NCBI GenBank assembly: GCA_046482545.1
Contig: JAWOEX010000035.1
Coordinates: 173,629-237,628 of the forward strand
Source: Candidatus Thorarchaeota archaeon
GTDB taxonomy: Archaea > Asgardarchaeota > Thorarchaeia > Thorarchaeales > Thorarchaeaceae
Reading direction: 5' to 3'
Length of the DNA: 64,000 bases
Part shown: positions 1 to 64,000 of the stretch, one piece after another
Numbering within the stretch: position 1 is the stretch's first letter
How the letters are laid out: every line of letters begins with the position of its first letter
The notes under the pieces: model-generated
What the model saw: the letters and a program-made list of their open reading frames with translations, nothing else
Told to the model about the DNA's origin: nothing
Database searches by the model: none
Program-made: the position numbers and the translations under genes

Positions 1-1025
1 GTTTCCAAGGTCCTTGTGTCATGACCTTCTCCCATGATAATCGTAAAGTCTCCCTTTCCACCATGGTCGTAGTACAACATTTGGACAAGCATACGCACAT
101 TCAGTTCGCATCCTTCTGGGCACAACTTTCTCGTGCCTTTGAGAACCCTAACAACATCAGGAAACATGTCCAAAGTCTGGTACGGATATCTTTTCGTGAA
201 ACGTGAAAGATCACCATCTACCTCATTAAGAACCGAGCTCACATTCTGCGTTTTTGCGGCGAGCGAGAGATGTTCTACTTCTTCAATGTCATAACCCAGA
301 ACCTTTGCTCCCACTACATCAACAGCCAAAGCGTTGGTCCCTCCTATGAGTATATCTAGCCGCTCAATACATCTATCTAGGAATTGTTGGAGTGGATAGT
401 GACCATGAAATACAGCATGGGTTCCATCGATGATTGTGTAATCGGGTTTGACTATGCTATAGATGTCTGCCAGTACTTGGTGCAGTCTATCGTCGTGATT
501 ATGGGACCTATCAATGTGATTCATGAACGCCATTTGATTTTTGACACCGAGGGTCACTGTTGTCATTGGATGTGTCTTCAGCTTGGGCAAGGACACGTAC
601 AGTGAATCCCTTTCTTCAGATGTGAATTTCGTTGCAATCAGTTCCGGTATTTTTACCTCTTCTCCTAACGTCGGGAGAACAACCATTGTATGTGGTTCTT
701 CATCTAGATGAACAGCCTTTGCACCAGTGTCTTCTATCACTTCTTTGTAGCCTGTGAATTGGAAAACAAGTCTTGTCATATTTCCCTGCGTAGAATTCTC
801 CATTACGTATACTTGACCAGCTCCTTTGTTGTAGAAGAAATCGATTACTGCTCGGAGTAGTTCAGGGTTCGTATATGAATATGGTTTAAAATCAACACCA
901 TTTGGTTTGATATAGACGCGCTCTCTTCCGTCTAGTACCGCGGGATTCTCTCCTATTTTCTGGAATATACACCTGACTGCTTGATGAAAATCGTCTTCTA
1001 CATCCTGTATCACTGTGTTGCTCAA
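1..1025 (-). CDS. DUF362 family Fe-S protein (runs off window edge)
   Basis: Hand translation from TTG at 1025: MSNTVIQD...RVYIKPNGVDF...NLPKLKTH. The KPN and LPKLKTH motifs are typical of DUF362. Not in the ORF track. Confidence 0.7.
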   Translation of the reverse strand, partial: MSNTVIQDVEDDFHQAVRCIFQKIGENPAVLDGRERVYIKPNGVDFKPYSYTNPELLRAVIDFFYNKGAGQVYVMENSTQGNMTRLVFQFTGYKEVIEDTGAKAVHLDEEPHTMVVLPTLGEEVKIPELIATKFTSEERDSLYVSLPKLKTHPMTTVTLGVKNQMAFMNHIDRSHNHDDRLHQVLADIYSIVKPDYTIIDGTHAVFHGHYPLQQFLDRCIERLDILIGGTNALAVDVVGAKVLGYDIEEVEHLSLAAKTQNVSSVLNEVDGDLSRFTKRYPYQTLDMFPDVVRVLKGTRKLCPEGCELNVRMLVQMLYYDHGGKGDFTIIMGEGHDTRTLE

Positions 1026-1064
1026 TTGAATCACTCTAGTATTGTTCGTTACGTCAGAAAAAGT

Positions 1065-1174
1065 TGGTGGGCCGGGTGAGATTTGAACTCACGATCCCCT
1101 GGACCCGAACCAGGAACCATAGCCAATCTAGCCCCGCCACAACAAGTGTGCTGGAGTAGCTAGACCACCGACCC
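1065..1174 (-). tRNA. tRNA-Pro(CGG) with 32-nt D-loop intron (~1126-1157)
   Basis: Acceptor GGGTCGG/CCGGCCC-A-CCA, anticodon arm CCTGG-TTCGGGT-CCAGG, T arm GTGAG-TTCAAAT-CTCAC. The D-loop insert forms a BHB-like motif. Confidence 0.9.
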
Positions 1175-1204
1175 AATAGTTCACGAGACCCACGTTTTTA
1201 GTAA

Positions 1205-2038
1205 TCATTTAACCATTTCGACCAAGCGCTCCCGCAAGAAGCGGACAGTGCCCAAATAGGTACCCTGTGCGCTGTAAACTTCTGACTTCGGCAAATTGGC
1301 ACACCCATTATCGAAGAACGGCCCTCTGAACGTGGATTCTGGGCTATCAACTGGAATGCCTGATATGAGCTTATTGAAACTTGGCAACGTAACAAGAAAG
1401 CCTTTTGTCCTACTTTCGTCCATAGATAAATCCCCCTTCTTTTCCACACAGTTTCTGTCCAATTGAGAACGGAGGATAACGGGTATTGATCTCCCTCGCC
1501 TCCTGATAGTCCTATACAGGGTTCGCGAAGAAACAGCTCTAAAGTTACTCAGTGTTGGATGGTTATGCCCCACAAGTATCCAATCTGCACTCAGTACTTC
1601 GGGTGATGGCCATGCATGCCCGTGAATCAGTCCCACCGAGAACCCCCCCTCTTCTATCTTTTCTCCTCTGATTCCACATAGCGAAACATCTCTAGGTAAC
1701 AGAGATTCTAAATCTCCGTCATGATTCCCCGGCACAATAGTGACCTTGGTTCTCTCAGCTAACGACTCCATAAACTGGGGAATTCTTTGCCAATTAAACG
1801 AAACGTCAGGTCCCAAAGAATGCTTGATATCTCCAAGAAAATACAGGTTCCCTATGTCATGTTGATTGATTAGAGCATGTATCTCACTCAACATTACTTC
1901 ATCTTGCGATGGAAATTGCGCTCCAGTTGACTGGGCTAGATTAATGTGCCATCCAAGGTGAAGATCCGCGATAACAAGAATTCTTTCATTTCCTTCTAGA
2001 ATCACGGCTTTCCCGTCAATTATACGTTTCATCATCAC
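1205..2038 (-). CDS. Metallophosphoesterase, ICC-like (Lhr-associated MPE type)
   Basis: ADLHLG, LGDIKH, PGNHDG, IHGH and GHNHP motifs. Confidence 0.85.
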   Translation of the reverse strand: MMMKRIIDGKAVILEGNERILVIADLHLGWHINLAQSTGAQFPSQDEVMLSEIHALINQHDIGNLYFLGDIKHSLGPDVSFNWQRIPQFMESLAERTKVTIVPGNHDGDLESLLPRDVSLCGIRGEKIEEGGFSVGLIHGHAWPSPEVLSADWILVGHNHPTLSNFRAVSSRTLYRTIRRRGRSIPVILRSQLDRNCVEKKGDLSMDESRTKGFLVTLPSFNKLISGIPVDSPESTFRGPFFDNGCANLPKSEVYSAQGTYLGTVRFLRERLVEMVK

Positions 2039-2084
2039 TTGATGGTTCCTATAACAATTTTAACCTCATCATATGTAGAACTAG

Positions 2085-2480
2085 ATGAGACACATGCCAC
2101 TCAGTACCTATGAAACAAAACGCCTTTCTCAGAAAGTGCTGGAACAACATGATATTGAGTACTTTAAACGGAAATATGGGAAGCGATTCATCAGAGCTCT
2201 GAGAGCCGTTGAAGAAGAACGCGTTCATAAATACATATTCAACGAGGGGGAAGCAGTTCGATGGATTGTTGAAGGCAGCAAAAGAGATTACCTCATATTT
2301 CCTAGGACGTTTTGTACCTGCACAGACTTCTATCAAGCAGTTGTACTAGATGGTACTGTTGACATGTGCTACCATCTATTGGCACAGAGAATTTCAGAGC
2401 TGCGTGGTGAATACTTGACTATAACCGGTAATGAATCTCAACGAAGGCGCTTCAGCAAAATATGGAGAAGATCTGGTTGA
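2085..2480 (+). CDS. SWIM zinc-finger protein
   Basis: FCTCTDF...CYHLLA (CxC...CxH). Confidence 0.75.
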   Translation: MRHMPLSTYETKRLSQKVLEQHDIEYFKRKYGKRFIRALRAVEEERVHKYIFNEGEAVRWIVEGSKRDYLIFPRTFCTCTDFYQAVVLDGTVDMCYHLLAQRISELRGEYLTITGNESQRRRFSKIWRRSG

Positions 2481-2601
2481 GTTTAGGCATTGTACGTATT
2501 ATCGATAAGTAAGCATTTCAAAATACATGCCCTGTTGAGAAAGCCTTAAAACTTTCACTGGATTGTGCACGCTGTCTGAGTAAGACGGCAGGTATTAGCA
2601 T

Positions 2602-3711
2602 ATGTCATATTTTAGAACTGATTCGCGGATAATCCTAGCATTGGTAGCTGTGCTACTTCTATCGACAGCACTCCATATTCCGGTAGAAGCTCAGACGGAA
2701 AACCTTGATCCTGTTGTCGTTATGTATGATGAGAGTCATTCGCAGCAGTTCTCTGCTGATGACGAGGAGGATGGAATCAAGCTAATGCTCGATATGGTAA
2801 ACGACTCGAGCAGGTATCTTGTGAAGACCAACAGTGAAAACCCCCTCAATTTGACCACGCTTAGTGATGTAGATATCTTAATACTTGCCGATCCTGATGC
2901 TTCTGCTCCTTTTGAGAAGGAGGAGATTGCTGGAATATCTGATATGCTCTCTAATGGCAGCTCTCTTCTTACTCTAGGAGATCCCAAAATTGACCAAAAT
3001 TCTACCTACTGGAAGGAAACTGCCTTCAGAGATATAGGTGAGAATGATGCATTGAACAGACTCTTTTCTTCTATCAATATGACCGGGGTGAGATTCAGTG
3101 TTAACGAAACCACATCCGGTGTGATACGGGCAGATTCTCTTTTTGATTATGAGCATGCATTGAATGAAACATCTCCCCAACTAATAGAGCTGGATGCTAC
3201 AACTTGGAATTCAGACCATCCTATTTTCAATGATATAAACCGCTTGGTTACAATGACTGCGACACTCAAACCAATTGATGCGCCAAGTGCTATAGCTACT
3301 GGTTATGAAACGTCATTTGCACAGTATCGCAGGGGTCCGAACACATTTGGTAACACCTCATTTCCAAATATGACTCTCTCCGAATTTGAGGAGAAGCCGT
3401 TCTCCTATTCCGCAATAAACGGAACATTCCCGCCATGGTTATCCGCCTTTGAATTCAATAGCAGTAGAGTTGTAATCGGTGGATCGACGATAATGTTCTC
3501 TGGACGAGTACTTGATTTGCATGAGAGTGACGACAGGTCAAGCGAACAATGGTTTTACCAAGCAGATAATTCTCGACTCTTCATGAACATGCTAAACTGG
3601 CTATCGGAGGATTTTGTTACTGCTCCTGAAGCAATATACCCTCTCCTAGTAATCTCTTCAGTCATATTGCTGGTTGGGGTGGCGTTCTACGTTTTCAAGA
3701 AGCTTCGGTAA
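2602..3711 (+). CDS. Type I membrane glycoprotein with GIFT (GldG/IFT52/WBP1-like) domain
   Basis: Signal peptide; YDESH; SRVVIGGSTIMFS...DNSRLFMNMLNWL; C-terminal TM followed by KKLR; 11 N-x-S/T sequons. Confidence 0.55.
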   Translation: MSYFRTDSRIILALVAVLLLSTALHIPVEAQTENLDPVVVMYDESHSQQFSADDEEDGIKLMLDMVNDSSRYLVKTNSENPLNLTTLSDVDILILADPDASAPFEKEEIAGISDMLSNGSSLLTLGDPKIDQNSTYWKETAFRDIGENDALNRLFSSINMTGVRFSVNETTSGVIRADSLFDYEHALNETSPQLIELDATTWNSDHPIFNDINRLVTMTATLKPIDAPSAIATGYETSFAQYRRGPNTFGNTSFPNMTLSEFEEKPFSYSAINGTFPPWLSAFEFNSSRVVIGGSTIMFSGRVLDLHESDDRSSEQWFYQADNSRLFMNMLNWLSEDFVTAPEAIYPLLVISSVILLVGVAFYVFKKLR

Positions 3712-3717
3712 GGTAGT

Positions 3718-4311
3718 CTACGGCCAATCTGGACTCCTCACTCCTGATTGAACAAGTGTCTGCTCCACAGTGTGTTTCAACCGTCCAATGTTCTTGTCTT
3801 CTTTAGCAGAAATCGGTACGATAATCGGCTCTTGGTTGGGCATATACTCAAGCAACCTCCTCCTAAGATAGTCTAGCTCGACCCATCTTTCCGTCTTCTT
3901 GAGCTTGTCCATTTTGTTTGCGGTAACAATTACGTTTGATGCTATTTCTGAGAGAAAAGTGTAGAATTCAACATCAATGGGGATTTCACCACGGGAACTC
4001 CACCGCTCATACAATTCCCTGAAGAGCGATATATCAACAATTAGAATAGCAAGAATAATATCATCGCTCCATCTCTCCAGTTTTCTGATGATTGAGGTTT
4101 TCGTCTGATCTATACGCTTCTTACTCATTCCAGACATAAAACCGAATCCAGGGATGTCGACCATCAGAACTGAACCCATGTCTATCTTGATTTCTTTCTT
4201 AGTACTCCCGGGCTTCTTTCCAACTGTTACTTTCTTGCCTGTCAAATGCCTTATGACACTGCTTTTGCCGACATTACTTCTTCCTGCGAATACAACAAGC
4301 GGTTTCGTCAT
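3718..4311 (-). CDS. engB: GTP-binding protein EngB/YihA family
   Basis: GRSNVGKSS, DIPGFG, NKMD, ISAK. Confidence 0.85.
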   Translation of the reverse strand: MTKPLVVFAGRSNVGKSSVIRHLTGKKVTVGKKPGSTKKEIKIDMGSVLMVDIPGFGFMSGMSKKRIDQTKTSIIRKLERWSDDIILAILIVDISLFRELYERWSSRGEIPIDVEFYTFLSEIASNVIVTANKMDKLKKTERWVELDYLRRRLLEYMPNQEPIIVPISAKEDKNIGRLKHTVEQTLVQSGVRSPDWP

Positions 4312-4319
4312 AATCATCC

Positions 4320-7178
4320 CTACCAAAACTGGCGTGTTCTTGCGTACTGCCTTTCAGCCTTTGCGATTTCTCGCAGTAATGATATTCTATCCATTGTACT
4401 AGGCCTCAAAATTCTTGCCGCAGTAGTTGGGCCAATCCCTCGTCCCGCTAGAGTAAGCAGAGCTTTTCTTCCATAATTGGCAACCAGAGTTGCAGCCAGA
4501 TTTGCCTTCTCTAGGATTCTTTCGTCTTCACTTGTTAACTCTTGCCCACGGTGAGCTTTCTCCAAAGCCTTCTCCAATCGACTAGAAGATGATCTTCCAA
4601 TTGCAATCATCTTCGACTCACAGGTCGGGCATCTGATTGTTGATTCGAGTGTTGAGATTGTTCTTATTGTATGCCATGTGCAATTAGTACAAACTAGCTT
4701 CACTTTCTTGGATTCCAGACGGTGCTGCATCACATTCAAGATTTCTCGCTCTTCTGTAACCTCTCCAATGACTTCAAACCGCGTACGCGTTTCAACAATG
4801 AGATTGGCAAGACTAGATGGCTTCTCTCTCTCAAGGCACATAACCTCTATGAATCCATCCTGAACCTGTTCGAATATCCTTACTGTCCTTTTCTCATCCA
4901 GCTTGTCCTGCAAGACTTCTGCAACCGCGGCGGCAAAGACTGGTGTACTTTCCATGCTCTCCATAAGGCGATTTACAGGCAGGGAAGTAATCTGCACATC
5001 GCGGCGAATAACCCCCATTCTTCTCGCAACATGGATGAATCTTGATTCAAGCGTTCGAGTCTTCTTGAGTGCCATCTCTAGAATAGCAGACACTTGCTCA
5101 GGCGTGTACTCTTTAAATACATCTGTAACTAACTCTCCATCGATTTTTTCATCTGCTGTCAGTAACACTCGATATGGATCACTTTCGGCTGCTATATCTC
5201 CGCCAACTCTTGTACCAAGTAATGCGGAAAGAAGTATCGCAAGCGCATCATTTGTTTTGGTCCCGAATGGAGCGTGAAGGACAAGCCCTCCTGGAAAGCT
5301 CTCGACGATGAGCCGTTTTGTTTCAGGGAGTTGACCCAGCTCATTCTTCGCCTGTTCTATTTCCTTGATTACATACTCTACTGCCCTATCTTCAAGCCCA
5401 TAGGACGATTTAAGCCAGTTACGAGCATCCCTCTCCTCTCTACTTACTATATCATTCATGACGCTTGATACTTCAGATGCTACCTCATATGGTACCGGAA
5501 TATTCTCACCAATCCAATGTGGGGCCTCAAATTGGCGGCCTCCAGCTGGTGCACAGATGATTTCTTCGTCTTCGACACTTATTATCTCCCAAGGCTTACC
5601 ACGAATGACAAAAACATGACCCGGCTCAAGGCTGCTAACGTAGTTTTCATCCAATACTCCCACTGGTGCTCTTGTTGCTGCATCAACGACCACAGACTGC
5701 TGAACATCAGGTATTGTTGAGAGGTGGGTATAATAGAACGTGAGCACTTTCCACCCACGAGATACTGAAGTATCATTCAAGCTGATGTAGCCCTTATTCT
5801 CCATGAAACGGAGCAGCTCTAGAAGTTGCTTCCTTTCCACGCTTTTGAATGCATAGGAACGCCTGACGAATTTCAATAAATCTTGGACTGAAACCTCTTC
5901 TCTATCGAGCAATATTCCACATATCTGATGACACAATACATCCCACGCATGGCTTGGAGTCTTTGCTTCTTCAACTCTGTTGAGTTTGGCCCGCCGAAAG
6001 ATAACACCAGCTTCCAAAACGTCATCGATATTCACTGTAGCAATGATTATGCCTTTCGCAATCCCTTCAAGAGTGTGCCCGGATCTTCCTATTCTCTGTA
6101 AGCCTCTGGACACCTGCCGGGGACTAGAATACTGCACTACTAAATCTGCTTCTCCTATATCAATGCCTAATTCCAAACTGGAAGTTGCAATGATACCCTT
6201 GGAAGCACCCTCTTTCAGCCTCTGTTCTGCTTCTATTCTGGCCTCTTTAGATAGAGACCCATGATGTACATCAAATTCAAAGTTCGGTTCAAGGACTCTC
6301 ATCTTCGAGCCAAGAACTTCTGTGAACGATCTTGTATTAGTAAAAACGAGCGTCGACTTGTGGTTATCAATTAGGTCAATTATTCGCCGAAGGCGTGCCA
6401 TCGAGTGTGGTGGGTAGTATATCTTTCTTCCAAGCTCATGATCCTTAGACGTTGGAGTGGGCATTTCAACATTCAAATTCATTCTTCTGGCCCTATATCC
6501 CGCCCAAACTATTGTTGCCTTACTGACCTCTGTCTCAAGCAGACCAGCAACTTCTTTGGGATTTCCCACTGTGGCGGATAAACCGATTCGCTGTACATTA
6601 GAATTGGTAATCGAATCTAGTCTCCCAAGCCCCAAGCTCAGCTGAACCCCCCGCTTTGTACCTGCAAGTTCATGAACTTCATCAATAACAACGGCAAAAA
6701 CCGTTTGCAGGTGATATCTAAGACGTCTCCCGGGTAGGATTGCCTGCAGTGTTTCAGGTGTAGTTATTAACAGATTGGGTGGCTTGATTGCTTGTTTTCT
6801 TCTTTGGTATTGGGTAGTATCACCGTGTCGTACATCGACAGTAATTCCAAGCTTCTCGCATAATTCTTCGATTCGGCGAAACACATCTCTATTTAACGCT
6901 CGAAGGGGCGTAATGTAGAGAACATAGAAACCAAACAATTCTTTGTCTAGACTTCTTTCATACAGTATATTCAACAACGGCAAGAGCGCAGCCTCAGTCT
7001 TACCACTACCTGTTGGTGACAACAAGAGAGCATTCTTCCCGCTCAATATCGTTGGTATGGCATCTTCCTGAATTGGTGTAGGTTCCTCTATGCCCTGTTC
7101 CTGCAACAGTTGAGTGAGCTCTCCCGATAGAGAGTCGAAGGCATTCATGGAGAAGGCTTCCGTGTTTTCAAACCTCAC
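4320..7178 (-). CDS. lhr: Lhr-like SF2 helicase
   Basis: PTGSGKT, TPLRALNRD, DEVH, SAT, HHGSLS, LELGIDIG, QRIGRSGH; C-terminal Zn ribbon and HhH. Confidence 0.9.
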   Translation of the reverse strand: MRFENTEAFSMNAFDSLSGELTQLLQEQGIEEPTPIQEDAIPTILSGKNALLLSPTGSGKTEAALLPLLNILYERSLDKELFGFYVLYITPLRALNRDVFRRIEELCEKLGITVDVRHGDTTQYQRRKQAIKPPNLLITTPETLQAILPGRRLRYHLQTVFAVVIDEVHELAGTKRGVQLSLGLGRLDSITNSNVQRIGLSATVGNPKEVAGLLETEVSKATIVWAGYRARRMNLNVEMPTPTSKDHELGRKIYYPPHSMARLRRIIDLIDNHKSTLVFTNTRSFTEVLGSKMRVLEPNFEFDVHHGSLSKEARIEAEQRLKEGASKGIIATSSLELGIDIGEADLVVQYSSPRQVSRGLQRIGRSGHTLEGIAKGIIIATVNIDDVLEAGVIFRRAKLNRVEEAKTPSHAWDVLCHQICGILLDREEVSVQDLLKFVRRSYAFKSVERKQLLELLRFMENKGYISLNDTSVSRGWKVLTFYYTHLSTIPDVQQSVVVDAATRAPVGVLDENYVSSLEPGHVFVIRGKPWEIISVEDEEIICAPAGGRQFEAPHWIGENIPVPYEVASEVSSVMNDIVSREERDARNWLKSSYGLEDRAVEYVIKEIEQAKNELGQLPETKRLIVESFPGGLVLHAPFGTKTNDALAILLSALLGTRVGGDIAAESDPYRVLLTADEKIDGELVTDVFKEYTPEQVSAILEMALKKTRTLESRFIHVARRMGVIRRDVQITSLPVNRLMESMESTPVFAAAVAEVLQDKLDEKRTVRIFEQVQDGFIEVMCLEREKPSSLANLIVETRTRFEVIGEVTEEREILNVMQHRLESKKVKLVCTNCTWHTIRTISTLESTIRCPTCESKMIAIGRSSSSRLEKALEKAHRGQELTSEDERILEKANLAATLVANYGRKALLTLAGRGIGPTTAARILRPSTMDRISLLREIAKAERQYARTRQFW

Positions 7179-7366
7179 AGTTTATTTATTAGAATGCGTA
7201 TATCAGTTGAAAACGTTAGGTCTGCCATTTCCTTGTTAGCAATAAGAAACCCAATGGCTTCAGATACTGAATCTGCCTCTTGAATTGTCTTCTCTACCAG
7301 ATGTCTCATCTCGCTCAGATGTGAGATATACGATGCAGCCAACTCAAAATATTCTTTATCCGACAA
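7175..7366 (-). CDS. Small hypothetical protein
   Basis: 63-aa ORF whose stop overlaps the lhr GTG start (GTGA). Confidence 0.5.
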   Translation of the reverse strand: MSDKEYFELAASYISHLSEMRHLVEKTIQEADSVSEAIGFLIANKEMADLTFSTDIRILINKL

Positions 7367-7385
7367 AATCAGTCTCTCTCTGAGC

Positions 7386-7487
7386 CTACTCTTCCTGCTC
7401 CTCTCCGTAGACAGAATAGGCTAGAATGATCAGCAATGCAGCTATGGCCATTGCATTTAGCACGATTCCTATCAATTCAGTTTGCAT
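7386..7487 (-). CDS. 33-aa single-TM microprotein, OST4-like
   Basis: Hand translation MQTELIGIVLNAMAIAALLIILAYSVYGEEQEE; GAGGT upstream; N...Y spacing matches OST4. Confidence 0.55.
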   Translation of the reverse strand: MQTELIGIVLNAMAIAALLIILAYSVYGEEQEE

Positions 7488-7573
7488 AATACTCAAGTTA
7501 CCTCGCTAAAATTCTACTTATAATCGTTCCTCAAGTCCATCCATAAAAAAGAAATGGCCATTACTATGTTCAT

Positions 7574-7795
7574 TTATTCATAGTACTGGTCGATGAACTC
7601 TCCATAGATATCTACTGCTTCAGTCAGTGGGTTCACTTCATCAATTATCATCTTTAAACCGCAGGAGCCACACTTGACACTTGCTATCTCCTCCTCCCTA
7701 AACACATCAATCTTGATGGCGGTCTTTCCGCATGAAGGACAGGGATAGACGGAGGGAAGTCTTCTGCGTGACCGACTACTGGATCTTCTACCCAT
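7574..7795 (-). CDS. elf1: Transcription elongation factor Elf1
   Basis: MGRR basic N-terminus, CPSC...CGSC, EAVDIYGEFID. Confidence 0.9.
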   Translation of the reverse strand: MGRRSSSRSRRRLPSVYPCPSCGKTAIKIDVFREEEIASVKCGSCGLKMIIDEVNPLTEAVDIYGEFIDQYYE

Positions 7796-7958
7796 TGCTA
7801 TTCACCTCTAATTCCCCTAGAACATGATAAGATAGGCTCTGAGAGAAGTCGAGCATATTGACCCTCAAAAGCGAGAATTTAAGGATTTTGTTAAAGGGTT
7901 TTACTCTGAGAGTTCTCCCTGATGAAAGCTTTAATATCGAAGTCTCAGCCGCATATCT

Positions 7959-8195
7959 TTGATGACTGATTTATCTCCGAACGAAAAATGTGTGCTGCAG
8001 ATTCTTGAGCATGAGGGTCCACTAACTACTGCAGATCTCATCAAGGCATCTCGTTCCAGTGAGTACTCTCATTTATGTACTGGTTGTGCAGGCGGAGACG
8101 CAATCCTCTCAGCAGCCCAGAGTCTTCTTCATAGTGGTTCTATCTCACGAGAACTTGGGAAGGACGGCTATTGCTGGCATTTGAAGGTTGAATGA
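7959..8195 (+). CDS. Small winged-HTH protein with CxxC
   Basis: LSPNEKCVLQILEHEGPLTTADL wHTH start; CTGC; ATGA overlap with sufS. Confidence 0.55.
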   Translation: MMTDLSPNEKCVLQILEHEGPLTTADLIKASRSSEYSHLCTGCAGGDAILSAAQSLLHSGSISRELGKDGYCWHLKVE

Positions 8196-9448
8196 TTTCA
8201 ATGGGTGACATCGAATGGTCTAAAATTAGAAATGACTTTCCGGTTCTAAATCGAAAGATTAACAGCCAAGGAATTGTTTACTTGGACAGCGCCTGTATGG
8301 CTTTGAAGCCTGCGGTCGTCATAAATGCTATGAACGAATACTATGAGAAATTTTCTGCGTGTGGAGGACGTAGTGTTCATACACTTGCTGAGGAAGTCTC
8401 CAATGCTTTCTCAGAATCTAGGGCAGACTTCGCTCATTTCATAGGTGCATCACACTCCGAGGAATGCATCTGGACCAGAAACGCTACAGAATCCATCAAT
8501 ATGGTGGCTAGGTCCCTTCACATTCCACATGGTTCTAAGATTGTAACCAGTAGCCTAGAGCATCATAGTGGCTCGCTCCCATTCGTGGAACGAGCAAAGC
8601 GGGATAATCTCGAAGTGGAAGTTGTCACACCCAATAATAATGGCATCTTTGATATTGAAGACTGGAAGAACGCTATCGACTCAACCACTCGGATAGTATC
8701 CATTGTTCATTCGTCAAATGTAACGGGGACCATTGCACCGGTGGAGGAGATTGTGGAAATTGCTCATGATTGTGGAGCACTTGTACTTTCTGACGATGCT
8801 CAGTATGCTCCTCATCATCCACTTGATGTCAGGAAAAGCGATGTTGATTTCTCAGCTATTTCTGTTCACAAAATGTGCGGCCCGACGGGGATGGGTGTGC
8901 TATACGGAAAATATGAACACCTAGAAGAGATGGACATGTTTCTTCATGGTGGCGATACAGTACAAGATGTGCGCTTTGAGCATGGTGAAATTAAACCCGA
9001 ATATCTTCCCCCTCCAGAAAAATTCGAGGCTGGTTTACAGAATTACGCTGGAGTTATAGGCGCAGGGGCGGCAGCAAACTATCTTTGTTCCATAGGGATG
9101 GAACAAATCGAAAGACACGAGAAAGGTCTTCTTGATACCCTTCTATCAGAGCTTAGTTCAATGGAGCATGTGAGGATTGTAGGTCCACAATTCACCGAGA
9201 AAAGAACTGGACTCGTTACCTTTAGTATAGATACCGTTGCTTCAGCTCATGATGTAGCAACTTATCTTAGCTCAGAAAGAAATGTATTCATCCGTTCTGG
9301 AACTCATTGTGCCAATCCTTTTCATTATCAAATTGGCATTCCACCCGAGAAAGGCACTAACAGGGCCAGTGTCTACCTTTACAATAACAAGGACGATGTC
9401 AATTCACTATTGAATGCTATTAGTGATTTTGTTGAAGTGACCTCCTAG
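8192..9448 (+). CDS. sufS: Cysteine desulfurase SufS (class V PLP)
   Basis: YLDSA, HKMCGPTG, RSGTHCA. Confidence 0.88.
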   Translation: MISMGDIEWSKIRNDFPVLNRKINSQGIVYLDSACMALKPAVVINAMNEYYEKFSACGGRSVHTLAEEVSNAFSESRADFAHFIGASHSEECIWTRNATESINMVARSLHIPHGSKIVTSSLEHHSGSLPFVERAKRDNLEVEVVTPNNNGIFDIEDWKNAIDSTTRIVSIVHSSNVTGTIAPVEEIVEIAHDCGALVLSDDAQYAPHHPLDVRKSDVDFSAISVHKMCGPTGMGVLYGKYEHLEEMDMFLHGGDTVQDVRFEHGEIKPEYLPPPEKFEAGLQNYAGVIGAGAAANYLCSIGMEQIERHEKGLLDTLLSELSSMEHVRIVGPQFTEKRTGLVTFSIDTVASAHDVATYLSSERNVFIRSGTHCANPFHYQIGIPPEKGTNRASVYLYNNKDDVNSLLNAISDFVEVTS

Positions 9449-11217
9449 CTCAAAAGACTTGAAATGCTTTTCTTCAATCGTTTAATCTCGTCTACTGGAT
9501 CCGCGAAATCTAGATTAGCAGCTGATAGATTGACGGATTCTCTATACTTTCTGACCCTTCCTTGTACCACCACATACTTCCCAAGAATCTTATCTGAGTG
9601 GTTTTCCAATGGTTCTAGTTGGTTCTCAGATTCAGAGATCATCTCATTAGCCTCGGCAGCTGTCATTCCAAGAAGATGTTCCCCTGTTTGCCCGAATAGG
9701 GTTGTTCTGATAGATCCTGATCCATCATCAATGGTGATTTTATAAAGCATTCTGGGTTCCGGCTCGTCAATCTCCCCACATACTCTACAACTGTAATTGC
9801 CATTTTGCTTCTCTACCTTTTTCCTGCAATTGGGACATGCCAAATACACGGGGCTAGTCTGCCCAACAGAAACTATTATCCCACATATCTCCACACTCTT
9901 ACCCTCATCTTCTTCGTCAATATTGTCAATCATTACCCTCCCCTCACGAACGGGTCCGCTAGTGGTGATTTCTGATGTGTCGAGCTGACCGAGTTCAGAA
10001 TCGTTGGGATTGACTTCTACTTCTGCTTTCCGACCCAAATGGAATTCGACATCATCTCGAAAACCCTCTTTGACGTAGCCGTGTTGTACCCGAATGATAT
10101 CTCCTTCCTTCAAATCCTCCAATTTATCTACATTCTCATTCCAGATTGTTACGCGAATGCTACCTGATTTGTCAGCAGCAACTAAGTTCTGCACCTTTCC
10201 TTCTTTCTCATCTTTCTCGAAAGATTTTGGAGGAAATATCCTGACTACCTTCGCTTCTATGTCTACATCCCACATGCCCACATCCAATTTGGAAATCTCC
10301 TTTTTGCCAGCACTTTCTCTGCCTCCTTCAGAGCCAACAAGCTCTTCTGACACTTCTATCTCCTTGTCCAATCCCCTCTCAATTGTAGACGTTCTTCCCG
10401 CGTGCAACTCAACTTCGTCATATTTTCCTTTTCTAGTGTACCCCCCCGTCAGCCGGATTACTTCTCCTTCAGATACATCTTTCATTTCTTCGGCATTATC
10501 GTCCCAGAAGACTAGTCTGATACTACCTGTTTCGTCTGCACCAATCAGGCTTATCACTTTTCCTTCCTTTCCATCCGATTTTCGAGTAAAGGTAGAGAAT
10601 CTAAACACTCGCATGACCTTCACAACTAGGGAAACATCGTATACCCCCTCTTCCAGGTCTTCTATCTGGACTTGCTCTACATCTGGAACATCTAGGTTGA
10701 ATTCTTCCTTTTCGTATTCATCAAGCACCTTTATCCCCCCCATTCGACCTAGATTTAATTCCAATGAATCTCCCAACCCCTTCTTGACATACCCCCCTCT
10801 TATTTGAACCACATCATCTACGTTGATTATGCTCTCTGAGACAGCTCTTGTTTTTTCGTCCCATAGGACCACTCTCAACCTTCCCGTATCATCTCCAACC
10901 ATGATGCTAGTAACTCTTCCTTCGGTACCATCCTTACGCTCAAAAGTTCTAACAGTGCCAACACTCACAACCTTAGCTGTTAGGTTAATATTTCTACTAC
11001 CATCTGCTATGTCCTCTATTTTTAATCGGCTCTTTGGCGAGACCTGATGGAGGTCTATACCAAGCTCTCGTGCTACAATCATTGCAGCCGATTCTTCGTT
11101 TACTACTTCGGGTCCTAGCTCTTGTCGTTTCTCTTCAATCATCTCCAGTATGTCTTTTCGTTCATATTCCGGAAGATGTTTTAGTATCAGTTGGATTATT
11201 TCTTCAAGCGAAAGCAA
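9445..11217 (-). CDS. rpa: Replication protein A large subunit (multiple OB folds + Zn finger)
   Basis: Repeated DxTGxIRxxxW OB folds; YLACPNC...CRVC. Confidence 0.9.
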   Translation of the reverse strand: MLSLEEIIQLILKHLPEYERKDILEMIEEKRQELGPEVVNEESAAMIVARELGIDLHQVSPKSRLKIEDIADGSRNINLTAKVVSVGTVRTFERKDGTEGRVTSIMVGDDTGRLRVVLWDEKTRAVSESIINVDDVVQIRGGYVKKGLGDSLELNLGRMGGIKVLDEYEKEEFNLDVPDVEQVQIEDLEEGVYDVSLVVKVMRVFRFSTFTRKSDGKEGKVISLIGADETGSIRLVFWDDNAEEMKDVSEGEVIRLTGGYTRKGKYDEVELHAGRTSTIERGLDKEIEVSEELVGSEGGRESAGKKEISKLDVGMWDVDIEAKVVRIFPPKSFEKDEKEGKVQNLVAADKSGSIRVTIWNENVDKLEDLKEGDIIRVQHGYVKEGFRDDVEFHLGRKAEVEVNPNDSELGQLDTSEITTSGPVREGRVMIDNIDEEDEGKSVEICGIIVSVGQTSPVYLACPNCRKKVEKQNGNYSCRVCGEIDEPEPRMLYKITIDDGSGSIRTTLFGQTGEHLLGMTAAEANEMISESENQLEPLENHSDKILGKYVVVQGRVRKYRESVNLSAANLDFADPVDEIKRLKKSISSLLS

Positions 11218-11499
11218 TGTTTACCACTAACCGTATTCCGATATTGTACGACTCTGTAACTATGATTTGGGGATTAGGCTATAAAGTGATATGCTCACCA
11301 ATACAGAGTTATTCTTTATTTTCACAGTCTGATTCATCTTCTGCTCCCCTGTGGATACTTTCCTCTAGCAGTAAAAACAGAAAAACCCAAAACATGCTGC
11401 ATCCGTTTAGACAGAACGACTCTTCCGGAATACGCGAAATTAAAATTCTTACTGCCAATAGAAAATGCTTGAGCCATGTTGAAATGCTTGTGATACAAA

Positions 11500-14400
11500 A
11501 TGGACGACTCTAAACCCGATCTCCCTGTGCACACGATATATTATGACGCATATTTCGAGTCGCTAAATGAACGCATCCATAAAATCTACAATATTGCTGA
11601 GACTGCCCGAGGGCAGGGCTACGATCCTAAGCCCTTTGTGGAAATACCTCCTGCACACGATGTTGCAGCTAGAGTAGAGGCCACACTAGGGGGCCCAAAA
11701 GGGGTTGCAAATCGTATTCGTGAGCTCCAAAAAGAGATGACTCGGGAGGAAGTTGCTTTCACCGTTGCAGGTGAAATTGCAAAGGGCGATTTGGGTAATA
11801 TGGACGATGATGAAAAAGCAGCTGATAAGGCTGTTAGAGTTGGTCTGGCTATTCTAACAGAAAGCATCACTGCTGCCCCATTAGAAGGCATTGCTAAAGT
11901 TCGGATTAGGGGATCCGACTCAGACAAGTATTTGGCATTATACCTAGCTGGTCCGATTCGCGCGGCCGGTGGAACTGAAGCTGCTATGACTGTGTTGGTT
12001 GCTGACTATGTTCGTCAAACATTAGGTCTTCCACCTTTTCAGGCATCAGATAGGGAAATCGAACGCGCTGTTGAAGAGGTAGAGCTTTATTCGAAATCAG
12101 TCCATCTACAATACCCCGTTCATTCAGATTTGGTTCGTTTTGCCTCATCGAAGTTGCCTATCATGCTTACCGGTGAACCAACGGAGGAATTTGAGGTGTC
12201 AGGTAGTAGAGACCTTGACCGGGTGGAGACCAACCGCGTAAGAGGCGGCTCGGTGCTAGTATTAAACGATGGAGTAGTTGGAAGAGCATCCAAGCTGGCG
12301 AAGATTGTCAACAGCATGAAGATAAAGGGTTGGAACTGGTTGAATGAGCTTGCTGGAAAAACAAGGAAAGAAAAGGAGGGAAAAGACAATGACGCTACTG
12401 AGATACTATCGCCAAAATCTGATTATTTAGCTGATGTAATCGGTGGGCGTCCAGTATTTTCTCATCCTTCGAGACGGACAGGGTTTCGCTTACGGTATGG
12501 TCGGTCTAGAAATACGGGTCTCGCAGGCGTGGGAGTCCATCCTGCAACTATGTATCTTGTTGAGTCATTTCTTGCACCGGGTACTCATATTCGAACTGAG
12601 CGCCCAGGCAAAGGCTCGATTGTTACACCTGTTGATTCAATTGAAGGGCCAATTATTCTTCTCAAGAATGGCACTGTTAAGCAAATTGAAACTGCAGCAG
12701 AGGCACGTGAGATTCAAGATTGCCTTGAACGCATACTGTATCTAGGAGACATAATGATTGCTTTGGGTGAGTTCATTGAGAATAATCATCCTCTTGTTAC
12801 TCCGGGATACTGTGAAGAATGGTGGTCTCATGACCTAGAAAATGCATGTTCCCAGCTGAGTGTCCAAGAGCTCGAAGTCAAGCTTGGTGATACAGACATC
12901 AAATTAGAGCGACTGAATGCGATTATCGACTATCCTTTGTCCGAGCGTCCTACACCTAGTGAAGCTATACTTCTTTCCGAAATTCTTGATATTCCACTGC
13001 ATCCAAGGTATACCTATCGCTGGCCAGCTCTATCACCAGATGAGTTTAAGACCCTCCGGAAATGGTTTTTCGCTAATTATGAAATTGAAGAGACCGATGG
13101 ACATAGTATGATTATTTTGCCTTATGATGCGGATCAGAAAGAACTTCTCTGTAAGGCAGCTATACCTCACTCACTTTCGTCAAATGATTCGAGAATTCAG
13201 CTTTCTGATGTTATTCAAACGGTACTGGCTCAGTTTGGTGATGAAAACCAAGAATGCAAAGGTGATGATGCTCTTCAACTGGTTAATTCAGTTACAGAAA
13301 TACCACTTCGTGACAGGATTGGTTTCTCTATTGGAGCACGAATGGGTCGACCCGAAAAGGCTGAAGAACGAAAGATGCGCCCTCCGGTCCAAGTTCTTTT
13401 TCCGGTAGGTCGTTCGCTATCAAGTGAGCGCGAAATCCAGAAAGTGGCTGAGGCTTCAAGAAGAATTACAACGCTAGAATCGTTTGAGGGTAAACCCGAT
13501 GATGAAGGTAAGCACAAGCCTTCGGGCACTCCTCTCGAGATGGTTTCAAGGGCATGCAAATCATGTGGGGCTAAAACTTTCGAATCACGTTGTCCAGAGT
13601 GCGGTTCTCACACAGAATTGGAGCGATGGTGTTCTCAAGAGGACTGCGGTCGTCCAGTGGATGAGGACACAGGCCTTTGCCCTGTTGGTCATAATCCAAA
13701 TCTAGTCAAATCGACAAAGACGTATTGCGTTGATCTTGAGCATTTATTGGAGCATGCAAAAGCAGAAATTGGTGAACCTCAAACGTATGGTGTTCGGGGT
13801 GTTCTAGGCTTAACTAGTGAACAGAAGGTTCCTGAACACCTCGGAAAAGGTATACTACGGGCCAAACATGAAGTTTACTGCTATCGAGATGGTACAGCCC
13901 GCTTTGATGCCACAGATGCCCCACTCACGCATTTCCGCCCATCTGAAATTGGGATTTCCATAAAACGCCTTCGTGAATTAGGGTACACTAATGACTACGA
14001 GGGAAAGTCTCTTACATCGAAAAATCAGATACTCGAACTGAAAGTACAAGACTTGGTAGTTCCGAAGAATTGCGCAGAGTATCTTTTGAGGGTAGGGAAT
14101 TTTGTAGATGATTCCTTGAAGAGAATATACGATTTGAATCCCTATTATAAGTTCAGAAGAACTGACGATTTGATTGGGCAGCTTGTAATCGGACTTGCCC
14201 CTCATACCTCTTCTGGTATCATTGGGAGAATTATTGGTTTCACCGATGCAAGTCTATGTTATGCCCATCCCTACTGGCATGCGGCTAAGAGGCGCAATTG
14301 TGACGGTGATGAGGACGCATTAATATTGGTATTAGATGCGCTCCTCAATTTCTCTAAATCGTATCTGCCCGCGGGTCGAGGTGGTTTCATGGATGCCCCT

Positions 14401-15042
14401 CTAGTTCTTTCCGTCATTCTGGATCCAAAGGAGGTTGACGATGAAAGCCACAACATCGAAATTTGTAGTAGATATCCTGCTGCATTTTATGAAATGGCAG
14501 CACAAAGAAAACACCCCAAGAGTGTCGAAAGCTTGGTGGATATTATTGCCTCACGATTAGGCTCTTCAGCTCAATACGAGGGATTCTCCTTTACCCACGA
14601 TACTTCTTCGATTGATGAAGGCCCAACAAACACACGATACAAAACGCTTGGTTCAATGGTAGACAAGCTTGAAGCACAACTACGGCTGGCCCACCTCATC
14701 GATGCTGTAGATGTCAAAGATGTTGCTGAAAGAGTACTATCACATCATTTCATACGCGACATAATGGGCAATCTTCGTGCCTTTTCGACCCAGAAAGTCC
14801 AGTGTCTCAAATGTCGACGCGTCTATAGGCGCATTCCCCTTTCAGGTAAATGTGTGTGTGGCAAGGACTTATCTTTGACAGTTCGGCAGAAGAATATATC
14901 AAAATACCTCGGGATAGCGCAGAAGATGATTGAAGATTACCACCTTGGGACATACCTTCGACAGCGACTTAACTTAATAGATGATGCTATTGATTCGCTA
15001 TTTTTCTCGGAGCAGACTGCCCTAACTGATTTCTTAGAGTGA
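11500..15042 (+). CDS. polC: DNA polymerase D large subunit DP2 (intein-free)
   Basis: GPIRAAGGT, RLRYGRSRNTG, HAAKRRNCDGDED, C-terminal Zn finger. Confidence 0.97.
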   Translation: MDDSKPDLPVHTIYYDAYFESLNERIHKIYNIAETARGQGYDPKPFVEIPPAHDVAARVEATLGGPKGVANRIRELQKEMTREEVAFTVAGEIAKGDLGNMDDDEKAADKAVRVGLAILTESITAAPLEGIAKVRIRGSDSDKYLALYLAGPIRAAGGTEAAMTVLVADYVRQTLGLPPFQASDREIERAVEEVELYSKSVHLQYPVHSDLVRFASSKLPIMLTGEPTEEFEVSGSRDLDRVETNRVRGGSVLVLNDGVVGRASKLAKIVNSMKIKGWNWLNELAGKTRKEKEGKDNDATEILSPKSDYLADVIGGRPVFSHPSRRTGFRLRYGRSRNTGLAGVGVHPATMYLVESFLAPGTHIRTERPGKGSIVTPVDSIEGPIILLKNGTVKQIETAAEAREIQDCLERILYLGDIMIALGEFIENNHPLVTPGYCEEWWSHDLENACSQLSVQELEVKLGDTDIKLERLNAIIDYPLSERPTPSEAILLSEILDIPLHPRYTYRWPALSPDEFKTLRKWFFANYEIEETDGHSMIILPYDADQKELLCKAAIPHSLSSNDSRIQLSDVIQTVLAQFGDENQECKGDDALQLVNSVTEIPLRDRIGFSIGARMGRPEKAEERKMRPPVQVLFPVGRSLSSEREIQKVAEASRRITTLESFEGKPDDEGKHKPSGTPLEMVSRACKSCGAKTFESRCPECGSHTELERWCSQEDCGRPVDEDTGLCPVGHNPNLVKSTKTYCVDLEHLLEHAKAEIGEPQTYGVRGVLGLTSEQKVPEHLGKGILRAKHEVYCYRDGTARFDATDAPLTHFRPSEIGISIKRLRELGYTNDYEGKSLTSKNQILELKVQDLVVPKNCAEYLLRVGNFVDDSLKRIYDLNPYYKFRRTDDLIGQLVIGLAPHTSSGIIGRIIGFTDASLCYAHPYWHAAKRRNCDGDEDALILVLDALLNFSKSYLPAGRGGFMDAPLVLSVILDPKEVDDESHNIEICSRYPAAFYEMAAQRKHPKSVESLVDIIASRLGSSAQYEGFSFTHDTSSIDEGPTNTRYKTLGSMVDKLEAQLRLAHLIDAVDVKDVAERVLSHHFIRDIMGNLRAFSTQKVQCLKCRRVYRRIPLSGKCVCGKDLSLTVRQKNISKYLGIAQKMIEDYHLGTYLRQRLNLIDDAIDSLFFSEQTALTDFLE

Positions 15043-15049
15043 GGAGTGT

Positions 15050-15895
15050 CTATTCAACTGCAAGCTTCAGCAAATCTCTATCCTCAATCATACCGATTAG
15101 AGCATTCTTCGCAGATAGCACAGGCGCTTGGTCTATATTATTCCTTCTAAGGATTCTCACACATTCTGCTACAGTTGTAACTTCACTTACATTGATGATT
15201 TTCTGTGTCATGACCTCACTTACTGGCACATGCGGTAGCCGTAGCAGTTTCTTTGTTACGACTAGGAAATCTTTGGACGTCCAACCCCACTCTACGCCTG
15301 TTTCAGTCCCGCTGAAAGTGGAACTTACATTATCTTCAACGGTAACTTCTGATAGCCGAATGAAATCACTAACGGAAATCAGACCAGTTACACCACCGTT
15401 CTCATTCATTGCAACAAGAGCGTTCTTCTGGGCCATTTCCATTATCATATAGGAAAGCGGCAAAGGGGTTTTCTCCCATATAGCTATTACTCTCTCATTG
15501 ATGTAATCTACAATGTTTTCTTTCTGATATTTGTCGCTTGGTTCAAGTACCGCTCCCAATATATCCGGGATTGTAACCAGTCCCAACAATTCATTGTTTT
15601 CAACAACTGGTAGTCTACGAAAGTTCTCCTCGACCATTATCTGCGCAGCTTCATGGATATCAGTATCGGGTGATACTGTGATTGGATCTCTAACCATTAG
15701 CATAGCAAGTTGGTTCTCATCTGGTTTACGTAACAAATCGCTTCTTGTTACTATGCCTACCAATTCCTTCGTTCCTTTCTTGCAGACAGGAAAACCATTA
15801 ATTTCCTTCTCTGCCATGATTTGCAGTACATCATCCCTTGTACCTGGGACGGAAACGTACACAACATCGGATTTCATGCAGTCTGATACCTTCAT
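15050..15895 (-). CDS. CBS domain protein (4 CBS)
   Basis: Repeated CBS motifs; likely start MKVSDCM at 15895. Confidence 0.85.
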   Translation of the reverse strand: MKVSDCMKSDVVYVSVPGTRDDVLQIMAEKEINGFPVCKKGTKELVGIVTRSDLLRKPDENQLAMLMVRDPITVSPDTDIHEAAQIMVEENFRRLPVVENNELLGLVTIPDILGAVLEPSDKYQKENIVDYINERVIAIWEKTPLPLSYMIMEMAQKNALVAMNENGGVTGLISVSDFIRLSEVTVEDNVSSTFSGTETGVEWGWTSKDFLVVTKKLLRLPHVPVSEVMTQKIINVSEVTTVAECVRILRRNNIDQAPVLSAKNALIGMIEDRDLLKLAVE

Positions 15896-16033
15896 TGTTG
15901 AGTCTACTCCGGTATTATTCACTAAAACCTGTTCAAGAGATTCCACAAATGGTTCGTCTATTCTGTTCCATGTACCCCTTTGTGAGAATAAGCGTAGACA
16001 CTTTCCCAAACATAAAAGGTTGTCGAAATGCTT

Positions 16034-16594
16034 CTACCATGGCTTATCCTTCAAACCAAGCGTATAGCCGGTGATATTGGATATACAATGGACACCAAGG
16101 GTTATCATTATGAGAATTGAGGTATATTGTCGTGCCGGCGATATAAGGGGTGATGAGAATAATAATGCCATGATGATGAAGCCAAGCTGGTCGAGTACAG
16201 GCGCAGGATTACCACTACGAATGTCAGCTCTTCTCTTTACAAATGATCCAATCATATCTCCTGTCAGTGCGCCTATAGATTGTAGAAATGAGATTGATAC
16301 TGTCAAATTAAGGACTGAAAGCATTTCAGGAGTGACCAGAACATAATGGCTCACCTCTGCTATTAAAAAAGGCGCTATGAACGACTGGATTGCTCCTATA
16401 ACCGTTCCAAAGAGAACCCCACTAGCGAATCCCTTTATTGTTTTTCCATCTCCTAGAACTCTCTTTCCGTCGATGAAATTTCTTCCCATATCTATAGGCA
16501 AACCGCCGCCAAGAATAACAGGTACAGCATTTGCTATCCACGCCGGCAGACCAAGCCAAATAGAGAGACCTACTAGAGCTAACACCTCATACAT
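16034..16594 (-). CDS. carS: CDP-archaeol synthase
   Basis: PAWIANAVP, GDGKT, GDMIGSFVKRR, LDQL, LGLKDKPW. Confidence 0.92.
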   Translation of the reverse strand: MYEVLALVGLSIWLGLPAWIANAVPVILGGGLPIDMGRNFIDGKRVLGDGKTIKGFASGVLFGTVIGAIQSFIAPFLIAEVSHYVLVTPEMLSVLNLTVSISFLQSIGALTGDMIGSFVKRRADIRSGNPAPVLDQLGFIIMALLFSSPLISPARQYTSILIMITLGVHCISNITGYTLGLKDKPW

Positions 16595-16618
16595 GTCTCA
16601 TTCTTTGTCCCCTAATTC

Positions 16619-17323
16619 TTATCTATCAATCTCTTCTCTATGAACCTTCAGTCCCGCCTCAGTTAGATATAGGCTTCGCTTATTTGATTCTCCTTCGTTC
16701 TTTTGACGTTCGACTATTCTCTCCCCGTTTTCCCTACCAACCGCCATTCTGAGAGTGCGGTCCGCCCAGTATTGCATTATATTCTTTGCAACTGGTTCGA
16801 AGTCAGTAGCAGCATCGAAGCTACCTCTAGCCTGATTCAGGACGAGTAACGCCATATCTTGCTGCTTGATGATTCCCTTTAGTATGCCTGTTTGAGTATT
16901 GAGCTGGCGATGGGCAGCATAGTTTCTCTTCTTGTTACTAAGCACACTTCTGTAGAGTCTAGTCATAGTGTCCACTACAACAAGCTTCGTGTTTTCTCTT
17001 GCATACGATTCCAGTTCAGCAATGATTTCTCCCTGTTGCTGAAAGCTTACTGGCGAAACCAGTGTGACTTTTTCTTTCAGTTGTTCGAATTGCTTGTTAG
17101 ATATCTGCTCTAGCCTCGAGATGGGGGATGCCGACTCCGAATTAATATATAAACTCAGAATTCCAGTTCTGTATGCTGATTGGACAAACTGCAATGCGAG
17201 AGTGGTCTTACCAGCAGCGGCTTCTCCGTAGATATGCGTAAGCTGGCCAGTATGTAAACCCCCTTCCAGCAATGTGTCAACTGCACAATTTCCGGATGGA
17301 AGAATCAATAATTGGTTCACCAA
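16619..17323 (-). CDS. radB: DNA repair protein RadB
   Basis: DTLLEGG, GEAAAGKT, VVVD, LNQ; no N-terminal HhH. Confidence 0.8.
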   Translation of the reverse strand: MVNQLLILPSGNCAVDTLLEGGLHTGQLTHIYGEAAAGKTTLALQFVQSAYRTGILSLYINSESASPISRLEQISNKQFEQLKEKVTLVSPVSFQQQGEIIAELESYARENTKLVVVDTMTRLYRSVLSNKKRNYAAHRQLNTQTGILKGIIKQQDMALLVLNQARGSFDAATDFEPVAKNIMQYWADRTLRMAVGRENGERIVERQKNEGESNKRSLYLTEAGLKVHREEIDR

Positions 17324-17391
17324 TCTGAGGACTAATTAATTTGCTACATAAACCTAATCTTAGATATGATAACGAAAGAAGGTACTAGCAG

Positions 17392-18147
17392 ATGGAGAAA
17401 TTTCAGGTTGCCGTAGCAACGAGGAATCCAAGAACCATATATCTAAGTGTTCAATTGCTTGAAGATTTGGGTTTATCCTTCGTCATTTGTCCACCTAATG
17501 ACATTCGGTGCGCTTCGGCTAAAGTTGTAATTACTGATACTGATGACACCCCTTGTACCTTTAATCCGGGAAGGCAAGTTGTTGTTTCAGGATATTTTGA
17601 CGTTGATATTGTTGCCATTGAAATCATGATGAACCTTTTCGAGATTGATGCCCCCCACTCCTTGGCGATTGGTGTTGACCCTGGTTTAAGATTTGGATTA
17701 GCATTAGTAGCTGATGGCACCGCAGTTTATGCAAAAACGCTGTGTTCACCATCTGAAGCTGCGCAGGATACTAGGCACTGGGTCTCGGAGCTTTCCACAC
17801 ACACCGGATTTCCGCATACAACGGTAAGAGTGGGAACTGGTTCGCGACTGTATGCTGCTCTGTATCTTCGAGAGCTATCATCTCGTTCTGAGGATATTCC
17901 TGTTGAGATGGTAGATGAAAGCTACACTAGCATTGATGCTTCTGATGAATCTTCAGCTGTTCTCATTGCCTCCCGTCGCGGGAGAGAGTATCTGGAATCA
18001 GATTCTAAGCTTGAACCTAAGCGAGGATATATCCGCTCCTTAAAGCATCTGGTCAGGACCCTTAGTCAAGGACGTGTAAATCTTACGACAAATCAAGCTC
18101 GCGAGGTGCTTCTTGGTAGAATGGGGCTTTCTCCCTTTTTGGAATGA
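17392..18147 (+). CDS. Hypothetical protein with RNase H-like (YqgF/RuvC-like) domain
   Basis: IGVDPGLRFGLALV; VDESYTS; DESSAVLIA. Confidence 0.6.
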   Translation: MEKFQVAVATRNPRTIYLSVQLLEDLGLSFVICPPNDIRCASAKVVITDTDDTPCTFNPGRQVVVSGYFDVDIVAIEIMMNLFEIDAPHSLAIGVDPGLRFGLALVADGTAVYAKTLCSPSEAAQDTRHWVSELSTHTGFPHTTVRVGTGSRLYAALYLRELSSRSEDIPVEMVDESYTSIDASDESSAVLIASRRGREYLESDSKLEPKRGYIRSLKHLVRTLSQGRVNLTTNQAREVLLGRMGLSPFLE

Positions 18148-18153
18148 TAATCC

Positions 18154-20079
18154 CTAGCGAAAGAATCCCCGCACCTCATCTTCTACCATATCGGGATTAT
18201 CCGGCAGAGTATGGGTAACCTCAAGTAGCCAATTTGGCATGAATCTTTTCAGGTATCCTGTTGCAAAACGTTGATCCAAGAATGCTATTATGCCCTTATC
18301 ATCCAGCTTTCTAACTGGTCGTCCCGCTGCCTGTATTGCCCTAGTCATGGCAGGTAGCACATAACCATAATCTCTCCCCTTCCCATTGAATCGCTTGTCA
18401 TAGTAATCAATGAGCGACTCAATACGAGGAGTCGGTTTTGCATAGGGCACTCCCACAACTACCACGCTCTCCATGGTTGCCCCTGGAAAATCACCTCCCT
18501 CCGAGTTGCGCCCTCCCTGCACACCAAGAAGTACTGCACCCCCATTTTCAGCTCTGTCCTTAAACTCTTCAACCAGTATATCATTCTCCGAGCCCTTTAA
18601 TCCGCGTTCTTCGACAAACAACTTCTTGTTGATTTTTCCTTCGAGTCCTGCTGATAGTAGTTCCTTAATGAGACCATAGCTGGTTGTGAAAATGCCGGTA
18701 TTCGTGGGAGTAGCATGCGCAATTGCTACACAATGCGCTACGATTCTCTTGAACATCTCTTTGCTTCTCAATCTATACGAAGTTTCCACACCTTCAACAA
18801 TTATACCCTTTCTATTCTCTTTAGCGAATGGGTTGTAATATGTAAGATTCTTAGAATCAGAGCCAAATCCCAGCATTTCTGAATATGCATCAATAGGTGA
18901 AAGGGTTCCGGAGATGGCTACAGAGCTCCTAACTAGTCGCAGAATGGGAGATGTAACAGCTGTTGGATCCAGAGCAACTAGCTCCAGTGACACCTTTCTG
19001 CTCTTGTTTCTGGTTATATCAGATTCCATCAAGAAAGCGTAATTATCACGTTCAATGTATTTCAGCCAGTTCATCATGAAAACTGCTACCCTGTGAATAG
19101 TGGACCTGGGGAATTTTCCAGCTTGGAGCAACCCTTTCCGGATATTCATCCCAAGATCTCGCATATGCATGAGAATCTGCTCTTTCTCACCTAAGTCTGC
19201 ATTGTCTACTGCAGTCTTATAGATTGCTTTGGGCTTCACGCTTATCTCGTCATAATCCTTCATGCCAGCTGATAAACTGAGAATCGTTTCTGCCAAACCC
19301 CTGCAGAATTTCTTACTCTTAGTATCATTATATGTTGAAGCTTCTCTGATGGCCTGTCTAACTATTCCAATCGTCAGTGAATCGCTTGCTGAGTCAAGTG
19401 CTGTGCTTGGAACATTATGTGCTTCATCTTGTATCAGTACCATTCTCGATACTGGCTTATCCAGTTCAGGCAGAAAGGCTTCTCGAACAAATGGGCTGAA
19501 GACATACAAATACGAGAGCGATATTACATCAACCACCTGTGCGAGGCTTTTGGCTAATTCATAAGGACAGAGCTCATTTCTGGCAGCAAACTCTACTATT
19601 TCTGGAGCCTTCAGTACGGAAGATGGTAACTTCTCCAGCAGCTCCATTCCCCCTCCGCTTTTTTTCAGATTCTCGTAATAGGCACATCTCTTGCTAGTCT
19701 TGAGCTGTGCACATACATCCCCTAGTGATGAAACGAAACCAGCATTCTCTAGCACAAAGGGGTTTACACACATATGACGTCGCCCTCTAAAGGATACTCC
19801 ACTTACGCCTTCTCTCTTCTCTATCTCTTTGAGTTCCTCCATTACCCGATCCAATTGCCGATGAGTACGAGCACAATAAAGAATTATTCCATTATTTTCC
19901 TTGATCCAAGGAAGTGTGGCTGCCAATGTTACCGCTGTTTTTCCAAACCCGTTAGGTGCTTCTACACAGACATTCTTGCCTTTCCTAACTGCGTTCTCTA
20001 TGCGGGCCATCATCTCGCCTTGTCCTGGCCTCTCCTGTTTATAGGGAAAGAAGTGGTTTGAAGTGAATTCGGTTTTCAT
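18154..20079 (-). CDS. xpd: XPD/Rad3-family Fe-S DNA helicase
   Basis: APNGFGKT, Fe-S cysteines (CPYE), DEAHN, SGTL, SEGGDF, QAAGRPVR. Confidence 0.9.
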   Translation of the reverse strand: MKTEFTSNHFFPYKQERPGQGEMMARIENAVRKGKNVCVEAPNGFGKTAVTLAATLPWIKENNGIILYCARTHRQLDRVMEELKEIEKREGVSGVSFRGRRHMCVNPFVLENAGFVSSLGDVCAQLKTSKRCAYYENLKKSGGGMELLEKLPSSVLKAPEIVEFAARNELCPYELAKSLAQVVDVISLSYLYVFSPFVREAFLPELDKPVSRMVLIQDEAHNVPSTALDSASDSLTIGIVRQAIREASTYNDTKSKKFCRGLAETILSLSAGMKDYDEISVKPKAIYKTAVDNADLGEKEQILMHMRDLGMNIRKGLLQAGKFPRSTIHRVAVFMMNWLKYIERDNYAFLMESDITRNKSRKVSLELVALDPTAVTSPILRLVRSSVAISGTLSPIDAYSEMLGFGSDSKNLTYYNPFAKENRKGIIVEGVETSYRLRSKEMFKRIVAHCVAIAHATPTNTGIFTTSYGLIKELLSAGLEGKINKKLFVEERGLKGSENDILVEEFKDRAENGGAVLLGVQGGRNSEGGDFPGATMESVVVVGVPYAKPTPRIESLIDYYDKRFNGKGRDYGYVLPAMTRAIQAAGRPVRKLDDKGIIAFLDQRFATGYLKRFMPNWLLEVTHTLPDNPDMVEDEVRGFFR

Positions 20080-20173
20080 TGGCTTGTCCTATCATTTCAG
20101 CTTTATCAGCTTGATAATGCTGTTGTTGTCTGACTCGTTAATGATTTAATAGACGTATCCAGTACCAGAGGGC

Positions 20174-20530
20174 GTGGACCACATGGACACTCAGAGTATT
20201 GATGATTTAGACGTTGAGACAACAACAGGATTGTTGAGATTGCGAGTTATGTATCTTGAAAATGGTCTTATCGTTTTATTGTCCGATTCAAGCAACTTCA
20301 AATTGGGAAATACTGCAGTTAGCATACCGGAAGGTACTGGCAGGAATGAACCTACTTCTACAACGCTCTTTTCAAATGCTCTTGATTCGACCTTGGCAAG
20401 GACACTAGCTGAGCGTGTTTCAAGCTGGACTAATCAGGCATGTATCTTAGTTGTATCCGCAAAGGATTTGAATAGAGATTCTACGATGGAAGTCATGAAG
20501 GTGTTGAAACAACATCTCCAGCAAGAATAG
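20174..20530 (+). CDS. Proteasome assembly chaperone PAC4/PAC3-like protein
   Basis: LGNTAVSIP...PTSTTLF...LARTLAERVSSWTNQACIL pattern resembles PSMG4. Confidence 0.6.
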   Translation: MDHMDTQSIDDLDVETTTGLLRLRVMYLENGLIVLLSDSSNFKLGNTAVSIPEGTGRNEPTSTTLFSNALDSTLARTLAERVSSWTNQACILVVSAKDLNRDSTMEVMKVLKQHLQQE

Positions 20531-20726
20531 CATCCGCAACGTCTTTGACCCAACGCCCCGTCAAATCAATTTCAAGCACTTTTTGTAGATAACTATCATA
20601 GGAAATATCCAGCCCCTGTTTCCAGCTATTATATACCCTCTCAAGATTTTCTTTAGCTATCTGATGATATTCGCAAAGATTGCTCTCTTCTGACAAATCT
20701 CGGCCACAAATTATACAACCAGTCAC
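20493..20726 (-). CDS. Small Zn-binding hypothetical protein coupled to topA
   Basis: CIICGR...LCEYH; 4-nt overlap with the topA stop. Confidence 0.65.
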   Translation of the reverse strand: MTGCIICGRDLSEESNLCEYHQIAKENLERVYNSWKQGLDISYDSYLQKVLEIDLTGRWVKDVADAILAGDVVSTPS

Positions 20727-22840
20727 TCATTTTCCTCCTTTTCTTTTTCTGATTTTCTGTCCTTCAAATCCTTCAAGTCTTCTTGTCTTCCTGGACAATC
20801 AGCCCAGTTTACACAGGTTTTCCAAGGATGTCTACCTGAATGGACTCTTATCATTGTATGTCCACAATGAGGACAGACCTCATCTAATGGGGTTATTTCT
20901 CCTTTCTGTGGTAGTGGAAATGTTTGGTCGCAGCCTGTTTTCCTGTAATTGGAACATCCTACGAATCTCTTTCCGCTCTTGCGTGAACGGACTATGACCA
21001 AGGTGCCGTCATCGCAGTTTGGGCATGGTCCCAATTCTCTCTTACGCTTCCAATGCCGCTTCAATCCGCGAACAAGCTCGGCTCCTATGTCCTGTTCCCG
21101 CTCTTTAAATGCTTTCAACAGCTTTGAAAGGGTGTTTTTGGTTTCTTCCAGTACCTCATCCAGTTTCGTCCTTCCTTCCTGTATAGCATTCATCTTATCC
21201 TCAAGCTCTCGCGTCATCTCAACGGAGAGGATTTCTGGAACATGTTCGTTCAAAGTCTCATAAATTGCATATCCAAGCTTTGATAGTTCGAATCGATCAC
21301 CTATTGTGTATCCGCGTGATTTCAAGGAATCTACTATGCTTGCTCGAGTTGCCTTCGTTCCTAAGCCAACTTTCTCTAATTTCTTTACCATACTTGAAGG
21401 ATTATATCTGGCTGGTGGTGAAGTATACCGTTCATCAACATCCACAGAAATGATATCTACAGTACTACCCGCTTCGAAGTCTGGTATTGTTTTTTCATCT
21501 TGTGAAGCATATTCGCCGTAGTAGGCCATCCATCCTGCGTCAAGTGTTCTCAATCCTCTGGCATACAATACATGCTTGTTGCAATGAATATCTGCGCGCA
21601 CACTCTCTCTTACAGCGCTTTTCCCAAATAGGGAAAAGAAACGGCGAATAATAAGATCGTAAATCTTTACTTCACTAGTGGAGAGCGCTTTCTCCGGCCT
21701 CTTTCCTGTAGGATGAATAGCTGGATGGGCAGGATCTTTCTTTTTTCCTTCTCTTGGTTTGAGATTCTTGCTTTTCAAAATTTCTTGAGCAAGCAGGTCA
21801 TACTTTTTCTGCTCTTTAAGGTCCTCAAGTATTTCCTTGACATCAATACTTTCGGGGATTTTCTGACTACTTGTTCGCGGATAGGAAACAAGCGCTCGAA
21901 GATAGAGCCCCTGCGCGATAGCCAAAGTACGACTTGGTTTGAAACCGAAGTGTCTATAGCTCTCGGATTGAAGTCCGCTGAGGTTAAAAGGGACTGGAGG
22001 TTTCCTTTCGAAGGTCCGTTGTTTGAATTCCTCCACCGTTCCTTCCCCACCCATCAAATCATCTTGAATCTTGTTTACCAAATCTTCTCTTCCTATCTGC
22101 TCTTCGGAGTACTCAAGATCAAATTCTTCTCCATTGAATTTTCCTCTTGGAAGTATGACCCAAAATGGCTCTGGGACAAAGAGATTTACTTTTCTATCTC
22201 TATCTGCAGCAAAGGATAAAGTGGGGCCTTGAACCCTTCCAGTGCTAACGATTTTGAACCAGCCTGCAACCTCCTTTATTGCAAGTGTCAACGCTCGAGT
22301 GAGATTGATTCCGTAAAGCCAATCAATTTCGTGTCTCGCAATGCCCGCATCTATCATGGAGAAATCAAGATCTCTTGAAGGATTCTCATATGCATTACGA
22401 AGCTCTTTTTCCGTAAGCGTCGAGAAACGCATACGCTGGGTTTTCTGTGGATCCCCTTCGCAGGCATACTTGAGTACATGGTATCCTATGAGGCTCCCTT
22501 CAATATCCAAGTCAGTAGCAATCAGGAACTTGTCTGCATCTATCGCCGCTTCCTGAATGAGCTCAATCAATGGTTTGCTTCTCTTGTCTTTCTTTTCCAC
22601 CTCATATCTCGGTACCCATTCTGTTTCGAGTCTAGGATATGTCCATCCTTTCTCCGCTTGCTTGAGCTCATATAGGTGTCCCAATGCGTAGACTACACGT
22701 ATTCTTCTCCCCCCTTGCTCAAATTCGAAGTAAGACGGCCACCCCTTCTTAATCTCGCCAAGTTCACCTTCTGTTGCCAAGGCTTGAGATATACGTCTTG
22801 CTGCTTGAGGTTTCTCAGCTATTATTATTGTGGTATTCAG
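20723..22840 (-). CDS. topA: Type IA DNA topoisomerase
   Basis: TOPRIM IIIAEKP (upstream of the track start, after a CTG at 22840), ATDLDIEG, GRVQGP, SYPRT, C-terminal Zn ribbons. Confidence 0.95.
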   Translation of the reverse strand: MNTTIIIAEKPQAARRISQALATEGELGEIKKGWPSYFEFEQGGRRIRVVYALGHLYELKQAEKGWTYPRLETEWVPRYEVEKKDKRSKPLIELIQEAAIDADKFLIATDLDIEGSLIGYHVLKYACEGDPQKTQRMRFSTLTEKELRNAYENPSRDLDFSMIDAGIARHEIDWLYGINLTRALTLAIKEVAGWFKIVSTGRVQGPTLSFAADRDRKVNLFVPEPFWVILPRGKFNGEEFDLEYSEEQIGREDLVNKIQDDLMGGEGTVEEFKQRTFERKPPVPFNLSGLQSESYRHFGFKPSRTLAIAQGLYLRALVSYPRTSSQKIPESIDVKEILEDLKEQKKYDLLAQEILKSKNLKPREGKKKDPAHPAIHPTGKRPEKALSTSEVKIYDLIIRRFFSLFGKSAVRESVRADIHCNKHVLYARGLRTLDAGWMAYYGEYASQDEKTIPDFEAGSTVDIISVDVDERYTSPPARYNPSSMVKKLEKVGLGTKATRASIVDSLKSRGYTIGDRFELSKLGYAIYETLNEHVPEILSVEMTRELEDKMNAIQEGRTKLDEVLEETKNTLSKLLKAFKEREQDIGAELVRGLKRHWKRKRELGPCPNCDDGTLVIVRSRKSGKRFVGCSNYRKTGCDQTFPLPQKGEITPLDEVCPHCGHTMIRVHSGRHPWKTCVNWADCPGRQEDLKDLKDRKSEKEKEENE

Positions 22841-22978
22841 AATGAAGACCCCTTATGTTTCAACCAGATAACAGTTTTCCTCTGGAGCTTAAATATTGAA
22901 CGATAGAATCATGGTACGCTTCTGCATCCCACGATACTCTTAAAAGAGCTTTTTGAAAGCAAACGACTCGAGGTAGCA

Positions 22979-23404
22979 TTGTTGAAGCCTTGGTGGCCTA
23001 AGATTATTGTCAAACCGAGATTGAGACTTGGAAGGCCGCGATTTGGGATGCCCAGTCGACCGCCCGACATCGTAATCTTCGGTGTAGTTTTCCTTGGCCT
23101 TCTCTTCATTCTTGGTGGGAATATCTACACACTTGTAAAAAACCCTCCCGCCATCGCTGGTGGTCAAGATAATCAGCCTATCTTGGTTGCACCGGGCACT
23201 AATCAGCAGCTAGGTATGGAAGGAATCGTAGCATCTTTCGTCATATTCATGGGCACTGTGGGATTGGGACTCATCTACTATGCATCGAAGTATGTATTCA
23301 ATCCCGGATACGCAACCCGATTACTTGTACTTGGAAGTATTCTTGCTGGCCTCGCATTCCTAATATTCGCCTATCTATATGGTGTTAAAACGGGTCAATT
23401 TTAA
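22979..23404 (+). CDS. Oligosaccharyltransferase subunit OSTC/DC2 (OST3/OST6 family) homolog
   Basis: KPRLRL...GGNIYTLVKNPP...QLGMEGIVASF; 3 TMs; matches the OSTC pattern GGIIYDVIVEPP...QYIMEGLASSF. Confidence 0.75.
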   Translation: MLKPWWPKIIVKPRLRLGRPRFGMPSRPPDIVIFGVVFLGLLFILGGNIYTLVKNPPAIAGGQDNQPILVAPGTNQQLGMEGIVASFVIFMGTVGLGLIYYASKYVFNPGYATRLLVLGSILAGLAFLIFAYLYGVKTGQF

Positions 23405-23447
23405 CATCCTGTATCTTCCAGAAGAGATTCAGGTCTAGCGTCCGCTT

Positions 23448-24161
23448 CTAATCGAATAGTATATACTCGGTGTCATCCTGTTGCCGAAGTTCGTTGATTA
23501 GCCGCTTTGCAATATCAAGCTTGGCTTGCTTCATGGTGTTCGCCTTGAAATGATGATCCTCATTTGGCTTAGACCATCTGCCCACGATACTCCCGAAGTC
23601 CATTCCAGCTAAGATGATTTTCCTAGGGTTGTAGTGTGATGCAATGAAACAAGCTCTATCTCCATCAGTAAATCCGCCCCAAAGGAATACTCTGCTTGTT
23701 GGCTTCACTTGTGTGCTACCCAATACTGGCAACATCTCTGGCACCACCCTCTTCAAAATCGGTATATTGTCACCATGCCCATGAACTATCGTTAGAGCAC
23801 CTTTTCGATTCATTGTAACCAAATCGTTCCTATCTCCATCCAAGTCTGTGACAATAATATCACACATCTGTTCCAATTCAAGGAATGCAGAGGTAGCTCC
23901 GTCTGCAGCAACAAAGACAGATTGAGACATTCTTGGGTCTCTGATTATCTCCTGCAGATGCCTGTCTAGTGATGGACCCCCGCCACATACAACGACATCG
24001 TTCTCTTCAATGAGGGACTCCAATCTGTTTAGCAAAGGTCGAGGATTTGTATTAATGAGAAGATGATGTAACACCTCAGTTGCTGTTCGGTCTGATTCTG
24101 TATCGAGGTCAAGCTTGGTCGCGATTTTCTCATAGTACGGTTCCCATGTCTCCCATTTCAA
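23448..24161 (-). CDS. mptE: 6-hydroxymethyl-7,8-dihydropterin pyrophosphokinase
   Basis: GGGPSL, AADGA, VTDLDG, HGHGDN, GGFTDGDRA. Confidence 0.88.
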   Translation of the reverse strand: MKWETWEPYYEKIATKLDLDTESDRTATEVLHHLLINTNPRPLLNRLESLIEENDVVVCGGGPSLDRHLQEIIRDPRMSQSVFVAADGATSAFLELEQMCDIIVTDLDGDRNDLVTMNRKGALTIVHGHGDNIPILKRVVPEMLPVLGSTQVKPTSRVFLWGGFTDGDRACFIASHYNPRKIILAGMDFGSIVGRWSKPNEDHHFKANTMKQAKLDIAKRLINELRQQDDTEYILFD

Positions 24162-24209
24162 GAACCAGTCACCTTTCTCCTGTGCTGCTTTTTCATTATT
24201 TCCTATGGA

Positions 24210-25043
24210 CTAGTCGGCATCCTTTACCGCGAGTCCGACTTGGCTGGCTATCACAGCTTCGTTGACATCATGCGCACGAATAATGTCTGCACCTTTGTTA
24301 ACAGCTATCGCGGTGGCAGCTATAGTGCCTGTAAGCCTATTGCTCGGCTCAGGTTGATTGAGTAACTCTCCTAGAAATGCCTTTCGAGAGATACCAACCA
24401 ATACGGGTTGTTCCATCTCTAGAAACAGACGCAGGTTTTTGATGATTGCAAAATCCACACGAGCTGGTTTTCCGAAGCCTATTCCTGGATCGAGTATGAT
24501 TTGATTACGGCTTATCCCCGCATCTGCAGCTATATCGAGACTTTTTCTCAGAGATTTGATTGACATATTGACATCAGTACAAACCCCTTTGCAGTGCGCC
24601 ATTATTACTACCGGAACTTCATATTCAGCTACTAACGAGGCCATTCTATCATCCCGCTTAAGCCCCGAAATATCGTTCACTAGGGATGCCCCCTTTTCCA
24701 AGGCTAGCTCCGCAACAGACGAGGAAGTGGTATCAACAGAAATTGGCAAATCGGTACATGAATTGATTATCTCCATAGCATGTCCGATTCGATGTATCTC
24801 CTCCTCAATTGATACCTGCTTCGTTCCGTAGATGACTTTGGGAGCGCTAGACGCTCCTCCAACATCTATAATATTGGCTCCCTCCGTTTCCATAGACTCG
24901 ATCATGGAAACAATCTCGTTTTCTTCTGATGCAACTGAGTTATCGTAGAATGATTCAGGAGAAGCATTTAGGACTCCCATTATTAAGACGGTCTGACAAT
25001 TCCCTATCTTCATATCTTCCAACTGAACAATACACTTCTCCAA
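24210..25043 (-). CDS. folP: Dihydropteroate synthase
   Basis: MGVLNASPESF, ISVDT, NDISG, DPGIGFGK, SRKAF, RAHDV. Confidence 0.92.
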   Translation of the reverse strand: MEKCIVQLEDMKIGNCQTVLIMGVLNASPESFYDNSVASEENEIVSMIESMETEGANIIDVGGASSAPKVIYGTKQVSIEEEIHRIGHAMEIINSCTDLPISVDTTSSSVAELALEKGASLVNDISGLKRDDRMASLVAEYEVPVVIMAHCKGVCTDVNMSIKSLRKSLDIAADAGISRNQIILDPGIGFGKPARVDFAIIKNLRLFLEMEQPVLVGISRKAFLGELLNQPEPSNRLTGTIAATAIAVNKGADIIRAHDVNEAVIASQVGLAVKDAD

Positions 25044-25127
25044 GATGATTTCGACCCAGCGAAATTGTCAAAAAGAAGAAAATAAAACCTACCGAATGAA
25101 AGTAACGCCCGAAGCTGATGATGAAAC

Positions 25128-26261
25128 ATGAATGACAGTCTTAAGCGCACACATCTGTATAACTGGCACGCATTCAATGGTAATATTGTTCCTTTCGCTG
25201 GCTGGGAAATGCCTGTCCGCTATTCGTCTATCCGTGAAGAGCATATGGCTGTCCGAGAAGGAGTCGGTGTCTTTGACACATCGCATATGTATCGCTTTCA
25301 CATTAAAGGAACAGAAGCTGCAGAATTCTTGCAGCGACTTACGACTAATAATGTTTCCAAGTTGAAAGTGAATAAAGGGCAATACAGTACTTGCCTTAAC
25401 CCACAAGGCGGCACGCATGATGATCTCATGTTGTATAGAATTGAGGAAGATCAATACATCTGGATTACTAATGCAGCCAATGGTCCAAAGATTTGGAATC
25501 ATCTGAAGAAGCACTCAGGCGCCTACGAAGTTAATGTAGAAGACAAATCCCACGAAATCGTGATGATTGCTGTCCAAGGGCCGAAGGCTCTCACCTTGCT
25601 GAACAGATTGACAGAGGCTGATGTAACCGAGACATCGCGTTTCAGCTGCAATCCCATTGAGATGTTGGGCCATCACACGCATCTATGTCGTACGGGATAT
25701 ACGGGAGAGGATGGTGGCGAGATTCTTCTACTGGATACCCCCTATAATGAGGAGGGGAAGAAGAAGGCAATATCATTTTGGGAAGAGATTCTCGCGGAAG
25801 GGCAAGAGTTTGGAATCAAACCATGTGGACTTGGTGCGCGTAATTCCACCAGACTAGAAGCAGGTTTTGTGCTGTATGGTCACGAACTCGACGAAGAGAC
25901 CACCCCTCTTGAGGCTCGGATTCCTTTCGCTGTGAAATTCAAAGTATCTCCACATTACATTGGATATGATGCTCTAAAGAAACAGAAGAAATCGGGTGTG
26001 GATAAGACACGAATTGGTCTTGCTATGACTGAACCTGGTATTCCGCGGCAAGGATATAGAATTTTTCATAATGACAAGGAAATTGGACACGTTACGAGTG
26101 GAATACCTTCACCCGTTCTGGACAAGGGGATTGGCATGGCATATGTCAGTGCCAAATCCGTGAAAAAAGGCGATATAGTACATGTCGATATACACAATCG
26201 TCTCAGGGAGGCAAAGGTTGTTTCTTGGCCTTTCTATGATACTGATAAGTACGGCATGTGA
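25128..26261 (+). CDS. gcvT: Glycine cleavage system T protein
   Basis: FAGWEMP, FDTSHM, RTGYTGEDG, GLGAR..RLEAG. Confidence 0.95.
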   Translation: MNDSLKRTHLYNWHAFNGNIVPFAGWEMPVRYSSIREEHMAVREGVGVFDTSHMYRFHIKGTEAAEFLQRLTTNNVSKLKVNKGQYSTCLNPQGGTHDDLMLYRIEEDQYIWITNAANGPKIWNHLKKHSGAYEVNVEDKSHEIVMIAVQGPKALTLLNRLTEADVTETSRFSCNPIEMLGHHTHLCRTGYTGEDGGEILLLDTPYNEEGKKKAISFWEEILAEGQEFGIKPCGLGARNSTRLEAGFVLYGHELDEETTPLEARIPFAVKFKVSPHYIGYDALKKQKKSGVDKTRIGLAMTEPGIPRQGYRIFHNDKEIGHVTSGIPSPVLDKGIGMAYVSAKSVKKGDIVHVDIHNRLREAKVVSWPFYDTDKYGM

Positions 26262-26328
26262 GGAAGTCGTAATATATGACAACTGTCATATAGTTGTCAT
26301 TTGTCAACTATAAAGTGGTGGACTAAAA

Positions 26329-26727
26329 ATGAGCGAAGACACCGAAGTAAAAGATGGGCTATATTATTCTGAAGAACATGAATGGGCCTTGATTGAAGAC
26401 GAAACCGTTACCATCGGCATAACAGATTATGCCCAAAACTCGCTACACGAAATTACTTTCGTCGAAATTTCAGGTTTAGGAGACGAAATCAACGCTGGTG
26501 ATGAATGTGGCTTTGTTGAGTCAATGAAAGCCTCTTCCGAGATTTATTCACCCTTGAGTGGAGAAATCGTTGATATCAACGATGATTTGGAGGACGCTCC
26601 CGAACTACTGAATGAGGATCCGTATGGGGAAGGCTGGTTGTTCAAACTTAAAGCATCTGCTCTCGATGACGAGCTAAACGATCTGATGGATGCTCAGGCT
26701 TACGCAGAATATATAGACTCTCTATAG
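26329..26727 (+). CDS. gcvH: Glycine cleavage system H protein
   Basis: HEW, GITDYAQ, VESMKA (lipoyl Lys), DPYGEGW. Confidence 0.95.
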   Translation: MSEDTEVKDGLYYSEEHEWALIEDETVTIGITDYAQNSLHEITFVEISGLGDEINAGDECGFVESMKASSEIYSPLSGEIVDINDDLEDAPELLNEDPYGEGWLFKLKASALDDELNDLMDAQAYAEYIDSL

Positions 26728-26745
26728 CAGACAAAATATCGAGCT

Positions 26746-26781
26746 GGAATGGAGAATTCTCCTTCCATTCCTTCTCGTTTT
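26746..26781 (+). terminator. Hairpin plus pyrimidine tract after gcvH
   Basis: GGAATGGA...TCCATTCC followed by TTCTCGTTTT. Confidence 0.45.
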
Positions 26782-26996
26782 ATGTATTGATATATCACAA
26801 CTATAGTGTTCTCAATCAACCTATGCAATGATTGAATTGCCAAATTCCATCTTGTTCGAATGAACTGGGAATACTACTTCTCATTCTTGTTTATCACTAA
26901 ATCCACAACGTACAACCGTAGAACTAACAGCAACCTTTTTAGCAGACCAAAGATTTTCTCGCTTGAATCCGAGGCACAAAGGAGACAGTATATTTC

Positions 26997-29774
26997 ATGT
27001 CACGATTTAGTAGATTCAAACGGTCTGCTGAGAGATTCTTTGGGAAAGCTTTCCATAAGCCTAGGGCAGAAATTAACCGTGGCTCAGTTATGTTGATTGC
27101 TTCTTTGGCCCTCATTTTCTTTGCTGCACTAGGAGTACGTTTGGCGCCTCTCATTGATGCTCAGCCTTTGGTTCGCGCTTTCGATCCTTGGTTCCAACTT
27201 CGGGTGACTGAATATATTACCGATCAGGGATTTGGAGCTTTCTTCAGCTGGTATGATGAATCAACATGGGTTCCATACGGTCGTAACATGACTGAGACAA
27301 GCTACATCGGTGTTCCATTTACTAGTGCTTTCTTCTATATGCTGATGAATAACTTGGGACTTAGTATCAGTATCAAATATGTTTCACTGATTATGCCTGC
27401 TTTTATGGGCGCGCTCACTACAATTGTCGCCTTTTTCCTTGGAAAAGAAATTTCGAATAATACCGTTGGTCTACTTAGTTCATTATTCATGGCTTTCATG
27501 CCCGCATTTATTCAGAGAACTGTTGCAGGTTTCTATGACAACGAATGTATTGGTGTATTTGCTATTGTCTTAGGTCTCTATTTCTTTACTAGGTCTATTA
27601 GGAGAGACTCTCTATCTTCAGGTGTACTCGCTGGTCTTTCTTTGGCCTATTTACGAGCATCTTGGGGGGCAGGAGATTTTCTATTAGTCCTATTTGCCTT
27701 GTATGCCTTTACAATGCTGCTCTTTGGAAGGTATAGTAAAAGGCTCCTTTCCTCCTATGTAATCACCATCTCTTTGGGGCTTTTTGTGAGTGGTCTTGTA
27801 CCTAGAATTGGATTTGGTAACCTCACTTCCTTTTCTCTCCTTGTTCCCATTGGTGTAGCATTTCTACTTGTTGGATACGAAATATGGCTAAGAATTGGGG
27901 CCTATCGGAGAGCAACAGCTGAGCTTCTTGCCCCTCACATGCGTTCGATTGGGTTGGGTCTGCTCACTTCAGTTGTCGCTGTAGCAAGCTACTTCATCTA
28001 CGCAGGGGAGAGAGCTCTAACAATTACTCCATACAACACGAACCCTGTCATTAGACTCGGTGGCAAATTCATTACAGCCATTAATCCCTTCTATCGTTTA
28101 GATGAACGGATTTTCGCGTCCGTTGCTGAACATCTTCCTAGCCCCTGGAGTAGTTTCTATCAGACCCTTTCTGTCCTAATTTTCTTCTTTCCATTGGGAA
28201 TGTATTTTGCTTTCAAAAGAGGGAAAGACGAGGATTGGCTTATCCTCCTGTATGGGCTTGCTTCAGTGTATTTTGCAGGAAGTATGATTCGCCTTTCACT
28301 GATCCTTGCGCCGGGTGTTGCGGTACTTTCTGCAATTGCAATCAACAGAGTACTTTCTCCCTTCGCTAGAATCGTAACTGAAAAGACAGTTTTCGAGAGA
28401 CGCCGGTTTAGGATGAGCAAGTCGCTCACATCTGAACATGCTCTCGCCGCTTATGCATTTGTTGGGCTTCTCCTCGGTGTCAATTTGATTCTCGGTGTGC
28501 AATATGCGACTAACCAAATCCAAAATCCTGAGTTTGCGCGTTCGCCATTGTCTGAGGAAAATCAACAGACCGACTGGCAAACTGCGATGACATACGTGAG
28601 GAATGTACTACCAGATGATGCAATTGTTGCAAGCTGGTGGGACTATGGCTATTGGTTGAATGGAGCAGGAGGCACGCAGACCATCGTTGATAATGCGACA
28701 TGGAACAGCACACAAATTGCAAAAATGGGATATGCATTGATGGCACTTAATCTGACAGAGTCACTACGCACATTCAAAGCTTGGAATGCCTCCCATGTAG
28801 TGGTTAACTGGGGTCACGGTATTCAGGGTTTAGGTGGAGATGAAGGAAAGTGGCCATGGATGGTCAGGATTGCTGAAGACAAGCTTGGCACCGCCGTCAT
28901 AGATGATGAGACCTATCTGGGTGATGATCCTTCAACCCCAGATACTGAAGAAAGCGAAGCTACGCTTGAGCCATTCTATTCTTCAACACTATTCAAGCTG
29001 CTTAGCTACGGCGAACCCGCGTCTGCTCAAGCTGCTCAGCAACAAGCTCAGCAAGGGACCTTGCCCCAAGGACGTGCGAGCATCGATGCAAGCGATGGAT
29101 CCTACGCCAATGATGAAAAGTGGACTTCTCATATGCCAGTGAATCTGCATGGTGCATTCAAACCTCCGTATTACAGTTCACCATATGGTATTGTCAAGAT
29201 ATACGAGATCGACTATACGATGTACTACCAGTGGCTCAACCGTAGCAATGCTGACTGGGTGCTAGACAAGAATACGCTCTCTGGAGTATCCATGGATGGG
29301 AGTCTTTCTGGTGCTGAAGAGGGCTTTAGCAAGTTCGATATTGTATTCGGTGGTGGATACAATGCATCAGTGTATTCCGCTGCAAATTCAACCCATGTGT
29401 ACTATGGCATCAAAATGAACAACTATACAAATACGGAGGACGCAATCGGGTTCCAAATTGCTCCGGTTGATAATCCTGGAGAGGCTGATATCCGGGTAGC
29501 AAACTTCAGTGGTCAAGAATACTATGATGGAAATGTAGGCTATAATGGAGAATGGGCAGAAGACTCCAGCGGTAGTAACTCAACCGAACTCGCTGGTGGA
29601 GCCAATTTCACCGAGTTCCTACTCCCATTGGATAGCGGAGACTCACAGGATACAATCATGTCTCCTGGAATGAACTACCAAATCCGTTTCATGTTCTGGA
29701 ACAACATCCGGAGCGGCGAACCAACATTTACTTCCGATTGGAAGAGCTTCTGGGTTCCAATTGAACTCTACTAG
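26997..29774 (+). CDS. aglB: Oligosaccharyltransferase STT3/AglB with extra C-terminal beta-rich domain
   Basis: FDPWF, FYDNE, SVAEH, SWWDYG, DNATWN, DEGKWPWMVRI. Confidence 0.95.
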   Translation: MSRFSRFKRSAERFFGKAFHKPRAEINRGSVMLIASLALIFFAALGVRLAPLIDAQPLVRAFDPWFQLRVTEYITDQGFGAFFSWYDESTWVPYGRNMTETSYIGVPFTSAFFYMLMNNLGLSISIKYVSLIMPAFMGALTTIVAFFLGKEISNNTVGLLSSLFMAFMPAFIQRTVAGFYDNECIGVFAIVLGLYFFTRSIRRDSLSSGVLAGLSLAYLRASWGAGDFLLVLFALYAFTMLLFGRYSKRLLSSYVITISLGLFVSGLVPRIGFGNLTSFSLLVPIGVAFLLVGYEIWLRIGAYRRATAELLAPHMRSIGLGLLTSVVAVASYFIYAGERALTITPYNTNPVIRLGGKFITAINPFYRLDERIFASVAEHLPSPWSSFYQTLSVLIFFFPLGMYFAFKRGKDEDWLILLYGLASVYFAGSMIRLSLILAPGVAVLSAIAINRVLSPFARIVTEKTVFERRRFRMSKSLTSEHALAAYAFVGLLLGVNLILGVQYATNQIQNPEFARSPLSEENQQTDWQTAMTYVRNVLPDDAIVASWWDYGYWLNGAGGTQTIVDNATWNSTQIAKMGYALMALNLTESLRTFKAWNASHVVVNWGHGIQGLGGDEGKWPWMVRIAEDKLGTAVIDDETYLGDDPSTPDTEESEATLEPFYSSTLFKLLSYGEPASAQAAQQQAQQGTLPQGRASIDASDGSYANDEKWTSHMPVNLHGAFKPPYYSSPYGIVKIYEIDYTMYYQWLNRSNADWVLDKNTLSGVSMDGSLSGAEEGFSKFDIVFGGGYNASVYSAANSTHVYYGIKMNNYTNTEDAIGFQIAPVDNPGEADIRVANFSGQEYYDGNVGYNGEWAEDSSGSNSTELAGGANFTEFLLPLDSGDSQDTIMSPGMNYQIRFMFWNNIRSGEPTFTSDWKSFWVPIELY

Positions 29775-29953
29775 GGTCACTGGTCTATCCAGAGAACTTC
29801 AGTACATGCTTTAAAATAGGGATGTCAGAAAGCCAGTAAATCCATATTGGTTTACAATTGGATAGCGATTTGCTGACATCTTTGACACTTTTTTTTAATC
29901 TCATACTGCCTGACTGGACAAGTCAAAACGGCAAAAAGAATTGTTTGAACAAT

Positions 29954-30127
29954 TCACTTCAAATCTGGTCTGCTCTTCCGCTTTGCTACTCGCCGATATT
30001 CGCCGTACTTGTCTTGTGGAGAATACCTTGCAGGATGTGGATTCCCTACTTCTCCCTCACACTCAGGGCAGGTTTCGTCGTTGAGTGTATATCTGCCACA
30101 TTTTGTGCATCTGAAAAGACGAGTCAT
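29954..30127 (-). CDS. nop10: H/ACA RNP protein Nop10
   Basis: Hand translation MTRLFRCTKCGRYTL...CPEC...PHPARYSPQDKYGEYR; follows aIF2a; not in the ORF track. Confidence 0.93.
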   Translation of the reverse strand: MTRLFRCTKCGRYTLNDETCPECEGEVGNPHPARYSPQDKYGEYRRVAKRKSRPDLK

Positions 30128-30136
30128 AATTAACTC

Positions 30137-30931
30137 CTATTTGCGTTTGAATTCCATTGACCCGTTGTACTTCTCAATTTTCTTCCTGATATTGTCAAGC
30201 ACATCAGAAAGGAGATCTTCGCCTTCTTTGTAGTTGAGGCTCTCTATACGCAACTTGTATCTGGGCGATCCCAAGGTGTAGATTTCCAGTGACAAATTCT
30301 CGTGCCCCTCAGCAACTTGCAGACCCTCTTTTAGGGCTTCCTTTATCACTTCAACACCTCCCGAACCAGGCACCCGTATGCTTACTTCGCCATCAATCTC
30401 AACCGACGGGATTTCAATTCTGTCGGTAGCGAGTTCAACAACTAACTCCTTGATTTTCTTGTTGGCATCTATATCCTTCAGAGCTTCCATTTCCTCTACC
30501 GAGGCCATTTCAAGCCCCTTGTAGATCTCACCATACTGATCTTCCAACGGCCATCCTATCTTTTCATATGTCTCTTCTAGAGACATATCGCTTTGTTCGC
30601 CTACAATTTCTAGGAGCTTCTCGGCTTTCTGAGATCTTTTCCAAGCCTCGTTTTTCGCCCTTTTTGCCTCGTCCGAAACCCGTCTGAGTGAGCAGTCAAT
30701 ATGCCCCTTTCGCTTGTCTACGTCCAGAACTCTAACAACAATGCGCTGATTCTCGTGAATGTGATTGCGGATGTTCCTGACCCACGTGCTACTAACTTCG
30801 GAAATATGTATGAAACCTTCTTTGTCTCCATATTCGGGCAATTCTACATATGCACCGTATGGTGCTACCTTTGTCGCAACGGCTACTGCATATTCGTCTG
30901 GTGCAGGCCATTCAGCACGCTTGAGGACCAT
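30137..30931 (-). CDS. eif2a: Translation initiation factor 2 alpha
   Basis: S1 domain EGFIHISEVSSTWVRNI; L44e-S27e-aIF2a-Nop10 operon. Confidence 0.95.
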   Translation of the reverse strand: MVLKRAEWPAPDEYAVAVATKVAPYGAYVELPEYGDKEGFIHISEVSSTWVRNIRNHIHENQRIVVRVLDVDKRKGHIDCSLRRVSDEAKRAKNEAWKRSQKAEKLLEIVGEQSDMSLEETYEKIGWPLEDQYGEIYKGLEMASVEEMEALKDIDANKKIKELVVELATDRIEIPSVEIDGEVSIRVPGSGGVEVIKEALKEGLQVAEGHENLSLEIYTLGSPRYKLRIESLNYKEGEDLLSDVLDNIRKKIEKYNGSMEFKRK

Positions 30932-30968
30932 GTATCATCATATCTCCATACTGTTCGCTGCCATTCCT

Positions 30969-31166
30969 TCAAGGAAGGACTTCTATTTCTCTTGCGTTGG
31001 GTGTAAGATTTGCTTTGCCTGTACTGGGAGTGGCAAGAACCTTACCACAATTAAGGCATTTCACTTCGGTTGCTGCACTACCGAATATAATCTGCTCTTC
31101 TTCGCAGTCAAGACATTTGACACGCAAGAATCTAGACCGGGGTTGTTGAACGAATTCCTCTGGCAT
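30969..31166 (-). CDS. rps27e: 30S ribosomal protein S27e
   Basis: PRSRFLRVKCLDC...CLNCG. Confidence 0.95.
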   Translation of the reverse strand: MPEEFVQQPRSRFLRVKCLDCEEEQIIFGSAATEVKCLNCGKVLATPSTGKANLTPNAREIEVLP

Positions 31167-31288
31167 TTATGGTTAATCTCCCATTTAACTAATCTCTGAG
31201 GTAGCCTGGAAAGGGAAAAATACCCCTCTGGGGCTTAACTACGGGTTGACATCCGTGATATTATAACTCTATCGAAGCGGAGCGTGTT

Positions 31289-31570
31289 TTATGCGCGGAC
31301 AATTTCGATTTTCTTGAGCCGCATACCTGACTTTTGAATTGTATGACCACATTCTCGGCAGGTATACTTCAACGAAACCTTCTTTGTGGTCTTTGCGAAG
31401 CGCTTCTGAATCGGCTTAGGGAAGGATCCGTACCCCTTCAGCTTCCGCTCCATACGTCTATTCCCTTCGGACATCGGGCTTTCTCGACCTTTTTTGTACT
31501 GAGATATACTGTGCTCTGTGTACTGATTGCATCTCGGACAATATTTGTTCAAAACATTCTTGATTTTCAC
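31289..31570 (-). CDS. rpl44e: 50S ribosomal protein L44e
   Basis: YCPRC..TEH, KGYGSFPKP, AKTTKK, CRECG; likely GTG start at 31570. Confidence 0.95.
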   Translation of the reverse strand: MKIKNVLNKYCPRCNQYTEHSISQYKKGRESPMSEGNRRMERKLKGYGSFPKPIQKRFAKTTKKVSLKYTCRECGHTIQKSGMRLKKIEIVRA

Positions 31571-31657
31571 AGTTTTCAAACTCCGATGCCGTCTATATCT
31601 TCCCTCTTTAGATTGTTTATAACCCTTAGGAAACAATCAGTGAGGTGTGATTCTCTC

Positions 31658-31846
31658 CTAGACTAAAATATGGGAAACGACCATTGCAATTAGGAGTATA
31701 GCCGCGAAAATGACAACAACAGTAGGTCCAACTTTGATTCCTGGTGTTTCATCTTCAAAGAACCGGATAAGACCGGCACCACCAGATGGCATTGGCCCTT
31801 CACCGCTACTTCTACTTCGTCCTCGTTTCTTGCGCTTCTTGGGCAT
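31658..31846 (-). CDS. secG: Preprotein translocase subunit Sec61beta
   Basis: GAGLIRFFEDETPGIKVGP followed by a C-terminal TM. Confidence 0.9.
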   Translation of the reverse strand: MPKKRKKRGRSRSSGEGPMPSGGAGLIRFFEDETPGIKVGPTVVVIFAAILLIAMVVSHILV

Positions 31847-31969
31847 CTATGTTAATCTCCCAATTGAGGCAACATCTAGACGTTTTTAACGTTTTTGACA
31901 AGAGCTGTTAGCAGATGATTGTATACCAGTGAACAGCTCACATTCTCATCATCTACCGAGGTTTAAAGT

Positions 31970-32272
31970 CTACGGGCAAATACAGGGAGACCTATCACAT
32001 TTTGAGCATACACCACTGTATTTCGTATGTAGAGCTTCGGCCAGATCGATATCTAGGAGATTGGCCAGCGAACAAATCCAAGCCAGCACATCTGCCAGCT
32101 CATCCATAACCAAATCCCTCCTCTTCTCCTGTATGATTGCATTGTTCAATTCAGCTAGCTCCTCAAAGGTGCGAAGCAGAGCGTGATTCAAGCCTCGCTT
32201 ACAGTCCCTCTTGAAGTAAATCTGGCGCATCATATCTTGTGCTTCTTCGAGCTCCATCTCAATCCATTCCAA
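31970..32272 (-). CDS. MazG-like nucleotide pyrophosphohydrolase
   Basis: EELAEL, ELADVLAWICSLAN, C-terminal CxxC...CxC. Confidence 0.85.
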   Translation of the reverse strand: MEWIEMELEEAQDMMRQIYFKRDCKRGLNHALLRTFEELAELNNAIIQEKRRDLVMDELADVLAWICSLANLLDIDLAEALHTKYSGVCSKCDRSPCICP

Positions 32273-32311
32273 ATGGCTGTATTCGGGAGGTTCAACTGTC
32301 TGCTGAATTGG

Positions 32312-33649
32312 TTATTTGAATCGGATGTACTTGTAGGCGTCTGTATCTGTGTCAAAGGCATAGTGTACCTTCTGATACTCTTCTCTGAACGCTCCAACTT
32401 CCTTGGAGATTTTATCAGTATCTTCATCTTTGACTACGACACGGTGAATGAAGTCGGCTATCGCATCCATCTCGGATTCTTCCATTCCTAATCGAGTTAC
32501 CTCGCTGGTTCCTAACCGGATTCCACCAGGCTTTCTATAGTCTCGGCCCATCTTCTTGTCCCAAGGCAGTAAGTTCCGGTTGATTATGATGTTGGATTTC
32601 TCCAGCTCTTCCTCAACTTTTCTGCCGTTCTTCATTGGTGTATCTGCTACGTCAACAAGGATTGTGTGAGACTCGGTGAAACCTTTATGCTCCGCAACAA
32701 CATTCAGTCCGCGCTCATAGAGCGACTGTGCCAATGCCTGCGCATTGTCAATAATCTGTCCCGAATACTCCTTTCCAAACTCTGCCATCTCTGCTAGTAC
32801 TACTGCTAAACCGGCTACATTGTGCAGGTGATGATTACTCATCATACCCGGAAATGCAGCCCGCTTTATCGCATCACTGAACTCTTCTTTGGACAGGACC
32901 ATCCCATGCTGTGGTCCTGGGAGAGTCTTGTGAGTAGAAGCTGTCATAATATCTGCCCCTTCTCTTAGCGGATTTTGGAACCGACCCGCAGCGATAAGAC
33001 CCGACACATGAGCTGAGTCATAGCCGATGTGCATATCGAATTCCTTTGCAACCTCTCTAAATTCCTCTACAGGGTGAGGGAACGGAAAGACACTGCCGCC
33101 AAACAACAGGAACTCGATTGGTTTTCCTGAGTCCTCAACTCTACGGATTTTATCGATGCTTGCATCAACGTCTATATTGAATTCCTCTTCATCGAAGACA
33201 TAGGTCTGAACTTTGTGTCCTCTGATTGCTCCTGCAGTTCCGCCGAGGCTTCGCCTAGCGTGTGAGATGTGCCCGCCATGAGCTATGGAAAGGGCCATCA
33301 TCCGTTGCTTGGGTTTCATCATGGATGTGTACATCATCAGGTTCGCAACTACACCTGATATTGCTCTGACATCCGCAAATTCTGCATCGTAGAGGTCTTT
33401 TGCCAACTCTATACAGGTCAATTCGACTTCATCAATATATTTGCAGCCCGCATACACTCGTTCACCAGGCCATCCTTCTGCATACCGATCCCGAAAATCG
33501 CACATGATGGCTGACCTGACTGCCGGTGAGGATACATTCTCCGATGCAATCAGATTTATGGTGTTGCTCATCCAATTCTCATGCTTCTCTATCAGATTGA
33601 ATATCTTTTCATACTGCTCCTTTGGTTTTGTCAAGATGCGCACTCCCAA
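32312..33649 (-). CDS. glyA: Serine hydroxymethyltransferase
   Basis: LIASEN, YAEG, GGHISH, STHKTLPGP. Confidence 0.95.
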   Translation of the reverse strand: MGVRILTKPKEQYEKIFNLIEKHENWMSNTINLIASENVSSPAVRSAIMCDFRDRYAEGWPGERVYAGCKYIDEVELTCIELAKDLYDAEFADVRAISGVVANLMMYTSMMKPKQRMMALSIAHGGHISHARRSLGGTAGAIRGHKVQTYVFDEEEFNIDVDASIDKIRRVEDSGKPIEFLLFGGSVFPFPHPVEEFREVAKEFDMHIGYDSAHVSGLIAAGRFQNPLREGADIMTASTHKTLPGPQHGMVLSKEEFSDAIKRAAFPGMMSNHHLHNVAGLAVVLAEMAEFGKEYSGQIIDNAQALAQSLYERGLNVVAEHKGFTESHTILVDVADTPMKNGRKVEEELEKSNIIINRNLLPWDKKMGRDYRKPGGIRLGTSEVTRLGMEESEMDAIADFIHRVVVKDEDTDKISKEVGAFREEYQKVHYAFDTDTDAYKYIRFK

Positions 33650-33876
33650 TATTGAGGCTATATTCCAGTAACAGGGCCTCAGTTATATGACTTATGACTC
33701 ACTTATTTCCCACTTTACTGGTTCTGTGGAGAAAGCAGGCGGAATTGTTGTGAGAAGATGAAATGAGCTGTCAATTCGCTATTCAAACGCACGGATCCTG
33801 ACAATCAGGAACAATAATATGAATCACTCCGATATGTTGGTATGACTTTTTACACAGAGCCCACTTTACCACAATC

Positions 33877-33886
33877 TCTATAAATT
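33877..33886 (+). promoter_or_regulatory. Probable TATA box of tRNA-Lys
   Basis: CTATAAA about 30 nt upstream of the tRNA 5' end. Confidence 0.45.
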
Positions 33887-33910
33887 GATAGCAACCATCC
33901 ACAAAAACGT

Positions 33911-34083
33911 GGGCCAGTGGCTAAGCCAGGTATAGTGTCAGATTTCATCTGATGCACCTAGAGCGACAGGCTCTTATGCTGCGGGTATCCCGGTATCGGG
34001 TTCGCGGCAGAGACACTTGTTGGTCAGGGGTTCTTGGCTTTTGATTTCCAAAGGCCAGCCCAAAAATCCCCTCTGGCCCGCCA
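33911..34083 (+). tRNA. tRNA-Lys(CTT) with three introns (33934-33961, 33977-34014, 34034-34063)
   Basis: Acceptor GGGCCAG/CTGGCCC-G-CCA; removing three BHB-flanked inserts (28, 38 and 30 nt) gives a 77-nt cloverleaf. Confidence 0.88.
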
Positions 34084-34219
34084 TTCTTAAAATAGGATTC
34101 TCATAACCTTCCTTCTAATACCAAATCATTTCAAGAAGATTTTATCGTCATTGATACGTGCTCTTATGAGAATGGTAATGCACAATCAGATGTAGTAGAA
34201 ACACGTCATCAAATATCTG

Positions 34220-35752
34220 TCACTCTTTGTATCTGTGCAGCTTTATCACGTACTTGTTCCTGCCCATATCATCGTTCCTAGAATACTCGATACTACTGCG
34301 ATATCTTTCTAGCAGAAGTCGCACGCTGAATAGATTAAGATTGAGGGTTGTAATCTCGGGGACATCAGTGCTCAGCAGTTGGTCAAGTTCAGAATCCGTA
34401 GGTCTGGATCCGTCCGTCACAATTTGGACCTCGACTTGGTTGTCTACAGACGTGGTATCGACAGAGATGAGTATCTCCCCGTCTCGTGAGAGTATCTCGT
34501 TGACGAATAGGTTGGTGAGCAGGATGTCCAGTTTGTTGTCAGCCAGCACCAGCAGACTATCATCAATCTCACTGATTTCGAATCTGAACTTGGCTCCCTT
34601 GAGCATCTGTTCCACAGTCTGTTGAGCTCTCTCTATTGCGGTCTTGAGCTTATAGGGGACAAGCTTCTTTTCACCAATGGACTTTATCTCTGAGAGGGTT
34701 GCCACCTGCCTGTTGAAGAAGGTTGACTCCTTGCTCAGTTTCATTGCTGTCTCGATGGCTCGCTTGTAAGCGTCGTCCACTGGTTCTTCGAGGGTTAAGA
34801 TTTCCAAGCATGAAACAATTCCCTGAAGGAGGTTTCCCATCTTGTGCACCCACATTGAGAGGTAAAGGTCACTCTCTTTCCGGGCGGTCTCAAGTTCCTT
34901 TGTCCTCCTCTCAACAAGGGACTCAAGACCGCGGTGTGGCTCAATAATGGCAGTGAATATCATCGCAATGCTCAGGATGATGAACCCCGCTATCACTCCA
35001 CCAATCCATAAGAACTCGGCTACTTGATAGGGGTCTTCAAGGAGGCTATAGACAACGAAAGTGTATAGCCAGAAAACCAGAGCTAGTGTTGAACCCAGCA
35101 CTATCCTATCGCGAGCATTGAACCATTCCTTAGTATATCGTACCAAGGACAGTACTGCAGTGCTACCTACCACGATTGTCAGTAACCATCCAACAGGTGT
35201 GAGTCCTGCCAGGCCACCAGTTGGATCAGTCACCTTGAAGAGGGGATCTTTAGTCAGTATTAACGATATTGAGAACAAGGGCTGAAGTACCAAACCCCAG
35301 AGTATGACAAAGCTCCTGTTCCTCGTTGTCAGTTCTTTTCCACCAAAGACCGACCCCGCAAGCACACCAGGCGTGAGTAGGAACCCAAGAGCTGTGACTA
35401 CTGTCCTGTTGCGATCACGGCCTGCAAGTGGTGAGCCCAGAGCGCTAGGATGAGTTACCAAAAACAAGAACGAGAATACGACAACATTTGCCCCCAGAAA
35501 CATGATTATCAGGCTTCTTAGGTTTGGCAACTGAGCATAGTGAACAAGCGAGTAGATGAAGACGACACCCGCGGACATGGCCAAGAAAGCCATTAAGAAC
35601 GCAATCCTGAAGAAGGCTCTCTCATCAGAAACACTATTCCACGCAGCGCCTGTCACGAGGAAAGAACATAGGATGGAGAACATGACAATGAACAGCACCA
35701 AGAGCATGTAGTCGTAGTACTTACTCTTCACCGTGGCACTCAAAGATGTCAC
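34220..35752 (-). CDS. Multi-TM sensor histidine kinase-like protein with degenerate HATPase
   Basis: About 8 TMs, coiled coil LVERRTKEL, H-box WVHKMGNLLQ; G-boxes lost. Confidence 0.65.
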   Translation of the reverse strand: MTSLSATVKSKYYDYMLLVLFIVMFSILCSFLVTGAAWNSVSDERAFFRIAFLMAFLAMSAGVVFIYSLVHYAQLPNLRSLIIMFLGANVVVFSFLFLVTHPSALGSPLAGRDRNRTVVTALGFLLTPGVLAGSVFGGKELTTRNRSFVILWGLVLQPLFSISLILTKDPLFKVTDPTGGLAGLTPVGWLLTIVVGSTAVLSLVRYTKEWFNARDRIVLGSTLALVFWLYTFVVYSLLEDPYQVAEFLWIGGVIAGFIILSIAMIFTAIIEPHRGLESLVERRTKELETARKESDLYLSMWVHKMGNLLQGIVSCLEILTLEEPVDDAYKRAIETAMKLSKESTFFNRQVATLSEIKSIGEKKLVPYKLKTAIERAQQTVEQMLKGAKFRFEISEIDDSLLVLADNKLDILLTNLFVNEILSRDGEILISVDTTSVDNQVEVQIVTDGSRPTDSELDQLLSTDVPEITTLNLNLFSVRLLLERYRSSIEYSRNDDMGRNKYVIKLHRYKE

Positions 35753-35835
35753 ATCTAATCTGGACTAGAGAACATATTACCCCGAGCTATAAAGCGCTTC
35801 CTCGTTGTTCGTATGAAGCATTCGACACACACAAT

Positions 35836-36012
35836 CTACTGAAAGCCCCATTCCTGTTTTTCTTCATAGGTCAGAATCATAGCATCATCTGTCGTGGTTT
35901 CATACAGTCCTATGAGCATACGCATGATTCTCTCAGGCGAGCCTAGTATTCCAAAGTCATTGCCGAAAGAGACAGACATTGTCAAGAGATTCCCTTGACG
36001 AGAGAAAAACAT
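35836..36012 (-). pseudogene. Possible SAM-methyltransferase gene remnant (58 aa)
   Basis: Hand translation ...SFGNDFGILGSPERIMRMLIGLYETTTDDAMIL... Confidence 0.25.
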
Positions 36013-36183
36013 GGCTCAAAGCGGCTGAAAACATCAAGTTTGAGACTCAGGGTGTCTTGGAGAAGCAAGAATCATAATGAATTCAAAGGCAAATGAAAGA
36101 CCTTTTCTAGTGTTAGAATATTAGAATCCCAAGGTTTACCGGTCTAGTGGCATGATACAGAGTCTCTAAGGAGCAAAATCAAA

Positions 36184-36939
36184 ATGCAACTGCCGACGGA
36201 TCCGATAGCACTTGGAGCCATAGCCAGCTTACTCGCAGGTACCGCCACTGGATTGGGAGCAATTCCTGTGCTACTGGGCGGAAATTTTGGGCGGAGGACA
36301 CTGGACATTATGCTCGGCTTTGCAGGCGGTGTTATGCTGGCAGCGTCAGCCTTCAGTCTCCTGATACCCGCCCTTGATCTGAGTGGAGCATGGATTACTG
36401 CTTTCGGGTTTGCCTTGGGTGGTATCTTTGTGCATGTTGCTGACAAATATATCCCTCATGAACACGAGGTAAAAGGTCATGAAGGGCCACCAACGAATCT
36501 TTCACGCATCTGGTTAATCGTTCTTGCGATAACAATCCACAACTTTCCCGAAGGCTTGGCAGTGGGTGTAGCTTTTGGAACTGGAGACACCGGTGCCGGC
36601 CTAACTATAGCTTTAGCTATAGGTCTTCAAAACATCCCTGAAGGGCTTGCCGTTGCCATGCCCTTGGTACGAGAAGGCTATTCTAGAGGAAGAGCAGCAG
36701 GTTACGCTTTGCTCTCAGGACTGGTAGAACCAATTGGAGGTATACTTGGTGTTTTTGTGGTATCCTTCTCGCGTTTCTTACTCCCGTACGGATTGGCCTT
36801 TGCTGCTGGTGCTATGGTATTCATAGTGTCTGATGAAATGGTGCCAGAAAGTCATTCGGGCGGCTTTGCCCGAGCTGCAACAGCTGGGCTGATGCTGGGC
36901 TTCATAGTGATGATGATTCTCGATACAAGCCTTGGATAG
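36184..36939 (+). CDS. ZIP family metal transporter (ZupT/GufA)
   Basis: HNFPEGLAVG, LQNIPEG, PHEHE. Confidence 0.92.
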   Translation: MQLPTDPIALGAIASLLAGTATGLGAIPVLLGGNFGRRTLDIMLGFAGGVMLAASAFSLLIPALDLSGAWITAFGFALGGIFVHVADKYIPHEHEVKGHEGPPTNLSRIWLIVLAITIHNFPEGLAVGVAFGTGDTGAGLTIALAIGLQNIPEGLAVAMPLVREGYSRGRAAGYALLSGLVEPIGGILGVFVVSFSRFLLPYGLAFAAGAMVFIVSDEMVPESHSGGFARAATAGLMLGFIVMMILDTSLG

Positions 36940-36957
36940 GTTCATGAAAAGAGAGGT

Positions 36958-37034
36958 TGGCGCCGCCGCCAGGAATCGAACCTGGGGCCAACAACTTAAC
37001 AGGCTGTCGCTCTACCGGACTGAGCCACGGCGGC
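36958..37034 (-). tRNA. tRNA-Asn(GTT), intronless
   Basis: GCCGCCG...CTGTTAA...TTCGATT...CGGCGGC-G-CCA. Confidence 0.95.
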
Positions 37035-37141
37035 ACTATTCATTTCGAGGCTGGGAGGAAATGCAATATTAAGATTGTTGTCCGGAAACTTCCGAATCCG
37101 CGCAGCCTCTTCTTGACAGCCGCACTTCGCTACTTTTCTAC

Positions 37142-37708
37142 TCACACCATTGCACCATCGTTTTTCTCAAACGAAAGAGTAGATTTCTTCAAAGTATTCC
37201 AATCAGTCTTGTAGAGAACTATTTTCACAGTAGATCCATCTACCTCCATTTCAATAAAACTGGCTTCTTGTCGGCCGGTTGATACACCCGTAGCACCTGA
37301 TAGTGTCCCGGGGTTTAGAATCAATCGCCCCTCATAGAGCTTGACTTGTGCTTCATGAGTGTGGCCATGGATGGCTATATCGCACCCGACATTATCTAGG
37401 ATGTCTCGGATTTGCTCAATACTGCCACGTGGTCGTAATTGTGTACCGTGGAGAAGCAATATTTCCAAATCACCGATATTGATTTCTTCATGGAAATTAT
37501 GATCATATGAGTAGTCCATATTTCCCCGTACTATGCAACATCGAGGAAGGATGGGCAGAGATTCTCGCATTGCATGTTCTTCTACCAAGTCGCCAGTTAT
37601 CAATGCCAAGTCATAATGTCTATCCTCAATAATCGAGTAGAAAGCATCCGGAATGGAATCTCTGCGAGTAGGAATGTGTGTATCGCCAAAAACTAGAATT
37701 TTCATCAT
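37142..37708 (-). CDS. YfcE/MJ0936/Vps29-family metallophosphoesterase
   Basis: GDTHIPTR, TGDL, VRGNMD, HG, GHTH, NPGTLSGA. Confidence 0.85.
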   Translation of the reverse strand: MMKILVFGDTHIPTRRDSIPDAFYSIIEDRHYDLALITGDLVEEHAMRESLPILPRCCIVRGNMDYSYDHNFHEEINIGDLEILLLHGTQLRPRGSIEQIRDILDNVGCDIAIHGHTHEAQVKLYEGRLILNPGTLSGATGVSTGRQEASFIEMEVDGSTVKIVLYKTDWNTLKKSTLSFEKNDGAMV

Positions 37709-37717
37709 GAAGACCGC

Positions 37718-39952
37718 TCATATCTCTTCATGGCGAGATTTATTCAGGTTATCAAGAATTTTAGAATACACACGCTTCTTGTCCCCCTTGGCTAACTTTG
37801 CTAGGCGTTCCACAATCAGCTCGGGGGTGCTCCTAGCCAAGTACCCAAAACGTGGACTTCTGTCAACAATCAAATCGAGATTCTTGTCAAGTCCTCTGGC
37901 TTCTATTCCATCGATTCTGATGTCAACAATGGAGACTTCCTTGATTTCACTTGCAAGATGGCTGCAGATGACCGTTGCGCTGTTCGGGTCCTGCTGTAGG
38001 ATTTCGAGCAAACCCGCAATTACATTCGCAGCACTTCCTGGTTCAGTCATCGCTTCAACTTCATCAAACAGAGCAAGCTTTGGCTTATTGGAAGTGACAA
38101 TCTCAGCAAATTGCTCCAACATTGTCTCAAATGCACCTGCGCTAACCATTCCTCGACTCTTATAGAAGAAATAGACTTCCTCAAACACTTGAACATACGA
38201 TTCTCTAGCAGGTACCGGAAAGCCAGCTTGGGCCATTGTTACTATCTGTGCAATAGTCTGAATTGTTGTGGTTTTACCACCGCTGTTAGCACCTGACAAT
38301 ACCGCGCAGTTCTCTCCATCAGTCCCTACAGGTTTGAATGGATTCTCTCCGATGGAATAGTCTATCGGCTGAACTTCACCATGTTTTCCTTTGAGCCTGC
38401 TTCGTGTTAGGAAGAGATTAGTCGCGTCCTTGATTCCTACACCGTGGTAATGTGCGGATACATCTGGAGTATGAAGACCATAATCCCGGGCAAAGAGACC
38501 TACGGCTAGGAACAAATCGAATTCAAGCAAGGTCTGAACAGCTTGTTTCACTGCGTCTCGAAGGCCTTCCAATTCATTCGCCAGTTCACTCATGAACTCA
38601 AAACTCAGTTCTGCATAGACAGATCTAATCTTATCCTCCAAGTCGTTTATTCGCGCCGAGACCATATTCACCGGGAGCGATATCTCTTCGCTAACAATTC
38701 CTGCGACCCAATCTGCTTCTCGTAAATCCAATCCAAGGAATTCGAGTAATCGATCTTCTGCTTCTTGCGTTACAGTAGAGAATATTTCAACAATCTCTGG
38801 GGGAAGCATGCTTCGCATAGCGTTACTTTCAGCTCCTTCCATATCGGCGGATTGAAGAATGCTGATTATTTGTTGCCCCCCAAGGGTAACCTCGCTTTCG
38901 GATATGCGGCGCTCTATCTCCTCGTTTGTCCACGCTTCAGTTTCAGCTATCGCAGTTTGGAAATTATTCACTGCATGGGCATATCGGTCAAGCTCATCGT
39001 CAATCCCCTGAGCAATAGACCCATCTTCGTTAAGTTTCTCAAGAAGGGCACCAACTCTGTTGAGGCTCTCAGCGTCGATGGCTTCAGAAAACTGTTTCAT
39101 AGCTTCATTATCTGGAAGATTTGAGAAAATATCCGCAAGTTCGCTTGCAGCACGGATAACATGATAATTCCTAGTATAGAACCCAACTGTTTGCTCTGGA
39201 AGAATCTGATCGATGGACCAGTTTTCTCCTAACAACTCGACATTCTGAAGCATATCCATCGAATCGTCATAAAAACCGGATGTTGATATGTAGAAAACCA
39301 AATCATACCCCTGTGCATAATCCAGTGCTCTCTCCCCTTCCGAAAGAACATAGACTGGACACCACTTGTCGACTCCTTGGTTGACCAGTTCGTCAAATAC
39401 CTCTTCGTCAGTAGTGAGTACAACTCGCCCTTCGAGCCGTTTCGGTCTTACACGATGAAGTAAACCTCTAATGTTCTTCAGGTTCTGCTGTAGAATTTGA
39501 CAATCATCATTCTTCAATGCATGAACCATTTCCATTGCGTTGCCGAAATAGCGTTGTCGTTCACGAATAGTATCGATTTTATCTGGCGGCAATGGGAAAT
39601 AGAGATATAGTTTGTCTTTGGCATAGGTAGTATTGGCATAGTTTTGAATTATTTCAATAACTGCTTCGAAAATATCCTGAACATCAGAAGTTCGAAGTAT
39701 GCTTTTCGAGCTTGTGCCGAATTGTTGTTCAAAGGCGCCTTTCACAATATTTACTGCTTGCCTTGAACCAATCTGTGGTACTGAAGCAACTAGGTCAACG
39801 CGCGAATCTAGTATCACTTTCAGAGCTACTTTTTCACTGCCAAAGTACTCCGTAAGAACCCGCCTGTATTTAGGCCCTATTCCAGGAATATCGGATAATT
39901 TGGTTATACTCGCAGCGTTCTCCTCTGAAGACATGATATCATTGATGGTCAT
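37718..39952 (-). CDS. Archaeal MutS-family ATPase with N-terminal HhH (MutS5-like)
   Basis: IPGIGP HhH; SGANSGGKT; SAGAFE; FDEVE. Confidence 0.85.
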   Translation of the reverse strand: MTINDIMSSEENAASITKLSDIPGIGPKYRRVLTEYFGSEKVALKVILDSRVDLVASVPQIGSRQAVNIVKGAFEQQFGTSSKSILRTSDVQDIFEAVIEIIQNYANTTYAKDKLYLYFPLPPDKIDTIRERQRYFGNAMEMVHALKNDDCQILQQNLKNIRGLLHRVRPKRLEGRVVLTTDEEVFDELVNQGVDKWCPVYVLSEGERALDYAQGYDLVFYISTSGFYDDSMDMLQNVELLGENWSIDQILPEQTVGFYTRNYHVIRAASELADIFSNLPDNEAMKQFSEAIDAESLNRVGALLEKLNEDGSIAQGIDDELDRYAHAVNNFQTAIAETEAWTNEEIERRISESEVTLGGQQIISILQSADMEGAESNAMRSMLPPEIVEIFSTVTQEAEDRLLEFLGLDLREADWVAGIVSEEISLPVNMVSARINDLEDKIRSVYAELSFEFMSELANELEGLRDAVKQAVQTLLEFDLFLAVGLFARDYGLHTPDVSAHYHGVGIKDATNLFLTRSRLKGKHGEVQPIDYSIGENPFKPVGTDGENCAVLSGANSGGKTTTIQTIAQIVTMAQAGFPVPARESYVQVFEEVYFFYKSRGMVSAGAFETMLEQFAEIVTSNKPKLALFDEVEAMTEPGSAANVIAGLLEILQQDPNSATVICSHLASEIKEVSIVDIRIDGIEARGLDKNLDLIVDRSPRFGYLARSTPELIVERLAKLAKGDKKRVYSKILDNLNKSRHEEI

Positions 39953-40099
39953 TGGAATATTCCTCGAAAGGGTATCTCTTAAACACGTTGACTGATGGAT
40001 GAATCCATGTCAAGGAAAACAACTAGTTGACAGATTAGTGTTGTCTCCTCTTTCCCTGACTTTGATTGCAAATTATTCTCTATAGATTTGACTGGACTT

Positions 40100-41083
40100 T
40101 CAGTATTCATTCTCTATATCAACCTGATTTAATGGCTCCTCTCCTTCGATAAATCTGAGGATGTTGTGAGCCACAAACCGAATCTGTTCCTTCATAACAT
40201 TCTCTGAATAGGCTGCACGGTGTGGAGAAAGGATCACATTATCTAACTTGTGAAACGGATGCTTTTCGGAAGGGAACTGACCGGCCGAACCCCATTCAGC
40301 AGGATAATTCCACCATACATCGAGAGCGGCACCAGCGATTTCTTCATTCTCTAGCTTGCTAAATAGTACCTCTTGCTCAATAATAGGAGCCCGAGAGACA
40401 TTTATGAGAAATGCAGATTTCTTCATGTATGAGAGAAACTCTTCGTTAACCATTCCGTGCGATTCCTTGGTAAGTGGCAATGAGAGAATGATGAAATCTG
40501 CTTGTCTGATATGATTCTCAGCATTTTCAATAGAGACAAGCTCATCCACAGAAGATGCAGAACCTGCCCCAGTCCTTGTAGCTGCTACTAGGTAGATGTT
40601 GAATGCCTTAAGGTGCCGAGCTATTTCAGAGCCTATATGGCCCAAACCTATAATCAAACATGCTTTGTTTCGGAGTTCGATGTTGGGCAAATCACTGCCC
40701 CACGCCATCTTCCAGTCCCCTTTTCGCAGTAGCCTATCGCTGCGTAGGATTCTCTTTGCCAGAGCCAGTAAGAGCATTACTGCATATTCTGCCACCTCTT
40801 CCGAATTCTGATGACAATTACAAACAATAACATCGCCCCGCTCTCTGAGAGCGTCCATATCGATTTTATCTACTCCTGCACCGAAAGCCTGAATCATCTC
40901 CAGTGATTCCACACTTCGGATGTATTTTTCAGGGACCCGTCCTGAAGCTATGATGCTTGCATCGTCCCCTTGTTCAAGCATTTGCTCAGGAGTTCTTTCA
41001 GACGTGACAACCTCTGCCCTGTCTCCAACTATCTGCCGGATTCTATCAGCAAAATCTTCGCTATATGGAACGAGAACTTTCAA
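40100..41083 (-). CDS. D-isomer-specific 2-hydroxyacid dehydrogenase
   Basis: GLGHIG, INVSR, ALDVW, SPHRAA. Confidence 0.9.
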   Translation of the reverse strand: MKVLVPYSEDFADRIRQIVGDRAEVVTSERTPEQMLEQGDDASIIASGRVPEKYIRSVESLEMIQAFGAGVDKIDMDALRERGDVIVCNCHQNSEEVAEYAVMLLLALAKRILRSDRLLRKGDWKMAWGSDLPNIELRNKACLIIGLGHIGSEIARHLKAFNIYLVAATRTGAGSASSVDELVSIENAENHIRQADFIILSLPLTKESHGMVNEEFLSYMKKSAFLINVSRAPIIEQEVLFSKLENEEIAGAALDVWWNYPAEWGSAGQFPSEKHPFHKLDNVILSPHRAAYSENVMKEQIRFVAHNILRFIEGEEPLNQVDIENEY

Positions 41084-41159
41084 CTTATGAACTCCCTCAA
41101 TTTTCAGGCTCAGCTGCAGAGGTTCTGCGGCGTGTAGTTGTTAGGAGCCCTATTATCTT

Positions 41160-42632
41160 TTAGTAAGAGCGTGCGACATAGACAACTGCATTTGCGGGTT
41201 TTCCGCATGCTACACAGATGCCTTCGGCTTCTTCTTCCACATCAATCCGCGTACCTCTGATTTCTCCGCCAGTTTGATTTTTAATCTCCTCGCCACATTG
41301 TTCACCATCCATGTCTGTGCTACAGAACGGTATTCGTGCGATCTTTCCTTTCTCGAGACCGTCGTCTATGGAATTCATATTCTCTGCATCAACAACCAAG
41401 TCCTTGAGCTCTGATTGAGCTTGCTCCAGCAAAGCTGCATCGATTTCTTCACCTAGCGTCTCTATGCTCTCTATGATTTCATCTGAATCAACAGTTTCGC
41501 GTTCCATTAGATCTCTTCTGAATAGCACTGCAGTCTCGTTCTTCACTTCGCGAGGACCTATATGAACACGGATGGGAACCCCTTTCATCTCCCAGTAGTT
41601 GTACTTCCAACCAGGTGTCGAATCCGTATCATCGAGATGAACCCGCAAGCCATTCGCTTTCAGTTTGTCTTCTATTTCCCTACAGCGCTGAAGTACCATT
41701 TCCTCCTTATCTCCCCTGAATATCGGGATGATTACTACCTGATAGGGTGCTATCTTGAACGGCAACCGAAGGCCTTGGTCATCGCCATGGATTGATATCA
41801 TTGCTCCATAAATTCGTGAAATGGCCGGACCATAGCAGGTCTGGTAAGCATAGACATATTCATTGTTCTCGTCAAGGTATTCTATCTCAAATGGCTTGGC
41901 GAAGTTATCTCCAAGATCGTGAGTTGAAGGTAACTGGATGACCTTACCATCAGGCATCAACGCATCAGCAGCATAAGTATTCACACCTCCAGGGAACTTG
42001 TCCCATTGAGTACGCTTGAACACCATTACTGGGATGCCAAAACAGTCTGTTACAACCTCTTTTGTTGTCTCCAAATCCTCTTGCACTTGCGCTTTTGCTT
42101 CTTCATGTGTTCTGAACACGTTATGACTCTCAATCCACAGGAATTCGCGTCCTCGAAGGAAAGGTCGGGTACTCTTAACTTCGGATCTGAAGACAGAACA
42201 CCTCTGGTAATGCTTCATGGGAAGATCTCGCCAGCTACGAACCCATAGGGAATACATCGGATAGATAGCTGTTTCACTGGTGGGTCTTAGTGCTAGCCTT
42301 TCTTCCAGCTTCTTTCCATCGCCATACTCTTCTATCCAGAATACTTCGGGAGTGAAACCCTCCACATGCTGAGATTCCTTTCTCAGATTTCCCTCTGGGA
42401 TAACTGTAGGAAAGAGCATAGGTGTGTGCCCTTTCTCTTGAAGCGCTTTCTCATAGAAATCGAACATGAGATTCATACTCATGACGCTCCATGGTTGAAA
42501 TGGTGTAAAACCCTTTACTCCGTATCTGATATCCGCTAATTTAGCTACTTTACATATTTCGCCAAACCAATCCGGGAAGTTTTCATCATGTGAGATATCG
42601 AATATGGCCTTGTTACTATCATCGCTATTCAT
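41160..42632 (-). CDS. proS: Proline--tRNA ligase (archaeal/eukaryotic type)
   Basis: LRPTSET, FLRGREFLW, WEMKGVP, C-terminal ARSY. Confidence 0.96.
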   Translation of the reverse strand: MNSDDSNKAIFDISHDENFPDWFGEICKVAKLADIRYGVKGFTPFQPWSVMSMNLMFDFYEKALQEKGHTPMLFPTVIPEGNLRKESQHVEGFTPEVFWIEEYGDGKKLEERLALRPTSETAIYPMYSLWVRSWRDLPMKHYQRCSVFRSEVKSTRPFLRGREFLWIESHNVFRTHEEAKAQVQEDLETTKEVVTDCFGIPVMVFKRTQWDKFPGGVNTYAADALMPDGKVIQLPSTHDLGDNFAKPFEIEYLDENNEYVYAYQTCYGPAISRIYGAMISIHGDDQGLRLPFKIAPYQVVIIPIFRGDKEEMVLQRCREIEDKLKANGLRVHLDDTDSTPGWKYNYWEMKGVPIRVHIGPREVKNETAVLFRRDLMERETVDSDEIIESIETLGEEIDAALLEQAQSELKDLVVDAENMNSIDDGLEKGKIARIPFCSTDMDGEQCGEEIKNQTGGEIRGTRIDVEEEAEGICVACGKPANAVVYVARSY

Positions 42633-42783
42633 TGGCTTACCCTTCTATAGACTGATTGAGATATAGATTCATAGCTAGGTTTGAGAAAAACACCACTAAT
42701 ATGGAACGTATTCACCTAGCATTCTACGTTCACCGTGAATTCGTCCTCTCGCCTAGTTATTTAAACTCTACCTTGCAAGATTG

Positions 42784-43314
42784 TTACTTCTTCAGAGTCA
42801 CTTCACCAATCTGACGGACCCTCTCATCCATCTTATGCTCTTCAATTATCTCAACGACCGCGTCTGGAACAAATGACTTCCATTCTGGATTCCCTTGACG
42901 CATGAGCCTCCGGATATGCTTACCGCTATACTCTGACCGATTCAGTAACTCAGTCGTACCCACTGTAATATCTGCATCTCTAAGAAGACTTCGAACAATC
43001 GGATTATGGCTATACACCTTTTCGAAATACGGGACTAGCGAACTCAGATGAGCCACCCATAGCGGATGGATGTGTATGTCTGGTACTGGTATGATGTCAA
43101 TGGTATCCATTGACAGATTTTCATCGAGTAGAGCACATCTTATTTGCATAACTCGTTCTCCACCCGAAAACGGATTGCTTGGAGTATGAGAGTACTGCGC
43201 CGAACCGATTGCAACTACCAATTCCTCATCTCGGTCGAGAATCTGGCTTATTGAATGGAGATGCCCATTGTGAATGGGTTGGAATCTACCGACAAATACG
43301 GATCTCAATCTCAT
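42784..43314 (-). CDS. nadM: Nicotinamide-nucleotide adenylyltransferase
   Basis: VGRFQPIHNGH, GSAQYSHT..NPF; real start MRLRSV. Confidence 0.92.
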   Translation of the reverse strand: MRLRSVFVGRFQPIHNGHLHSISQILDRDEELVVAIGSAQYSHTPSNPFSGGERVMQIRCALLDENLSMDTIDIIPVPDIHIHPLWVAHLSSLVPYFEKVYSHNPIVRSLLRDADITVGTTELLNRSEYSGKHIRRLMRQGNPEWKSFVPDAVVEIIEEHKMDERVRQIGEVTLKK

Positions 43315-43443
43315 CACTGATTCCGAGCTTACTATTCTGTAATTAAGCATTTGGCAAAGGATTTGATTGGACCGATCTACCGTACTTGTGAAAGCGAAAA
43401 AATTAATCCGAGAAGACCCTTGAAAAAACAAGGTTGGAATTCG

Positions 43444-44511
43444 ATGATTGAAATCGATGGCTCTTATGGCGAGGGTGGCGGTCAAATTCTTCGTACGGCA
43501 ATATCGCTCTCTGCAGTTACGATGGAACCAGTTCGGGTTGTAAACATCCGAGCAGGGCGGCCTACACCAGGCCTCAAGAATCAGCATATTGCAGGAATTG
43601 AAGTTACTGGGCGGCTGGTAAATGCAGAAATCAAGGGCTTGAGAATTGGCAGCACCACAATCGAGTTTCATCCTGTAGAAAGACGAGGGGGACGAATCAG
43701 TTATGATATTGGTACCGCGGGAGCCATATCACTTGCCCTCCAGGCCGCACTCCTTCCGGCAGTCCTTTCACCAGACCAATCATACATTGAGATAACTGGA
43801 GGTACTGATGTCCTCTGGAGTCCGCCTATCGATTACATGAAGCATGTCTTTGATTTCATGTTACAGAAAATGGGCCCAAAAATAGAGATAACCCAGCATC
43901 GAAGAGGGCACTATCCACGAGGTGGTGGAAGGGTATCTTGTGGCATAAAATCTGTAAATGAAATCCATAGTATTGATCTTGTCGAATTTGGTGAAATTCT
44001 GGAGGTAGTAGGGATTTCTCATTGTGCAAGATTACCGGCGCACGTTGCCCACCGCCAAGCAGACGCAGCAGAATCGTATCTCAGGGGAAAGGGCCTTGAA
44101 AACATCAACATTGAGAGAGAGTACTGGTCCAAGGAAGACGATCCGCATCTCGGTGCCGGTAGTGGAATCGTCATCTGGGCCGAATCCAACCGTGGTGTGA
44201 GAATCGGTGGCGATAGTCTAGGCAAGAAAGGGAAGCCGGCAGAGAAAGTCGGAAGAGAGGCGGCAATACAGCTCGTAAGTGAATTGTCGACTGGAAAGGC
44301 TGTTGATTCGCATCTTTGCGATATGCTAGTTCCCTACATGGCTGTTGCGCAAGGCAAAAGCAGTATTGGAGTCACAAAAATAACCTCTCATCTCGAGACA
44401 AATATCTGGGTTGCGGAAGAGATGCTTGGTATTGAAACCCAATTGGAGGGAGAATCCGGAAAACCTGGGAGATTAACCCTCAAAGGAACTGGTGTCACCT
44501 CTAGCAACTGA
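43444..44511 (+). CDS. rtcA: RNA 3'-terminal phosphate cyclase
   Basis: IDGSYGEGGGQILR, YPRGGG, SHLETN. Confidence 0.95.
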   Translation: MIEIDGSYGEGGGQILRTAISLSAVTMEPVRVVNIRAGRPTPGLKNQHIAGIEVTGRLVNAEIKGLRIGSTTIEFHPVERRGGRISYDIGTAGAISLALQAALLPAVLSPDQSYIEITGGTDVLWSPPIDYMKHVFDFMLQKMGPKIEITQHRRGHYPRGGGRVSCGIKSVNEIHSIDLVEFGEILEVVGISHCARLPAHVAHRQADAAESYLRGKGLENINIEREYWSKEDDPHLGAGSGIVIWAESNRGVRIGGDSLGKKGKPAEKVGREAAIQLVSELSTGKAVDSHLCDMLVPYMAVAQGKSSIGVTKITSHLETNIWVAEEMLGIETQLEGESGKPGRLTLKGTGVTSSN

Positions 44512-45549
44512 TGCTATGAGGTCCTCAATCGATTTTTCCTGCTCGGGAATATCAGCCAGCTCAACAGCATCTTCAATTAGCTCTTCTACTCCAACGCCTT
44601 CAGTGGCTATTATTTCATAGGCATCTTCCATGCGCAATCTGACTTCCTTCAGTTTGTCTTCCGGTGTGATATCTATCTTATTGAAAGCGACAAGTATGGG
44701 GCTTACGGGAAACATCCGCCTAACTTCAGAATATAGGTTGAATTGCTCGTCTATGCTCCAGCCACAGCTCTGTGATGGGTCTATGATGAATAATACAATG
44801 TGTGCCAAATACTTCAAAGCGGCAACTGCTTCTCGTTCAATCTTGTTACGTTCGCTCATGGGACGATCAAGAATTCCTGGTGTATCTACAATCTGAACTG
44901 AAGAACCACGTACACGGAGATGACCAAGAATAACTTGCTTGGTCGTAAATGGATAGTACGCAATTTCAGGTTCAGCTGAAGATACCGCTTTCACAAGAGT
45001 GGATTTGCCAACATTTGGAAAACCCGCACATACAATAGTGGGTGAATTTGGCAATATCCCCGGCAATCTCGCAAGGTCTCTCTTAGCCTCAATGATGAAA
45101 TCTAGATTCGAGGCTGTACTTCTCAGTACTGACGCTATCCTTCCCTTGGCTGCACTCCTACTCCGTTTCATCTTGCGATAGTCATTTGCAAGCTTCAATG
45201 CTTCAAGATGATTTTTGGCTATCTGATCTATGGTTGGAATGCAATTATAGACCGCACCTAGGGCTTTTTTCAACTCGTCAGTTCCGACTATAATGTCTGC
45301 CAGCTCACGATAGAACGGATGAAGTTGGTCAAGAGATGGGAAGCCCTCTACCACGGCTTTTAGCTTCGTTTTGACTTGTTTAGTGAACTCTTTAAGGCGC
45401 GCTATCTCTCTTATACGGGTTCTTTCTCTTCTCCGCATCTTCAGTGAGCCTTTCCGTGAAATCTTCATAGAACGATTATGCGCAAACTCTATGATTTCCT
45501 CAGCGGTCATTATCGACGGGATATTGTGGAAGGGGTTGAGCTTCTTCAT
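44473..45549 (-). CDS. NOG1-family GTPase
   Basis: LHPFY, GFPNVGKS, YPFTT, DTPGILDRP, NKID. Confidence 0.92.
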   Translation of the reverse strand: MKKLNPFHNIPSIMTAEEIIEFAHNRSMKISRKGSLKMRRRERTRIREIARLKEFTKQVKTKLKAVVEGFPSLDQLHPFYRELADIIVGTDELKKALGAVYNCIPTIDQIAKNHLEALKLANDYRKMKRSRSAAKGRIASVLRSTASNLDFIIEAKRDLARLPGILPNSPTIVCAGFPNVGKSTLVKAVSSAEPEIAYYPFTTKQVILGHLRVRGSSVQIVDTPGILDRPMSERNKIEREAVAALKYLAHIVLFIIDPSQSCGWSIDEQFNLYSEVRRMFPVSPILVAFNKIDITPEDKLKEVRLRMEDAYEIIATEGVGVEELIEDAVELADIPEQEKSIEDLIASVARGDTSSFEG

Positions 45550-45668
45550 GAATTTCACTCTCGCCTGCTGACTCACAGAAGGACAGTTATCTGTCCATCT
45601 GAACACTTTTAAAAAGATGGGAATTGACCATACCAGAGCTCTGTTCCCTAAATAGGAGATGATATCAA

Positions 45669-46256
45669 ATGTCGCTTCCAACCGGTGCCACAGTTGTTGG
45701 CTTAAAGTGTAAAGATGGTGCAGTAATTGCTACGGATTCCCTAATTAGCTGGGGAACCATGGTCTTGACAGATAAAGGAATCAAAACATTCAAGCTGACA
45801 GATACTATAGTGCTTGCTTCAGCAGGTCTTACCTCTGATTATCAAATGCTTGTTAACAGAATTAAGGCTCAGATACGATTGTATGAGATGGATCAGAAAA
45901 AACCGATTACGGTGAAGGCACTGGCGAAAATGATTGCAAATACATTATACCGTAGGAAACTAAGCCCCCTCTTCGTACAGACGATTGTTGTGGGAGTTGA
46001 TGATGAGCCGGCTCTCTATGCGCTTGACATGGGTGGCTCTCTCCTTGAAGAGGACTATGCTGCAACAGGAAGCGGGGTTCAGACCGCCTATGGTGTGCTT
46101 GAGAAAGAGTACAGAGAGGGCATTACCGTAAAAGAGGCTGAAGAAATTGCAGTCGATTCGGTTCGAGCTGGAATTGAGAGAGACGTGCAGTCTGGTGGCA
46201 AGGTCCACGTTATGACTGTAACAGAAGATGGCGTAGAAGAGCGCGTTGTAGAATAA
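45669..46256 (+). CDS. psmB: Proteasome beta subunit (Thr1 replaced by Ala)
   Basis: TGATVVG, ATGSG, RDVQSGG. Confidence 0.9.
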   Translation: MSLPTGATVVGLKCKDGAVIATDSLISWGTMVLTDKGIKTFKLTDTIVLASAGLTSDYQMLVNRIKAQIRLYEMDQKKPITVKALAKMIANTLYRRKLSPLFVQTIVVGVDDEPALYALDMGGSLLEEDYAATGSGVQTAYGVLEKEYREGITVKEAEEIAVDSVRAGIERDVQSGGKVHVMTVTEDGVEERVVE

Positions 46257-46267
46257 AGTGCGTGTAG

Positions 46268-47518
46268 GTGTTGTCGCCAGCTACATTGGTCTTCAGATTT
46301 CATAAGAATACTAGGTATAGCATAGCAGCCCTGTTGGGAGCAGTAGAAAACGATTCTCGACTACAGCATCTCCAATTGACAGCACCACCTGAACTTGACC
46401 TGGACTCTATTTCTAAGGTAAACAAAGATGGATTGGTAGTCATTGCCTATTCTATACTGAGTACTGACACGACGAGAGTGAGAAAAGAGGTTCAGCTAGT
46501 TAGAAAACACTTTGGCAACTCTGTTATCTTGATTGCAGGAGGTGCGCATACATCTGCAAGACCAATAGAAGTCCTGCAATATGGGTTCGATTTTGTAGTT
46601 ATTGGCGAAGGAGAGAAAGCTCTCTGCGATCTCCTTGATTGCGTGATTCACGAGAAGGAACCAAATGGCATTCCGGGGGTTGTTTCTGGCGAAATTGATA
46701 ATCCACCAGCACCGAAGAATCTTCCCACAGTAGATCTTGATGAATATCCGCCCTTTGCAGTGAAGATGAATGTAGTAGGCCCCATTGAAGTAACGCGCGG
46801 CTGTCCATATCGGTGTAAATTCTGTAGCACACCTTTCTTGAGTGGTGGGCGAGTTCGGCACAGATCGATAGAGACCATAATCAAATGGCTACAGAAGGCT
46901 GTTACTCAGCGAGGATTTAGTCGCACATGGTTTTTATCACCGAATGCACTGTGTTATGGCGGACCCGGTCGTCGGCCTGCCCCGGAAAAACTCGAGGCTC
47001 TTCTTCAAAAATCCACCGCCATTGATGGGCTTGAAGAGGTTTATTTCGGCTCCTTCCCGTCGGAGGTACGGCCTGAGTTCGTCGATTCAGATATCCTAAC
47101 GATGATGCGGAAGTACGTCGCAAGTGAAACTCTGCAAATCGGCCTACAGTCTGGCAGTAATGAAGTACTACGGATAAGCAATAGACAGCATACAGTCTCC
47201 GAAGGCATGAGCGCCATTCGGACCGCTCTTGATTGTGGTTTTGTCCCTCATGTAGACATGATTTTTGGGCTGCCTGGTGAAAGCCAAGATGATGCACGTA
47301 GAAGCCTTGAGACATGCCATACAATCGTAAATATGGGCGGAAAAATACATGCTCACGTTTTCATGCCGTTGCCGGGTAGTGAGTTTGAATACATGTCTCC
47401 AGGCAAATTGGATTCGCACATCAGAGCTGAACTGGGAGAGCTTGCCCGAAAAGGTGTGCTTACTGGCTCTTGGTATCAGCAAGAACAGATTGCACAACGC
47501 CTTGCAAGCTCAGACTAG
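46268..47518 (+). CDS. B12-binding radical SAM protein (TIGR04013-like)
   Basis: AGGAH, GEGE, RGCPYRCKFC, GSFPSEVRPE. Confidence 0.85.
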   Translation: MLSPATLVFRFHKNTRYSIAALLGAVENDSRLQHLQLTAPPELDLDSISKVNKDGLVVIAYSILSTDTTRVRKEVQLVRKHFGNSVILIAGGAHTSARPIEVLQYGFDFVVIGEGEKALCDLLDCVIHEKEPNGIPGVVSGEIDNPPAPKNLPTVDLDEYPPFAVKMNVVGPIEVTRGCPYRCKFCSTPFLSGGRVRHRSIETIIKWLQKAVTQRGFSRTWFLSPNALCYGGPGRRPAPEKLEALLQKSTAIDGLEEVYFGSFPSEVRPEFVDSDILTMMRKYVASETLQIGLQSGSNEVLRISNRQHTVSEGMSAIRTALDCGFVPHVDMIFGLPGESQDDARRSLETCHTIVNMGGKIHAHVFMPLPGSEFEYMSPGKLDSHIRAELGELARKGVLTGSWYQQEQIAQRLASSD

Positions 47519-47610
47519 TTATGTGTTCCAGAATAGCATATTGGAAATACCCGCCAAGACTATTAGTCAAGGCTGATAAGCAGGGCCTATATAGCTGAAT
47601 CGAATCAGAA

Positions 47611-48576
47611 TTGACTTCCGGAATGCCAAAGCAGCTTCGTGCAAAACTCAACCGCCAAGGTTATCATCTATTAGGCGAGAGAGGGGCTTTCAAAGCCTGC
47701 CAATGGCAACAGAAAAGCTTGCTTTATGGAGACCACTGCTATAAACAGAGATTCTATGGGATTGAGAGCCATAGGTGCCTACAAATGACTCCAGTGGTTG
47801 ACAAGTGTACTCAGAACTGTCAATTCTGCTGGCGTGTTACACCCGATGATGTAGGTGTAAATTGGGATCAAATCACGGTGGAGAAATCGGCTGTCTTAGA
47901 TGCTGCCAAGCTCCTTGACGATACACAAATGGCGAATTTGCGCTCACTTGGTGGATATAATCCTGAGGCAGGAGCTGATGTACCCCAGAAGATGTATGAT
48001 GAAGCACGCAATCCGAAGCATGTAGCAATCTCCTTGGCAGGAGAGCCAACATTGTACCCCTATCTTGGCGAATTCATAGAGGAAGTAAATCGCAGAGGCA
48101 TGACATCATTTCTAGTAACAAACGGGACGATGCCTGAAGTATTACGGAAAATCACGCCCCCAACTCAGCTCTATATCACATTGGCAGCTCCGAATGAAGA
48201 AACCTACAGACGATTATGTCATCCAAGCATTAGCGATGGCTGGCAAAGGCTGAAGCAGTCACAAGAGCTCCTGCAGTCCCTAGAATGCCGAACTGTAAAT
48301 AGGTTGACTATGGTATCTGAACGCAATATGCATCATCCACGTTCGTATGCAGACCTCATCATCAGTGGTGAGCCCGACTTTGTTGAGCTCAAAGGGTATA
48401 TGCACCTAGGCGCTTCAAGAAGGCGGTTGAGTAAGAGAAACTCTCCTTCGCACCAAGACATCGAGTCTTTCGCAGAGAAAATCGCAGCACTTACTGGTTA
48501 CTATCTAGTTGATGAACAAGTTGAAAGTAGAGTTATTCTATTATCGCGCCGCAAACAAATTAAAAAAATAGAATGA
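47611..48576 (+). CDS. taw1: 4-demethylwyosine synthase (radical SAM)
   Basis: CYKQRFYGIESHRCLQMTP, CTQNCQFCWR, SLAGEPT. Confidence 0.93.
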   Translation: MTSGMPKQLRAKLNRQGYHLLGERGAFKACQWQQKSLLYGDHCYKQRFYGIESHRCLQMTPVVDKCTQNCQFCWRVTPDDVGVNWDQITVEKSAVLDAAKLLDDTQMANLRSLGGYNPEAGADVPQKMYDEARNPKHVAISLAGEPTLYPYLGEFIEEVNRRGMTSFLVTNGTMPEVLRKITPPTQLYITLAAPNEETYRRLCHPSISDGWQRLKQSQELLQSLECRTVNRLTMVSERNMHHPRSYADLIISGEPDFVELKGYMHLGASRRRLSKRNSPSHQDIESFAEKIAALTGYYLVDEQVESRVILLSRRKQIKKIE

Positions 48577-48594
48577 GATTTGAGATGATTTGAG

Positions 48595-49230
48595 ATGAGT
48601 TTAGAGCCGATACTTGAACCGATATTGGAAGAAATTGAATCTGATGACACGATTCGCGAAAAAGCGCTCCCGCTTTCACGAAAAGCAGTTAGAACATGTA
48701 GTCAATCCATAAAGGCATCTCATAGAGGAGACTTCGAAAAAGCGGAGTCATTGCTTCAGGAAGCCCATACAATCATCGAAGAAGGGAAGCAAATAATGTC
48801 AAAGAGTGACTACATCTCAAAATCGAATATTATGAGACAGGCTCATCAAGAATTGGCTGAAGCAGCTAATGTCCTCTCTCTTCTCAAAGACGGAACCTAC
48901 ACCCCTCCCGAAAAATACAATATCGAGTTACGGAGCTACCTGACCGGGTTAGGGGACACTGTTGGTGAACTCAGGCGGGCAATTCTGGATTCGCTTCGAG
49001 AAGACGAAGTTGACTATGCTGAGAGTCTTTTGGAATTCATGGAAGAAATTCTTGAGGAATTGAATGGATTCGATTTTCCGAATGCTCTGATACCCAACCT
49101 ACGGCACAAATGTGATGTTGCAAGGTCCTTGATTGAAAAAACAAGGGGCGATATCACAAGTGCGGTGCGACAGAAGATGATTGTTGATGAACTTTCGGAT
49201 TTTAGGGAGTGGATGGGCAACGAGAAGTGA
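48595..49230 (+). CDS. Translin/TRAX (C3PO) family protein
   Basis: QELAEA, YLTGLGDTVGELRR, LRHKCD. Confidence 0.85.
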   Translation: MSLEPILEPILEEIESDDTIREKALPLSRKAVRTCSQSIKASHRGDFEKAESLLQEAHTIIEEGKQIMSKSDYISKSNIMRQAHQELAEAANVLSLLKDGTYTPPEKYNIELRSYLTGLGDTVGELRRAILDSLREDEVDYAESLLEFMEEILEELNGFDFPNALIPNLRHKCDVARSLIEKTRGDITSAVRQKMIVDELSDFREWMGNEK

Positions 49231-49882
49231 CATCATTGATCGAATGATAGAAGAGGCAGGGAAAGAACAAGAAGAGATGGCCAAACAAGTTCGAAGAGAT
49301 GACATCCCACCATTTGATGAAGAAGGGCTTGTGACTGGGGTTGACGTTTCTTATGTCGATGAAAAAGCAATTGGAGCAGCTGTAACCATAGATTTGTCCA
49401 AAAACAAAACCATAAGAAAAAGAACGTTGGTCATTCCGTGCGAATTTCCGTATGTCTCTGGTTATTTCCATCTTCGGGAAAGCCCTGTCTTGATATCATT
49501 ACTCAATGAACTTGGTGAAACTGGCCCGATTCTCATTGATGCAAATGGAATCTTACATCAGCGGTGTTGTGGTTTAGCTTCCTATGTAGGAATCAAAAGC
49601 AATAGACAGACTATAGGAGTAGCCAAGAGTCTCCTATTAGGAGACATCGGGCCCCGTCGAGGGGATATTGCATTGATAACAGATGCTGAAGAAACTGTTG
49701 GTGCTACTCTTTGGCTAGGAAAAGAGAATCCCCTTTATGTTTCCATAGGGCACAGAATAACACTTGAAACGGCAATAGAAATAGTTAACAGAGTAGCAAA
49801 GTCAGGCAGACCCGAACCTATAGTAAAAGCGGACCATGAATCTCGTAGGGTGGCTGAAGGCGTTAAGGAGACGATAATATGA
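49181..49882 (+). CDS. nfi: Endonuclease V
   Basis: GVDVSY, FPYVSG..LRE, DANGILH, GVAKS, YVSIGH, PEP..ADH. Confidence 0.9.
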   Translation: MLMNFRILGSGWATRSDIIDRMIEEAGKEQEEMAKQVRRDDIPPFDEEGLVTGVDVSYVDEKAIGAAVTIDLSKNKTIRKRTLVIPCEFPYVSGYFHLRESPVLISLLNELGETGPILIDANGILHQRCCGLASYVGIKSNRQTIGVAKSLLLGDIGPRRGDIALITDAEETVGATLWLGKENPLYVSIGHRITLETAIEIVNRVAKSGRPEPIVKADHESRRVAEGVKETII

Positions 49883-50559
49883 TTTCGCCGGACAATTGGT
49901 TCACACTCTACACATTGGCAAAAGATGGAGCCATTCACAGGAGATGCAATATTACAACAAGTGAACTGGGCGAAAGACTTGATGTAAGCCAACAAACTGC
50001 TTCGAGGAGACTGACATCCTGTGTTGAAGAGGGTCTTATTGAAAGAAGCCATACTGCTAATGGGATGCTAGTGAAGATAACTGAACGCGGAAAAAAACAA
50101 CTTATCGATATACTGAATGGGCTGGAAGTGGCGTTTGCACCACCATCTGAAGATATTATCATAAGAGGTGAGATAGTAGATGGGATTGGTGAGGGGGCAT
50201 ATTACGTTGATATGTATTCAAAACGATTCAAAGAGGCATTAGGTTTTGAACCATATTCCGGAACGTTGAACGTGAGAGTAACCGATGAGACATCACGTCA
50301 ATCGATAAAACGAATGAAACACAGTACGCCCTTGGTTGTCCCTGGATTCAGCCACAAGGAACGCACATTTGGGGATGTCATCTGCTATAGAGCAAGAATA
50401 GAAGATCGCGTTGAGGGAGCAATTGTTATTGCTCAAAGAACGCATCATAGTCCAGATATTCTTGAAGTGATTGCACCGGTGAATCTCCGAGACACACTGG
50501 GTTTAGAGGATGAAGACGAAATCAAGCTGAGAGTAGTCCCCTTGCATATGGCCACGTAA
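49879..50559 (+). CDS. ribK: wHTH + CTP-dependent riboflavin kinase
   Basis: SQQTASR HTH; GIGEGAYY, PYSGTLN, RTHH. Confidence 0.9.
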   Translation: MISPDNWFTLYTLAKDGAIHRRCNITTSELGERLDVSQQTASRRLTSCVEEGLIERSHTANGMLVKITERGKKQLIDILNGLEVAFAPPSEDIIIRGEIVDGIGEGAYYVDMYSKRFKEALGFEPYSGTLNVRVTDETSRQSIKRMKHSTPLVVPGFSHKERTFGDVICYRARIEDRVEGAIVIAQRTHHSPDILEVIAPVNLRDTLGLEDEDEIKLRVVPLHMAT

Positions 50560-50562
50560 CCC

Positions 50563-51240
50563 CTAGATCCCGAATTCACCTGTCAGGGGCACAAAAGCAA
50601 CTCCGCCCCATTCTTCTTTCGTTATCTTTCCATTTTGCTCCTTCTTGACTCGAATCAATTCTTGGAAGAAACCCCTTCCCCCAACCGGTATAAGCATTAA
50701 GCCTCCTTTGTCTAATTGCTCGATTAAAGGGTCAGGTATGCTGGGTGCTGCAGCTGTAACCAGTATTCTATCAAATGGTGCTTCCTCAGGGATTCCTTTT
50801 GCGCCATCTCCATGAATCAATGTTATTCGATCCATGTAGCCAGCTCGTTTGAGATTGCTTCTTGCAAATTCTATCAATCGCTCTACGATTTCAATAGTAT
50901 AGACCTGACCCGGGTTTGTTGCATCTTTTGGCGCGACCAGTTCGGCACATAATGCCGCATGATAGCCTGAACCTGCACCAACCTCCAAGACTTTCAAACC
51001 CTCTCGGAGGTTCAATTTTTCGCACATAATCACGCACATATGAGGTGCGGATATGGTCTGGCCATGAGATATTGGCTGAGGCGTATCTCGATATGCCGCA
51101 CTTTCATGACCGGGTGGTAGAAATTGACTCCTTGGCACTTCTCTGAATGCTCTTTCCACGGCTTCTGTTTCTAAGTATCCTCCCTGTTTCAACCGTTTGA
51201 TTAGGCGCTCTTTCTGTTTCTGCAGATTATCTTCAGGCAT
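50563..51240 (-). CDS. pcm: Protein-L-isoaspartate O-methyltransferase
   Basis: GQTISAPHM, LEVGAGSGY, APFDRILVTAA, FVPL. Confidence 0.95.
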   Translation of the reverse strand: MPEDNLQKQKERLIKRLKQGGYLETEAVERAFREVPRSQFLPPGHESAAYRDTPQPISHGQTISAPHMCVIMCEKLNLREGLKVLEVGAGSGYHAALCAELVAPKDATNPGQVYTIEIVERLIEFARSNLKRAGYMDRITLIHGDGAKGIPEEAPFDRILVTAAAPSIPDPLIEQLDKGGLMLIPVGGRGFFQELIRVKKEQNGKITKEEWGGVAFVPLTGEFGI

Positions 51241-51295
51241 TCCAATCAGGATGTATTAGCTTTATTCATAAAAAGGGTTATCGAAATATGGATAC

Positions 51296-51715
51296 ATGCC
51301 TAAGGTGTCGTTCATTGCTCATGGCCACAGAAATATCGTGGGTAAGCACAAAACAACTCTTGAGTTAACAACTGAAGAAAAATTGACCCCGAGAGGTACC
51401 TGTATTGTTGGTGTGAGGGGAGAACTGGCACTTACAGATTTGAGTTCAGAAATCATATCACTGGTAAAATCAGAGGATACAGTGATTGAGCTCAAGATGA
51501 CTGTACAAGGGTATACTGAAACTGTAACAGGCCATGGCGCCAAGGGTCTAACTTATTCTGATGATACAAGTATGGTTGCCAGAACAAGCACCTATCAATG
51601 TGGCAGGACCTTGATGATCCGGGCAGACAAGGCGGCTTCAGACTTGAATCGTCCATTCATAGACGCACTACAGAAACCGAGTTCCATACTAGAATGTATT
51701 CTGACATTCAAATAA
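51296..51715 (+). CDS. DUF371 family protein
   Basis: GH.NI...HKTTLE, LTPRGTCI, ADKAASDL. Confidence 0.85.
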   Translation: MPKVSFIAHGHRNIVGKHKTTLELTTEEKLTPRGTCIVGVRGELALTDLSSEIISLVKSEDTVIELKMTVQGYTETVTGHGAKGLTYSDDTSMVARTSTYQCGRTLMIRADKAASDLNRPFIDALQKPSSILECILTFK

Positions 51716-52769
51716 CTAGAACATCAACAGCCATTTGATACTCGTAGGGCGCACTGTCTCTTACCCGCCGGATATGGAGAATTTCTTCAGCTTGATGGCC
51801 AGATTCTTCAATCAGATAGAGAATCCTGTCACCAGCTTTTTCTTCTGGTTCTGGCTCAGATATGAAATCATAGTAATGCAGAATGCCACCTGATTTCAAT
51901 GCTTTACAAGCGGTACCGACATAGTCTGACGCAGCAGAAGGATGATTCATGATAACTCTGTCAACGTCTTTGTAATAATGTGACTGAACATATTCATCTG
52001 CATCTGCTACAATGCATTTTATCGTCCCACTGAGTCTGTTGAGGGTGATACTCTTCTCAAGAAGCTTGACTGCATTGCGATTAATATCAATCGCTACGAC
52101 CCTAGCCTCAGTCTTCTTTGCTATATGAAGGGCGAAAGGGCCGACGCCTGTGAACATATCTACGACTAATTCATTATCCTGCACTTGCTCTGCGACTCTT
52201 CGGTGCTCTTCAAGGAGTCGAGGGCTGAAGTATGCCTTGGATAAATCTACAGCAATGTCTAGTCCATATTCAGTATGGATTGTAGATGTTTTCTTCTCAC
52301 CAGCAAGAAACTTGTACGAGCGAGTTCGTTTAATACCAGAGATGGCTCCCCGTTTTGCCAGTACAGTCGAAAAGTGAGGATGGATTGAAAGAAAAGATTG
52401 CCCAATTAGTTGATCGTACTGCTCTAAGCCTTCAGGCAATTCGAGTACCGCGATATTCCCGATTAGGTCATACGCTCGAGGAAGCAATTCGATCTCTTCC
52501 GGATCCAGTTTATCCTCCAAAGCTTCTTCAAGACTTCTAGGACCTTCTACAACAGATTCGAATTCTCTTATGCCCAGCTCGTAGTCCATTGAATCAAGGA
52601 TTTCCTCAACTTCCTCTTTTGACACATCAGTCTCAAGTGGAAGATAGAGATCATCTTTTACGCGAATTATTCGGAAATCGCTGTCTAATAATCCTGCGTC
52701 TGCTAGGGTGCTGCGTATCTTCTCCCCGGATTTTACGGGGCCTTTAACAAACGGTTTTCGCTCCACCAT
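51708..52769 (-). CDS. trm5: tRNA (guanine37-N1)-methyltransferase, Trm5/Taw22 family
   Basis: YDLIGNIA, YFSPRL..EH, DMFTGVGPF, RVIMNHP. Confidence 0.85.
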   Translation of the reverse strand: MVERKPFVKGPVKSGEKIRSTLADAGLLDSDFRIIRVKDDLYLPLETDVSKEEVEEILDSMDYELGIREFESVVEGPRSLEEALEDKLDPEEIELLPRAYDLIGNIAVLELPEGLEQYDQLIGQSFLSIHPHFSTVLAKRGAISGIKRTRSYKFLAGEKKTSTIHTEYGLDIAVDLSKAYFSPRLLEEHRRVAEQVQDNELVVDMFTGVGPFALHIAKKTEARVVAIDINRNAVKLLEKSITLNRLSGTIKCIVADADEYVQSHYYKDVDRVIMNHPSAASDYVGTACKALKSGGILHYYDFISEPEPEEKAGDRILYLIEESGHQAEEILHIRRVRDSAPYEYQMAVDVLVI

Positions 52770-52999
52770 TCCAAGTTAACGGCTTTGATTCACGCTAAGA
52801 TACTTTCGGTCAAACGAAAAATAGAATCGGGGCAACGAGCCTCGAAGTTCTGAGGGTGGCTCTACAGCTTCTTCTTACAGAAGAACCAGTCTTTGCAATC
52901 AAATCCTTCAGCCATGCGCTTCTCTGCTTGTTCCTTTGTTTTCGGTGGAGGCACAATGACTTCTTCACTAGGTATCCAATTTGCTGGAGTAGCAACACC

Positions 53000-53656
53000 A
53001 TGCTCATCGCTAATCTGGAAGGCATCAACAACCCACGGATTCCCAAAATATTCGTTGAGGGCACAAATGAAGATAAGGAGGCCTTCATTGGAGCTTTAAT
53101 ACCCCAAGATGGAACGATAAGTGGGAATAAGATTTCGTGGACACACTCCAACGTTCTTCACGCTGGTGACAAGACTAAGGCCTATGGTTTCGAGCCGAAA
53201 GTCGGAAAACGGGAGATTGAATTGATTAAAGAACATGGAAAGGAAGAAGAACATGCGTGGGCTCTTAGACTTGGAAAACTAGACGAACTAGAAGAGTCTG
53301 ATTCAAAGGAGATAGCCAAAACCACAACAAGTCTTAGGAGAATAGTAGACGAGAATCCTAATCATTTCATAGTAGACGAAGTTTCGATGGTAGAATCACT
53401 AGGAATCTCGGTTAGAGTTAAAGCGTATACAATTAGATATCACAAAAGGTCTGGACGTGTATCTGTTGAATGGAGAGCAGAACCCAAGACTCTGTATGAG
53501 AGTATCAAACTGGGGATTATTGCTCCCCCAAATGATGTGAAGAAGAGAGAGAAGATGGCAGAAATCATCAGAAGCAAGTTGGCATTGCGTGATAAGGCAA
53601 TAATTGAGCTCGAAAACAATGGTATGGATGTGAATGAATGGTGGAAGAAAAACTGA
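53000..53656 (+). CDS. Hypothetical protein
   Basis: Long ORF with protein-like composition; likely start MLIANLEG; no motif recognised. Confidence 0.5.
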   Translation: MLIANLEGINNPRIPKIFVEGTNEDKEAFIGALIPQDGTISGNKISWTHSNVLHAGDKTKAYGFEPKVGKREIELIKEHGKEEEHAWALRLGKLDELEESDSKEIAKTTTSLRRIVDENPNHFIVDEVSMVESLGISVRVKAYTIRYHKRSGRVSVEWRAEPKTLYESIKLGIIAPPNDVKKREKMAEIIRSKLALRDKAIIELENNGMDVNEWWKKN

Positions 53657-54282
53657 AAGAGAGGTTGGATGAAGCTGTAAAGACCCTCATTAAACTGCTT
53701 GAGGGAACTGAACCACCCGGTCACCCTCTTGATATTGTTAAGACTGAGCTTGAGAAGCAGTTGGTAAGTGACTTTGAGAATTCCTCATCGATTGCGGAGA
53801 AGGCAATTGAGTACGCTTTGAATCAATGGCTTGTCGAAAAGATTCCGGCCCATCCTAGTGCTGAGACCGGATTGCCCGTGGAGAAACATACATGGTTTCT
53901 CCACCCATTAGACGAGGCTGAATCAAAATCCCTTGCAGGCCTGTCTAAGAAAGAAAAGGCTTTCCTAAGGTTACTATACTCATCTGAATCAGAAGAAGGA
54001 ATTGGAATAGTTAGAGAAGATGATGCTATACAGGCACTCCGTGAGCAAGGCTATGAGATAGACAATCTTCCATGGGTGAAGGAAAAAAAAATGGATGTGT
54101 TCTATACCCGAGAGAATAGTAACATGGTTAGGTGGTACTATATCAAACCATGGGTGGAACGGACTCAAGAATACCAGAAAGGTGTCGAGGAAAGCAGCGA
54201 AATGGCTTGGAAAAAGGAACTGCTGATCATGAAGGAGGACAACAAGAACCATTTCAAAAAAGATGGCGCGCAAAAGGACTAA
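53638..54282 (+). CDS. Hypothetical protein
   Basis: 214-aa acidic ORF overlapping the upstream gene. Confidence 0.55.
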   Translation: MVEEKLKERLDEAVKTLIKLLEGTEPPGHPLDIVKTELEKQLVSDFENSSSIAEKAIEYALNQWLVEKIPAHPSAETGLPVEKHTWFLHPLDEAESKSLAGLSKKEKAFLRLLYSSESEEGIGIVREDDAIQALREQGYEIDNLPWVKEKKMDVFYTRENSNMVRWYYIKPWVERTQEYQKGVEESSEMAWKKELLIMKEDNKNHFKKDGAQKD

Positions 54283-54328
54283 GAGATAACCATATAGAAA
54301 AAGCGTTATGAGGGTTTTATTAAGAAAA

Positions 54329-54435
54329 TGGTGGGCCCAAGGGGATTTTTCCCGGGCATAGGAGGCCTATGACCGCTTGGACCCCTGACCGGCAGGTTAT
54401 GAGCCTGACGCTCTACCAAGCTGAGCTATGGGCCC
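54329..54435 (-). tRNA. tRNA(CAT), probably Ile2 (agmatidine), with ~30-nt T-loop intron
   Basis: GGGCCCA/TGGGCCC-A-CCA acceptor; loop CTCATAA; hairpin insert inside the T-loop (~54347-54376). Confidence 0.8.
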
Positions 54436-54654
54436 TTGATTGCGTTTTCAAACACGATTTGGTCTAAGCATTGAGATAAAGGTTGCGAAAGGGGGAATTG
54501 GATTTGGGCAATCTGAAGATTGGCAAGGATTAACGAATCAATGTCTGGTTCACAGGTGATTCACACAACTGGGGGAAATATCTGAAGCGGATGATTGGTT
54601 TGAGTTTAAATCCTACGAGTAGAACTACGGGAAAACTCTGCGAGAGCCTAGCGA

Positions 54655-55002
54655 ATGATTCTCATGTTTACCTCCGATCATTGTGTTTGGTGTGAAGCTG
54701 TACGGAAAATGCTGAAACGAGAGGATGCATTCATACCAGATGTCTCTATTTATGAGGTAAATATTGACAGATATCACCGATTGGCACGAGCATTCAGCAT
54801 TCTGGTGGTCCCGACGCTAGTCGCCGGGGAGCGAACTCTTGCTGGTCTTCCTACCCTATCTGATTTACAGAACTTCGTTCTGCAAGCGTCTTCGGAAGAG
54901 AGCACTACTCTTGGTTTGCAACCCCTGAATGAATTTACCCACGAGAGCCAAAAGGAAACATCTGAAAATGAAAAGATGCCCGAAAATCGTCTACTTGCTT
55001 GA
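54655..55002 (+). CDS. Thioredoxin-family protein
   Basis: CVWC and VPT cis-Pro motif. Confidence 0.75.
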   Translation: MILMFTSDHCVWCEAVRKMLKREDAFIPDVSIYEVNIDRYHRLARAFSILVVPTLVAGERTLAGLPTLSDLQNFVLQASSEESTTLGLQPLNEFTHESQKETSENEKMPENRLLA

Positions 55003-55150
55003 GACAGTATTTCTGTTCCGAAGAGTATCAACTTAAACAAGCCTAGAGTGGAAAGTGGTTCTACTGGTCAAAGAAAAGCTTCCCGGTTATCGGTAGTCAT
55101 AGCATACGACACAATCTTAATAACCGTGCTAGTTTGTCACACCTCGACAA

Positions 55151-55228
55151 GCCCCGGTAGTGTAGCCCGGCCCAGCATCTAGGGTTTTCGACCCTATGAC
55201 CCGGGTTCAAATCCCGGCCGGGGCACCA
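55151..55228 (+). tRNA. tRNA-Glu(TTC), intronless
   Basis: GCCCCGG...TAGGG-TTTTCGA-CCCTA...TTCAAAT...CCGGGGC-A-CCA. Confidence 0.95.
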
Positions 55229-55234
55229 ATACTT

Positions 55235-56125
55235 CTATGACATCTTCAATCCCATACTGAAGTCCGCGCTCTTGTACGAATGTGTCAATGCGCCGGAAGA
55301 GAGTACGTCTACATCGCATTCGGCGTATTCACTAGCACTATGCTCCGTGATACCACCAGAAACCTCCAGAATCACCTGATTCCTGAGGCCTGCCTCCTCT
55401 AAAGATTGACATATTTCCATGACAGAAGAAGGCGTTTGATTATCAATCAAGATGATGTCAGCTCCAGCCTTAGCCGCTTCTAATGCTGCTTTCAGACTTC
55501 GGACTTCACATGATATTTTCTTTGAGAAGGAAACTGCTTTCTTTGATGTAGTGATAGCTTGCTCAATACTATCAACGGAAACCAGATGATTATTCTTTAT
55601 CAACACCATATCATCAAGGGCGTATCGGTGCGAGTCACCCCCTCCGACTTGTACTGCCCGTTTCTCGAAATAACGGAATCCGGGTGTCGTTTTGCGGGTG
55701 GCGGCTAGGATCACATCTTGATTTACTTTTCGTATTCTATCAACGATTTTCCGTGTCTTTGTTGCTATTCCACTCATTCTCATTATGATATTCAAAGCCA
55801 GTCTCTCAATAGTAAGAAGGGTTTCCGCTTTTCCATTTAAGGCGATTACAGACTCTCCAAATTCAACCCATACCCCCTCTTGGACCATGGATTCGTATTT
55901 CAAATCGGAAAGGCGAGCAAGATCTCTGATTTCCTTCAGGCCGGCGACAACAGCTTTACCTTTTGCCCTTATCTTCCCAATTCCTTCCTCTGAGGACGAG
56001 ATTAGAGATTGAGTGGTAATATCTCCTGACCTAATATCTTCATCAAGAAACGTCCTCAGGCTTTCAATTACATGGGGAGGTGATTCATACATCTTCTTCA
56101 CAATTCCATTACTTTGGTGAATCAT
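55235..56125 (-). CDS. nadC: Nicotinate-nucleotide pyrophosphorylase
   Basis: GDITT, ATRKTTPG, HR..L.D.VLIK, EVSGGIT. Confidence 0.95.
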   Translation of the reverse strand: MIHQSNGIVKKMYESPPHVIESLRTFLDEDIRSGDITTQSLISSSEEGIGKIRAKGKAVVAGLKEIRDLARLSDLKYESMVQEGVWVEFGESVIALNGKAETLLTIERLALNIIMRMSGIATKTRKIVDRIRKVNQDVILAATRKTTPGFRYFEKRAVQVGGGDSHRYALDDMVLIKNNHLVSVDSIEQAITTSKKAVSFSKKISCEVRSLKAALEAAKAGADIILIDNQTPSSVMEICQSLEEAGLRNQVILEVSGGITEHSASEYAECDVDVLSSGALTHSYKSADFSMGLKMS

Positions 56126-56735
56126 TTCTCCGAACTACTTCCCCTCGCGGAGATGTTTCGGCGAAAATCTCAGCCTGGAATTTCATAAACTTGGTATCGG
56201 TATCTCTCCAAGCTTCCATGGGGAGCATTGCTTTTCTGCAAGTATGTCTAAGGAACTCTTCCACATCCCATTTCCATTTTACTGGAACTTGGGGTAATAG
56301 AAGACCCCTTCGTCCACCTTTGGCTACTATCAAACCGTCACGGCCAATCTCCACTGATTTGATTAACTCTTCAGGTTTTGAACATTCAATTTCCTTGGGC
56401 GGTGTTAACAAGCTAACCTCAATCACGATAGAATCGAGCTCCTCCTCATTGACTGGTGAGAATCGGGGATCATTGGCTGCGGCGTCAAATGCAGAATCTA
56501 TTGTGGCCTGCACCAAAGGGTCTGTGGGATACGGCCTACCAATGCAACCGCGAAGCTGGTTTTCACTTGAGGAAGTAGAATTGAGTGTGACAAACACGCC
56601 AGATTTTTTTGTTAGATGACTCGGTGTATCATCTGGTACAGGGGGTTTTGTCCCTTTTTGAGCAAACTGATCCACAGTTCTTCTAGCCAAATTGACTAAG
56701 AACTCACCTTCGTCGTCAGAGTAAACTCGATTCAC
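56109..56735 (-). CDS. AMMECR1 domain protein (TIGR00296)
   Basis: GVFVTL, LRGCIG, DPRF, GLLLPQV. Confidence 0.92.
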   Translation of the reverse strand: MNRVYSDDEGEFLVNLARRTVDQFAQKGTKPPVPDDTPSHLTKKSGVFVTLNSTSSSENQLRGCIGRPYPTDPLVQATIDSAFDAAANDPRFSPVNEEELDSIVIEVSLLTPPKEIECSKPEELIKSVEIGRDGLIVAKGGRRGLLLPQVPVKWKWDVEEFLRHTCRKAMLPMEAWRDTDTKFMKFQAEIFAETSPRGEVVRRNDSPK

Positions 56736-56779
56736 TTCGAACCTCTCACTTCAATCGATATACGTCCTCAGTTATTTGT

Positions 56780-58099
56780 TTAATGTTCCACTACTCTACG
56801 TACCGGTACAACACCGGCTGTTCCCGGTCCCACTTCAAAATTTCCATATCGATATACCAGGATTCCACCAACAAAGGTCATTACGGGCCGTGCTAGCACT
56901 TCTTGTCCTTCGAACGGTGTGATATTAGCTTTGGAATGAAATGTATCCCCTCTAATCTCATACTGATCTTCCTGCACTACTACTATATCTGCATCATAGT
57001 CCTTGCAGAGGATACCCTTCCTAGGTATATTCAGTATTCTCGCAGGCCCTGAACAGCAACATCTTAGATATTCTACCCAGTGCATTTCTCCCCTGAAAAC
57101 CCGTGTTAGCATGAGTGGTACCGTCGTTTCCAAACCCGGGAAGCCAGAAGGTGCGTCTAGGAATGAAGCACATTTTTCGTTCTCGGTATGTGGTGCATGG
57201 TCAGAAGCTACACAATCAATTACACAACGCGATAGAGATTGATTCAAAACATTCTTGTCATAAGGTGATCTAAGCGGAGGCATAACCTTCGCTCTTCCAT
57301 CTTCGTTTGTAAATTGATCTCCTGTTAGAAACAAGTGATGCGGTGTGACTTCGGCTGTCAGTATATTCTCTGCGCGGTGTTTCTTGATTAAATTCGCGGC
57401 AGATGCACAACTGACATGACATACATGCATCCTACTTTCTGTTTCTTGAAGAGCTTGAATGAACGCAACTATAGCCCTTTTCTCTGCTTCACAACTGTGT
57501 ATCTTGAAAAAATCTTGAACTGTTTTGGCCTTTGCACTTGGATTTGATAAATCGGGATGAAAGAGAAGTGGAAGATGGTTCCTTTTCGCAAGATTCAGAC
57601 ATGCTCCAATTCTTTCTTTGGTGTATCTGACGTCTTCATGAAGTGGGCTGTGCGGATATACCTTTAATCCCATAATCTTATTGAAGAATCTTTCATCCAG
57701 TGCATCAGGACTCTGTGGAATACCTCCATAGAATCCAATATTGACAAATCTATTTCTTTTCGCTTGTTCTATTTTACGCTCTAGAACTTGAAGTGATAAA
57801 ACTGGAGGCTGAGTGTTTGGCATATCCACTACTGTAGTTACACCTCCAGCAGCAGCGGCCATGGTTCCCGAGCGATAAACCTCCTTTTTTGACTGCTTTA
57901 AATCTCTGAGATGGGTGTGAATATCAACCATGCCTGGCAGAATATACAATCCTGTACAATCGATATCGATCTCTGCAGTAGGTTCTTGCCCGATTCTGTA
58001 AATCCCTTCTATCTTTCCCTTATCTACAACCACAGATCTTCTGCATAGTTCTCCGTTTTGGCAGATTTTACCTCCGCGAAGAATCAACTCTGCAGCCAT
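56780..58099 (-). CDS. pyrC: Dihydroorotase-family amidohydrolase
   Basis: DIHTHLR, GGVTTVVDMPNT, EVTPHHL, SDHAPH. Confidence 0.8.
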   Translation of the reverse strand: MAAELILRGGKICQNGELCRRSVVVDKGKIEGIYRIGQEPTAEIDIDCTGLYILPGMVDIHTHLRDLKQSKKEVYRSGTMAAAAGGVTTVVDMPNTQPPVLSLQVLERKIEQAKRNRFVNIGFYGGIPQSPDALDERFFNKIMGLKVYPHSPLHEDVRYTKERIGACLNLAKRNHLPLLFHPDLSNPSAKAKTVQDFFKIHSCEAEKRAIVAFIQALQETESRMHVCHVSCASAANLIKKHRAENILTAEVTPHHLFLTGDQFTNEDGRAKVMPPLRSPYDKNVLNQSLSRCVIDCVASDHAPHTENEKCASFLDAPSGFPGLETTVPLMLTRVFRGEMHWVEYLRCCCSGPARILNIPRKGILCKDYDADIVVVQEDQYEIRGDTFHSKANITPFEGQEVLARPVMTFVGGILVYRYGNFEVGPGTAGVVPVRRVVEH

Positions 58100-58229
58100 A
58101 TATCTAGCACTCCACAGTCCCTGAATACAGCCCTGCTATTTGACGTCTTCGTTCATAACCCCTTTCTTACAGTTGGGTTCACTCACTCAACTATAAGAAA
58201 CGGGTTATCGAGAGTGTTACGAGATTGAT

Positions 58230-58448
58230 GTGGTGGCTGCTTTAGGATATATAGAGAATGAGGATGACGTATTGAACGAGCAGATTTCTGAAGTGGTACG
58301 AGAACATCGAAGGCTACATGGTTTCCCTCAGAATCCCACTGGGAGGATAATTGAGATTATAGAAGTGCAATGGCAACTATTCTGTGAAAAAGAAGCCCTC
58401 GACTTGCCTCATGAACACCAGTTTGCTTCCACGTCGGATTTAGCATGA
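58230..58448 (+). CDS. Small hypothetical protein
   Basis: 72-aa ORF filling an intergenic gap; no motif. Confidence 0.3.
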   Translation: MVAALGYIENEDDVLNEQISEVVREHRRLHGFPQNPTGRIIEIIEVQWQLFCEKEALDLPHEHQFASTSDLA

Positions 58449-58503
58449 AATCTTACACCTTCTTATCCACATTTTCTAGGATTTTTGCAAGACTTGGTCT
58501 CTC

Positions 58504-58670
58504 TGGAAGTTATTTGCCACGAAACATATGAAGTCGGTCGGGCTGATTATGCCTACAAGCCTCTCATTTTCGTTTTCTTTCAACTGCTAGACTCAGGCAC
58601 TTGGAAATTATTGGCTACGAAACGCGTGAAGTCAGTTGCGCTTATTATGCCTACAAGCTTTTCGTTTTTA
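58504..58670. repeat. Diverged tandem duplication (~69 bp, offset 98) of the CBS gene 3' end
   Basis: TGGAAGTTATTTGCCACGAAAC...ATTATGCCTACAAGC (58504) versus TGGAAATTATTGGCTACGAAAC...ATTATGCCTACAAGC (58602). Confidence 0.8.
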
Positions 58671-59398
58671 TCTACCACGGGCAGCGTATTCAGCTTGGCA
58701 TCAAGCATCTTGGTGGACGCCTCGGCAATAGAGGTTTCAGTATTGACAAGTGGAGGCTGCTGCAGCATAGCATCAACTACTCGTATTTGTCTGACTTGAT
58801 TAGATCTGTACTTGCCAGGTACTTTGGCAGTGAATCTTGCCATCGCCTCTGCAACAAGTTTCTCAGTAAGTAAACCTACAACTGTTCCACCATCAGTAAC
58901 AGGAAGGCCAGAGAAGCCTGCTGTTAGCATGTCCAACCTTGCCTTTACGAGACGGTCAACTGGGCTGGCTACCAATAGGTCTTCCCCTGTCATCAACTCT
59001 CCTACCTTCACATTCTCAAATTTTTGGACGAGTTGAGATAGTTCAATCTTGGTAATCACACCGACTATATTGTCATCCTCATCAATTACCGGACATCCGC
59101 TCATCCCCCTCTCTAGCATTAGGCTTGCAACATCTGTTATATCATCTTTTGGCGAGACAGTAATTACTGAGATACTCATTGCGCTTGACACATGAAGTCT
59201 ACCGATAGAAACAGCTACAACCTTGCTAACGTCTAGTCTGTCTGCAATATCGGCATATGTTAGTATACCTGTCAGCTCCTTGTCTTGCGTAACAATTAGC
59301 CTATCTACACCCTTCTTCTCGAGTAAGTCAAGCGCATGAGATAATCTCTGATCTTTATCAATTGTTTCCGGTTCTACCATAATTTGGCTTACTTCCAA
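58580..59398 (-). CDS. CBS domain protein (4 CBS)
   Basis: Repeated CBS motifs. Confidence 0.88.
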   Translation of the reverse strand: MEVSQIMVEPETIDKDQRLSHALDLLEKKGVDRLIVTQDKELTGILTYADIADRLDVSKVVAVSIGRLHVSSAMSISVITVSPKDDITDVASLMLERGMSGCPVIDEDDNIVGVITKIELSQLVQKFENVKVGELMTGEDLLVASPVDRLVKARLDMLTAGFSGLPVTDGGTVVGLLTEKLVAEAMARFTAKVPGKYRSNQVRQIRVVDAMLQQPPLVNTETSIAEASTKMLDAKLNTLPVVDKNEKLVGIISATDFTRFVANNFQVPESSS

Positions 59399-59461
59399 AA
59401 CATAGACCTCCTAATGTATTTAATCTGTGACCGGGGTGAACCGGTCTTCTGATTATGCTAA

Positions 59462-60025
59462 TTACCTCCTACAGTTTTCGCAGATATACTGTCCATCTAC
59501 AAGGGCCAATTCTGTCGAGTACTCGCCACATGCATCACAGGTTCCGCCATACGCGATAAGGTGGTCCTCCTCTTGTTCACCAGAAATGTGCTCCCCCTCT
59601 TTGATTTTCAGTGATTCTATCAAGATATCGATGAGTTCCGGTGACCATCGCAGAATATCTCTTGATGTAACAATACCCACTAAGGAATGGTTCTTCAGCA
59701 CTGCTAATCGACGGATTCTGCTTTCTGCCATAATCCTCATCGCCTTGGTGAGCGCGGTTTGTGGTTCTACATGTATTATTGGTGAAGACATTATTTCTCT
59801 GGCTCGCGTCGCATGGACATCACGTTCTTTCGCCACGACTCTTCTTACAATATCCGCTTCAGTAATCAATCCTATTGCGCGTTCTTTATCCACAATAATA
59901 ATGGAGCCTATATCCATTCGACTCATAGATTTGGCTACTTCTAGGACAGTAGCATCTGGAGAAATACTAACGACGTCCATAGTCATAATATCCCGAATAG
60001 CCATCGATTGCGACGGATCAGCCAT
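59462..60025 (-). CDS. CBS pair + C-terminal Zn ribbon protein
   Basis: CBS pair; GTCDACG...ICENC. Confidence 0.88.
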   Translation of the reverse strand: MADPSQSMAIRDIMTMDVVSISPDATVLEVAKSMSRMDIGSIIIVDKERAIGLITEADIVRRVVAKERDVHATRAREIMSSPIIHVEPQTALTKAMRIMAESRIRRLAVLKNHSLVGIVTSRDILRWSPELIDILIESLKIKEGEHISGEQEEDHLIAYGGTCDACGEYSTELALVDGQYICENCRR

Positions 60026-60139
60026 CTCAATTCCTCAATTAATTCGGCACTTGGGTACCGTTCGAGCTCAAGGTTTTGTTTTCGCTTTAAATGTGTTTAT
60101 TATCGTGAAATAGAACGAAGGTCATACCTTCTGAACAGC

Positions 60140-62137
60140 CTATTCAATAATATGCCCTTCTCCTGGCGGAAGAACTCTCATTATCTCCTGTTCTGGTGTT
60201 CTGCTTACGATTCTTGCTTGACCTTCTGGTAGCATTTCTTCGAAGCGATGAAGAATGGATTTTACTAGATCACTCTTCTTGCGTCTACCAGGGCCTACTT
60301 TAATATTGTACTTCGTATGAGCCTCTACTGCTGTGTAGGGACCTGACATGGGCACAGCATGTTCTCCTTCAAAGAGCAATCCTACGGCCAATTCGATGCC
60401 GATATTTTCTATATAGTTCTTTGAACCGTATATCATTACTGCACCTGATGGAAGATACTCTCCAGAGGGAGGGGTGAAACTCACTTGACTTGGCTCCACC
60501 CAATAGGCATCCGCACTCACAAGGTTTTCCTGCCAAGCTTTTGAGAATGTGATTGAGAATTTCCCAGCTTCTTTGAGGGTCATTTCTCCTGGTTGTTCAT
60601 CTGGGACCTTTACGATGACGTAGGGAGCACCATGCACTGCAGCGTGTATGAAGATGTCATTTGGGCCTAAGTGTTTCTTAGCCAGTTCTTCATTTGTTTT
60701 GGCATCTCTTCCGCCTAAGACTAGATGACCTTCAGATGATTTGAACCAGCGGTATTTTTCATACCACTGTTTGCGTCTGATTTTTACTGGCTTCTTCTCT
60801 TCAACAGGTTCAATCTGGTTCTCATCAAGGCTTTGGAGCCCTTTTTTGGTCTTTTCTATTTGCTCTCTTGCACCTTTCATCTTCCCTTCAATCTTTTTCG
60901 CCTTATTGTACAATTTTGAGGCATTCTGTTGGATGCTTTTTTGCATATCTAACTTGGCTCTTTTGTTGTCTATTTCTATGATGATCTCCCCTTTTGCAGG
61001 TCGTATCTCAGTAATCATCTTAGCTGATGGAATGTCACTCTTCTTTCCCTCCTCTATTCGTTCCTGAATTTTGTTCCAAGGAACACCATCAGACCTTGCT
61101 TGCTCAATAGTATGCAGTATTTCTGCTATTTCCTGAAAATTCGCGTACATTGCCTCACCAGTTTCTCGCAGTAGAATGGCTTCGTCTGCTAGCTCATCCA
61201 GGTTCTCTTCCTGTTTCTCGATAATAGTTTGCAGTCTTTCTCTCTCTTCTTTCAGAGCTTCCTCTTTCTTGTCTATCTCTTTCTCTATCTCGGGGAATCC
61301 AAAGAATTCGTCAATGGCCTGACTATACGATTCAAATATCTCCTGTGGCATGTCAACATACATCTGAAATCTGAATGGGACGAAAGAAATGTATTCACCG
61401 TCTTTGTCGAGAATTATCCTTGGTTCATTTGCCCCCTCTTCTATTTTTTTGAGGTATTTCCTGAACCCACGAAGCAAGTCCGAGATTTGCTTGTTTGTCA
61501 TGTTCTCAACTGATTCGGTTGGGGAAATTCCTGCTAAGGCACATACTTCTTCACAACTCAAGGAATCTACATTGAATCCACGTGTCAATGTTCGTATCAG
61601 ACTGGCATTGGAATTTTGTATCACACCTTCCAGATTTTCTAGCTCCACCGCCAGTATATCCCGCCCCCTCTGCGGGGGAAACTGGTAAACTGCATTGGGA
61701 ATGACATTACGATCTCTCATCTTCTTGTAATGGAGAGCAATGAATATCTCGTCATCAGGGTCCACGAGTATAACATTACCTTTGCCAAACAGCTCAACAA
61801 TAAGCTTGTAGCTGTTTTCTTCTCCTCCCACTTCGAAAATCACTATTCTGTCCAAATCATATTGTTCGATGTTTGTAATTACGCGATTCCTGAGGTATTT
61901 TCGAAGCACCATGCAAAATTCGGGAGGAAACCGGGGAGCATCTCTGCGATACCTTGTAAGATGTAGTCTACAGCCCGGTTCAATGAGAATCTGTCGGGTT
62001 CCTACGGATGATTTGTGCACTTTCAGAACAAAGGTGCCATTATACTGATAGACATTGTTTATGAAGGCACCATGGGCCACTTCTCTTATCTCGGGAAGGA
62101 TTGCCCGAATGTCTGTGTTACTCATCGACTCCTTCAT
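60140..62137 (-). CDS. rqcH: Ribosome quality control protein RqcH/NEMF (NFACT)
   Basis: MSNTDI, DRIV, ELFGKGN, WYEKYRWF, GGRDA..NE, GEYL..G. Confidence 0.92.
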   Translation of the reverse strand: MKESMSNTDIRAILPEIREVAHGAFINNVYQYNGTFVLKVHKSSVGTRQILIEPGCRLHLTRYRRDAPRFPPEFCMVLRKYLRNRVITNIEQYDLDRIVIFEVGGEENSYKLIVELFGKGNVILVDPDDEIFIALHYKKMRDRNVIPNAVYQFPPQRGRDILAVELENLEGVIQNSNASLIRTLTRGFNVDSLSCEEVCALAGISPTESVENMTNKQISDLLRGFRKYLKKIEEGANEPRIILDKDGEYISFVPFRFQMYVDMPQEIFESYSQAIDEFFGFPEIEKEIDKKEEALKEERERLQTIIEKQEENLDELADEAILLRETGEAMYANFQEIAEILHTIEQARSDGVPWNKIQERIEEGKKSDIPSAKMITEIRPAKGEIIIEIDNKRAKLDMQKSIQQNASKLYNKAKKIEGKMKGAREQIEKTKKGLQSLDENQIEPVEEKKPVKIRRKQWYEKYRWFKSSEGHLVLGGRDAKTNEELAKKHLGPNDIFIHAAVHGAPYVIVKVPDEQPGEMTLKEAGKFSITFSKAWQENLVSADAYWVEPSQVSFTPPSGEYLPSGAVMIYGSKNYIENIGIELAVGLLFEGEHAVPMSGPYTAVEAHTKYNIKVGPGRRKKSDLVKSILHRFEEMLPEGQARIVSRTPEQEIMRVLPPGEGHIIE

Positions 62138-62209
62138 TATATATAGTCATCAGACCGAGGCTTTTATAACACAGTCGATTACCGATTCACATCAGACAGG
62201 TGATTCCAA

Positions 62210-62572
62210 ATGGACCCCCTTAGCTCAGTCTTTCACGTTCTCTTTGGCAGATGGAAGGACGACCCAAAAGACTTGAATTATTACATCAAAATCTTCTTTG
62301 CCTGTATTAGTGCGGTAGTCTGCGGTATTGCTGGACCTGCTTTTGCAGGAACGAGAGGGATTGTTTTCGGCCTACTGATTTACATCATCAGCCTATATGT
62401 ACTGGTCTACATCATGGACATGGATCCAGAAGCACTTGGCAGTTACCAGAAACTGGTGACAGATTCCCTGCCCAGTTACCTATTATTATGGGTACTTCTG
62501 TGGACTCTCATCTATGCCTTCACATTGCCATCGTCAGTAGTTGAAAATTTGGCTTTCGCTCTTAGTATGTGA
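62210..62572 (+). CDS. EMC6/OPTI (Rab5ip)-like 3-TM membrane protein
   Basis: YYIKIFFACISAVVCG...MDPEALGSYQKLVTDSLPSYLLLWVLLWTLIY. Confidence 0.65.
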   Translation: MDPLSSVFHVLFGRWKDDPKDLNYYIKIFFACISAVVCGIAGPAFAGTRGIVFGLLIYIISLYVLVYIMDMDPEALGSYQKLVTDSLPSYLLLWVLLWTLIYAFTLPSSVVENLAFALSM

Positions 62573-62772
62573 CAGACGCTCACTACTAAGTTGCTCGTCT
62601 CTCTTTTTCGTATATCGAGTTTCCAATAGCTATGGTTTTCACATCACACACCTCACAGATACTGAATTTCTCAATTTCCTCACATAATATTACGAACCGG
62701 ACAATTCTTAATAGACTCCCAAGTAAGGGAATTATCGACTCAGTAGTATATCGCTTAGATGGTGTCTAGGAC

Positions 62773-63678
62773 ATGGAAGACATGGATGAACTAGACGGGA
62801 GACTGCTTCATCTCCTTCAGGAAGACGCAAGAAAACCCTTCACGCAGATTGCAGAAGAGCTAGATACTCCTGATACAACGATACATTTCAGGATTGACAC
62901 ACCAGAACCACCTGATGACGACCTCCCAGAGGCTGTCCTCGGTATCGACCTCGGCATCGAGAAAGCTGCCTGCACAACACTGGTGACCGCCAGGAGGGTC
63001 AGCAAGACCAAGTACTTCGTGCAGGAAGACAAAATCCAGCGTATCAAGGAGCTCGATGGTCTTGTGGCGCAGCTCCAGCACGAGATGCATACTCGGAAAA
63101 ACAACGGCAGCCCTCATGATGACCTAGCGGCTCGACTACGAGGACTGAAGGGCAAGCGTTATCGGGTATCAAAAGAGTATGACCGGTTCATGGTCAGTCA
63201 AATGCTCGATTACATCACCGAGCTGTCTGAGCGATACACCCTCTACGTGGCTATCGGGCGGCTCAAGAACATCAGGTACACTGCTCGACGCGGCAACTAC
63301 AAGGGCCGCAGGTTCAGGGGGATGATCCACTCCTGGGCGTTCGCACGCATCACCGAGAGCCTCAAGCACAACCTTGAGCAGCTCGGCTGGCCGGTCCAAG
63401 GCAAAGGCGCACGCTTTCAGGCAGTACCTGAGAGCTGGACCTCGATCATGTGCTGGAAGTGTGGCAACAAGGGTGTCAGGCCCAAGCAATCGCTGTTTGT
63501 CTGTCATAGCTGTGGCTTTCGCACCAATGCCGATAGGAACGGTTCGTTGAACATCGCACGTCGTTTGATTAAGCTCACTCCTTATCTAAGGGATGAGACA
63601 GGACTAGGGCGGTGGGCCACTCCCCCCACGGGAGAAGCGCCCAGCCCCGAAGGCTGTGAGGAAGACCCCGTCTTCTAA
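62773..63678 (+). CDS. Lrp/AsnC HTH fused in frame to the C-terminal half of an IS200/IS605/IS607-type TnpB
   Basis: aa 1-41 MDELDGRLLHLLQEDARKPFTQIAEEL..TIHFRI; then LGIDLG, CWKCG..CHSCG, NADRNGSLNIA. Confidence 0.8.
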   Translation: MEDMDELDGRLLHLLQEDARKPFTQIAEELDTPDTTIHFRIDTPEPPDDDLPEAVLGIDLGIEKAACTTLVTARRVSKTKYFVQEDKIQRIKELDGLVAQLQHEMHTRKNNGSPHDDLAARLRGLKGKRYRVSKEYDRFMVSQMLDYITELSERYTLYVAIGRLKNIRYTARRGNYKGRRFRGMIHSWAFARITESLKHNLEQLGWPVQGKGARFQAVPESWTSIMCWKCGNKGVRPKQSLFVCHSCGFRTNADRNGSLNIARRLIKLTPYLRDETGLGRWATPPTGEAPSPEGCEEDPVF

Positions 63679-64000
63679 GCAGAAGTCCTCACTCTCCAAA
63701 CAAGGGCCCCATCAGGCCCTGGAGAGTCCGCGGCTGTTCACCATGTCCAGACGGACCTCCTCAGCTACGGTGACAAGGCTGAGGTGGGTGATCATGACCA
63801 CGCCGTGGCAAGAACTGTGGAAGACCTCGCTGTCGCCGGGAGTGATGACCCGGAATGACGACAGGAGACAGAAGCCTGGACCGCGGGAGGAATCCTATTC
63901 CGGTGAACGTGGACAAAGCCCCTGCTAACTCAAGGGCCTATGGGTACCTTGGGAGCGGCGACGCTGGCTGGGGAAGGGTGGAACACAGAAGTTTCCTCAG
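62890..64000 (+). mobile_element. tnpB: Truncated tnpB element with candidate omega-RNA/right end
   Basis: Shift to GC-rich codons after ~62890; RuvC/Zn motifs; GC-rich tail to the window end. Confidence 0.7.

Follow-up and report, generated by a model that had tools for sequence, protein, structure and literature searches.

A Thorarchaeal 64-kb locus with a clear OSTC/DC2 homolog, a candidate Ost4-like microprotein and a GIFT-domain protein that is probably not WBP1

The window analysed here, a stretch of 64 kb (64,000 nucleotides), belongs to the genome of a Thorarchaeota archaeon (Asgard; 3.05 Mb, 98.9% complete). A first-pass annotation had named six ORFs within it, had proposed that they reflect a multi-subunit oligosaccharyltransferase (OST) of the STT3A type acting together with the translocon, and had suggested a search for RPN1, RPN2, DAD1, TRAP and an Oxa1/TMCO1 partner. 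All six ORFs are present:

2602..3711, + strand: GIFT-domain type I membrane protein, 369 aa, a glycoprotein candidate, earlier listed as WBP1-like
7386..7487, - strand: Ost4-like microprotein, 33 aa, unannotated; single TM helix with an acidic C-terminal tail
22979..23404, + strand: OSTC/DC2-like subunit, 141 aa, three TM helices; Pfam OST3_OST6, 35.4 bits
26997..29774, + strand: STT3/AglB catalytic oligosaccharyltransferase, 925 aa; PF02516, E 5e-54
31658..31846, - strand: Sec61beta/SecG (archaeal), 62 aa, tail-anchored; PF03911, E 8e-13
62210..62572, + strand: EMC6/OPTI-like protein, 120 aa, three TM helices; PF07019, 30.3 bits

The identification of STT3 proved sound. Its N-terminal multi-TM domain matches PF02516 with 184.7 bits (cut-off 24.5), and the motifs are of the eukaryote type, with WWDYG at position 547, the DK-type motif DEGKWPWM at 615 and the acidic motifs FDPW (D63), FYDNE (~179-183) and SVAEH (~375-379, E378). 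The catalytic and sequon-binding motifs are invariant in 27 orthologs. The protein has a C-terminal extension of ~185 aa; Thorarchaeal orthologs are 878-927 aa long throughout, and the gene is the sole copy in the genome.

The 141-aa protein is a clear DC2/OSTC homolog, nearer to OSTC/DC2 than to OST3/6, and the claim made for it was borne out. A conserved basic and Pro-rich N-terminus is followed by three TM helices, a thioredoxin domain is absent, and the Pfam OST3_OST6 match covers the TM part only. Comparison with human OSTC by phmmer gave E 1.6e-6. When the profile of the family was searched against the PDB, human OSTC was matched over the full length (E 3.4e-22; positions 10-141 against 10-144 of 149) with 81.9 bits, compared with 34.5 bits for the OST3/6 type; MAGT1 was matched in the TM part only (E 1.4e-7), and yeast Ost3/Ost6 did not appear in this PDB search at E values up to 10. 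The protein is collinear with human OSTC, the cytosolic N-terminus included. Its AF2 model (pLDDT 83) has human OSTC as top structure match (VIA; Z 9.9, rmsd 2.6, 95 residues aligned), followed by MAGT1 (Z 9.4). The gene occurs in 186 of the 201 genomes of the phylum and in 84 of the 85 good-quality ones; 111 relatives were found among 1.8 billion representatives, nearly all of 85-205 aa.

The microprotein ORF is a real, conserved gene. It is preceded by a TATA-like box and GAGGT, and its start (MQ), stop and length (33-41 aa) are conserved over 30 loci. One copy is present in 44 of 46 genomes of its Thorarchaeal family by protein search, a profile search finds it in 17/17 genomes of that family, and it turned up in none of the 103 genomes that represent other families. 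Pfam Ost4 (PF10215) has no match in the 64-kb window, and the profile of the microprotein found no OST4 chain in the PDB at E values up to 10; a lone helix of 33 aa offers too little sequence for such a result to rule out descent from Ost4. In a complex prediction that combined STT3 (residues 1-740), the OSTC-like protein and the microprotein, the latter being the sole scored partner, it reached a score of 0.79 on STT3, compared with 0.00 for all three controls (two unrelated 33-aa proteins and a swapped large chain). Of 80 solved complexes, 58 reach the mark applied to this score, as do 2 of 110 mismatched pairs; these rates apply only roughly here given own alignments and three chains. At least 92% of the contacts recur between docking runs, the partner pLDDT is at least 77, and the predicted contacts on STT3 comprise residues 28-54, 155-167, 450-461 and 486-505. 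Ost4 itself packs on TM1 and TM12/13 of STT3. Structures of STT3-Ost4 complexes exist, so some of this score may stem from resemblance to them. Of the OST4-like assignment, a conserved microprotein that is predicted to assemble with STT3 stands, and sequence homology to Ost4 is not supported by these searches; the helix may bind STT3 as a mere analogue of Ost4 or be unrelated to it.

Both remaining translocon assignments were confirmed. Sec61beta matches PF03911 with 48.6 bits (cut-off 27) and has its C-terminal TM helix at 34-62. The EMC6/OPTI-like protein, a sole copy in the genome, scores 30.3-30.7 bits with PF07019, above a cut-off of 23.3 that none of 14 control genomes passes; its nearest solved relative in a profile search of the PDB is OPTI (7tut_9, E 0.0023), with EMC6 at E 0.26. 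An Oxa1/TMCO1-type partner was also found: two EMC3_TMCO1 genes lie elsewhere in the genome (74.8 and 72.2 bits), and by analogy the EMC6/OPTI-like protein is likely to be a partner of such an EMC3/TMCO1-type (archaeal YidC-like) insertase. In eukaryotes EMC6 is part of a separate insertase, and the proposal of a single joint machine that includes it was not supported.

Of the other subunits, RPN1 has a counterpart outside the window, an OST1/ribophorin-I homolog (Ribophorin_I, 29.2 bits) whose cytosolic tail (841-973) matches, with E 2.9e-9, the Lokiarchaeal structure of the ribosome-binding domain (PDB 8WHN). A possible Ost5 is also encoded elsewhere in the genome. Pfam models for ribophorin II (RPN2; best E 0.04) and DAD1 (best E 0.52, for a reading frame antisense to a GT4 gene) returned nothing above noise in this genome, where distant forms could be missed, and KCP2 gave noise only, its top match (E 0.014) lying in a frame of 441 aa. 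Among the TRAP models run on the same genome, gamma had no match above noise, and alpha and beta had weak or non-specific domain matches only. Subcomplex III (Wbp1-Swp1-Ost2) was likewise not found in the genome by Pfam models.

The protein listed as WBP1-like consists of a signal peptide, one GIFT/GATase1-like domain (~35-339), a C-terminal TM helix and a KKxR tail, and carries 11 sequons. The GIFT fold and the WBP1 membrane topology that had been ascribed to it are confirmed, but its identity as WBP1 is not. A scan of the genome with OST48_N (PF03345) gave nothing at this ORF, the only match being another gene with weak 19.8 bits, and none of the 17 genomes of this Thorarchaeal family matches the model. 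Pfam ABC_transp_aux reaches 32.6 bits, below its cut-off of 34.7. The profile of the protein detected IFT52 in the PDB (E 0.0015) and no OST48. Structure comparison (VIA) gave Z 19.1-19.7 for IFT52 and Z 15.6-16.3 for OST48/Wbp1 (~220 residues aligned, rmsd 3.4-4.2), the OST48 alignment being confined to the N-domain (chain residues 40-305 of ~410). As IFT52 scores higher and generic GATase1-like proteins reach Z ~15, the fold does not single out OST48; the protein is also near prokaryotic DUF4350/ABC_transp_aux clusters. The OST48_N cut-off is passed by 461-aa proteins in another family (f4), and one Asgard genome (G014) encodes the GIFT type (381 aa) together with a separate OST48_N-positive protein of 461 aa; hhalign between the GIFT protein and an Asgard OST48_N-positive protein gave a probability of 3%. 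Assignment as a WBP1/OST48 ortholog was rejected on the missing OST48_N match, the greater nearness to IFT52, the presence of one lumenal domain where Wbp1 has two, and the coexistence of both types in one genome.

These findings bear directly on the idea that a full eukaryote-style OST is present, with the GIFT protein as a functional pre-duplication WBP1-like subunit, in which case the enzyme would possess a lumenal (extracellular) glycan-handling subunit too. Its topology with the short basic tail, the strong fold match to the OST48/Wbp1 N-domain and the 11 sequons are in agreement with this idea, as are a weak OST48_N match of the ortholog in family f14 (28.7 bits) and positional orthologs that families f1, f5, f12 and f15 carry at 1.4-48 kb from OSTC. 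We nevertheless consider it unlikely, given the arguments that led to rejection of orthology and the low hhalign probability; moreover, Pfam models detected neither of the WBP1 partners Swp1 and Ost2 in this genome, and regional linkage is common to unrelated genes. The latter applies to the named genes as a whole. Five of the genes named beforehand lie within 55 kb of 3.05 Mb, for which the naive chance is ~5e-7, and the coincidence that the first-pass annotation had allowed for does not account for this; a conserved chromosome block does. RPA, PolD-DP2, Lhr, Elf1, CarS and DHPS, as well as GcvT/H, eIF2alpha, L44e, MazG and SHMT, recur beside OSTC, STT3 and the GIFT gene in families f3, f4, f5, f12, f15 and f21, and these unrelated genes are as conserved across Asgard families as the OST genes. 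Synteny of the entire block across Asgard families explains why the named genes share one window; they have inherited this proximity along with unrelated housekeeping genes and do not constitute an OST cluster. The low naive probability, an OSTC-STT3 distance below 20 kb in six families and the adjacent, divergent arrangement of both genes (0.45 kb) in family f4 would also suit a supra-operonic cluster or regulon that serves secretion and glycosylation, but many housekeeping genes are kept in the same block in the same families, and families f7, f9, f12, f13, f16 and f19 show no linkage of OSTC with STT3. Co-transcription is disfavoured by mixed strands and by intervening folate, glycine-cleavage and replication genes, in line with the denial of a shared operon from the outset. 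The EMC6/OPTI-like gene lies 30 kb off and adjoins NFACT, and the Sec61beta gene has L44e (21 nt away, same strand) and eIF2alpha downstream. Such a cluster is therefore highly improbable.

A further alternative is that STT3 works as a single-subunit AglB, as in most archaea, and that the small proteins are homologs with other tasks or with none at STT3, in which case hydrophobic helix packing, or resemblance to structures already solved, would have produced the complex prediction artefactually. In favour of this, sequence searches do not connect the microprotein with Ost4, the prediction tool cautions that passes in families with solved complexes can stem from memorised structures, and the archaeal AglB enzymes characterised so far act alone (review PMC7226087). 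Against this stand the retention of the OSTC-like protein in nearly all good-quality genomes of the phylum, its collinearity with the human protein, which extends into the cytosolic N-terminus, the docking controls at zero and the ribosome-binding domain retained by the OST1 homolog. To our knowledge, OSTC has no role outside OST. We regard a single-subunit enzyme as quite unlikely. STT3, the DC2/OSTC homolog, the microprotein predicted to dock and the ribosome-binding tail of OST1 are present, and a multi-subunit, translocon-coupled OST in this archaeon is therefore plausible; a full STT3A-type complex is not supported, KCP2, DAD1 and ribophorin II having given nothing above noise in our searches. 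The window probably represents the published Asgard translocon set, vertically inherited, with an Ost4-like helix and the OSTC-like protein on STT3, a GIFT protein other than WBP1 and a gene order that reflects synteny. Counting against this reading, a glycoproteomic study of a cultured Asgard archaeon reportedly found no clearly eukaryote-like glycobiology (PMC11284389).

According to this favoured reading, STT3 would provide the catalytic oligosaccharyltransferase activity at the cell membrane, and the 33-aa Ost4-like helix is predicted to be held by its last transmembrane helices and TM1. The OSTC/DC2-like 3-TM protein, by homology, would sit beside STT3 as DC2 does in human OST-A, and the three proteins would together correspond to subcomplex II of the eukaryotic OST. 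The OST1/ribophorin-I homolog presumably supplies a ribosome-binding cytosolic bundle, and the OST core is probably located next to SecY/Sec61 with Sec61beta, where it would glycosylate emerging chains. The EMC6/OPTI-like protein may work separately with one of the two EMC3/TMCO1-type insertases, as suggested by the analogy to the system of Lewis and Hegde 2021. The GIFT protein would be a glycoprotein of the cell surface, akin to the GldG/IFT52/DUF4350 group.

Zaremba-Niedzwiedzka 2017 is reportedly among the sources of the published Asgard translocon ESP set. Nearly all of this toolkit, and the multi-subunit idea itself, are already published (Eme 2023, PMC10307638; Lewis and Hegde 2021, PMC8675477; Carilo 2024, PMC11417166). 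The published set comprises STT3, 'OST3/6-like', Ost1, Ost4 and Ost5 in most classes and Sec61 alpha/beta/gamma, with WBP1, Swp1 and Ost2 reported only in Heimdallarchaeia (PMC10307638; PMC11417166), which fits their absence in our Thorarchaeon; AF2 models of Lokiarchaeal Sec61/OST/TRAP have been overlaid on 8B6L (Carilo et al. 2024, PMC11417166). The genes found here are the same, but the 'OST3/6-like' protein is closer to OSTC/DC2 by bit score, and the set differs in TRAP, as detailed above. For M. jannaschii, binding of an EMC6-like protein to a YidC/Oxa1-type insertase was predicted, and the Lokiarchaeal EMC6-like protein has OPTI as nearest and EMC6 as next solved relative (PMC8675477), the same order as for the protein here. 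The archaeal system, human OPTI-TMCO1 and EMC6-EMC3 share with our case a small single-copy 3-TM protein and the presence of EMC3/TMCO1-type genes, of which there are two paralogs here per EMC6-like gene. The fold of the GIFT ectodomain is common to IFT52, GldG/ABC_transp_aux, DUF4350 and the OST48/Wbp1 N-domain; the protein shares the membrane topology of Wbp1, is nearer in profile and structure to IFT52 and the prokaryotic GIFT families than to OST48, and is a paralog separate from the Asgard OST48_N-positive proteins.

In comparison to human OST-A (6S7O, 8B6L), a single STT3 is present that pre-dates the STT3A/STT3B split, and KCP2 and subcomplex III (OST48, ribophorin II, DAD1) were not found here; the microprotein lacks detectable sequence similarity to Ost4. 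The Thorarchaeal OST, known here from genes and one docking model, would reside in the cell membrane and not in the ER. The eukaryote-type STT3 motifs are shared with the human STT3A-OST4-DC2/OSTC and the yeast Stt3-Ost4-Ost3/6 (6EZN, 6C26) assemblies, and OST-A likewise has an OST1 with ribosome-binding tail and a 3-TM partner without thioredoxin domain, matched over its full length by the Thorarchaeal protein. Finally, a single-helix microprotein on STT3 would be a further trait in common with human OST-A and yeast subcomplex II, the 33-aa one here being predicted to bind at TM1 and the last two TM helices.

The eukaryotic oligosaccharyltransferase (OST) has eight subunits and is docked on Sec61, and in most prokaryotes it consists of one subunit. 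Asgard archaea are a guide to which OST parts arose first. In the first-pass annotation, six scattered genes of this Thorarchaeal window were read as parts of a multi-subunit STT3A-type translocon-OST-insertase system. All six ORFs are present in the window, but one of them, the presumed WBP1, did not keep its identity. The window is C28:173629-237628 of its host genome (3.05-Mb, 45 contigs), which is 98.9% complete, and its GC content is flat (0.43-0.47). In databases the closest relatives of the window's proteins carry the labels Candidatus Thorarchaeota or Promethearchaeia, which places the host among the Asgard archaea. The six genes and the relevant loci on other contigs (C9, C23, C34) of the same genome (G000) are the following.

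2602-3711 (+): GIFT protein, 369 aa, earlier called WBP1-like
7386-7487 (-): microprotein, 33 aa, ATG at 7487, between elf1 and a 63-aa ORF, earlier called OST4-like
22979-23404 (+): OSTC/DC2-like protein, 141 aa; Pfam OST3_OST6 35.4 bits, C-terminal TM part only
26997-29774 (+): STT3, 925 aa; PF02516, E 5e-54
31658-31846 (-): Sec61beta; PF03911, 48.6 bits
62210-62572 (+): EMC6-like protein; PF07019, 30.3 bits against a cut-off of 23.3
C23:69498-72449: OST1/ribophorin-I homolog, 983 aa; Ribophorin_I 29.2 bits
G000:C9:63083-63661 and G000:C34:23902-24459: EMC3/TMCO1-type (DUF106, archaeal YidC-like) paralogs

STT3 is encoded by a single copy in the whole genome, and its motifs WWDYG, DK-type (DEGKWPWM), SVAEH and FYDNE are invariant across 27 orthologs. 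All Thorarchaeal orthologs are similarly long (about 880-927 aa, range 878-927), so that the C-terminal extension of ~185 aa is a family feature. This extension (window 29200-29774) lies past the usual end (…KIYEI), is kept in all Thorarchaeal orthologs and contains 7 sequons.

The OSTC-like protein is the published Asgard “OST3/6-like” ESP, and it is DC2/OSTC-like by architecture and similarity. A single-sequence search of the PDB matched only human and canine OSTC (E 1.6e-6), with residues 11-128 aligned to residues 13-133 of the 149 residues of OSTC. A profile of 36 Asgard sequences found OSTC over the whole length (E 3.4e-22) and MAGT1 in the TM part (E 1.4e-7); yeast Ost3 and Ost6 were not matched by this profile in the PDB search. 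The AF2 model (pLDDT 83) was most similar to human OSTC (Z 9.9, rmsd 2.6, 95 residues aligned), with MAGT1 tying at Z 9.4 and Ost3 and Ost6 lower. The protein has 111 relatives in a set of 1.8 billion representatives, and almost all of them measure 85-205 aa. Within the phylum the gene was present in 186 of 201 genomes, and in 84 of 85 when only those of good quality are counted. Conservation of the N-terminal WWP...KPR.RL.RP.F upstream of the internal Met shows that TTG is the correct start codon. The DC2/OSTC-like identity gives a hint that the translocon-coupled form, OST-A, came first.

The microprotein gene, which is too short for routine annotation, is preceded by a TTATAA box (~35 nt upstream) and by GAGGT (~10 nt upstream). 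By protein search, 44 of the 46 genomes in the host's own Thorarchaeal family have exactly one copy. Across 30 loci the ORF retains the MQ start, the stop, its length (33-41 aa) and the motif G..AL....Y..YG, after which comes an acidic tail. Its profile matched 17 of 17 genomes within the family and 0 of 103 genomes of other families, and no Ost4-like mini-ORF was found beside Elf1 in the Asgard families f5, f12 and f15. Neither Pfam Ost4 nor a PDB profile search linked the microprotein to Ost4, a null result that is expected for a single helix and carries no weight against descent from Ost4. Complex prediction was run on three chains, each with an alignment: residues 1-740 of STT3, the OSTC-like protein and, as the scored partner, the microprotein. 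The score was 0.79 (best control 0.00). Among solved complexes 58 of 80 attain this mark, as do 2 of 110 mismatched pairs; both figures apply only roughly here. The runs agreed in at least 92% of contacts, with a partner pLDDT of at least 77. The docking score may partly mirror solved complexes, because STT3-Ost4 structures exist. The predicted contacts on STT3 are residues 28-54 (TM1), 155-167, 450-461 and 486-505, the last two being the last two TM helices. Ost4 packs on Stt3 TM1 and TM12/13. Its binding to Stt3 is tight, and the subcomplex is broken by charged substitutions at Ost4 residues 18-24 (PMC7226087). The prediction supports binding of the microprotein to STT3; the OST4-like assignment stands as a conserved 33-aa gene with predicted STT3 docking, and a sequence link to Ost4 is not supported.

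The GIFT protein carries a signal peptide, a C-terminal TM helix, a KKLR end and 11 sequons. Its GIFT fold and WBP1-like topology are real, and a GIFT domain is present in WBP1 itself (PMC7226087). In Pfam, the protein reached 32.6 bits with ABC_transp_aux, just below the cut-off, and many orthologs also carry IFT52_GIFT; its look-alikes in the atlas are DUF4350, ABC_transp_aux and IFT52_GIFT clusters. OST48_N did not match the ORF, gave nothing above noise genome-wide and was found in 0 of 17 family genomes; it is above the cut-off in the Asgard family f4, with 461-aa proteins, and gave weaker matches in six other families. No PDB match was obtained with the single sequence, and the family profile found IFT52 (E 0.0015) and not OST48. 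The AF2 model (pLDDT 67, pTM 0.70) resembled IFT52 (Z 19.7 and 19.1), the fourth domain of site-1 protease (Z about 17), OST48/Wbp1 in the N-domain only (Z 15.6-16.3) and generic GATase1-like proteins (Z about 15). Relatives of 325-440 aa were found by the profile in 76 of 101 Asgard genomes, and another Asgard genome, G014, encodes both a protein of this type (381 aa) and one of the OST48 type (461 aa).

We therefore reject the GIFT protein as a WBP1 ortholog: OST48_N gives no match, the profile leads to IFT52, hhalign against the f4 OST48-type protein gives a probability of 3% over 73 columns, and both types occur side by side in G014. The WBP1 assignment was a false lead for Thorarchaeota. 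This is in agreement with the distribution reported by Eme et al. 2023 (PMC10307638), in which WBP1, Swp1 and Ost2 are confined to Heimdallarchaeia. It could be supposed instead that the widespread Asgard type I GIFT protein (represented by the 369-aa protein and, in at least four families, by positional orthologs) genuinely belongs to the OST as an accessory subunit, a single-domain forerunner or sister of WBP1/OST48, and moreover that a DC2-type translocon-docking OST is ancestral and the thioredoxin-bearing OST3/6 form derived; we consider this combination improbable. If the GIFT protein were an OST subunit, glycan-handling lumenal subunits would predate Heimdallarchaeia.

A search for further partners yielded an RPN1 homolog and the two EMC3/TMCO1-type genes but not RPN2, DAD1 or TRAP (Pfam models). 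The former, the OST1 homolog, has a signal peptide, FKBP_C and Big_7 domains, a TM helix (788-807) and a cytosolic tail, of which residues 841-973 match the ribosome-binding domain of Lokiarchaeal OST1 (PDB 8WHN, E 2.9e-9). Its extracellular part combines an FKBP-type prolyl isomerase domain with an Ig-like domain; a folding enzyme and an OST subunit here share one polypeptide. The divergent neighbour (pair: C23:68296-72449) is a GT4 transferase of the Alg7/AglH type; such enzymes start lipid-linked glycan synthesis. A conserved 74-aa ORF with 2 TM helices on contig C10 (about 52700-52930) is, judged by sequence, a candidate Ost5-like subunit: it scored a sub-threshold 18 bits with Pfam Ost5/TMEM258, and the same ORF in two sister genomes 23-24 bits. 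Pfam scans of the genome for DAD, Ribophorin_II, KCP2, TRAP-alpha and TRAP-gamma gave nothing above noise. A DAD match antisense to a GT4 gene was rejected, and TRAP_beta matches in proteins of 548 aa and 839 aa were read as generic beta-sandwich, the model also ringing in control genomes.

On the same strand, the Sec61beta gene precedes L44e by 21 nt. The EMC6-like gene is single copy, and no control genome exceeded the cut-off of the EMC6 model. OPTI (E 0.0023) comes closest to the profile of the EMC6-like protein, followed by EMC6 (E 0.26), as Lewis and Hegde (PMC8675477) reported for the Lokiarchaeal counterpart; archaeal EMC6-like proteins and their OPTI likeness are thus published. Two EMC3/TMCO1-type paralogs stand against one EMC6-like gene, and the pair may be an early step toward the eukaryotic EMC3/TMCO1/GET1 split. 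The divergent neighbour of the EMC6-like gene encodes an NFACT/Rqc2-type ribosome quality-control protein of 665 aa (60140-62137).

As stated in the first-pass annotation, the translocon genes are not in one operon; none is formed in the window. Around them, on either strand, lie common housekeeping genes: metallophosphoesterase, GTPase, Lhr helicase, Elf1, cysteine-desulfurase-like aminotransferase, RPA and PolD-DP2; PAC4, topoisomerase I, MptE, DHPS, GcvT, GcvH, eIF2alpha, L44e, MazG and SHMT; CBS, NFACT and a TnpB remnant. The naive chance of co-location of the pre-named set is tiny, and OSTC and STT3 lie at most 20 kb apart in six families (adjacent in f4) and are unlinked in six others. 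When all window proteins were compared by BLAST with nine regions from six other families, RPA, PolD-DP2, Lhr, Elf1, CarS, two unnamed ORFs, DHPS and GcvT/H recurred, as did eIF2alpha, S27e-like, L44e, MazG and SHMT. This joint recurrence of unrelated genes makes the window a section of a syntenic block that has persisted for a long time. OSTC-STT3 and GIFT-OSTC proximity was dropped as functional evidence, because unrelated neighbours are equally conserved; the OST parts lie close together through inheritance of the block, and their closeness is no evidence of joint function. The co-location, which was flagged in the first-pass annotation as possibly coincidental, reflects a conserved chromosome block and neither chance nor function. 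The gene content of the region, including STT3, eIF2alpha-L44e and Sec61beta, is kept in at least six other Asgard families at 30-45% protein identity, a synteny that is unusually long-range for archaea. In four families, CarS and the OSTC-like gene are direct neighbours in convergent orientation. The 118-aa protein at 20174-20530 is above the Pfam cut-off for the proteasome assembly chaperone PAC4 (32.8 bits vs 31), and the 510-aa protein at 34220-35752 has at least eight TM helices and, even at E up to 1, no Pfam match. The ORF at 62773-63678 combines an AsnC-type HTH (residues 4-42) with the C-terminal TNB domain of a TnpB/Cas12f-like nuclease and looks like a truncated transposon insertion.

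The earlier observation is thus partly confirmed and its interpretation partly supported: STT3 and the DC2-like protein hold, and an OST1 homolog is present elsewhere in the genome, but WBP1 is not supported. What is supported is already known from the literature: Asgard homologs of STT3, OST3/6 and Ost1 were published in 2017 (per PMC10307638), those of Ost4, Ost5, Ost2, Swp1, WBP1 and TRAP by Eme 2023 (PMC10307638), and an AF2-modelled Lokiarchaeal Sec61/OST/TRAP has been superposed on the OST-A translocon of humans, with the binding of OST1 to the ribosome also demonstrated (both PMC11417166). Added here are the assignment to DC2 and not OST3/6, the conservation of an unannotated microprotein whose docking on STT3 was predicted against controls, the dismissal of WBP1 and the explanation by synteny. 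The published picture is confirmed in one more Thorarchaeal genome, with subcomplex III not found and with OST1 and subcomplex II (STT3, the Ost4-like helix and the DC2-like protein) present.

Follow-up and report, generated by a model that had tools for sequence, protein, structure and literature searches.

A Thorarchaeota microprotein of a pan-Asgard family resembling eukaryotic OST4, with predicted docking at the Ost4 site of STT3

A 33-residue single-helix protein encoded in the Thorarchaeota genome GCA_046482545.1 (3.05 Mb, 99% complete) is probably a genuine homologue of Ost4 with a stabilising role on STT3; the probability of this reading is put at roughly 0.75. The gene occupies positions 7386–7487 on the minus strand of the window, that is, of the whole 64,000-nucleotide stretch of DNA that was analysed. 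Read from 7487 to 7386, it encodes the 33-aa peptide quoted in an earlier note on this DNA, followed by TAG; the note named no strand, and the translation bears out its ORF on the minus strand, the plus strand of the same interval carrying stops. According to translation, profiles and modelling, the product has a single transmembrane (TM) helix, an invariant Tyr24 and an acidic C-terminal tail. The AF2 model of the monomer is one hydrophobic helix at residues 2–32 (pLDDT 90), in agreement with the OST4-like size and single TM proposed earlier. The OST4 reading itself, also put forward in that note, is supported by the conservation of the family, by in-register profile alignment and by modelled docking at the Ost4 site.

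Range of the family and its relation to OST4

Iterated profile searches, combined with reading of the loci, showed short single-helix ORFs like the microprotein in 25 Asgard families out of 30, the weakest of which have E 1e-4 to 1e-2 per genome and lack synteny; families f29 and f30 were examined less closely. Among the genomes searched, the iterated profile found no member in families f4, f11 and f20. The raw profile tally, some chance matches included, is 228 of 300 Asgard genomes at E 0.05. Named lineages with a member comprise Helarchaeota, Freyarchaeota, Njordarchaeota, the Loki genus Harpocratesius and a closed genome labelled Heimdallarchaeota. Within the family of the source genome, a profile search finds the gene in 75 of 76 genomes, nearly always in a single copy. 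The ORF is thus kept in its relatives, which answers the earlier suggestion to look for it across Asgard genomes. When the Thorarchaeota profile was run against 1.84 billion representatives, only family members and one repeat artefact came back. The homologue search yielded 28 proteins, most of them without names and none named as non-Asgard or eukaryotic; the ESM Atlas gave matches only under 0.85 and was uninformative.

The f9 copies in L096, L107, L111 and L112, apparently Loki-type, are all located tail-to-tail with a YchF GTPase gene. Several of them have open frames of 50–74 aa, in which the conserved helix is preceded by another hydrophobic segment; this segment may be an extension resembling a signal peptide or an artefact of the start call.

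The references for eukaryotic OST4 and yeast Ost4p were PF10215, PDB entries 1RKL and 2LAT and the OST complexes 6EZN, 6C26, 6S7O and 6S7T. The OST4 profile comprised 18 sequences, all from databases, and is animal-heavy (Neff 2.7); separate OST4 seed sequences served only as search queries, that of yeast Ost4 having been checked in the PDB. Comparison of the pan-Asgard profile with this profile is suggestive of homology above the TM-helix background. The hhalign result is 86% with E 5.6e-6 over 25 ungapped columns (L14 G15 I/V16 ... Y25 H26), which is short of the usual 95% level. Thorarchaeota sequences on their own give 35%, intermediate sets 40–50% and broad sets 81% and 86%, the last two figures being raised because the later alignments are enriched in His members; members without His still reach 46%, and the His and non-His groups constitute one family (98%). 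All sets align without gaps and in one register, which places Tyr24 on OST4 Tyr25. The score was reached in 0 of 150 and 0 of 200 column shuffles, the reversed profile gave 2%, and the controls, actual TM windows from STT3 and a neighbouring protein, stayed at or below 12%.

Profile A4, in which the Tyr was never followed by His, brought in the first members with a Tyr-His pair, from families f12 and f14. The f12 copies read I-A-Y-H and are syntenic, being located in the same SWIM-like/phosphoesterase cluster; the f14 copies read L-A-Y-H-F. Later rounds added Tyr-His members in f5, f17, f23 and f26 and weaker matches in f10, f25 and f27. As a background, among the long ORFs of the source genome, a Tyr at the end of a TM helix has His next to it in just 1.6%. 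The Tyr is invariant, the equivalent of Gly15 is present in 27 of 30 Thorarchaeota copies and the His is absent in Thorarchaeota; the window copy has Ala for OST4 Gly15 and Ser for His26. As far as the alignments go, G-x9-Y(H) is a better OST4 signature than the N-x12-Y spacing proposed earlier, the Asn of which occurs in 11 of 30 Thorarchaeota copies and is absent from yeast Ost4. The breadth of the family and the Tyr-His bridge move common descent with OST4 from unproven to probable. The most OST4-like member (L187:1498–1626 (+), genome G111) has G-x9-Y-H, a basic tail and an independent weak match to the Pfam Ost4 model.

The Pfam Ost4 model (PF10215, cut-off 25 bits) matches neither the window protein, which the profile check suggested in the earlier note therefore leaves unrecognised, nor any of 29 Thorarchaeota copies. 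Across 301 Asgard genomes, nothing exceeds its cut-off, and the best family member has E 0.0073. The weak Pfam Ost4 matches in the source genome and these 301 are mostly junk frames or pieces of larger membrane proteins, and no rival Asgard Ost4 family surfaced in the same search. On the OST4 HMM, the window protein scores 0.8 bits and ranks 109th of 752 small hydrophobic ORFs of its own genome. Among the members of the broad alignments, Ost4 is the most frequent Pfam match (5 of 31 and 6 of 36; others 1–2), below cut-off. OST4 was not among the PDB entries returned by sequence searches with the protein or with four family profiles, and Foldseek with the 33-aa helix gave no match and was uninformative.

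The family resembles OST4/Ost4p in size (33–45 aa), in its one TM helix and, for part of its members, in the G-x9-Y(H) register. Unlike OST4/Ost4p, it falls below the Pfam cut-off, and its column table shows no conservation of the N-terminal M-I-x-D-x-Q-L start, Asn12 or Phe19. The tails also differ: the C-tail is acidic in nearly all Asgard copies and basic only in f23, whereas eukaryotic OST4 tails are basic, with KKxx in vertebrates (PMC3687696). The charged tail, taken earlier as a parallel to OST4, is accordingly a point of difference. These dissimilarities, the lack of any curated threshold reached and the ease with which short Leu/Ile-rich helices converge would suit a peptide of independent origin that binds STT3 in the Ost4 groove and is merely analogous to eukaryotic OST4 rather than ancestral to it. 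Such an origin is unlikely in view of the equal length, the ungapped register, the G-x9-Y-H found in several lineages and the spread over most Asgard families.

Predicted docking on STT3

The predicted partner, STT3/AglB, is encoded at 26997–29774 on the plus strand (PF02516, E 5e-54; WWDYG at 547). A 141-aa protein of the OST3/OST6 family (DC2/OSTC-like), the presumed third member of subcomplex II, is encoded at 22979–23404, also on the plus strand (PF04756, E 1e-8). Both homologues noticed earlier are indeed present in the window, but at distances of 19.5 kb (STT3) and 15.5 kb (OSTC-like), with no shared operon. The microprotein gene never adjoins that of STT3; the distance is 15 to >100 kb in other genomes.

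In a complex model with the window STT3 (residues 20–680), the peptide scored 0.77 and the best of three controls, which are not stated as membrane helices, 0.00. Of 80 solved complexes, 58 attain the mark used, as do 2 of 110 mismatched pairs. Contact agreement between runs was at least 95%, with a partner pLDDT of at least 76. The predicted interface on STT3 comprises residues 28–54, 154–167, 450–461 and 486–505, which by our count are TM1, TM3, the last part of TM12 and TM13. The peptide is antiparallel to STT3 TM1 in the model, which implies an N-out/C-in orientation. Yeast Ost4 is described as ‘nestled between TMH1 and TMH13’ of Stt3, with residues 18–24 being critical (PMC7226087); the N-out/C-in topology of yeast Ost4p has been validated (PMC3687696). 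Ost4 residues 18–24 map to peptide residues 17–23, mostly within the predicted interface. The modelled peptide would thus be like OST4/Ost4p in its topology, in its site between STT3 TM1 and TM13 and in its contact stretch, which corresponds to 18–24. The complex-model check proposed in the earlier note consequently came out in favour of docking: the peptide is predicted to occupy the Ost4 site of STT3 with its N-terminus outside. Solved OST structures exist, so the docking pass may reflect memory of them.

The acidic cytosolic tail contravenes the positive-inside rule. Three arginines, R468, R470 and R472, are conserved among Asgard STT3s in the cytosolic TM12–TM13 loop beneath the groove, and the tail may pair with them; a contact between the tail and the arginine loop is absent from the confident contacts of the complex model.

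That the peptide might instead serve as an accessory helix in other membrane machinery, for instance the SecY/Sec61 translocon, is suggested by a Pfam SecD_SecF_C match of the window protein (E 0.024), by scattered Sec61_beta matches at E 0.05 and by the names given to its relatives. The exact protein is absent from a 15-billion-protein collection, and in that sense it is unannotated, as had been stated; however, near-identical 33–34 aa orthologues have been gene-called in other records, where they are misnamed ‘preprotein translocase subunit SecF’ (the JGI name). A role in the translocon is quite improbable: the Sec matches are below cut-off and not common to the family, and the STT3 complex model passes. 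Moreover, no SecD/SecF was found in the 99% complete source genome with PF02355 at E 1, a search that detects it in 12 of 14 control genomes. Membership of SecD/SecF itself (PF02355, about 6 TM) was rejected for the window protein, with its 33 aa and 14.5 bits against a cut-off of 20.5.

The source genome also encodes ribophorin I. A two-helix ORF at L207:1417–1677 (+), on contig C10 of the same genome (G000), matches Ost5/TMEM258 weakly, below cut-off (E 0.009), and is a candidate further OST subunit. At window positions 2602–3711 (+), a 369-aa type I membrane protein is encoded that has a signal peptide, a GldG/IFT52-like domain and a C-terminal helix. Its best Foldseek match is 6s7t_G (human OST-B chain G, which we take to be OST48), with E 9e-10 and TM 0.49, level with the IFT52 N-domain. 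Pfam OST48_N does not match this protein and gives a weak match at another locus, C9:345160. In f1, f2, f12 and f15, 1–8 kb separate the counterpart of the 2602–3711 gene from that of the microprotein. An EMC6 homologue is encoded at 62210–62572 (+) (PF07019, E 6e-7, over cut-off).

Gene, promoter and neighbourhood

The ORF at 7386–7487 is a real conserved gene. In Thorarchaeota, its upstream neighbour is elf1 (7574–7795, minus strand; PF05129, E 8e-17), behind which it starts at a distance of 86 nt. Downstream of it are a small helical ORF (7175–7366, minus strand), a conserved neighbour, and then the Lhr helicase gene. The small helical ORF overlaps the Lhr start and comprises 63 aa from TTG here, compared with 76–83 aa in relatives; one orthologue has a weak match to PF27357 (MJ1579). 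On the plus strand, a 78-aa winged-helix-like ORF with a CxxC motif (7959–8195) overlaps the start of a cysteine desulfurase gene.

An orthologue of 33–41 aa is present behind elf1 in all 30 loci of the same family. These Thorarchaeota orthologues start with Met-Gln and end with Y-x-x-[YW]-G and an acidic tail. They are under purifying selection, with a mean pS of 0.79 and pN of 0.31, and 0.55 versus 0.07 in an example of close pairs; variability by codon position is 0.64 at the third and 0.39 and 0.22 at the other two.

A TATA box, TTATAAG, is located at 7517–7523 on the minus strand (−36 to −30 from the ATG). TTATAA occurs at −35 to −38 in 30 of 30 Thorarchaeota loci, and column conservation indicates a BRE-like purine-rich element upstream of the box (−45 to −40). 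The GA at −7/−6 (7493–7494, minus strand; G in 29 and A in 29 of 30 loci) is the probable transcription start; the spacing from TATA to GA fits archaeal promoters. Together, these elements point to a dedicated promoter and a leader of 6–7 nt, so the mRNA would be nearly leaderless. The GAGGT noticed earlier does exist (7504–7500, minus strand), but it is located 12 nt ahead of the ATG, and GAGG/GGAG is found in just 14 of 30 loci. Because of this distance, its partial conservation and its position probably upstream of the transcription start, its role as a Shine-Dalgarno sequence is doubtful. In a salt-lake metatranscriptome, one contig spans 7274–7843; it is discounted as evidence of expression since the contigs may be DNA and the ORF is uncovered in three other runs.

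In about ten Asgard families, the microprotein gene directly follows a SWIM-like Zn-finger gene, an orthologue of window 2085–2480, and these SWIM-linked copies often precede an ORF of about 80 aa and Lhr or RPA. This shared neighbourhood supports orthology. In the window, the SWIM-like gene (2085–2480, plus strand) is divergent from a metallophosphoesterase gene (1205–2038, minus strand). Travelling with these genes in many families could also suggest a membrane anchor or regulator of the neighbours, namely the SWIM-like Zn finger, the small helical protein, Lhr helicase, RPA or YchF. That role is very unlikely, as the microprotein has its own promoter and the peptide persists where the neighbours are entirely different, being YchF in Loki-type genomes, HerA/S3ae in f22 and IF2 in Njord. 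A spurious, non-coding ORF, for which only the small size speaks, has next to no probability, being already refuted by conservation: purifying selection, an invariant start and stop context, presence throughout the same-family genomes with one exception and a dedicated TATA box.

An Ost4-like subunit in Asgard archaea

The window protein would represent Thorarchaeota in a pan-Asgard family that is homologous to eukaryotic OST4. The peptide is predicted to insert as one helix, with the N-terminus outside and the acidic tail in the cytoplasm, and to fill the STT3 groove that TM1, TM3 and TM13 form together with the end of TM12. By analogy with yeast and human, the helix would brace the catalytic STT3 and help to hold the OSTC/OST3-like subunit, and the result would be an archaeal STT3–Ost4–OSTC subcomplex II.

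Archaeal OSTs are textbook single-subunit enzymes. The catalytic enzyme belongs to the same STT3 family as archaeal AglB and bacterial PglB, which work as single subunits without accessory ones (Table 1 of PMC7226087). Unlike for AglB/PglB, the source genome encodes an Ost4-like protein, an OSTC-like protein, ribophorin I and a weak candidate for Ost5.

The idea of an Asgard Ost4 is already known from a single sentence in Eme et al. 2023 (PMC10307638), and the present analysis supports rather than opens it. The portion of that paper drawn on here reports Ost4 homologues ‘in most Asgard archaeal classes’; Ost4 sequences or methods were not found in this portion of its text. The range stated there, compared by description only, fits the spread of the microprotein family. 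New here are the family-wide range, the bridging Tyr-His lineages, the recognition of a gene family overlooked or misnamed ‘SecF’ in annotation and, as a prediction, a residue-level model of STT3 binding.

It is possible, as a more tentative proposal, that OST4 descends directly from this archaeal family and that the family dates back to the last Asgard common ancestor. The STT3–Ost4–OSTC subcomplex II would then be pre-eukaryotic; the acidic tail may form a lock with the STT3 arginine loop in archaea, and eukaryotes would later have replaced this tail by a basic ER-retrieval one. If the Ost4 reading is true, Asgard archaea would assemble a eukaryote-type catalytic subcomplex, STT3–Ost4–OSTC, and the smallest OST subunit would be older than eukaryotes.

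Follow-up and report, generated by a model that had tools for sequence, protein, structure and literature searches.

A tRNA-Lys(CUU) gene interrupted by three BHB introns occupies positions 33911-34083 on the plus strand of the window (the whole 64,000-nt stretch of Thorarchaeota DNA that was analysed). It overlaps no ORF; the spacer in which it lies is 570 nt long and is flanked by two minus-strand ORFs. Introns account for 96 of its 173 nt (28 + 38 + 30), the same share as counted in the initial annotation. Exon 1 (33911-33933, 23 nt; positions 1-22 including 17a) contains the acceptor 5' strand, U8 and G9, the D-stem 5' strand, the D-loop and U22, and has the same sequence in the intronless orthologue L011. 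Because base 17a is present, linear positions in this gene are one above the Sprinzl numbers. Exon 1 is followed by intron 1 (33934-33961, 28 nt), an HBh'-type insertion at 22/23 in the D-arm. Exon 2 (33962-33976, 15 nt; A23 to A37) supplies the D-stem 3' strand, G26, the anticodon stem 5' strand and the loop with its anticodon CUU (33973-33975), and ends at intron 2 (33977-34014, 38 nt), which is of full hBHBh' type and stands at the canonical 37/38 site. Exon 3 (34015-34033, 19 nt; A38 to C56) comprises the anticodon stem 3' strand, the variable loop, the T-stem 5' strand and U54, U55 and C56. The T-loop is then broken at 56/57 by intron 3 (34034-34063, 30 nt), again of HBh' type, before exon 4 (34064-34083, 20 nt; A57 to A76) adds the remaining T-loop, the T-stem 3' strand, the acceptor 3' strand (34073-34079), the discriminator G (34080) and the CCA (34081-34083). 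All of these features are on the plus strand. Removal of the introns at the BHB cut sites leaves a 77-nt cloverleaf with a genome-encoded CCA, called by ARAGORN over its full length as tRNA-Lys(ctt). The four exons are colinear and contiguous within the 173 nt, an arrangement that is neither split nor circularly permuted.

In an archaeal BHB each strand of the central helix is followed on its 3' side by a bulge of 3 nt, in which EndA cleaves after the second base (Marck and Grosjean 2003, as cited in PMC11291895). Application of this rule assigns the introns to Sprinzl 22/23, 37/38 and 56/57. These are the sites, and this is the isoacceptor, named in the initial annotation, and the BHB cuts, the junctions of L011 and the ARAGORN call all agree with them. 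The four-base strands and bulges that had been listed for each motif are likewise found exactly in the sequence. For intron 1 the central helix is AGGT (33928-33931) with ACCT (33956-33959), with bulges ATA and AGA, a 9-bp inner helix and an outer helix of a single base pair. For intron 2, which is GC-rich, it is CTCT (33971-33974) with AGAG (34009-34012), with bulges TAT and ACA and a 6-bp inner helix, and the anticodon stem serves as outer helix. For intron 3 it is GGGT (34028-34031) with GCCC (34058-34061), with bulges TCT and AAA and a 9-bp inner helix capped by an AUUUC pentaloop; this motif lacks an outer helix. Thus each of the three introns has four of four central pairs, bulges of 3 nt and an inner helix of 6 to 9 bp, as expected of a BHB.

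The frequency of such motifs by chance was estimated by shuffling every intron 200,000 times against unchanged exons; a BHB was scored when four central and at least four inner pairs could form. A BHB arose at the true boundaries in 0.09 to 0.16% of shuffles per intron, which gives a joint value of about 1.6e-9. In addition, a SPLITS-like scan combined BHB candidates from the whole genome (3.05 Mb) with an anchor of a 7-bp acceptor, any base and CCA, a T-arm filter and ARAGORN. It re-found the locus blind, as the sole three-intron solution among about 17,000 anchors, under anchor rules (7-bp acceptor, N and CCA, with the T-loop filter) that left out Asp, Trp, Lys(UUU) and other tRNAs.

Folding of the precursor is compatible with these motifs to differing degrees. 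The BHB of intron 1 is part of the minimum free energy structure in RNAfold, with pair probabilities of 0.6 to 0.9. A structure that contains all three BHBs together with the acceptor and anticodon stems has a free energy of -78.0 kcal/mol, compared with -80.6 kcal/mol for the minimum, a gap of 2.6 kcal/mol. For introns 2 and 3 the thermodynamic model assigns low probabilities to the H helices (0.05 and 0.2, respectively), because register-shifted or T-stem pairings compete with them. As the central helix of intron 3 competes with the T-stem, the latter could form only after cleavage.

The insertions do not resemble group I or group II introns, as they are 28 to 38 nt long and match no Rfam intron model at E ≤ 10. 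Three sub-threshold matches to miRNA or snoRNA families at E ≤ 10, in the 401-nt stretch searched, were taken as noise. Intron 1 contains CUGA and, judged by eye, no full C box; all three introns were considered too short for the excised products to act as C/D-box sRNAs.

Orthologues were collected by BLAST against 60 genomes of the same family and by an exact-word scan of a collection of species genomes, giving 40 distinct full-length tRNA-Lys(CUU) genes; the named records are all Thorarchaeota or Promethearchaeota MAGs, which leaves no doubt about the taxonomic assignment. Exons are nearly invariant across the 40. Two of the orthologues are intronless (L011, also found as L061, and L050), and L011 scores 67.5 bits on Rfam RF00005. 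The spliced product of the window gene and L011 agree at 70 of 74 bases and differ at four, which make up two compensatory T-stem pairs (49:65 and 50:64). Across the positions of introns 1 and 3, uninterrupted genes read GGTAT/AGCG and TTC/AAAT (the slash marks the junction), which confirms the BHB-derived cut sites without recourse to the motif.

These junctions bear on whether a functional gene might be spliced differently, for example with intron 1 cut elsewhere in the D-arm or with one insertion retained in the mature RNA. Introns 1 and 3 are both of the relaxed HBh' type, and a looser pass of the scan found four other intron choices at the locus whose products, with other anticodons, likewise passed ARAGORN. 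None of these four reproduces the orthologue sequence as the BHB-exact choice does, and the latter is therefore preferred. Furthermore, a D-arm junction two bases upstream (GGT/AGAGC) also yields a Lys tRNA valid to ARAGORN. However, it places A:G at 13:22 and conflicts with the intronless orthologues, whereas the BHB-exact cut is the only one to give a Watson-Crick 13:22 pair, and only the BHB-exact junctions match L011, L050 and L061. A different set of junctions or a different number of introns is therefore very improbable.

A survey of intron positions in Asgard genomes had been proposed in the initial annotation. Carried out here on the 40 Thorarchaeota Lys(CUU) genes, it revealed from zero to four introns per gene, distributed over about eight sites (21-22/23, 30/31, 37/38, 42-43/44, 53/54, 55-56/57, 58/59 and 59/60). 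Two distinct genes have no intron, 11 have one, 18 have two, seven have three and two have four. The combination of 22/23, 37/38 and 56/57 occurs outside the window gene only in L023, where the intron sequences are unrelated. Three introns are also present in L005, L047 and L026, at 30/31, 43/44 and 56/57, with none at the canonical site.

Intron 3 and its orthologues show strong covariation. Four of four central pairs are present in all 15 distinct 56/57 introns, and the same is true of all 18 distinct 30/31 introns. When the 15 distinct 56/57 introns are aligned, pairing holds in 95.9% of cells, compared with at most 48% when partners are slid by one to three columns, and in eight of the nine pairs of the inner helix both partners vary. 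Conservation is much stronger in the pentaloop (consensus AUUUC) and the bases that close it than in this covarying stem.

Several further observations were made on the intron set. The hairpin loops of window introns 1 (33943-33947) and 3 (34052-34056) read AUUUC or a close variant, and a similar loop is found in most 30/31, 43/44 and 56/57 introns of relatives. Introns at 30/31 (18 genes) and at 37/38 (18 genes) occur together in none of the 40 genes, in counts that ignore phylogeny, and either one combines freely with introns at 43/44 and 56/57. A possible structural reason for this exclusion is that both BHBs use C32-U33. All nine distinct 43/44 introns (carried by L002, L003, L005, L013, L026, L027, L036 and L042) have three of four central-helix pairs, the exception always being A:G, with A38 opposite G, at the outer end. 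This opposition is a consistent relaxed variant of the BHB.

Since introns 1 and 3 lack an outer helix, their removal needs an enzyme of broad specificity, and such breadth can be predicted for the EndA encoded in this genome. Two EndA paralogues are present. The first (187 aa; contig C34, L031:1219-1779) is an alpha subunit that matches Aeropyrum pernix alpha (3p1z_B, E 5e-52); it retains the Tyr, His and Lys catalytic residues and has an N-terminal segment that aligns with the L1/CSL (crenarchaeal-specific) loop. The second (199 aa; L032:1453-2049, minus strand) has both EndA domains, and alignment to the Methanopyrus kandleri enzyme reveals Ala in place of the catalytic His, which fits a putative structural beta subunit. 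The same (alpha-beta)2 architecture with L1 is found in Asgard archaea, and enzymes of this type cut relaxed motifs (Kaneta et al. 2018, PMC5829648). An RNA ligase, RtcB, is also encoded (603 bits). The genome therefore contains a predicted endonuclease for relaxed motifs as well as a ligase.

The gene is preceded by a predicted promoter on the plus strand (33869-33886), in which a BRE-like CCACAA leads into TCTATAAA. The TATA box (TATAAA, 33879-33884) is at -32 to -27 from the mature 5' end. Almost every Thorarchaeota orthologue, regardless of intron number, has the same BRE/TATA element at this distance and, given this conservation and what is known of archaeal promoters, 33869-33886 probably acts as the promoter of the gene.

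No second tRNA-Lys(CUU) gene was found in the genome to which the window belongs (G000), a 45-contig draft with an estimated completeness of 98.9%. tRNA-Lys(UUU) is encoded by a separate gene (C28:147326), whose acceptor stem differs from that of Lys(CUU) and whose T-loop contains one intron; an exact 3-4-3 BHB was not found by eye for that intron. AAG makes up 52% of the Lys codons in long ORFs. As Lys(UUU) might read AAG by wobble, the Lys(CUU) gene need not be essential.

It is very probable, from the features of its sequence and those of its relatives, that 33911-34083 is a functional, single-copy tRNA-Lys(CUU) gene of this Thorarchaeota (Asgard) archaeon, spliced by EndA and RtcB. The BRE/TATA promoter would drive a precursor of about 175 to 180 nt, which on folding would present a 3-4-3 BHB at each insertion, as hBHBh' at 37/38 and as relaxed HBh' at 22/23 and 56/57. 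A heterotetrameric (alpha-beta)2 EndA, whose L1/CSL loop would give it a broad substrate range, would then cleave after the second bulge base at all six sites, leaving four exons (23, 15, 19 and 20 nt) for RtcB to ligate into the 77-nt tRNA. After six cuts the exons would presumably be held together by pairing in the acceptor stem (7 bp), the anticodon stem (5 bp), the T-stem (5 bp) and the D-stem (3 bp). We infer transcription, cleavage and ligation in vivo, and likewise the order of intron removal.

A decaying pseudogene, in which a former tRNA-Lys(CUU) has been broken by insertions and is neither expressed nor spliced, would be in keeping with the blindness of standard finders to this locus and with the existence of Lys(UUU), which could in principle read AAG. 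However, the exons are the same as those of orthologues save for compensatory pairs, the promoter is conserved, another Lys(CUU) gene was not found in the genome, BHB geometry is exact at all three insertions, and orthologous introns covary. Loss of function is thus highly unlikely. Chance resemblance or a chimeric contig can be dismissed almost entirely: although the genome is a draft in 45 contigs, the same flanking genes are present in two genomes of the same genus, with a homologous intron 1 in both and intron 3 in one of them (G012), and the joint probability of chance is of the order of 1e-9.

The functional gene proposed here is invisible to the tRNA finders applied. ARAGORN found no tRNA-Lys anywhere in the genome with its intron option on or off, and Rfam RF00005 detected nothing at the locus, either at the gathering score or at E ≤ 10 with lax filters over the 401-nt stretch. 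The initial annotation had remarked that standard annotation often misses such genes, and for these two tools that holds. Both ARAGORN and the Rfam tRNA model thus overlook a core part of the translation apparatus in this Asgard archaeon, and automatic tRNA counts for such genomes can in consequence be too low.

Other tRNA genes in the same genome are affected. In the window, the 70-nt tRNA-Pro(cgg) called by ARAGORN at 1069-1138 is probably truncated, as the scan gives a 110-nt gene at 1065-1174 (minus strand) with a 78-nt product after removal of a 32-nt D-loop intron. tRNA-Pro(UGG) on contig C38 has the same layout. A further gene missed by both ARAGORN and Rfam is L035 (C38:36750-36900, minus strand). 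It has a T-loop intron of the 56/57 type with three of four central BHB pairs, and its hairpin tip, TTGATTTCCAAG, is as in window intron 3. The BLAST match to exon 3, intron 3 and exon 4 in this region (C38:36750-36823, 73%) was rejected as a Lys gene because the tRNA there is another one, which has a T-loop intron and a relaxed BHB of its own.

Triple-intron tRNAs were described in the initial annotation as known mostly from Thermoproteales, a view which is now dated since Asgard cases have been published. In three complete Asgard genomes, 92 to 95% of tRNA genes bear introns and more than half have several (Valentin-Alvarado et al. 2024, PMC11291895). Focal Asgard families average 2.2 intervening sequences per gene, with up to five, and 30% of these sequences, chiefly those in the D-arm, escape tRNAscan-SE (Goswami et al. 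2026, bioRxiv 10.64898/2026.10.13.758758). The window gene shares much with the multi-intron tRNAs of Atabeyarchaeia, Freyarchaeia and Jordiarchaeia: several short (about 20 to 40 nt) BHB introns per gene at canonical and non-canonical sites (including D-arm and T-arm), genes missed by standard software, an (alpha-beta)2 EndA and repeated gains and losses. Unlike those described in these papers, it is from Thorarchaeota, which is not a focal intron-rich family, although Thorarchaeota SMTZ1-83 has been surveyed for tRNA introns (Kaneta 2018, PMC5829648).

Thermoproteales are the classic group for BHB introns that are non-canonical or several to a gene. Up to three BHB introns per tRNA are reported there (Sugahara 2008 and Fujishima 2010, as cited in PMC11291895, PMC4090602 and bioRxiv 10.64898/2026.10.13.758758). 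The points in common with that system, so far as these citing papers describe it, are relaxed HBh'/hBH motifs, a heterotetrameric EndA that bears the CSL/L1 loop, and related introns that recur across tRNA genes. However, Thermoproteales belong to TACK rather than to the Asgard phylum, and introns are often reused from gene to gene there (28% at ≥ 80% identity; bioRxiv 10.64898/2026.10.13.758758), while such reuse appears rare in G000. As multi-intron tRNAs of Asgard archaea are already in the literature, the window gene is a clean yet ordinary example, which matters mainly for annotation and as material on intron gain and loss. It does add Thorarchaeota to the lineages in which three- and four-intron tRNAs are routine, and the distribution of introns in Lys(CUU) across the family provides a compact natural experiment on the gain and loss of protein-spliced introns near the eukaryotic stem.

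The most detailed record of such changes comes from two sister species of the same genus (G012 and G027). A flanking gene of G000 has about 84% nucleotide identity with its counterpart in each sister, compared with 91% between G012 and G027, and synteny of the locus is conserved across all three. Intron 1 is common to G000, G012 (26 of 28 bases) and G027, with changes that keep its pairs, and intron 3 is identical in G000 and G012 (30 of 30). In G000 the segment between introns 1 and 3 contains a single intron, the 38-nt canonical one. It resembles no other intron of the sample and has no other copy in G000 or in the 60 family genomes; its sole metagenome match was rejected as an unrelated 22-nt chance match. 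Indeed, second copies of introns 1, 2 and 3 were all sought within G000 and not found. The orthologues in G012 (L002) and G027 (L003) each have four introns (22/23, 30/31, 43/44 and one in the T-loop) and none at 37/38. The T-loop intron of G027 is unrelated to intron 3, its BHB fitting 59/60 and not 56/57. Introns at 30/31 and 43/44 are common among other genera, so G000 has most likely lost the two and acquired intron 2, unless its middle segment was replaced. Comparison of the three loci thus points to two precise losses with one gain, or to a single replacement between introns 1 and 3.

A close relative of intron 3 is found in another tRNA. The tRNA-Arg(UCU) genes of G012 (L073, C47:45748-45879) and G027 (L074, C43:35680-35812) have a 30-nt intron at 56/57 which is identical to window intron 3 at 29 of 30 bases. 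No T-loop intron is present in the Arg(UCU) gene of G000 (L075, C23:83625-83727, minus strand; miscalled tRNA-SeC(tca) by ARAGORN) or in nine Arg(UCU) orthologues from other genera. This suggests copying or conversion of an intron between Lys(CUU) and Arg(UCU) and, given how common the 56/57 intron is among Lys(CUU) genes, copying was likely from Lys to Arg. In focal Asgard archaea only 0.2% of introns are shared across isotypes at ≥ 90% identity (bioRxiv 10.64898/2026.10.13.758758). Intron 3 stands out against this background, as both sister species carry it almost unchanged in the gene for another isoacceptor. Very recent intron turnover, datable within one genus, together with directional transfer from Lys(CUU) to Arg(UCU), is put forward tentatively as a joint reading, with doubt slightly outweighing belief. 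If true, it would supply a concrete example of an intron transferred in a known direction from one isoacceptor family to another in Asgard archaea, a group for which the published census records almost no such cases.

In other Thorarchaeota, but not in G000, truncated second copies of the 5' part of tRNA-Lys(CUU), including the 30/31 intron, were identified (L030, L041, L042, L053, L055, L056 and L060). They lie 0.7 to 2.2 kb from the full gene, in either orientation, and may be attachment-site duplications of small integrated elements.

Follow-up and report, generated by a model that had tools for sequence, protein, structure and literature searches.

Organization of the chimeric locus

The window, i.e. 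the whole stretch of DNA that was analysed, is the final 64 kb of contig C28 in the Candidatus Thorarchaeota genome G000 (3.05 Mb, 45 contigs, 98.9% complete). Near its end lies an open reading frame (ORF) of 301 amino acids (aa) as assembled (62773-63678, + strand), which joins the 5' part of an lrp/asnC regulator gene to the 3' part of a tnpB gene (Table 1). Amino acids 4-42 match the HTH_AsnC-type domain (Pfam PF13404, E 7.5e-12), aa 204-261 match the Cas12f1-like TNB domain (PF07282, E 2.9e-12), and aa 39-264 correspond to profile positions 181-389 of 389 in the NCBIfam guided_TnpB model (NF040570), in agreement with the initial annotation, which had read the ORF as an in-frame Lrp/AsnC-HTH::TnpB chimera. 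From aa 41 onward the product shares ~93% identity with the intact 544-aa TnpBs found in G000 and in a same-genus genome; these paralogs have 223 extra codons upstream of the part shared with the chimera, and the absence of the REC/WED lobe from the TnpB half is thereby borne out. Five further long tnpB copies, found in G000 by tblastn, have ~240 additional open residues ahead of the matching part. Homologs are nearly all labelled Candidatus Thorarchaeota/Promethearchaeia, in line with a Thorarchaeia Asgard host.

At the seam the lrp sequence extends to the last base of a TCAGGA hexamer and tnpB begins at the next base, with a step in GC content from ~41% (lrp side) to 55-60% (tnpB side). The two genes are indeed fused at the junction TIHFRI/DTPEP proposed earlier, with the seam one codon before the point given there; codon 41 (Ile) is a hybrid of both.

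Table 1. Features of the lrp::tnpB locus (window coordinates unless stated otherwise)
Feature	Position	Strand	Basis
emc6-like membrane protein gene, synteny anchor upstream of lrp	62210..62572	+	Pfam EMC6, E 5.8e-07
Putative TATA-like box CTTAATAG of the native lrp promoter	62707..62714	+	same spacing before intact lrp in G001 and G002
GGTG, Shine-Dalgarno (SD)-like motif 8 nt ahead of ATG; orthologs read GGGG	62761..62764	+	sequence, upstream alignment
5' fragment of host lrp/asnC, codons 1-40: helices A and B plus half of recognition helix C	62773..62893	+	orthologs, PF13404
TCAGGA, left copy of the target-site duplication and microhomology seam	62888..62893	+	second copy at C23:67-72, junction alignment
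3' part of tnpB: linker, RuvC, bridge helix, TNB zinc finger	62894..63678	+	paralog identity, GC step, NF040570
RuvC-I Asp59 (GIDLG), intact	62947..62949	+	motif census, alignment
Gly162 at the canonical RuvC-II Glu position (VAIGRL)	63256..63258	+	G in 102/103 homologs scored
Alternative catalytic Glu220 (VPESWTS), intact	63430..63432	+	E in 116/116 homologs scored
C4 zinc finger CWKC...CHSC, aa 227-247	63451..63513	+	motif census, PF07282
RuvC-III Asp254 (NADRNG), intact	63532..63534	+	D in 115/116 homologs
Structured putative omega-RNA/right-end region; element ends 35 nt beyond the window (C23:66)	63600..64000	+	fold, copy identity
Tail in which same-strain assemblies disagree: 12 differences, including the ORF-ending +1 C	63622..63809	+	assembly comparison
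Right-end segment matching the tnpB leader	L039 about 2250-2300; window-equivalent 63998-64012		

The host lrp gene and its neighbourhood

An lrp ortholog of 158-165 aa lies directly 3' of emc6 in 14 of the 24 same-family loci examined, none of the 24 having tnpB there, and the same-genus genomes G001 and G002 have an intact 163-aa lrp, 77.5-80% identical to aa 1-40 of the chimera. Across the family the ortholog was found in 38 of 85 other genomes and, judging from this distribution, is dispensable or patchy; with the ortholog as query, no full lrp copy was found in the 98.9% complete G000. The TATA-like box is conserved before the intact orthologs and the SD-like motif stands at the same place, so these signals belong to lrp. 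The HTH had been credited with a ribosome-binding site (GGTG) and a TATA-like box of its own: both are present, inherited from the host gene. A sigma-70 promoter scan was set aside, as that model is not applicable to archaea.

After lrp, the gene order in G001 and G002 is KaiC-like ATPase (PF06745), peptidase A24 and fumarate hydratase; in G000 a kaiC-like remnant and the peptidase A24 and fumarate hydratase genes open contig C23. Contig C23 overlaps the end of C28 by 31 nt, within the repeat, and contig C34 ends on the same 31-mer. On its own this overlap would be ambiguous; the C28-C23 join is fixed by synteny, by the resumed lrp frame described below and by the same right side in a second assembly.

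The emc6-lrp spacer of G002 (C43, L037) contains an independent ~570-nt miniature element (MITE) of this element family, flanked by a TCTTGA duplication; this neighbourhood has thus been struck twice by the family. In a further genome (G062:C60:842-1312) the open frame that holds the lrp ortholog is 407 aa long, close to the combined length of Lrp (163) and its KaiC-like neighbour (236), and is possibly a natural full lrp-kaiC fusion.

Insertion into lrp and the parent element family

Straight after the right end of the element, C23 reads TCAGGA again (C23:67-72), followed by the lrp codons RTKKLLKREIITRFSAL. With the 1142-nt remnant and one TCAGGA taken out, the lrp frame reads through without a break as TIHFR-TKKLLKREIITRFSAL, matching G001 and G002. 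The flank consensus at 50 motif-found right ends in G000 is TCNNGA; identical hexamers, mostly TCNNGA, flank 17 MITE-size copies (540-590 nt) and two full-length copies (8.2-8.3 kb) on both sides, and exact 6-bp duplications were found on the copy in lrp and on at least 19 others. The family has imperfect inverted ends, the left one marked by TAAC-N4-TCTTACA plus repeats; the copy in lrp keeps the right end and both duplications and is without the left end. Retrotransposition, considered for its fixed 3' end, variable 5' end and duplication, was dropped because most copies have a defined left end and no reverse transcriptase was found.

The full elements lie at C28:133391-141690 (L039) and C20:228523-236760 (L040), with duplications of 6 bp or longer. 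Besides tnpB, full copies contain a divergent gene of 1410-1655 aa and a short ORF; none of the three has a transposase match in Pfam, and the pairing of tnpB with the giant gene recurs in other Thorarchaeia. The giant ORF has no Pfam match, and searches of Atlas and the PDB gave weak PD-(D/E)xK leads or nothing. Its N-terminus aligned with Cas1 at an hhalign probability of ~5% (E 0.008; reversed control 0.4%, E 0.16), over a stretch that covers the NxLLNY and D-x-x-x-x-R motifs. In this weakly Cas1-like N-terminus E114, H204, D211/D214 and R217 are invariant, and a PD-(D/E)xK-like stretch follows.

Searches of G000 for a mobilising enzyme found no resolvase, tyrosine integrase, reverse transcriptase or Pfam Cas1; one partial/short Y1 match lies outside the elements, and the two full copies are without Y1 or serine-recombinase TnpA. 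The Cas1 genes found in relatives are CRISPR-type, none of them linked to the element. Separately, no PF00589 tyrosine recombinase, not even XerA, was found in G000, possibly a search or assembly miss; all 14 of 14 control genomes have one.

The right-end region has a fold z of -2.78, is 89-98% identical to the other copies (~50 copies in the genome) and has no Rfam match. Its structure and its conservation among copies agree with the earlier claim that the omega-RNA locus is kept downstream, the letters themselves differing between assemblies. Just past the window, on C23, and in relatives (L047, L051) a hypervariable segment is followed by GTTCACTCA, and the same hypervariable stretch and GTTCACTCA are known downstream of tnpB in the aCas1-TnpB groups (PMC10691335). 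Such features make it likely, though not proven, that the family is the Asgard aCas1-TnpB transposon. In the full copy on C28, 13 of 14 nt agree between the right-end segment composed of the hypervariable stretch plus GTTCACTC and the tnpB leader read on its opposite strand; this may be a self-targeting guide, a possible trigger of left-side deletions, or a tracr-like pairing.

The 3' end of contig C34 (L044:10400-12318) carries an intact 545-aa tnpB with its leader and without a giant partner; no left-end motif was found within 20 kb upstream. This tnpB adjoins a pair of genes (280 and 313 aa) that look, by appearance only, like AbiEi/AbiEii.

Loss of the left end and a second deletion

Where the chimera reads TTC AGG ATT GAC, the aligned paralogs read GTC AGA GTT GAC or GTC AGA ATC GAC, i.e. 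the left duplication TCAGGA is in register with an internal tnpB hexamer (TCAGAG or TCAGAA in the paralogs) at the end of WED. Missing are the left end of the element and 223 tnpB codons (REC/WED); for a full-length parent the loss would amount to as much as 7.16 kb. The alignment with intact tnpB, proposed earlier as a check for microhomology, thus found a shared hexamer-like TCAG at the seam, and the deletion scar, one of the two options of the initial annotation, can be reconstructed exactly as an insertion that duplicated TCAGGA, after which the left end and the 5' part of tnpB were lost at microhomology. The nearest tnpB paralog is at dS ~0.47 and the parent copy is absent from the assembly, so we infer the exact length of the microhomology (4 to 6 nt) and the date.

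Other truncated copies were seen in G000. At C2:33141 (- strand) a 310-nt left-endless remnant interrupts a host ORF (...QKEVY / LEVHQ...); TCTGGA stands on both sides, its left copy joined in register to an internal TCCGGA, with no coding gain. The copy at C41:17193 has a plain internal microhomology deletion. A decayed copy at C28:71175-72275 consists of a left end, a 3' fragment of the giant gene and then a frameshifted 3' half of tnpB, broken at nearly the same tnpB position as in the lrp::tnpB chimera.

A second deletion joins lrp codon ~56 in frame to codon 157 of the kaiC-like gene via AGTGCTCTT, a 9-nt microhomology read Ser-Ala-Leu in both genes; it took away the RAM domain of Lrp and two thirds of the adjacent kaiC-like gene. 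There is thus a second in-frame chimera at C23:67-353 (L043:67-353), composed of lrp codons 40-56 and the C-terminal 77 codons of the KaiC-like ATPase. Prior to the insertion, or with the element taken out, it would read as a 131-aa wHTH::KaiC-tail ORF. The chimera is present in both assemblies; a search for an uninterrupted lrp::kaiC allele found none.

Among the 54 TCAG sites of a full element, 16 would yield a fused ORF of >100 aa, so such an in-frame product is not improbable. Microhomology-mediated end joining has been demonstrated in Haloferax (PMC12281630); the present locus resembles it in the short shared sequence at both deletion joints and in the disrupted host gene, and we infer the same process in Thorarchaeia from these junctions.

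Reality of the junction

Logan contigs of sequencing runs X1 and X2 (7.1 and 8.0 kb, depth 12 and 16) pass through the junction, spanning 61800-63199 with 0 differences, no branch and even depth. Assembly GCA_051748335.1 encodes the same chimeric gene (P0271) and differs from the window by 1 SNP over ~10.85 kb of unique sequence, up to 63621; by this measure it is near-clonal, the same strain or population, and offers no independent conservation. It is without the +1 C at 63622, and its frame continues into a normal TnpB tail (348 aa, open to the contig end). As many as 12 of the 13 differences between the assemblies fall in the tail, a region common to the ~50 copies. The point at which the ORF ends in the window, after 301 aa, is thus probably an artefact of patchwork repeat assembly, and the true product would be ~360 aa long.

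Run X3 matches parts of the locus exactly, with coverage that excludes the junction. Runs X1 and X2 may be the source samples of the assemblies and therefore show the reality of the fusion, not its spread.

Residues and predicted properties of the hybrid

Gly162, found at the RuvC-II position throughout nearly all homologs scored, is a clade-wide rearrangement, and by alignment the RuvC triad is of the rearranged type (D59, E220, D254) and intact; rearranged RuvC clades have been described (PMC10691335). The HTH matches positions 1-39 of 42 in PF13404 and 1-39 of 48 in HTH_24, both of which are matched fully by the G001 ortholog. Compared with PF0864, the recognition helix is cut after the conserved Arg40, and TKKLQEKG is replaced by IDTPEPP. 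The wing and the RAM domain are absent from the chimera; the RAM domain is gone from the locus and was not found elsewhere in G000 with the lrp ortholog as query.

The smallest DNA-binding unit of Lrp is the dimer formed through the RAM domain, with helix C reading the major groove (PMC2995911). In TnpB the residues that contact the TAM and start unwinding lie in WED and REC, REC forms the heteroduplex channel with RuvC, and in ISDra2 TnpB several omega-RNA contacts are made by RuvC (PMC10097598). Both halves of the hybrid have thus lost what targeting needs, i.e. WED/REC for TnpB, and half of the recognition helix plus dimerisation for Lrp.

Two structure models were discarded. A single-sequence model of the chimera had a pLDDT of 45 and was useless; a second model (no third helix, aa 34-81 disordered) is no evidence, as its TnpB rows were misaligned over aa 1-80. 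Foldseek matches to this unreliable model were limited to Cas12f/Fanzor/TnpB.

Distribution, selection and expression

In two large searches no Lrp-type HTH was found among 268 TnpB homologs, and the 90% cluster of the chimera holds the copy of the second assembly, intact TnpBs and nothing else. The initial annotation had called for a search for the same fusion in other genomes: it was found only in one near-clonal strain with two near-identical assemblies, the other lineages searched were without it, and both same-genus species keep an intact lrp. A search with aa 1-62 of the chimera gave no match at E 1e-3 and was uninformative. A degenerate junction pattern run against metagenomes gave four compost matches, rejected as unrelated chance matches.

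The dN/dS check, likewise suggested at the outset, gave 0.07-0.17 for the chimera against its paralogs, but this value is inherited from the history of tnpB and is powerless on selection since the fusion. Private changes on the chimera branch number 18 synonymous and 7 nonsynonymous, in proportions similar to those of intact paralogs (32/11 and 30/9). The start-less, promoterless kaiC remnant has 20 synonymous and 6 nonsynonymous private changes and no stops; since it is as undecayed as the chimera, all the pieces are young, and the open frame reflects youth, not selection. Seven changes over ~500 non-synonymous sites put the neutral time since the event at an estimated ≤ ~0.014 per site, and for so young an event selection tests are powerless either way. 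An amino-acid excess in the G000 HTH (9 synonymous, 11 nonsynonymous) was rejected as a signal: its ratio is matched by the discarded lrp remnant, synonymous sites are close to saturated, and family members typically carry these residues.

No competing branch with intact lrp was found in the X1 and X2 contigs, and the chimera allele looks fixed in these populations; youth and clonality, more probably than selection, explain both the intact frame and the apparent fixation. An RNA run from a salt lake (X4, another study) gave 0-difference contigs over 62662-62905 and 62959-63199 at a depth of ~5, with carry-over DNA uncontrolled. It was rejected as expression evidence, as the first contig passes the seam by 12 nt (<31 needed) and starts upstream of the TATA-like box.

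Origin of the chimera

With considerable confidence we read the locus as a recent, unselected insertion-plus-deletion scar, leaving aside the enzyme route of the truncation. A TnpB transposon entered lrp at a preferred TCNNGA site, the TCAGGA at codons 39-41, and duplicated the hexamer; the stretch from the left duplication to the look-alike hexamer inside tnpB was then lost, and what stayed behind is a left-endless, immobile remnant. Repair of a break through microhomology is the most likely route of this loss. Because lrp (F-R) and tnpB (V-R) read the shared letters in one codon phase, the join is in frame. The AGTGCTCTT deletion that fused lrp to the kaiC-like gene is a further step, for which no order in time is implied. 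The lrp promoter may make mRNA for a ~360-aa hybrid, which should be unable to bind DNA like Lrp, because it would be monomeric with half a recognition helix, and unable to work as an RNA-guided nuclease, because it would lack TAM recognition and R-loop formation; the locus would be at most a passive source of omega-RNA. The restored lrp frame, the TCAGGA duplications and the independent occurrence of the same truncation at C2:33141 argue for the scar, while the intact state of the reading frame, the catalytic triad of RuvC, the zinc finger, the promoter and the omega-RNA region argues against it; a deletion that ends exactly at the duplication also fits a truncation made by the transposase.

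Such an enzymatic truncation strikes us as unlikely. The integrase of the element, probably the giant Cas1-like protein, would have taken the internal tnpB hexamer as a cryptic left end and inserted a pre-truncated piece, or an aborted homing-type gene conversion, templated by a full copy, would have annealed at the hexamer; the hybrid would still be functionless. Here and at C2:33141 the left boundary is exactly the duplicated hexamer with zero host bases lost, and the internal hexamer resembles the TCNNGA target consensus. However, no TAAC-N4-TCTTACA motif follows the junction, plain microhomology deletions occur elsewhere (C41:17193), the lrp::kaiC deletion needs no transposase, and the left duplication is already a ready microhomology.

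Nascent domestication, the other option of the initial annotation, has very little to recommend it. Under the lrp promoter a selected hybrid would either be a RuvC nuclease/nickase tethered by its HTH or a dominant-negative that binds omega-RNA and so damps the many related elements. Known domesticated TnpB derivatives have retained REC/WED but not RuvC catalysis, and are conserved from genome to genome; the chimera shows the opposite pattern, in a single near-clonal strain, with an architecture absent among the 268 homologs and a selection signal no greater than that of the equally intact, dead kaiC remnant. That the fusion is in frame, with catalytic residues, zinc finger, native promoter/RBS and omega-RNA region kept, that the allele is unbranched in two read sets and that RuvC provides several omega-RNA contacts in ISDra2 TnpB (PMC10097598) would suit a functional protein, but the recognition helix runs into DTPEPP after Arg40, the wing and RAM domain are gone from a regulator type that needs the RAM dimer (PMC2995911), and so are WED and REC, required for TAM binding and unwinding (PMC10097598). 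It is just as improbable that the hybrid, made from the lrp promoter and with its intact RuvC-TNB lobe folded on co-transcribed omega-RNA, was fixed as a host aid, be it a guide-blind dominant-negative soaking up the omega-RNAs of the ~50-copy family or a protein-tethered nuclease, as a first-step domestication by a route opposite to that of TldR and dCas12f. Misassembly, an assembler jump from lrp to the tnpB repeat that the initial annotation had named among its refuting conditions, can be practically dismissed: the locus does lie 1.1 kb from the contig end within a repeat family, and the final 200 nt do differ between the two assemblies, but unbranched 7-8 kb contigs of two runs cross the junction with 0 differences, the second assembly bridges it identically, and lrp resumes past the right end behind the duplicated hexamer, which an assembler would not invent.

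Relation to known systems

IS200/IS605 and IS607 elements make no target duplication on insertion and use Y1 or serine recombinases. The element in lrp resembles those encoding TnpB of the ISDra2 type in its RuvC domain, its TNB zinc finger and a putative right-end omega-RNA region that overlaps the 3' end of tnpB, and differs from them by its 6-bp duplication, its imperfect inverted ends and the lack of a resolvase. With the Asgard aCas1-TnpB elements (Cas1H-Asgard-1/-2, Altae-Tran et al. 2023, PMC10691335) it shares the Asgard host, the repeat-flanked locus, the NADxN RuvC-III and Gly-for-Glu RuvC-II motifs and, in full copies of its family, a tnpB accompanied by a divergent gene of 1400-1800 aa with a weak N-terminal alignment to Cas1 motifs; in contrast, the copy in lrp is a left-endless 1142-nt remnant without the partner gene, and the Cas1 likeness of that partner is weakly supported.

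Codons 1-40, the promoter and the synteny of the chimera derive from a bona fide member of the Lrp/AsnC (feast-famine) regulators, such as PF0864 (PDB 2ia0), LrpA (1i1g) and FL11, and the product differs from these in having no second half of helix C, no wing/hinge and no RAM domain. TldR repressors, dCas12f-sigmaE activators (PMC13622181, PMC12259090) and Cas12k likewise place immobile TnpB sequence in a host regulatory context; they stay RNA-guided, whereas the chimera keeps RuvC, is without the guide-reading lobe and occurs in one strain.

The chimera as found matters little beyond being a cleanly reconstructable case of TnpB elements wrecking or shuffling Asgard host genes. In-frame host::TnpB chimeras can arise by chance if the microhomology is in codon phase, which calls for caution in the mining of domain fusions. 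Should the hybrid prove to be both expressed and under selection, it would give a rare view of a gene being born from the nuclease lobe of a TnpB. More interesting than the chimera is the parent family, to which earlier work already points (PMC10691335); its footprint, i.e. 6-bp TCNNGA duplication, imperfect inverted ends and left-end loss at the duplication, is now fixed and fits a Cas1-like integrase rather than IS605 peel-and-paste. A different protein of the same clade, P0135 (852 aa), is a full-length TnpB with ~270 extra N-terminal residues that, by eye, have the look of repeated AbrB/MraZ-type swapped hairpins, and from this appearance it is a better candidate for a real fusion to a DNA-binding domain.
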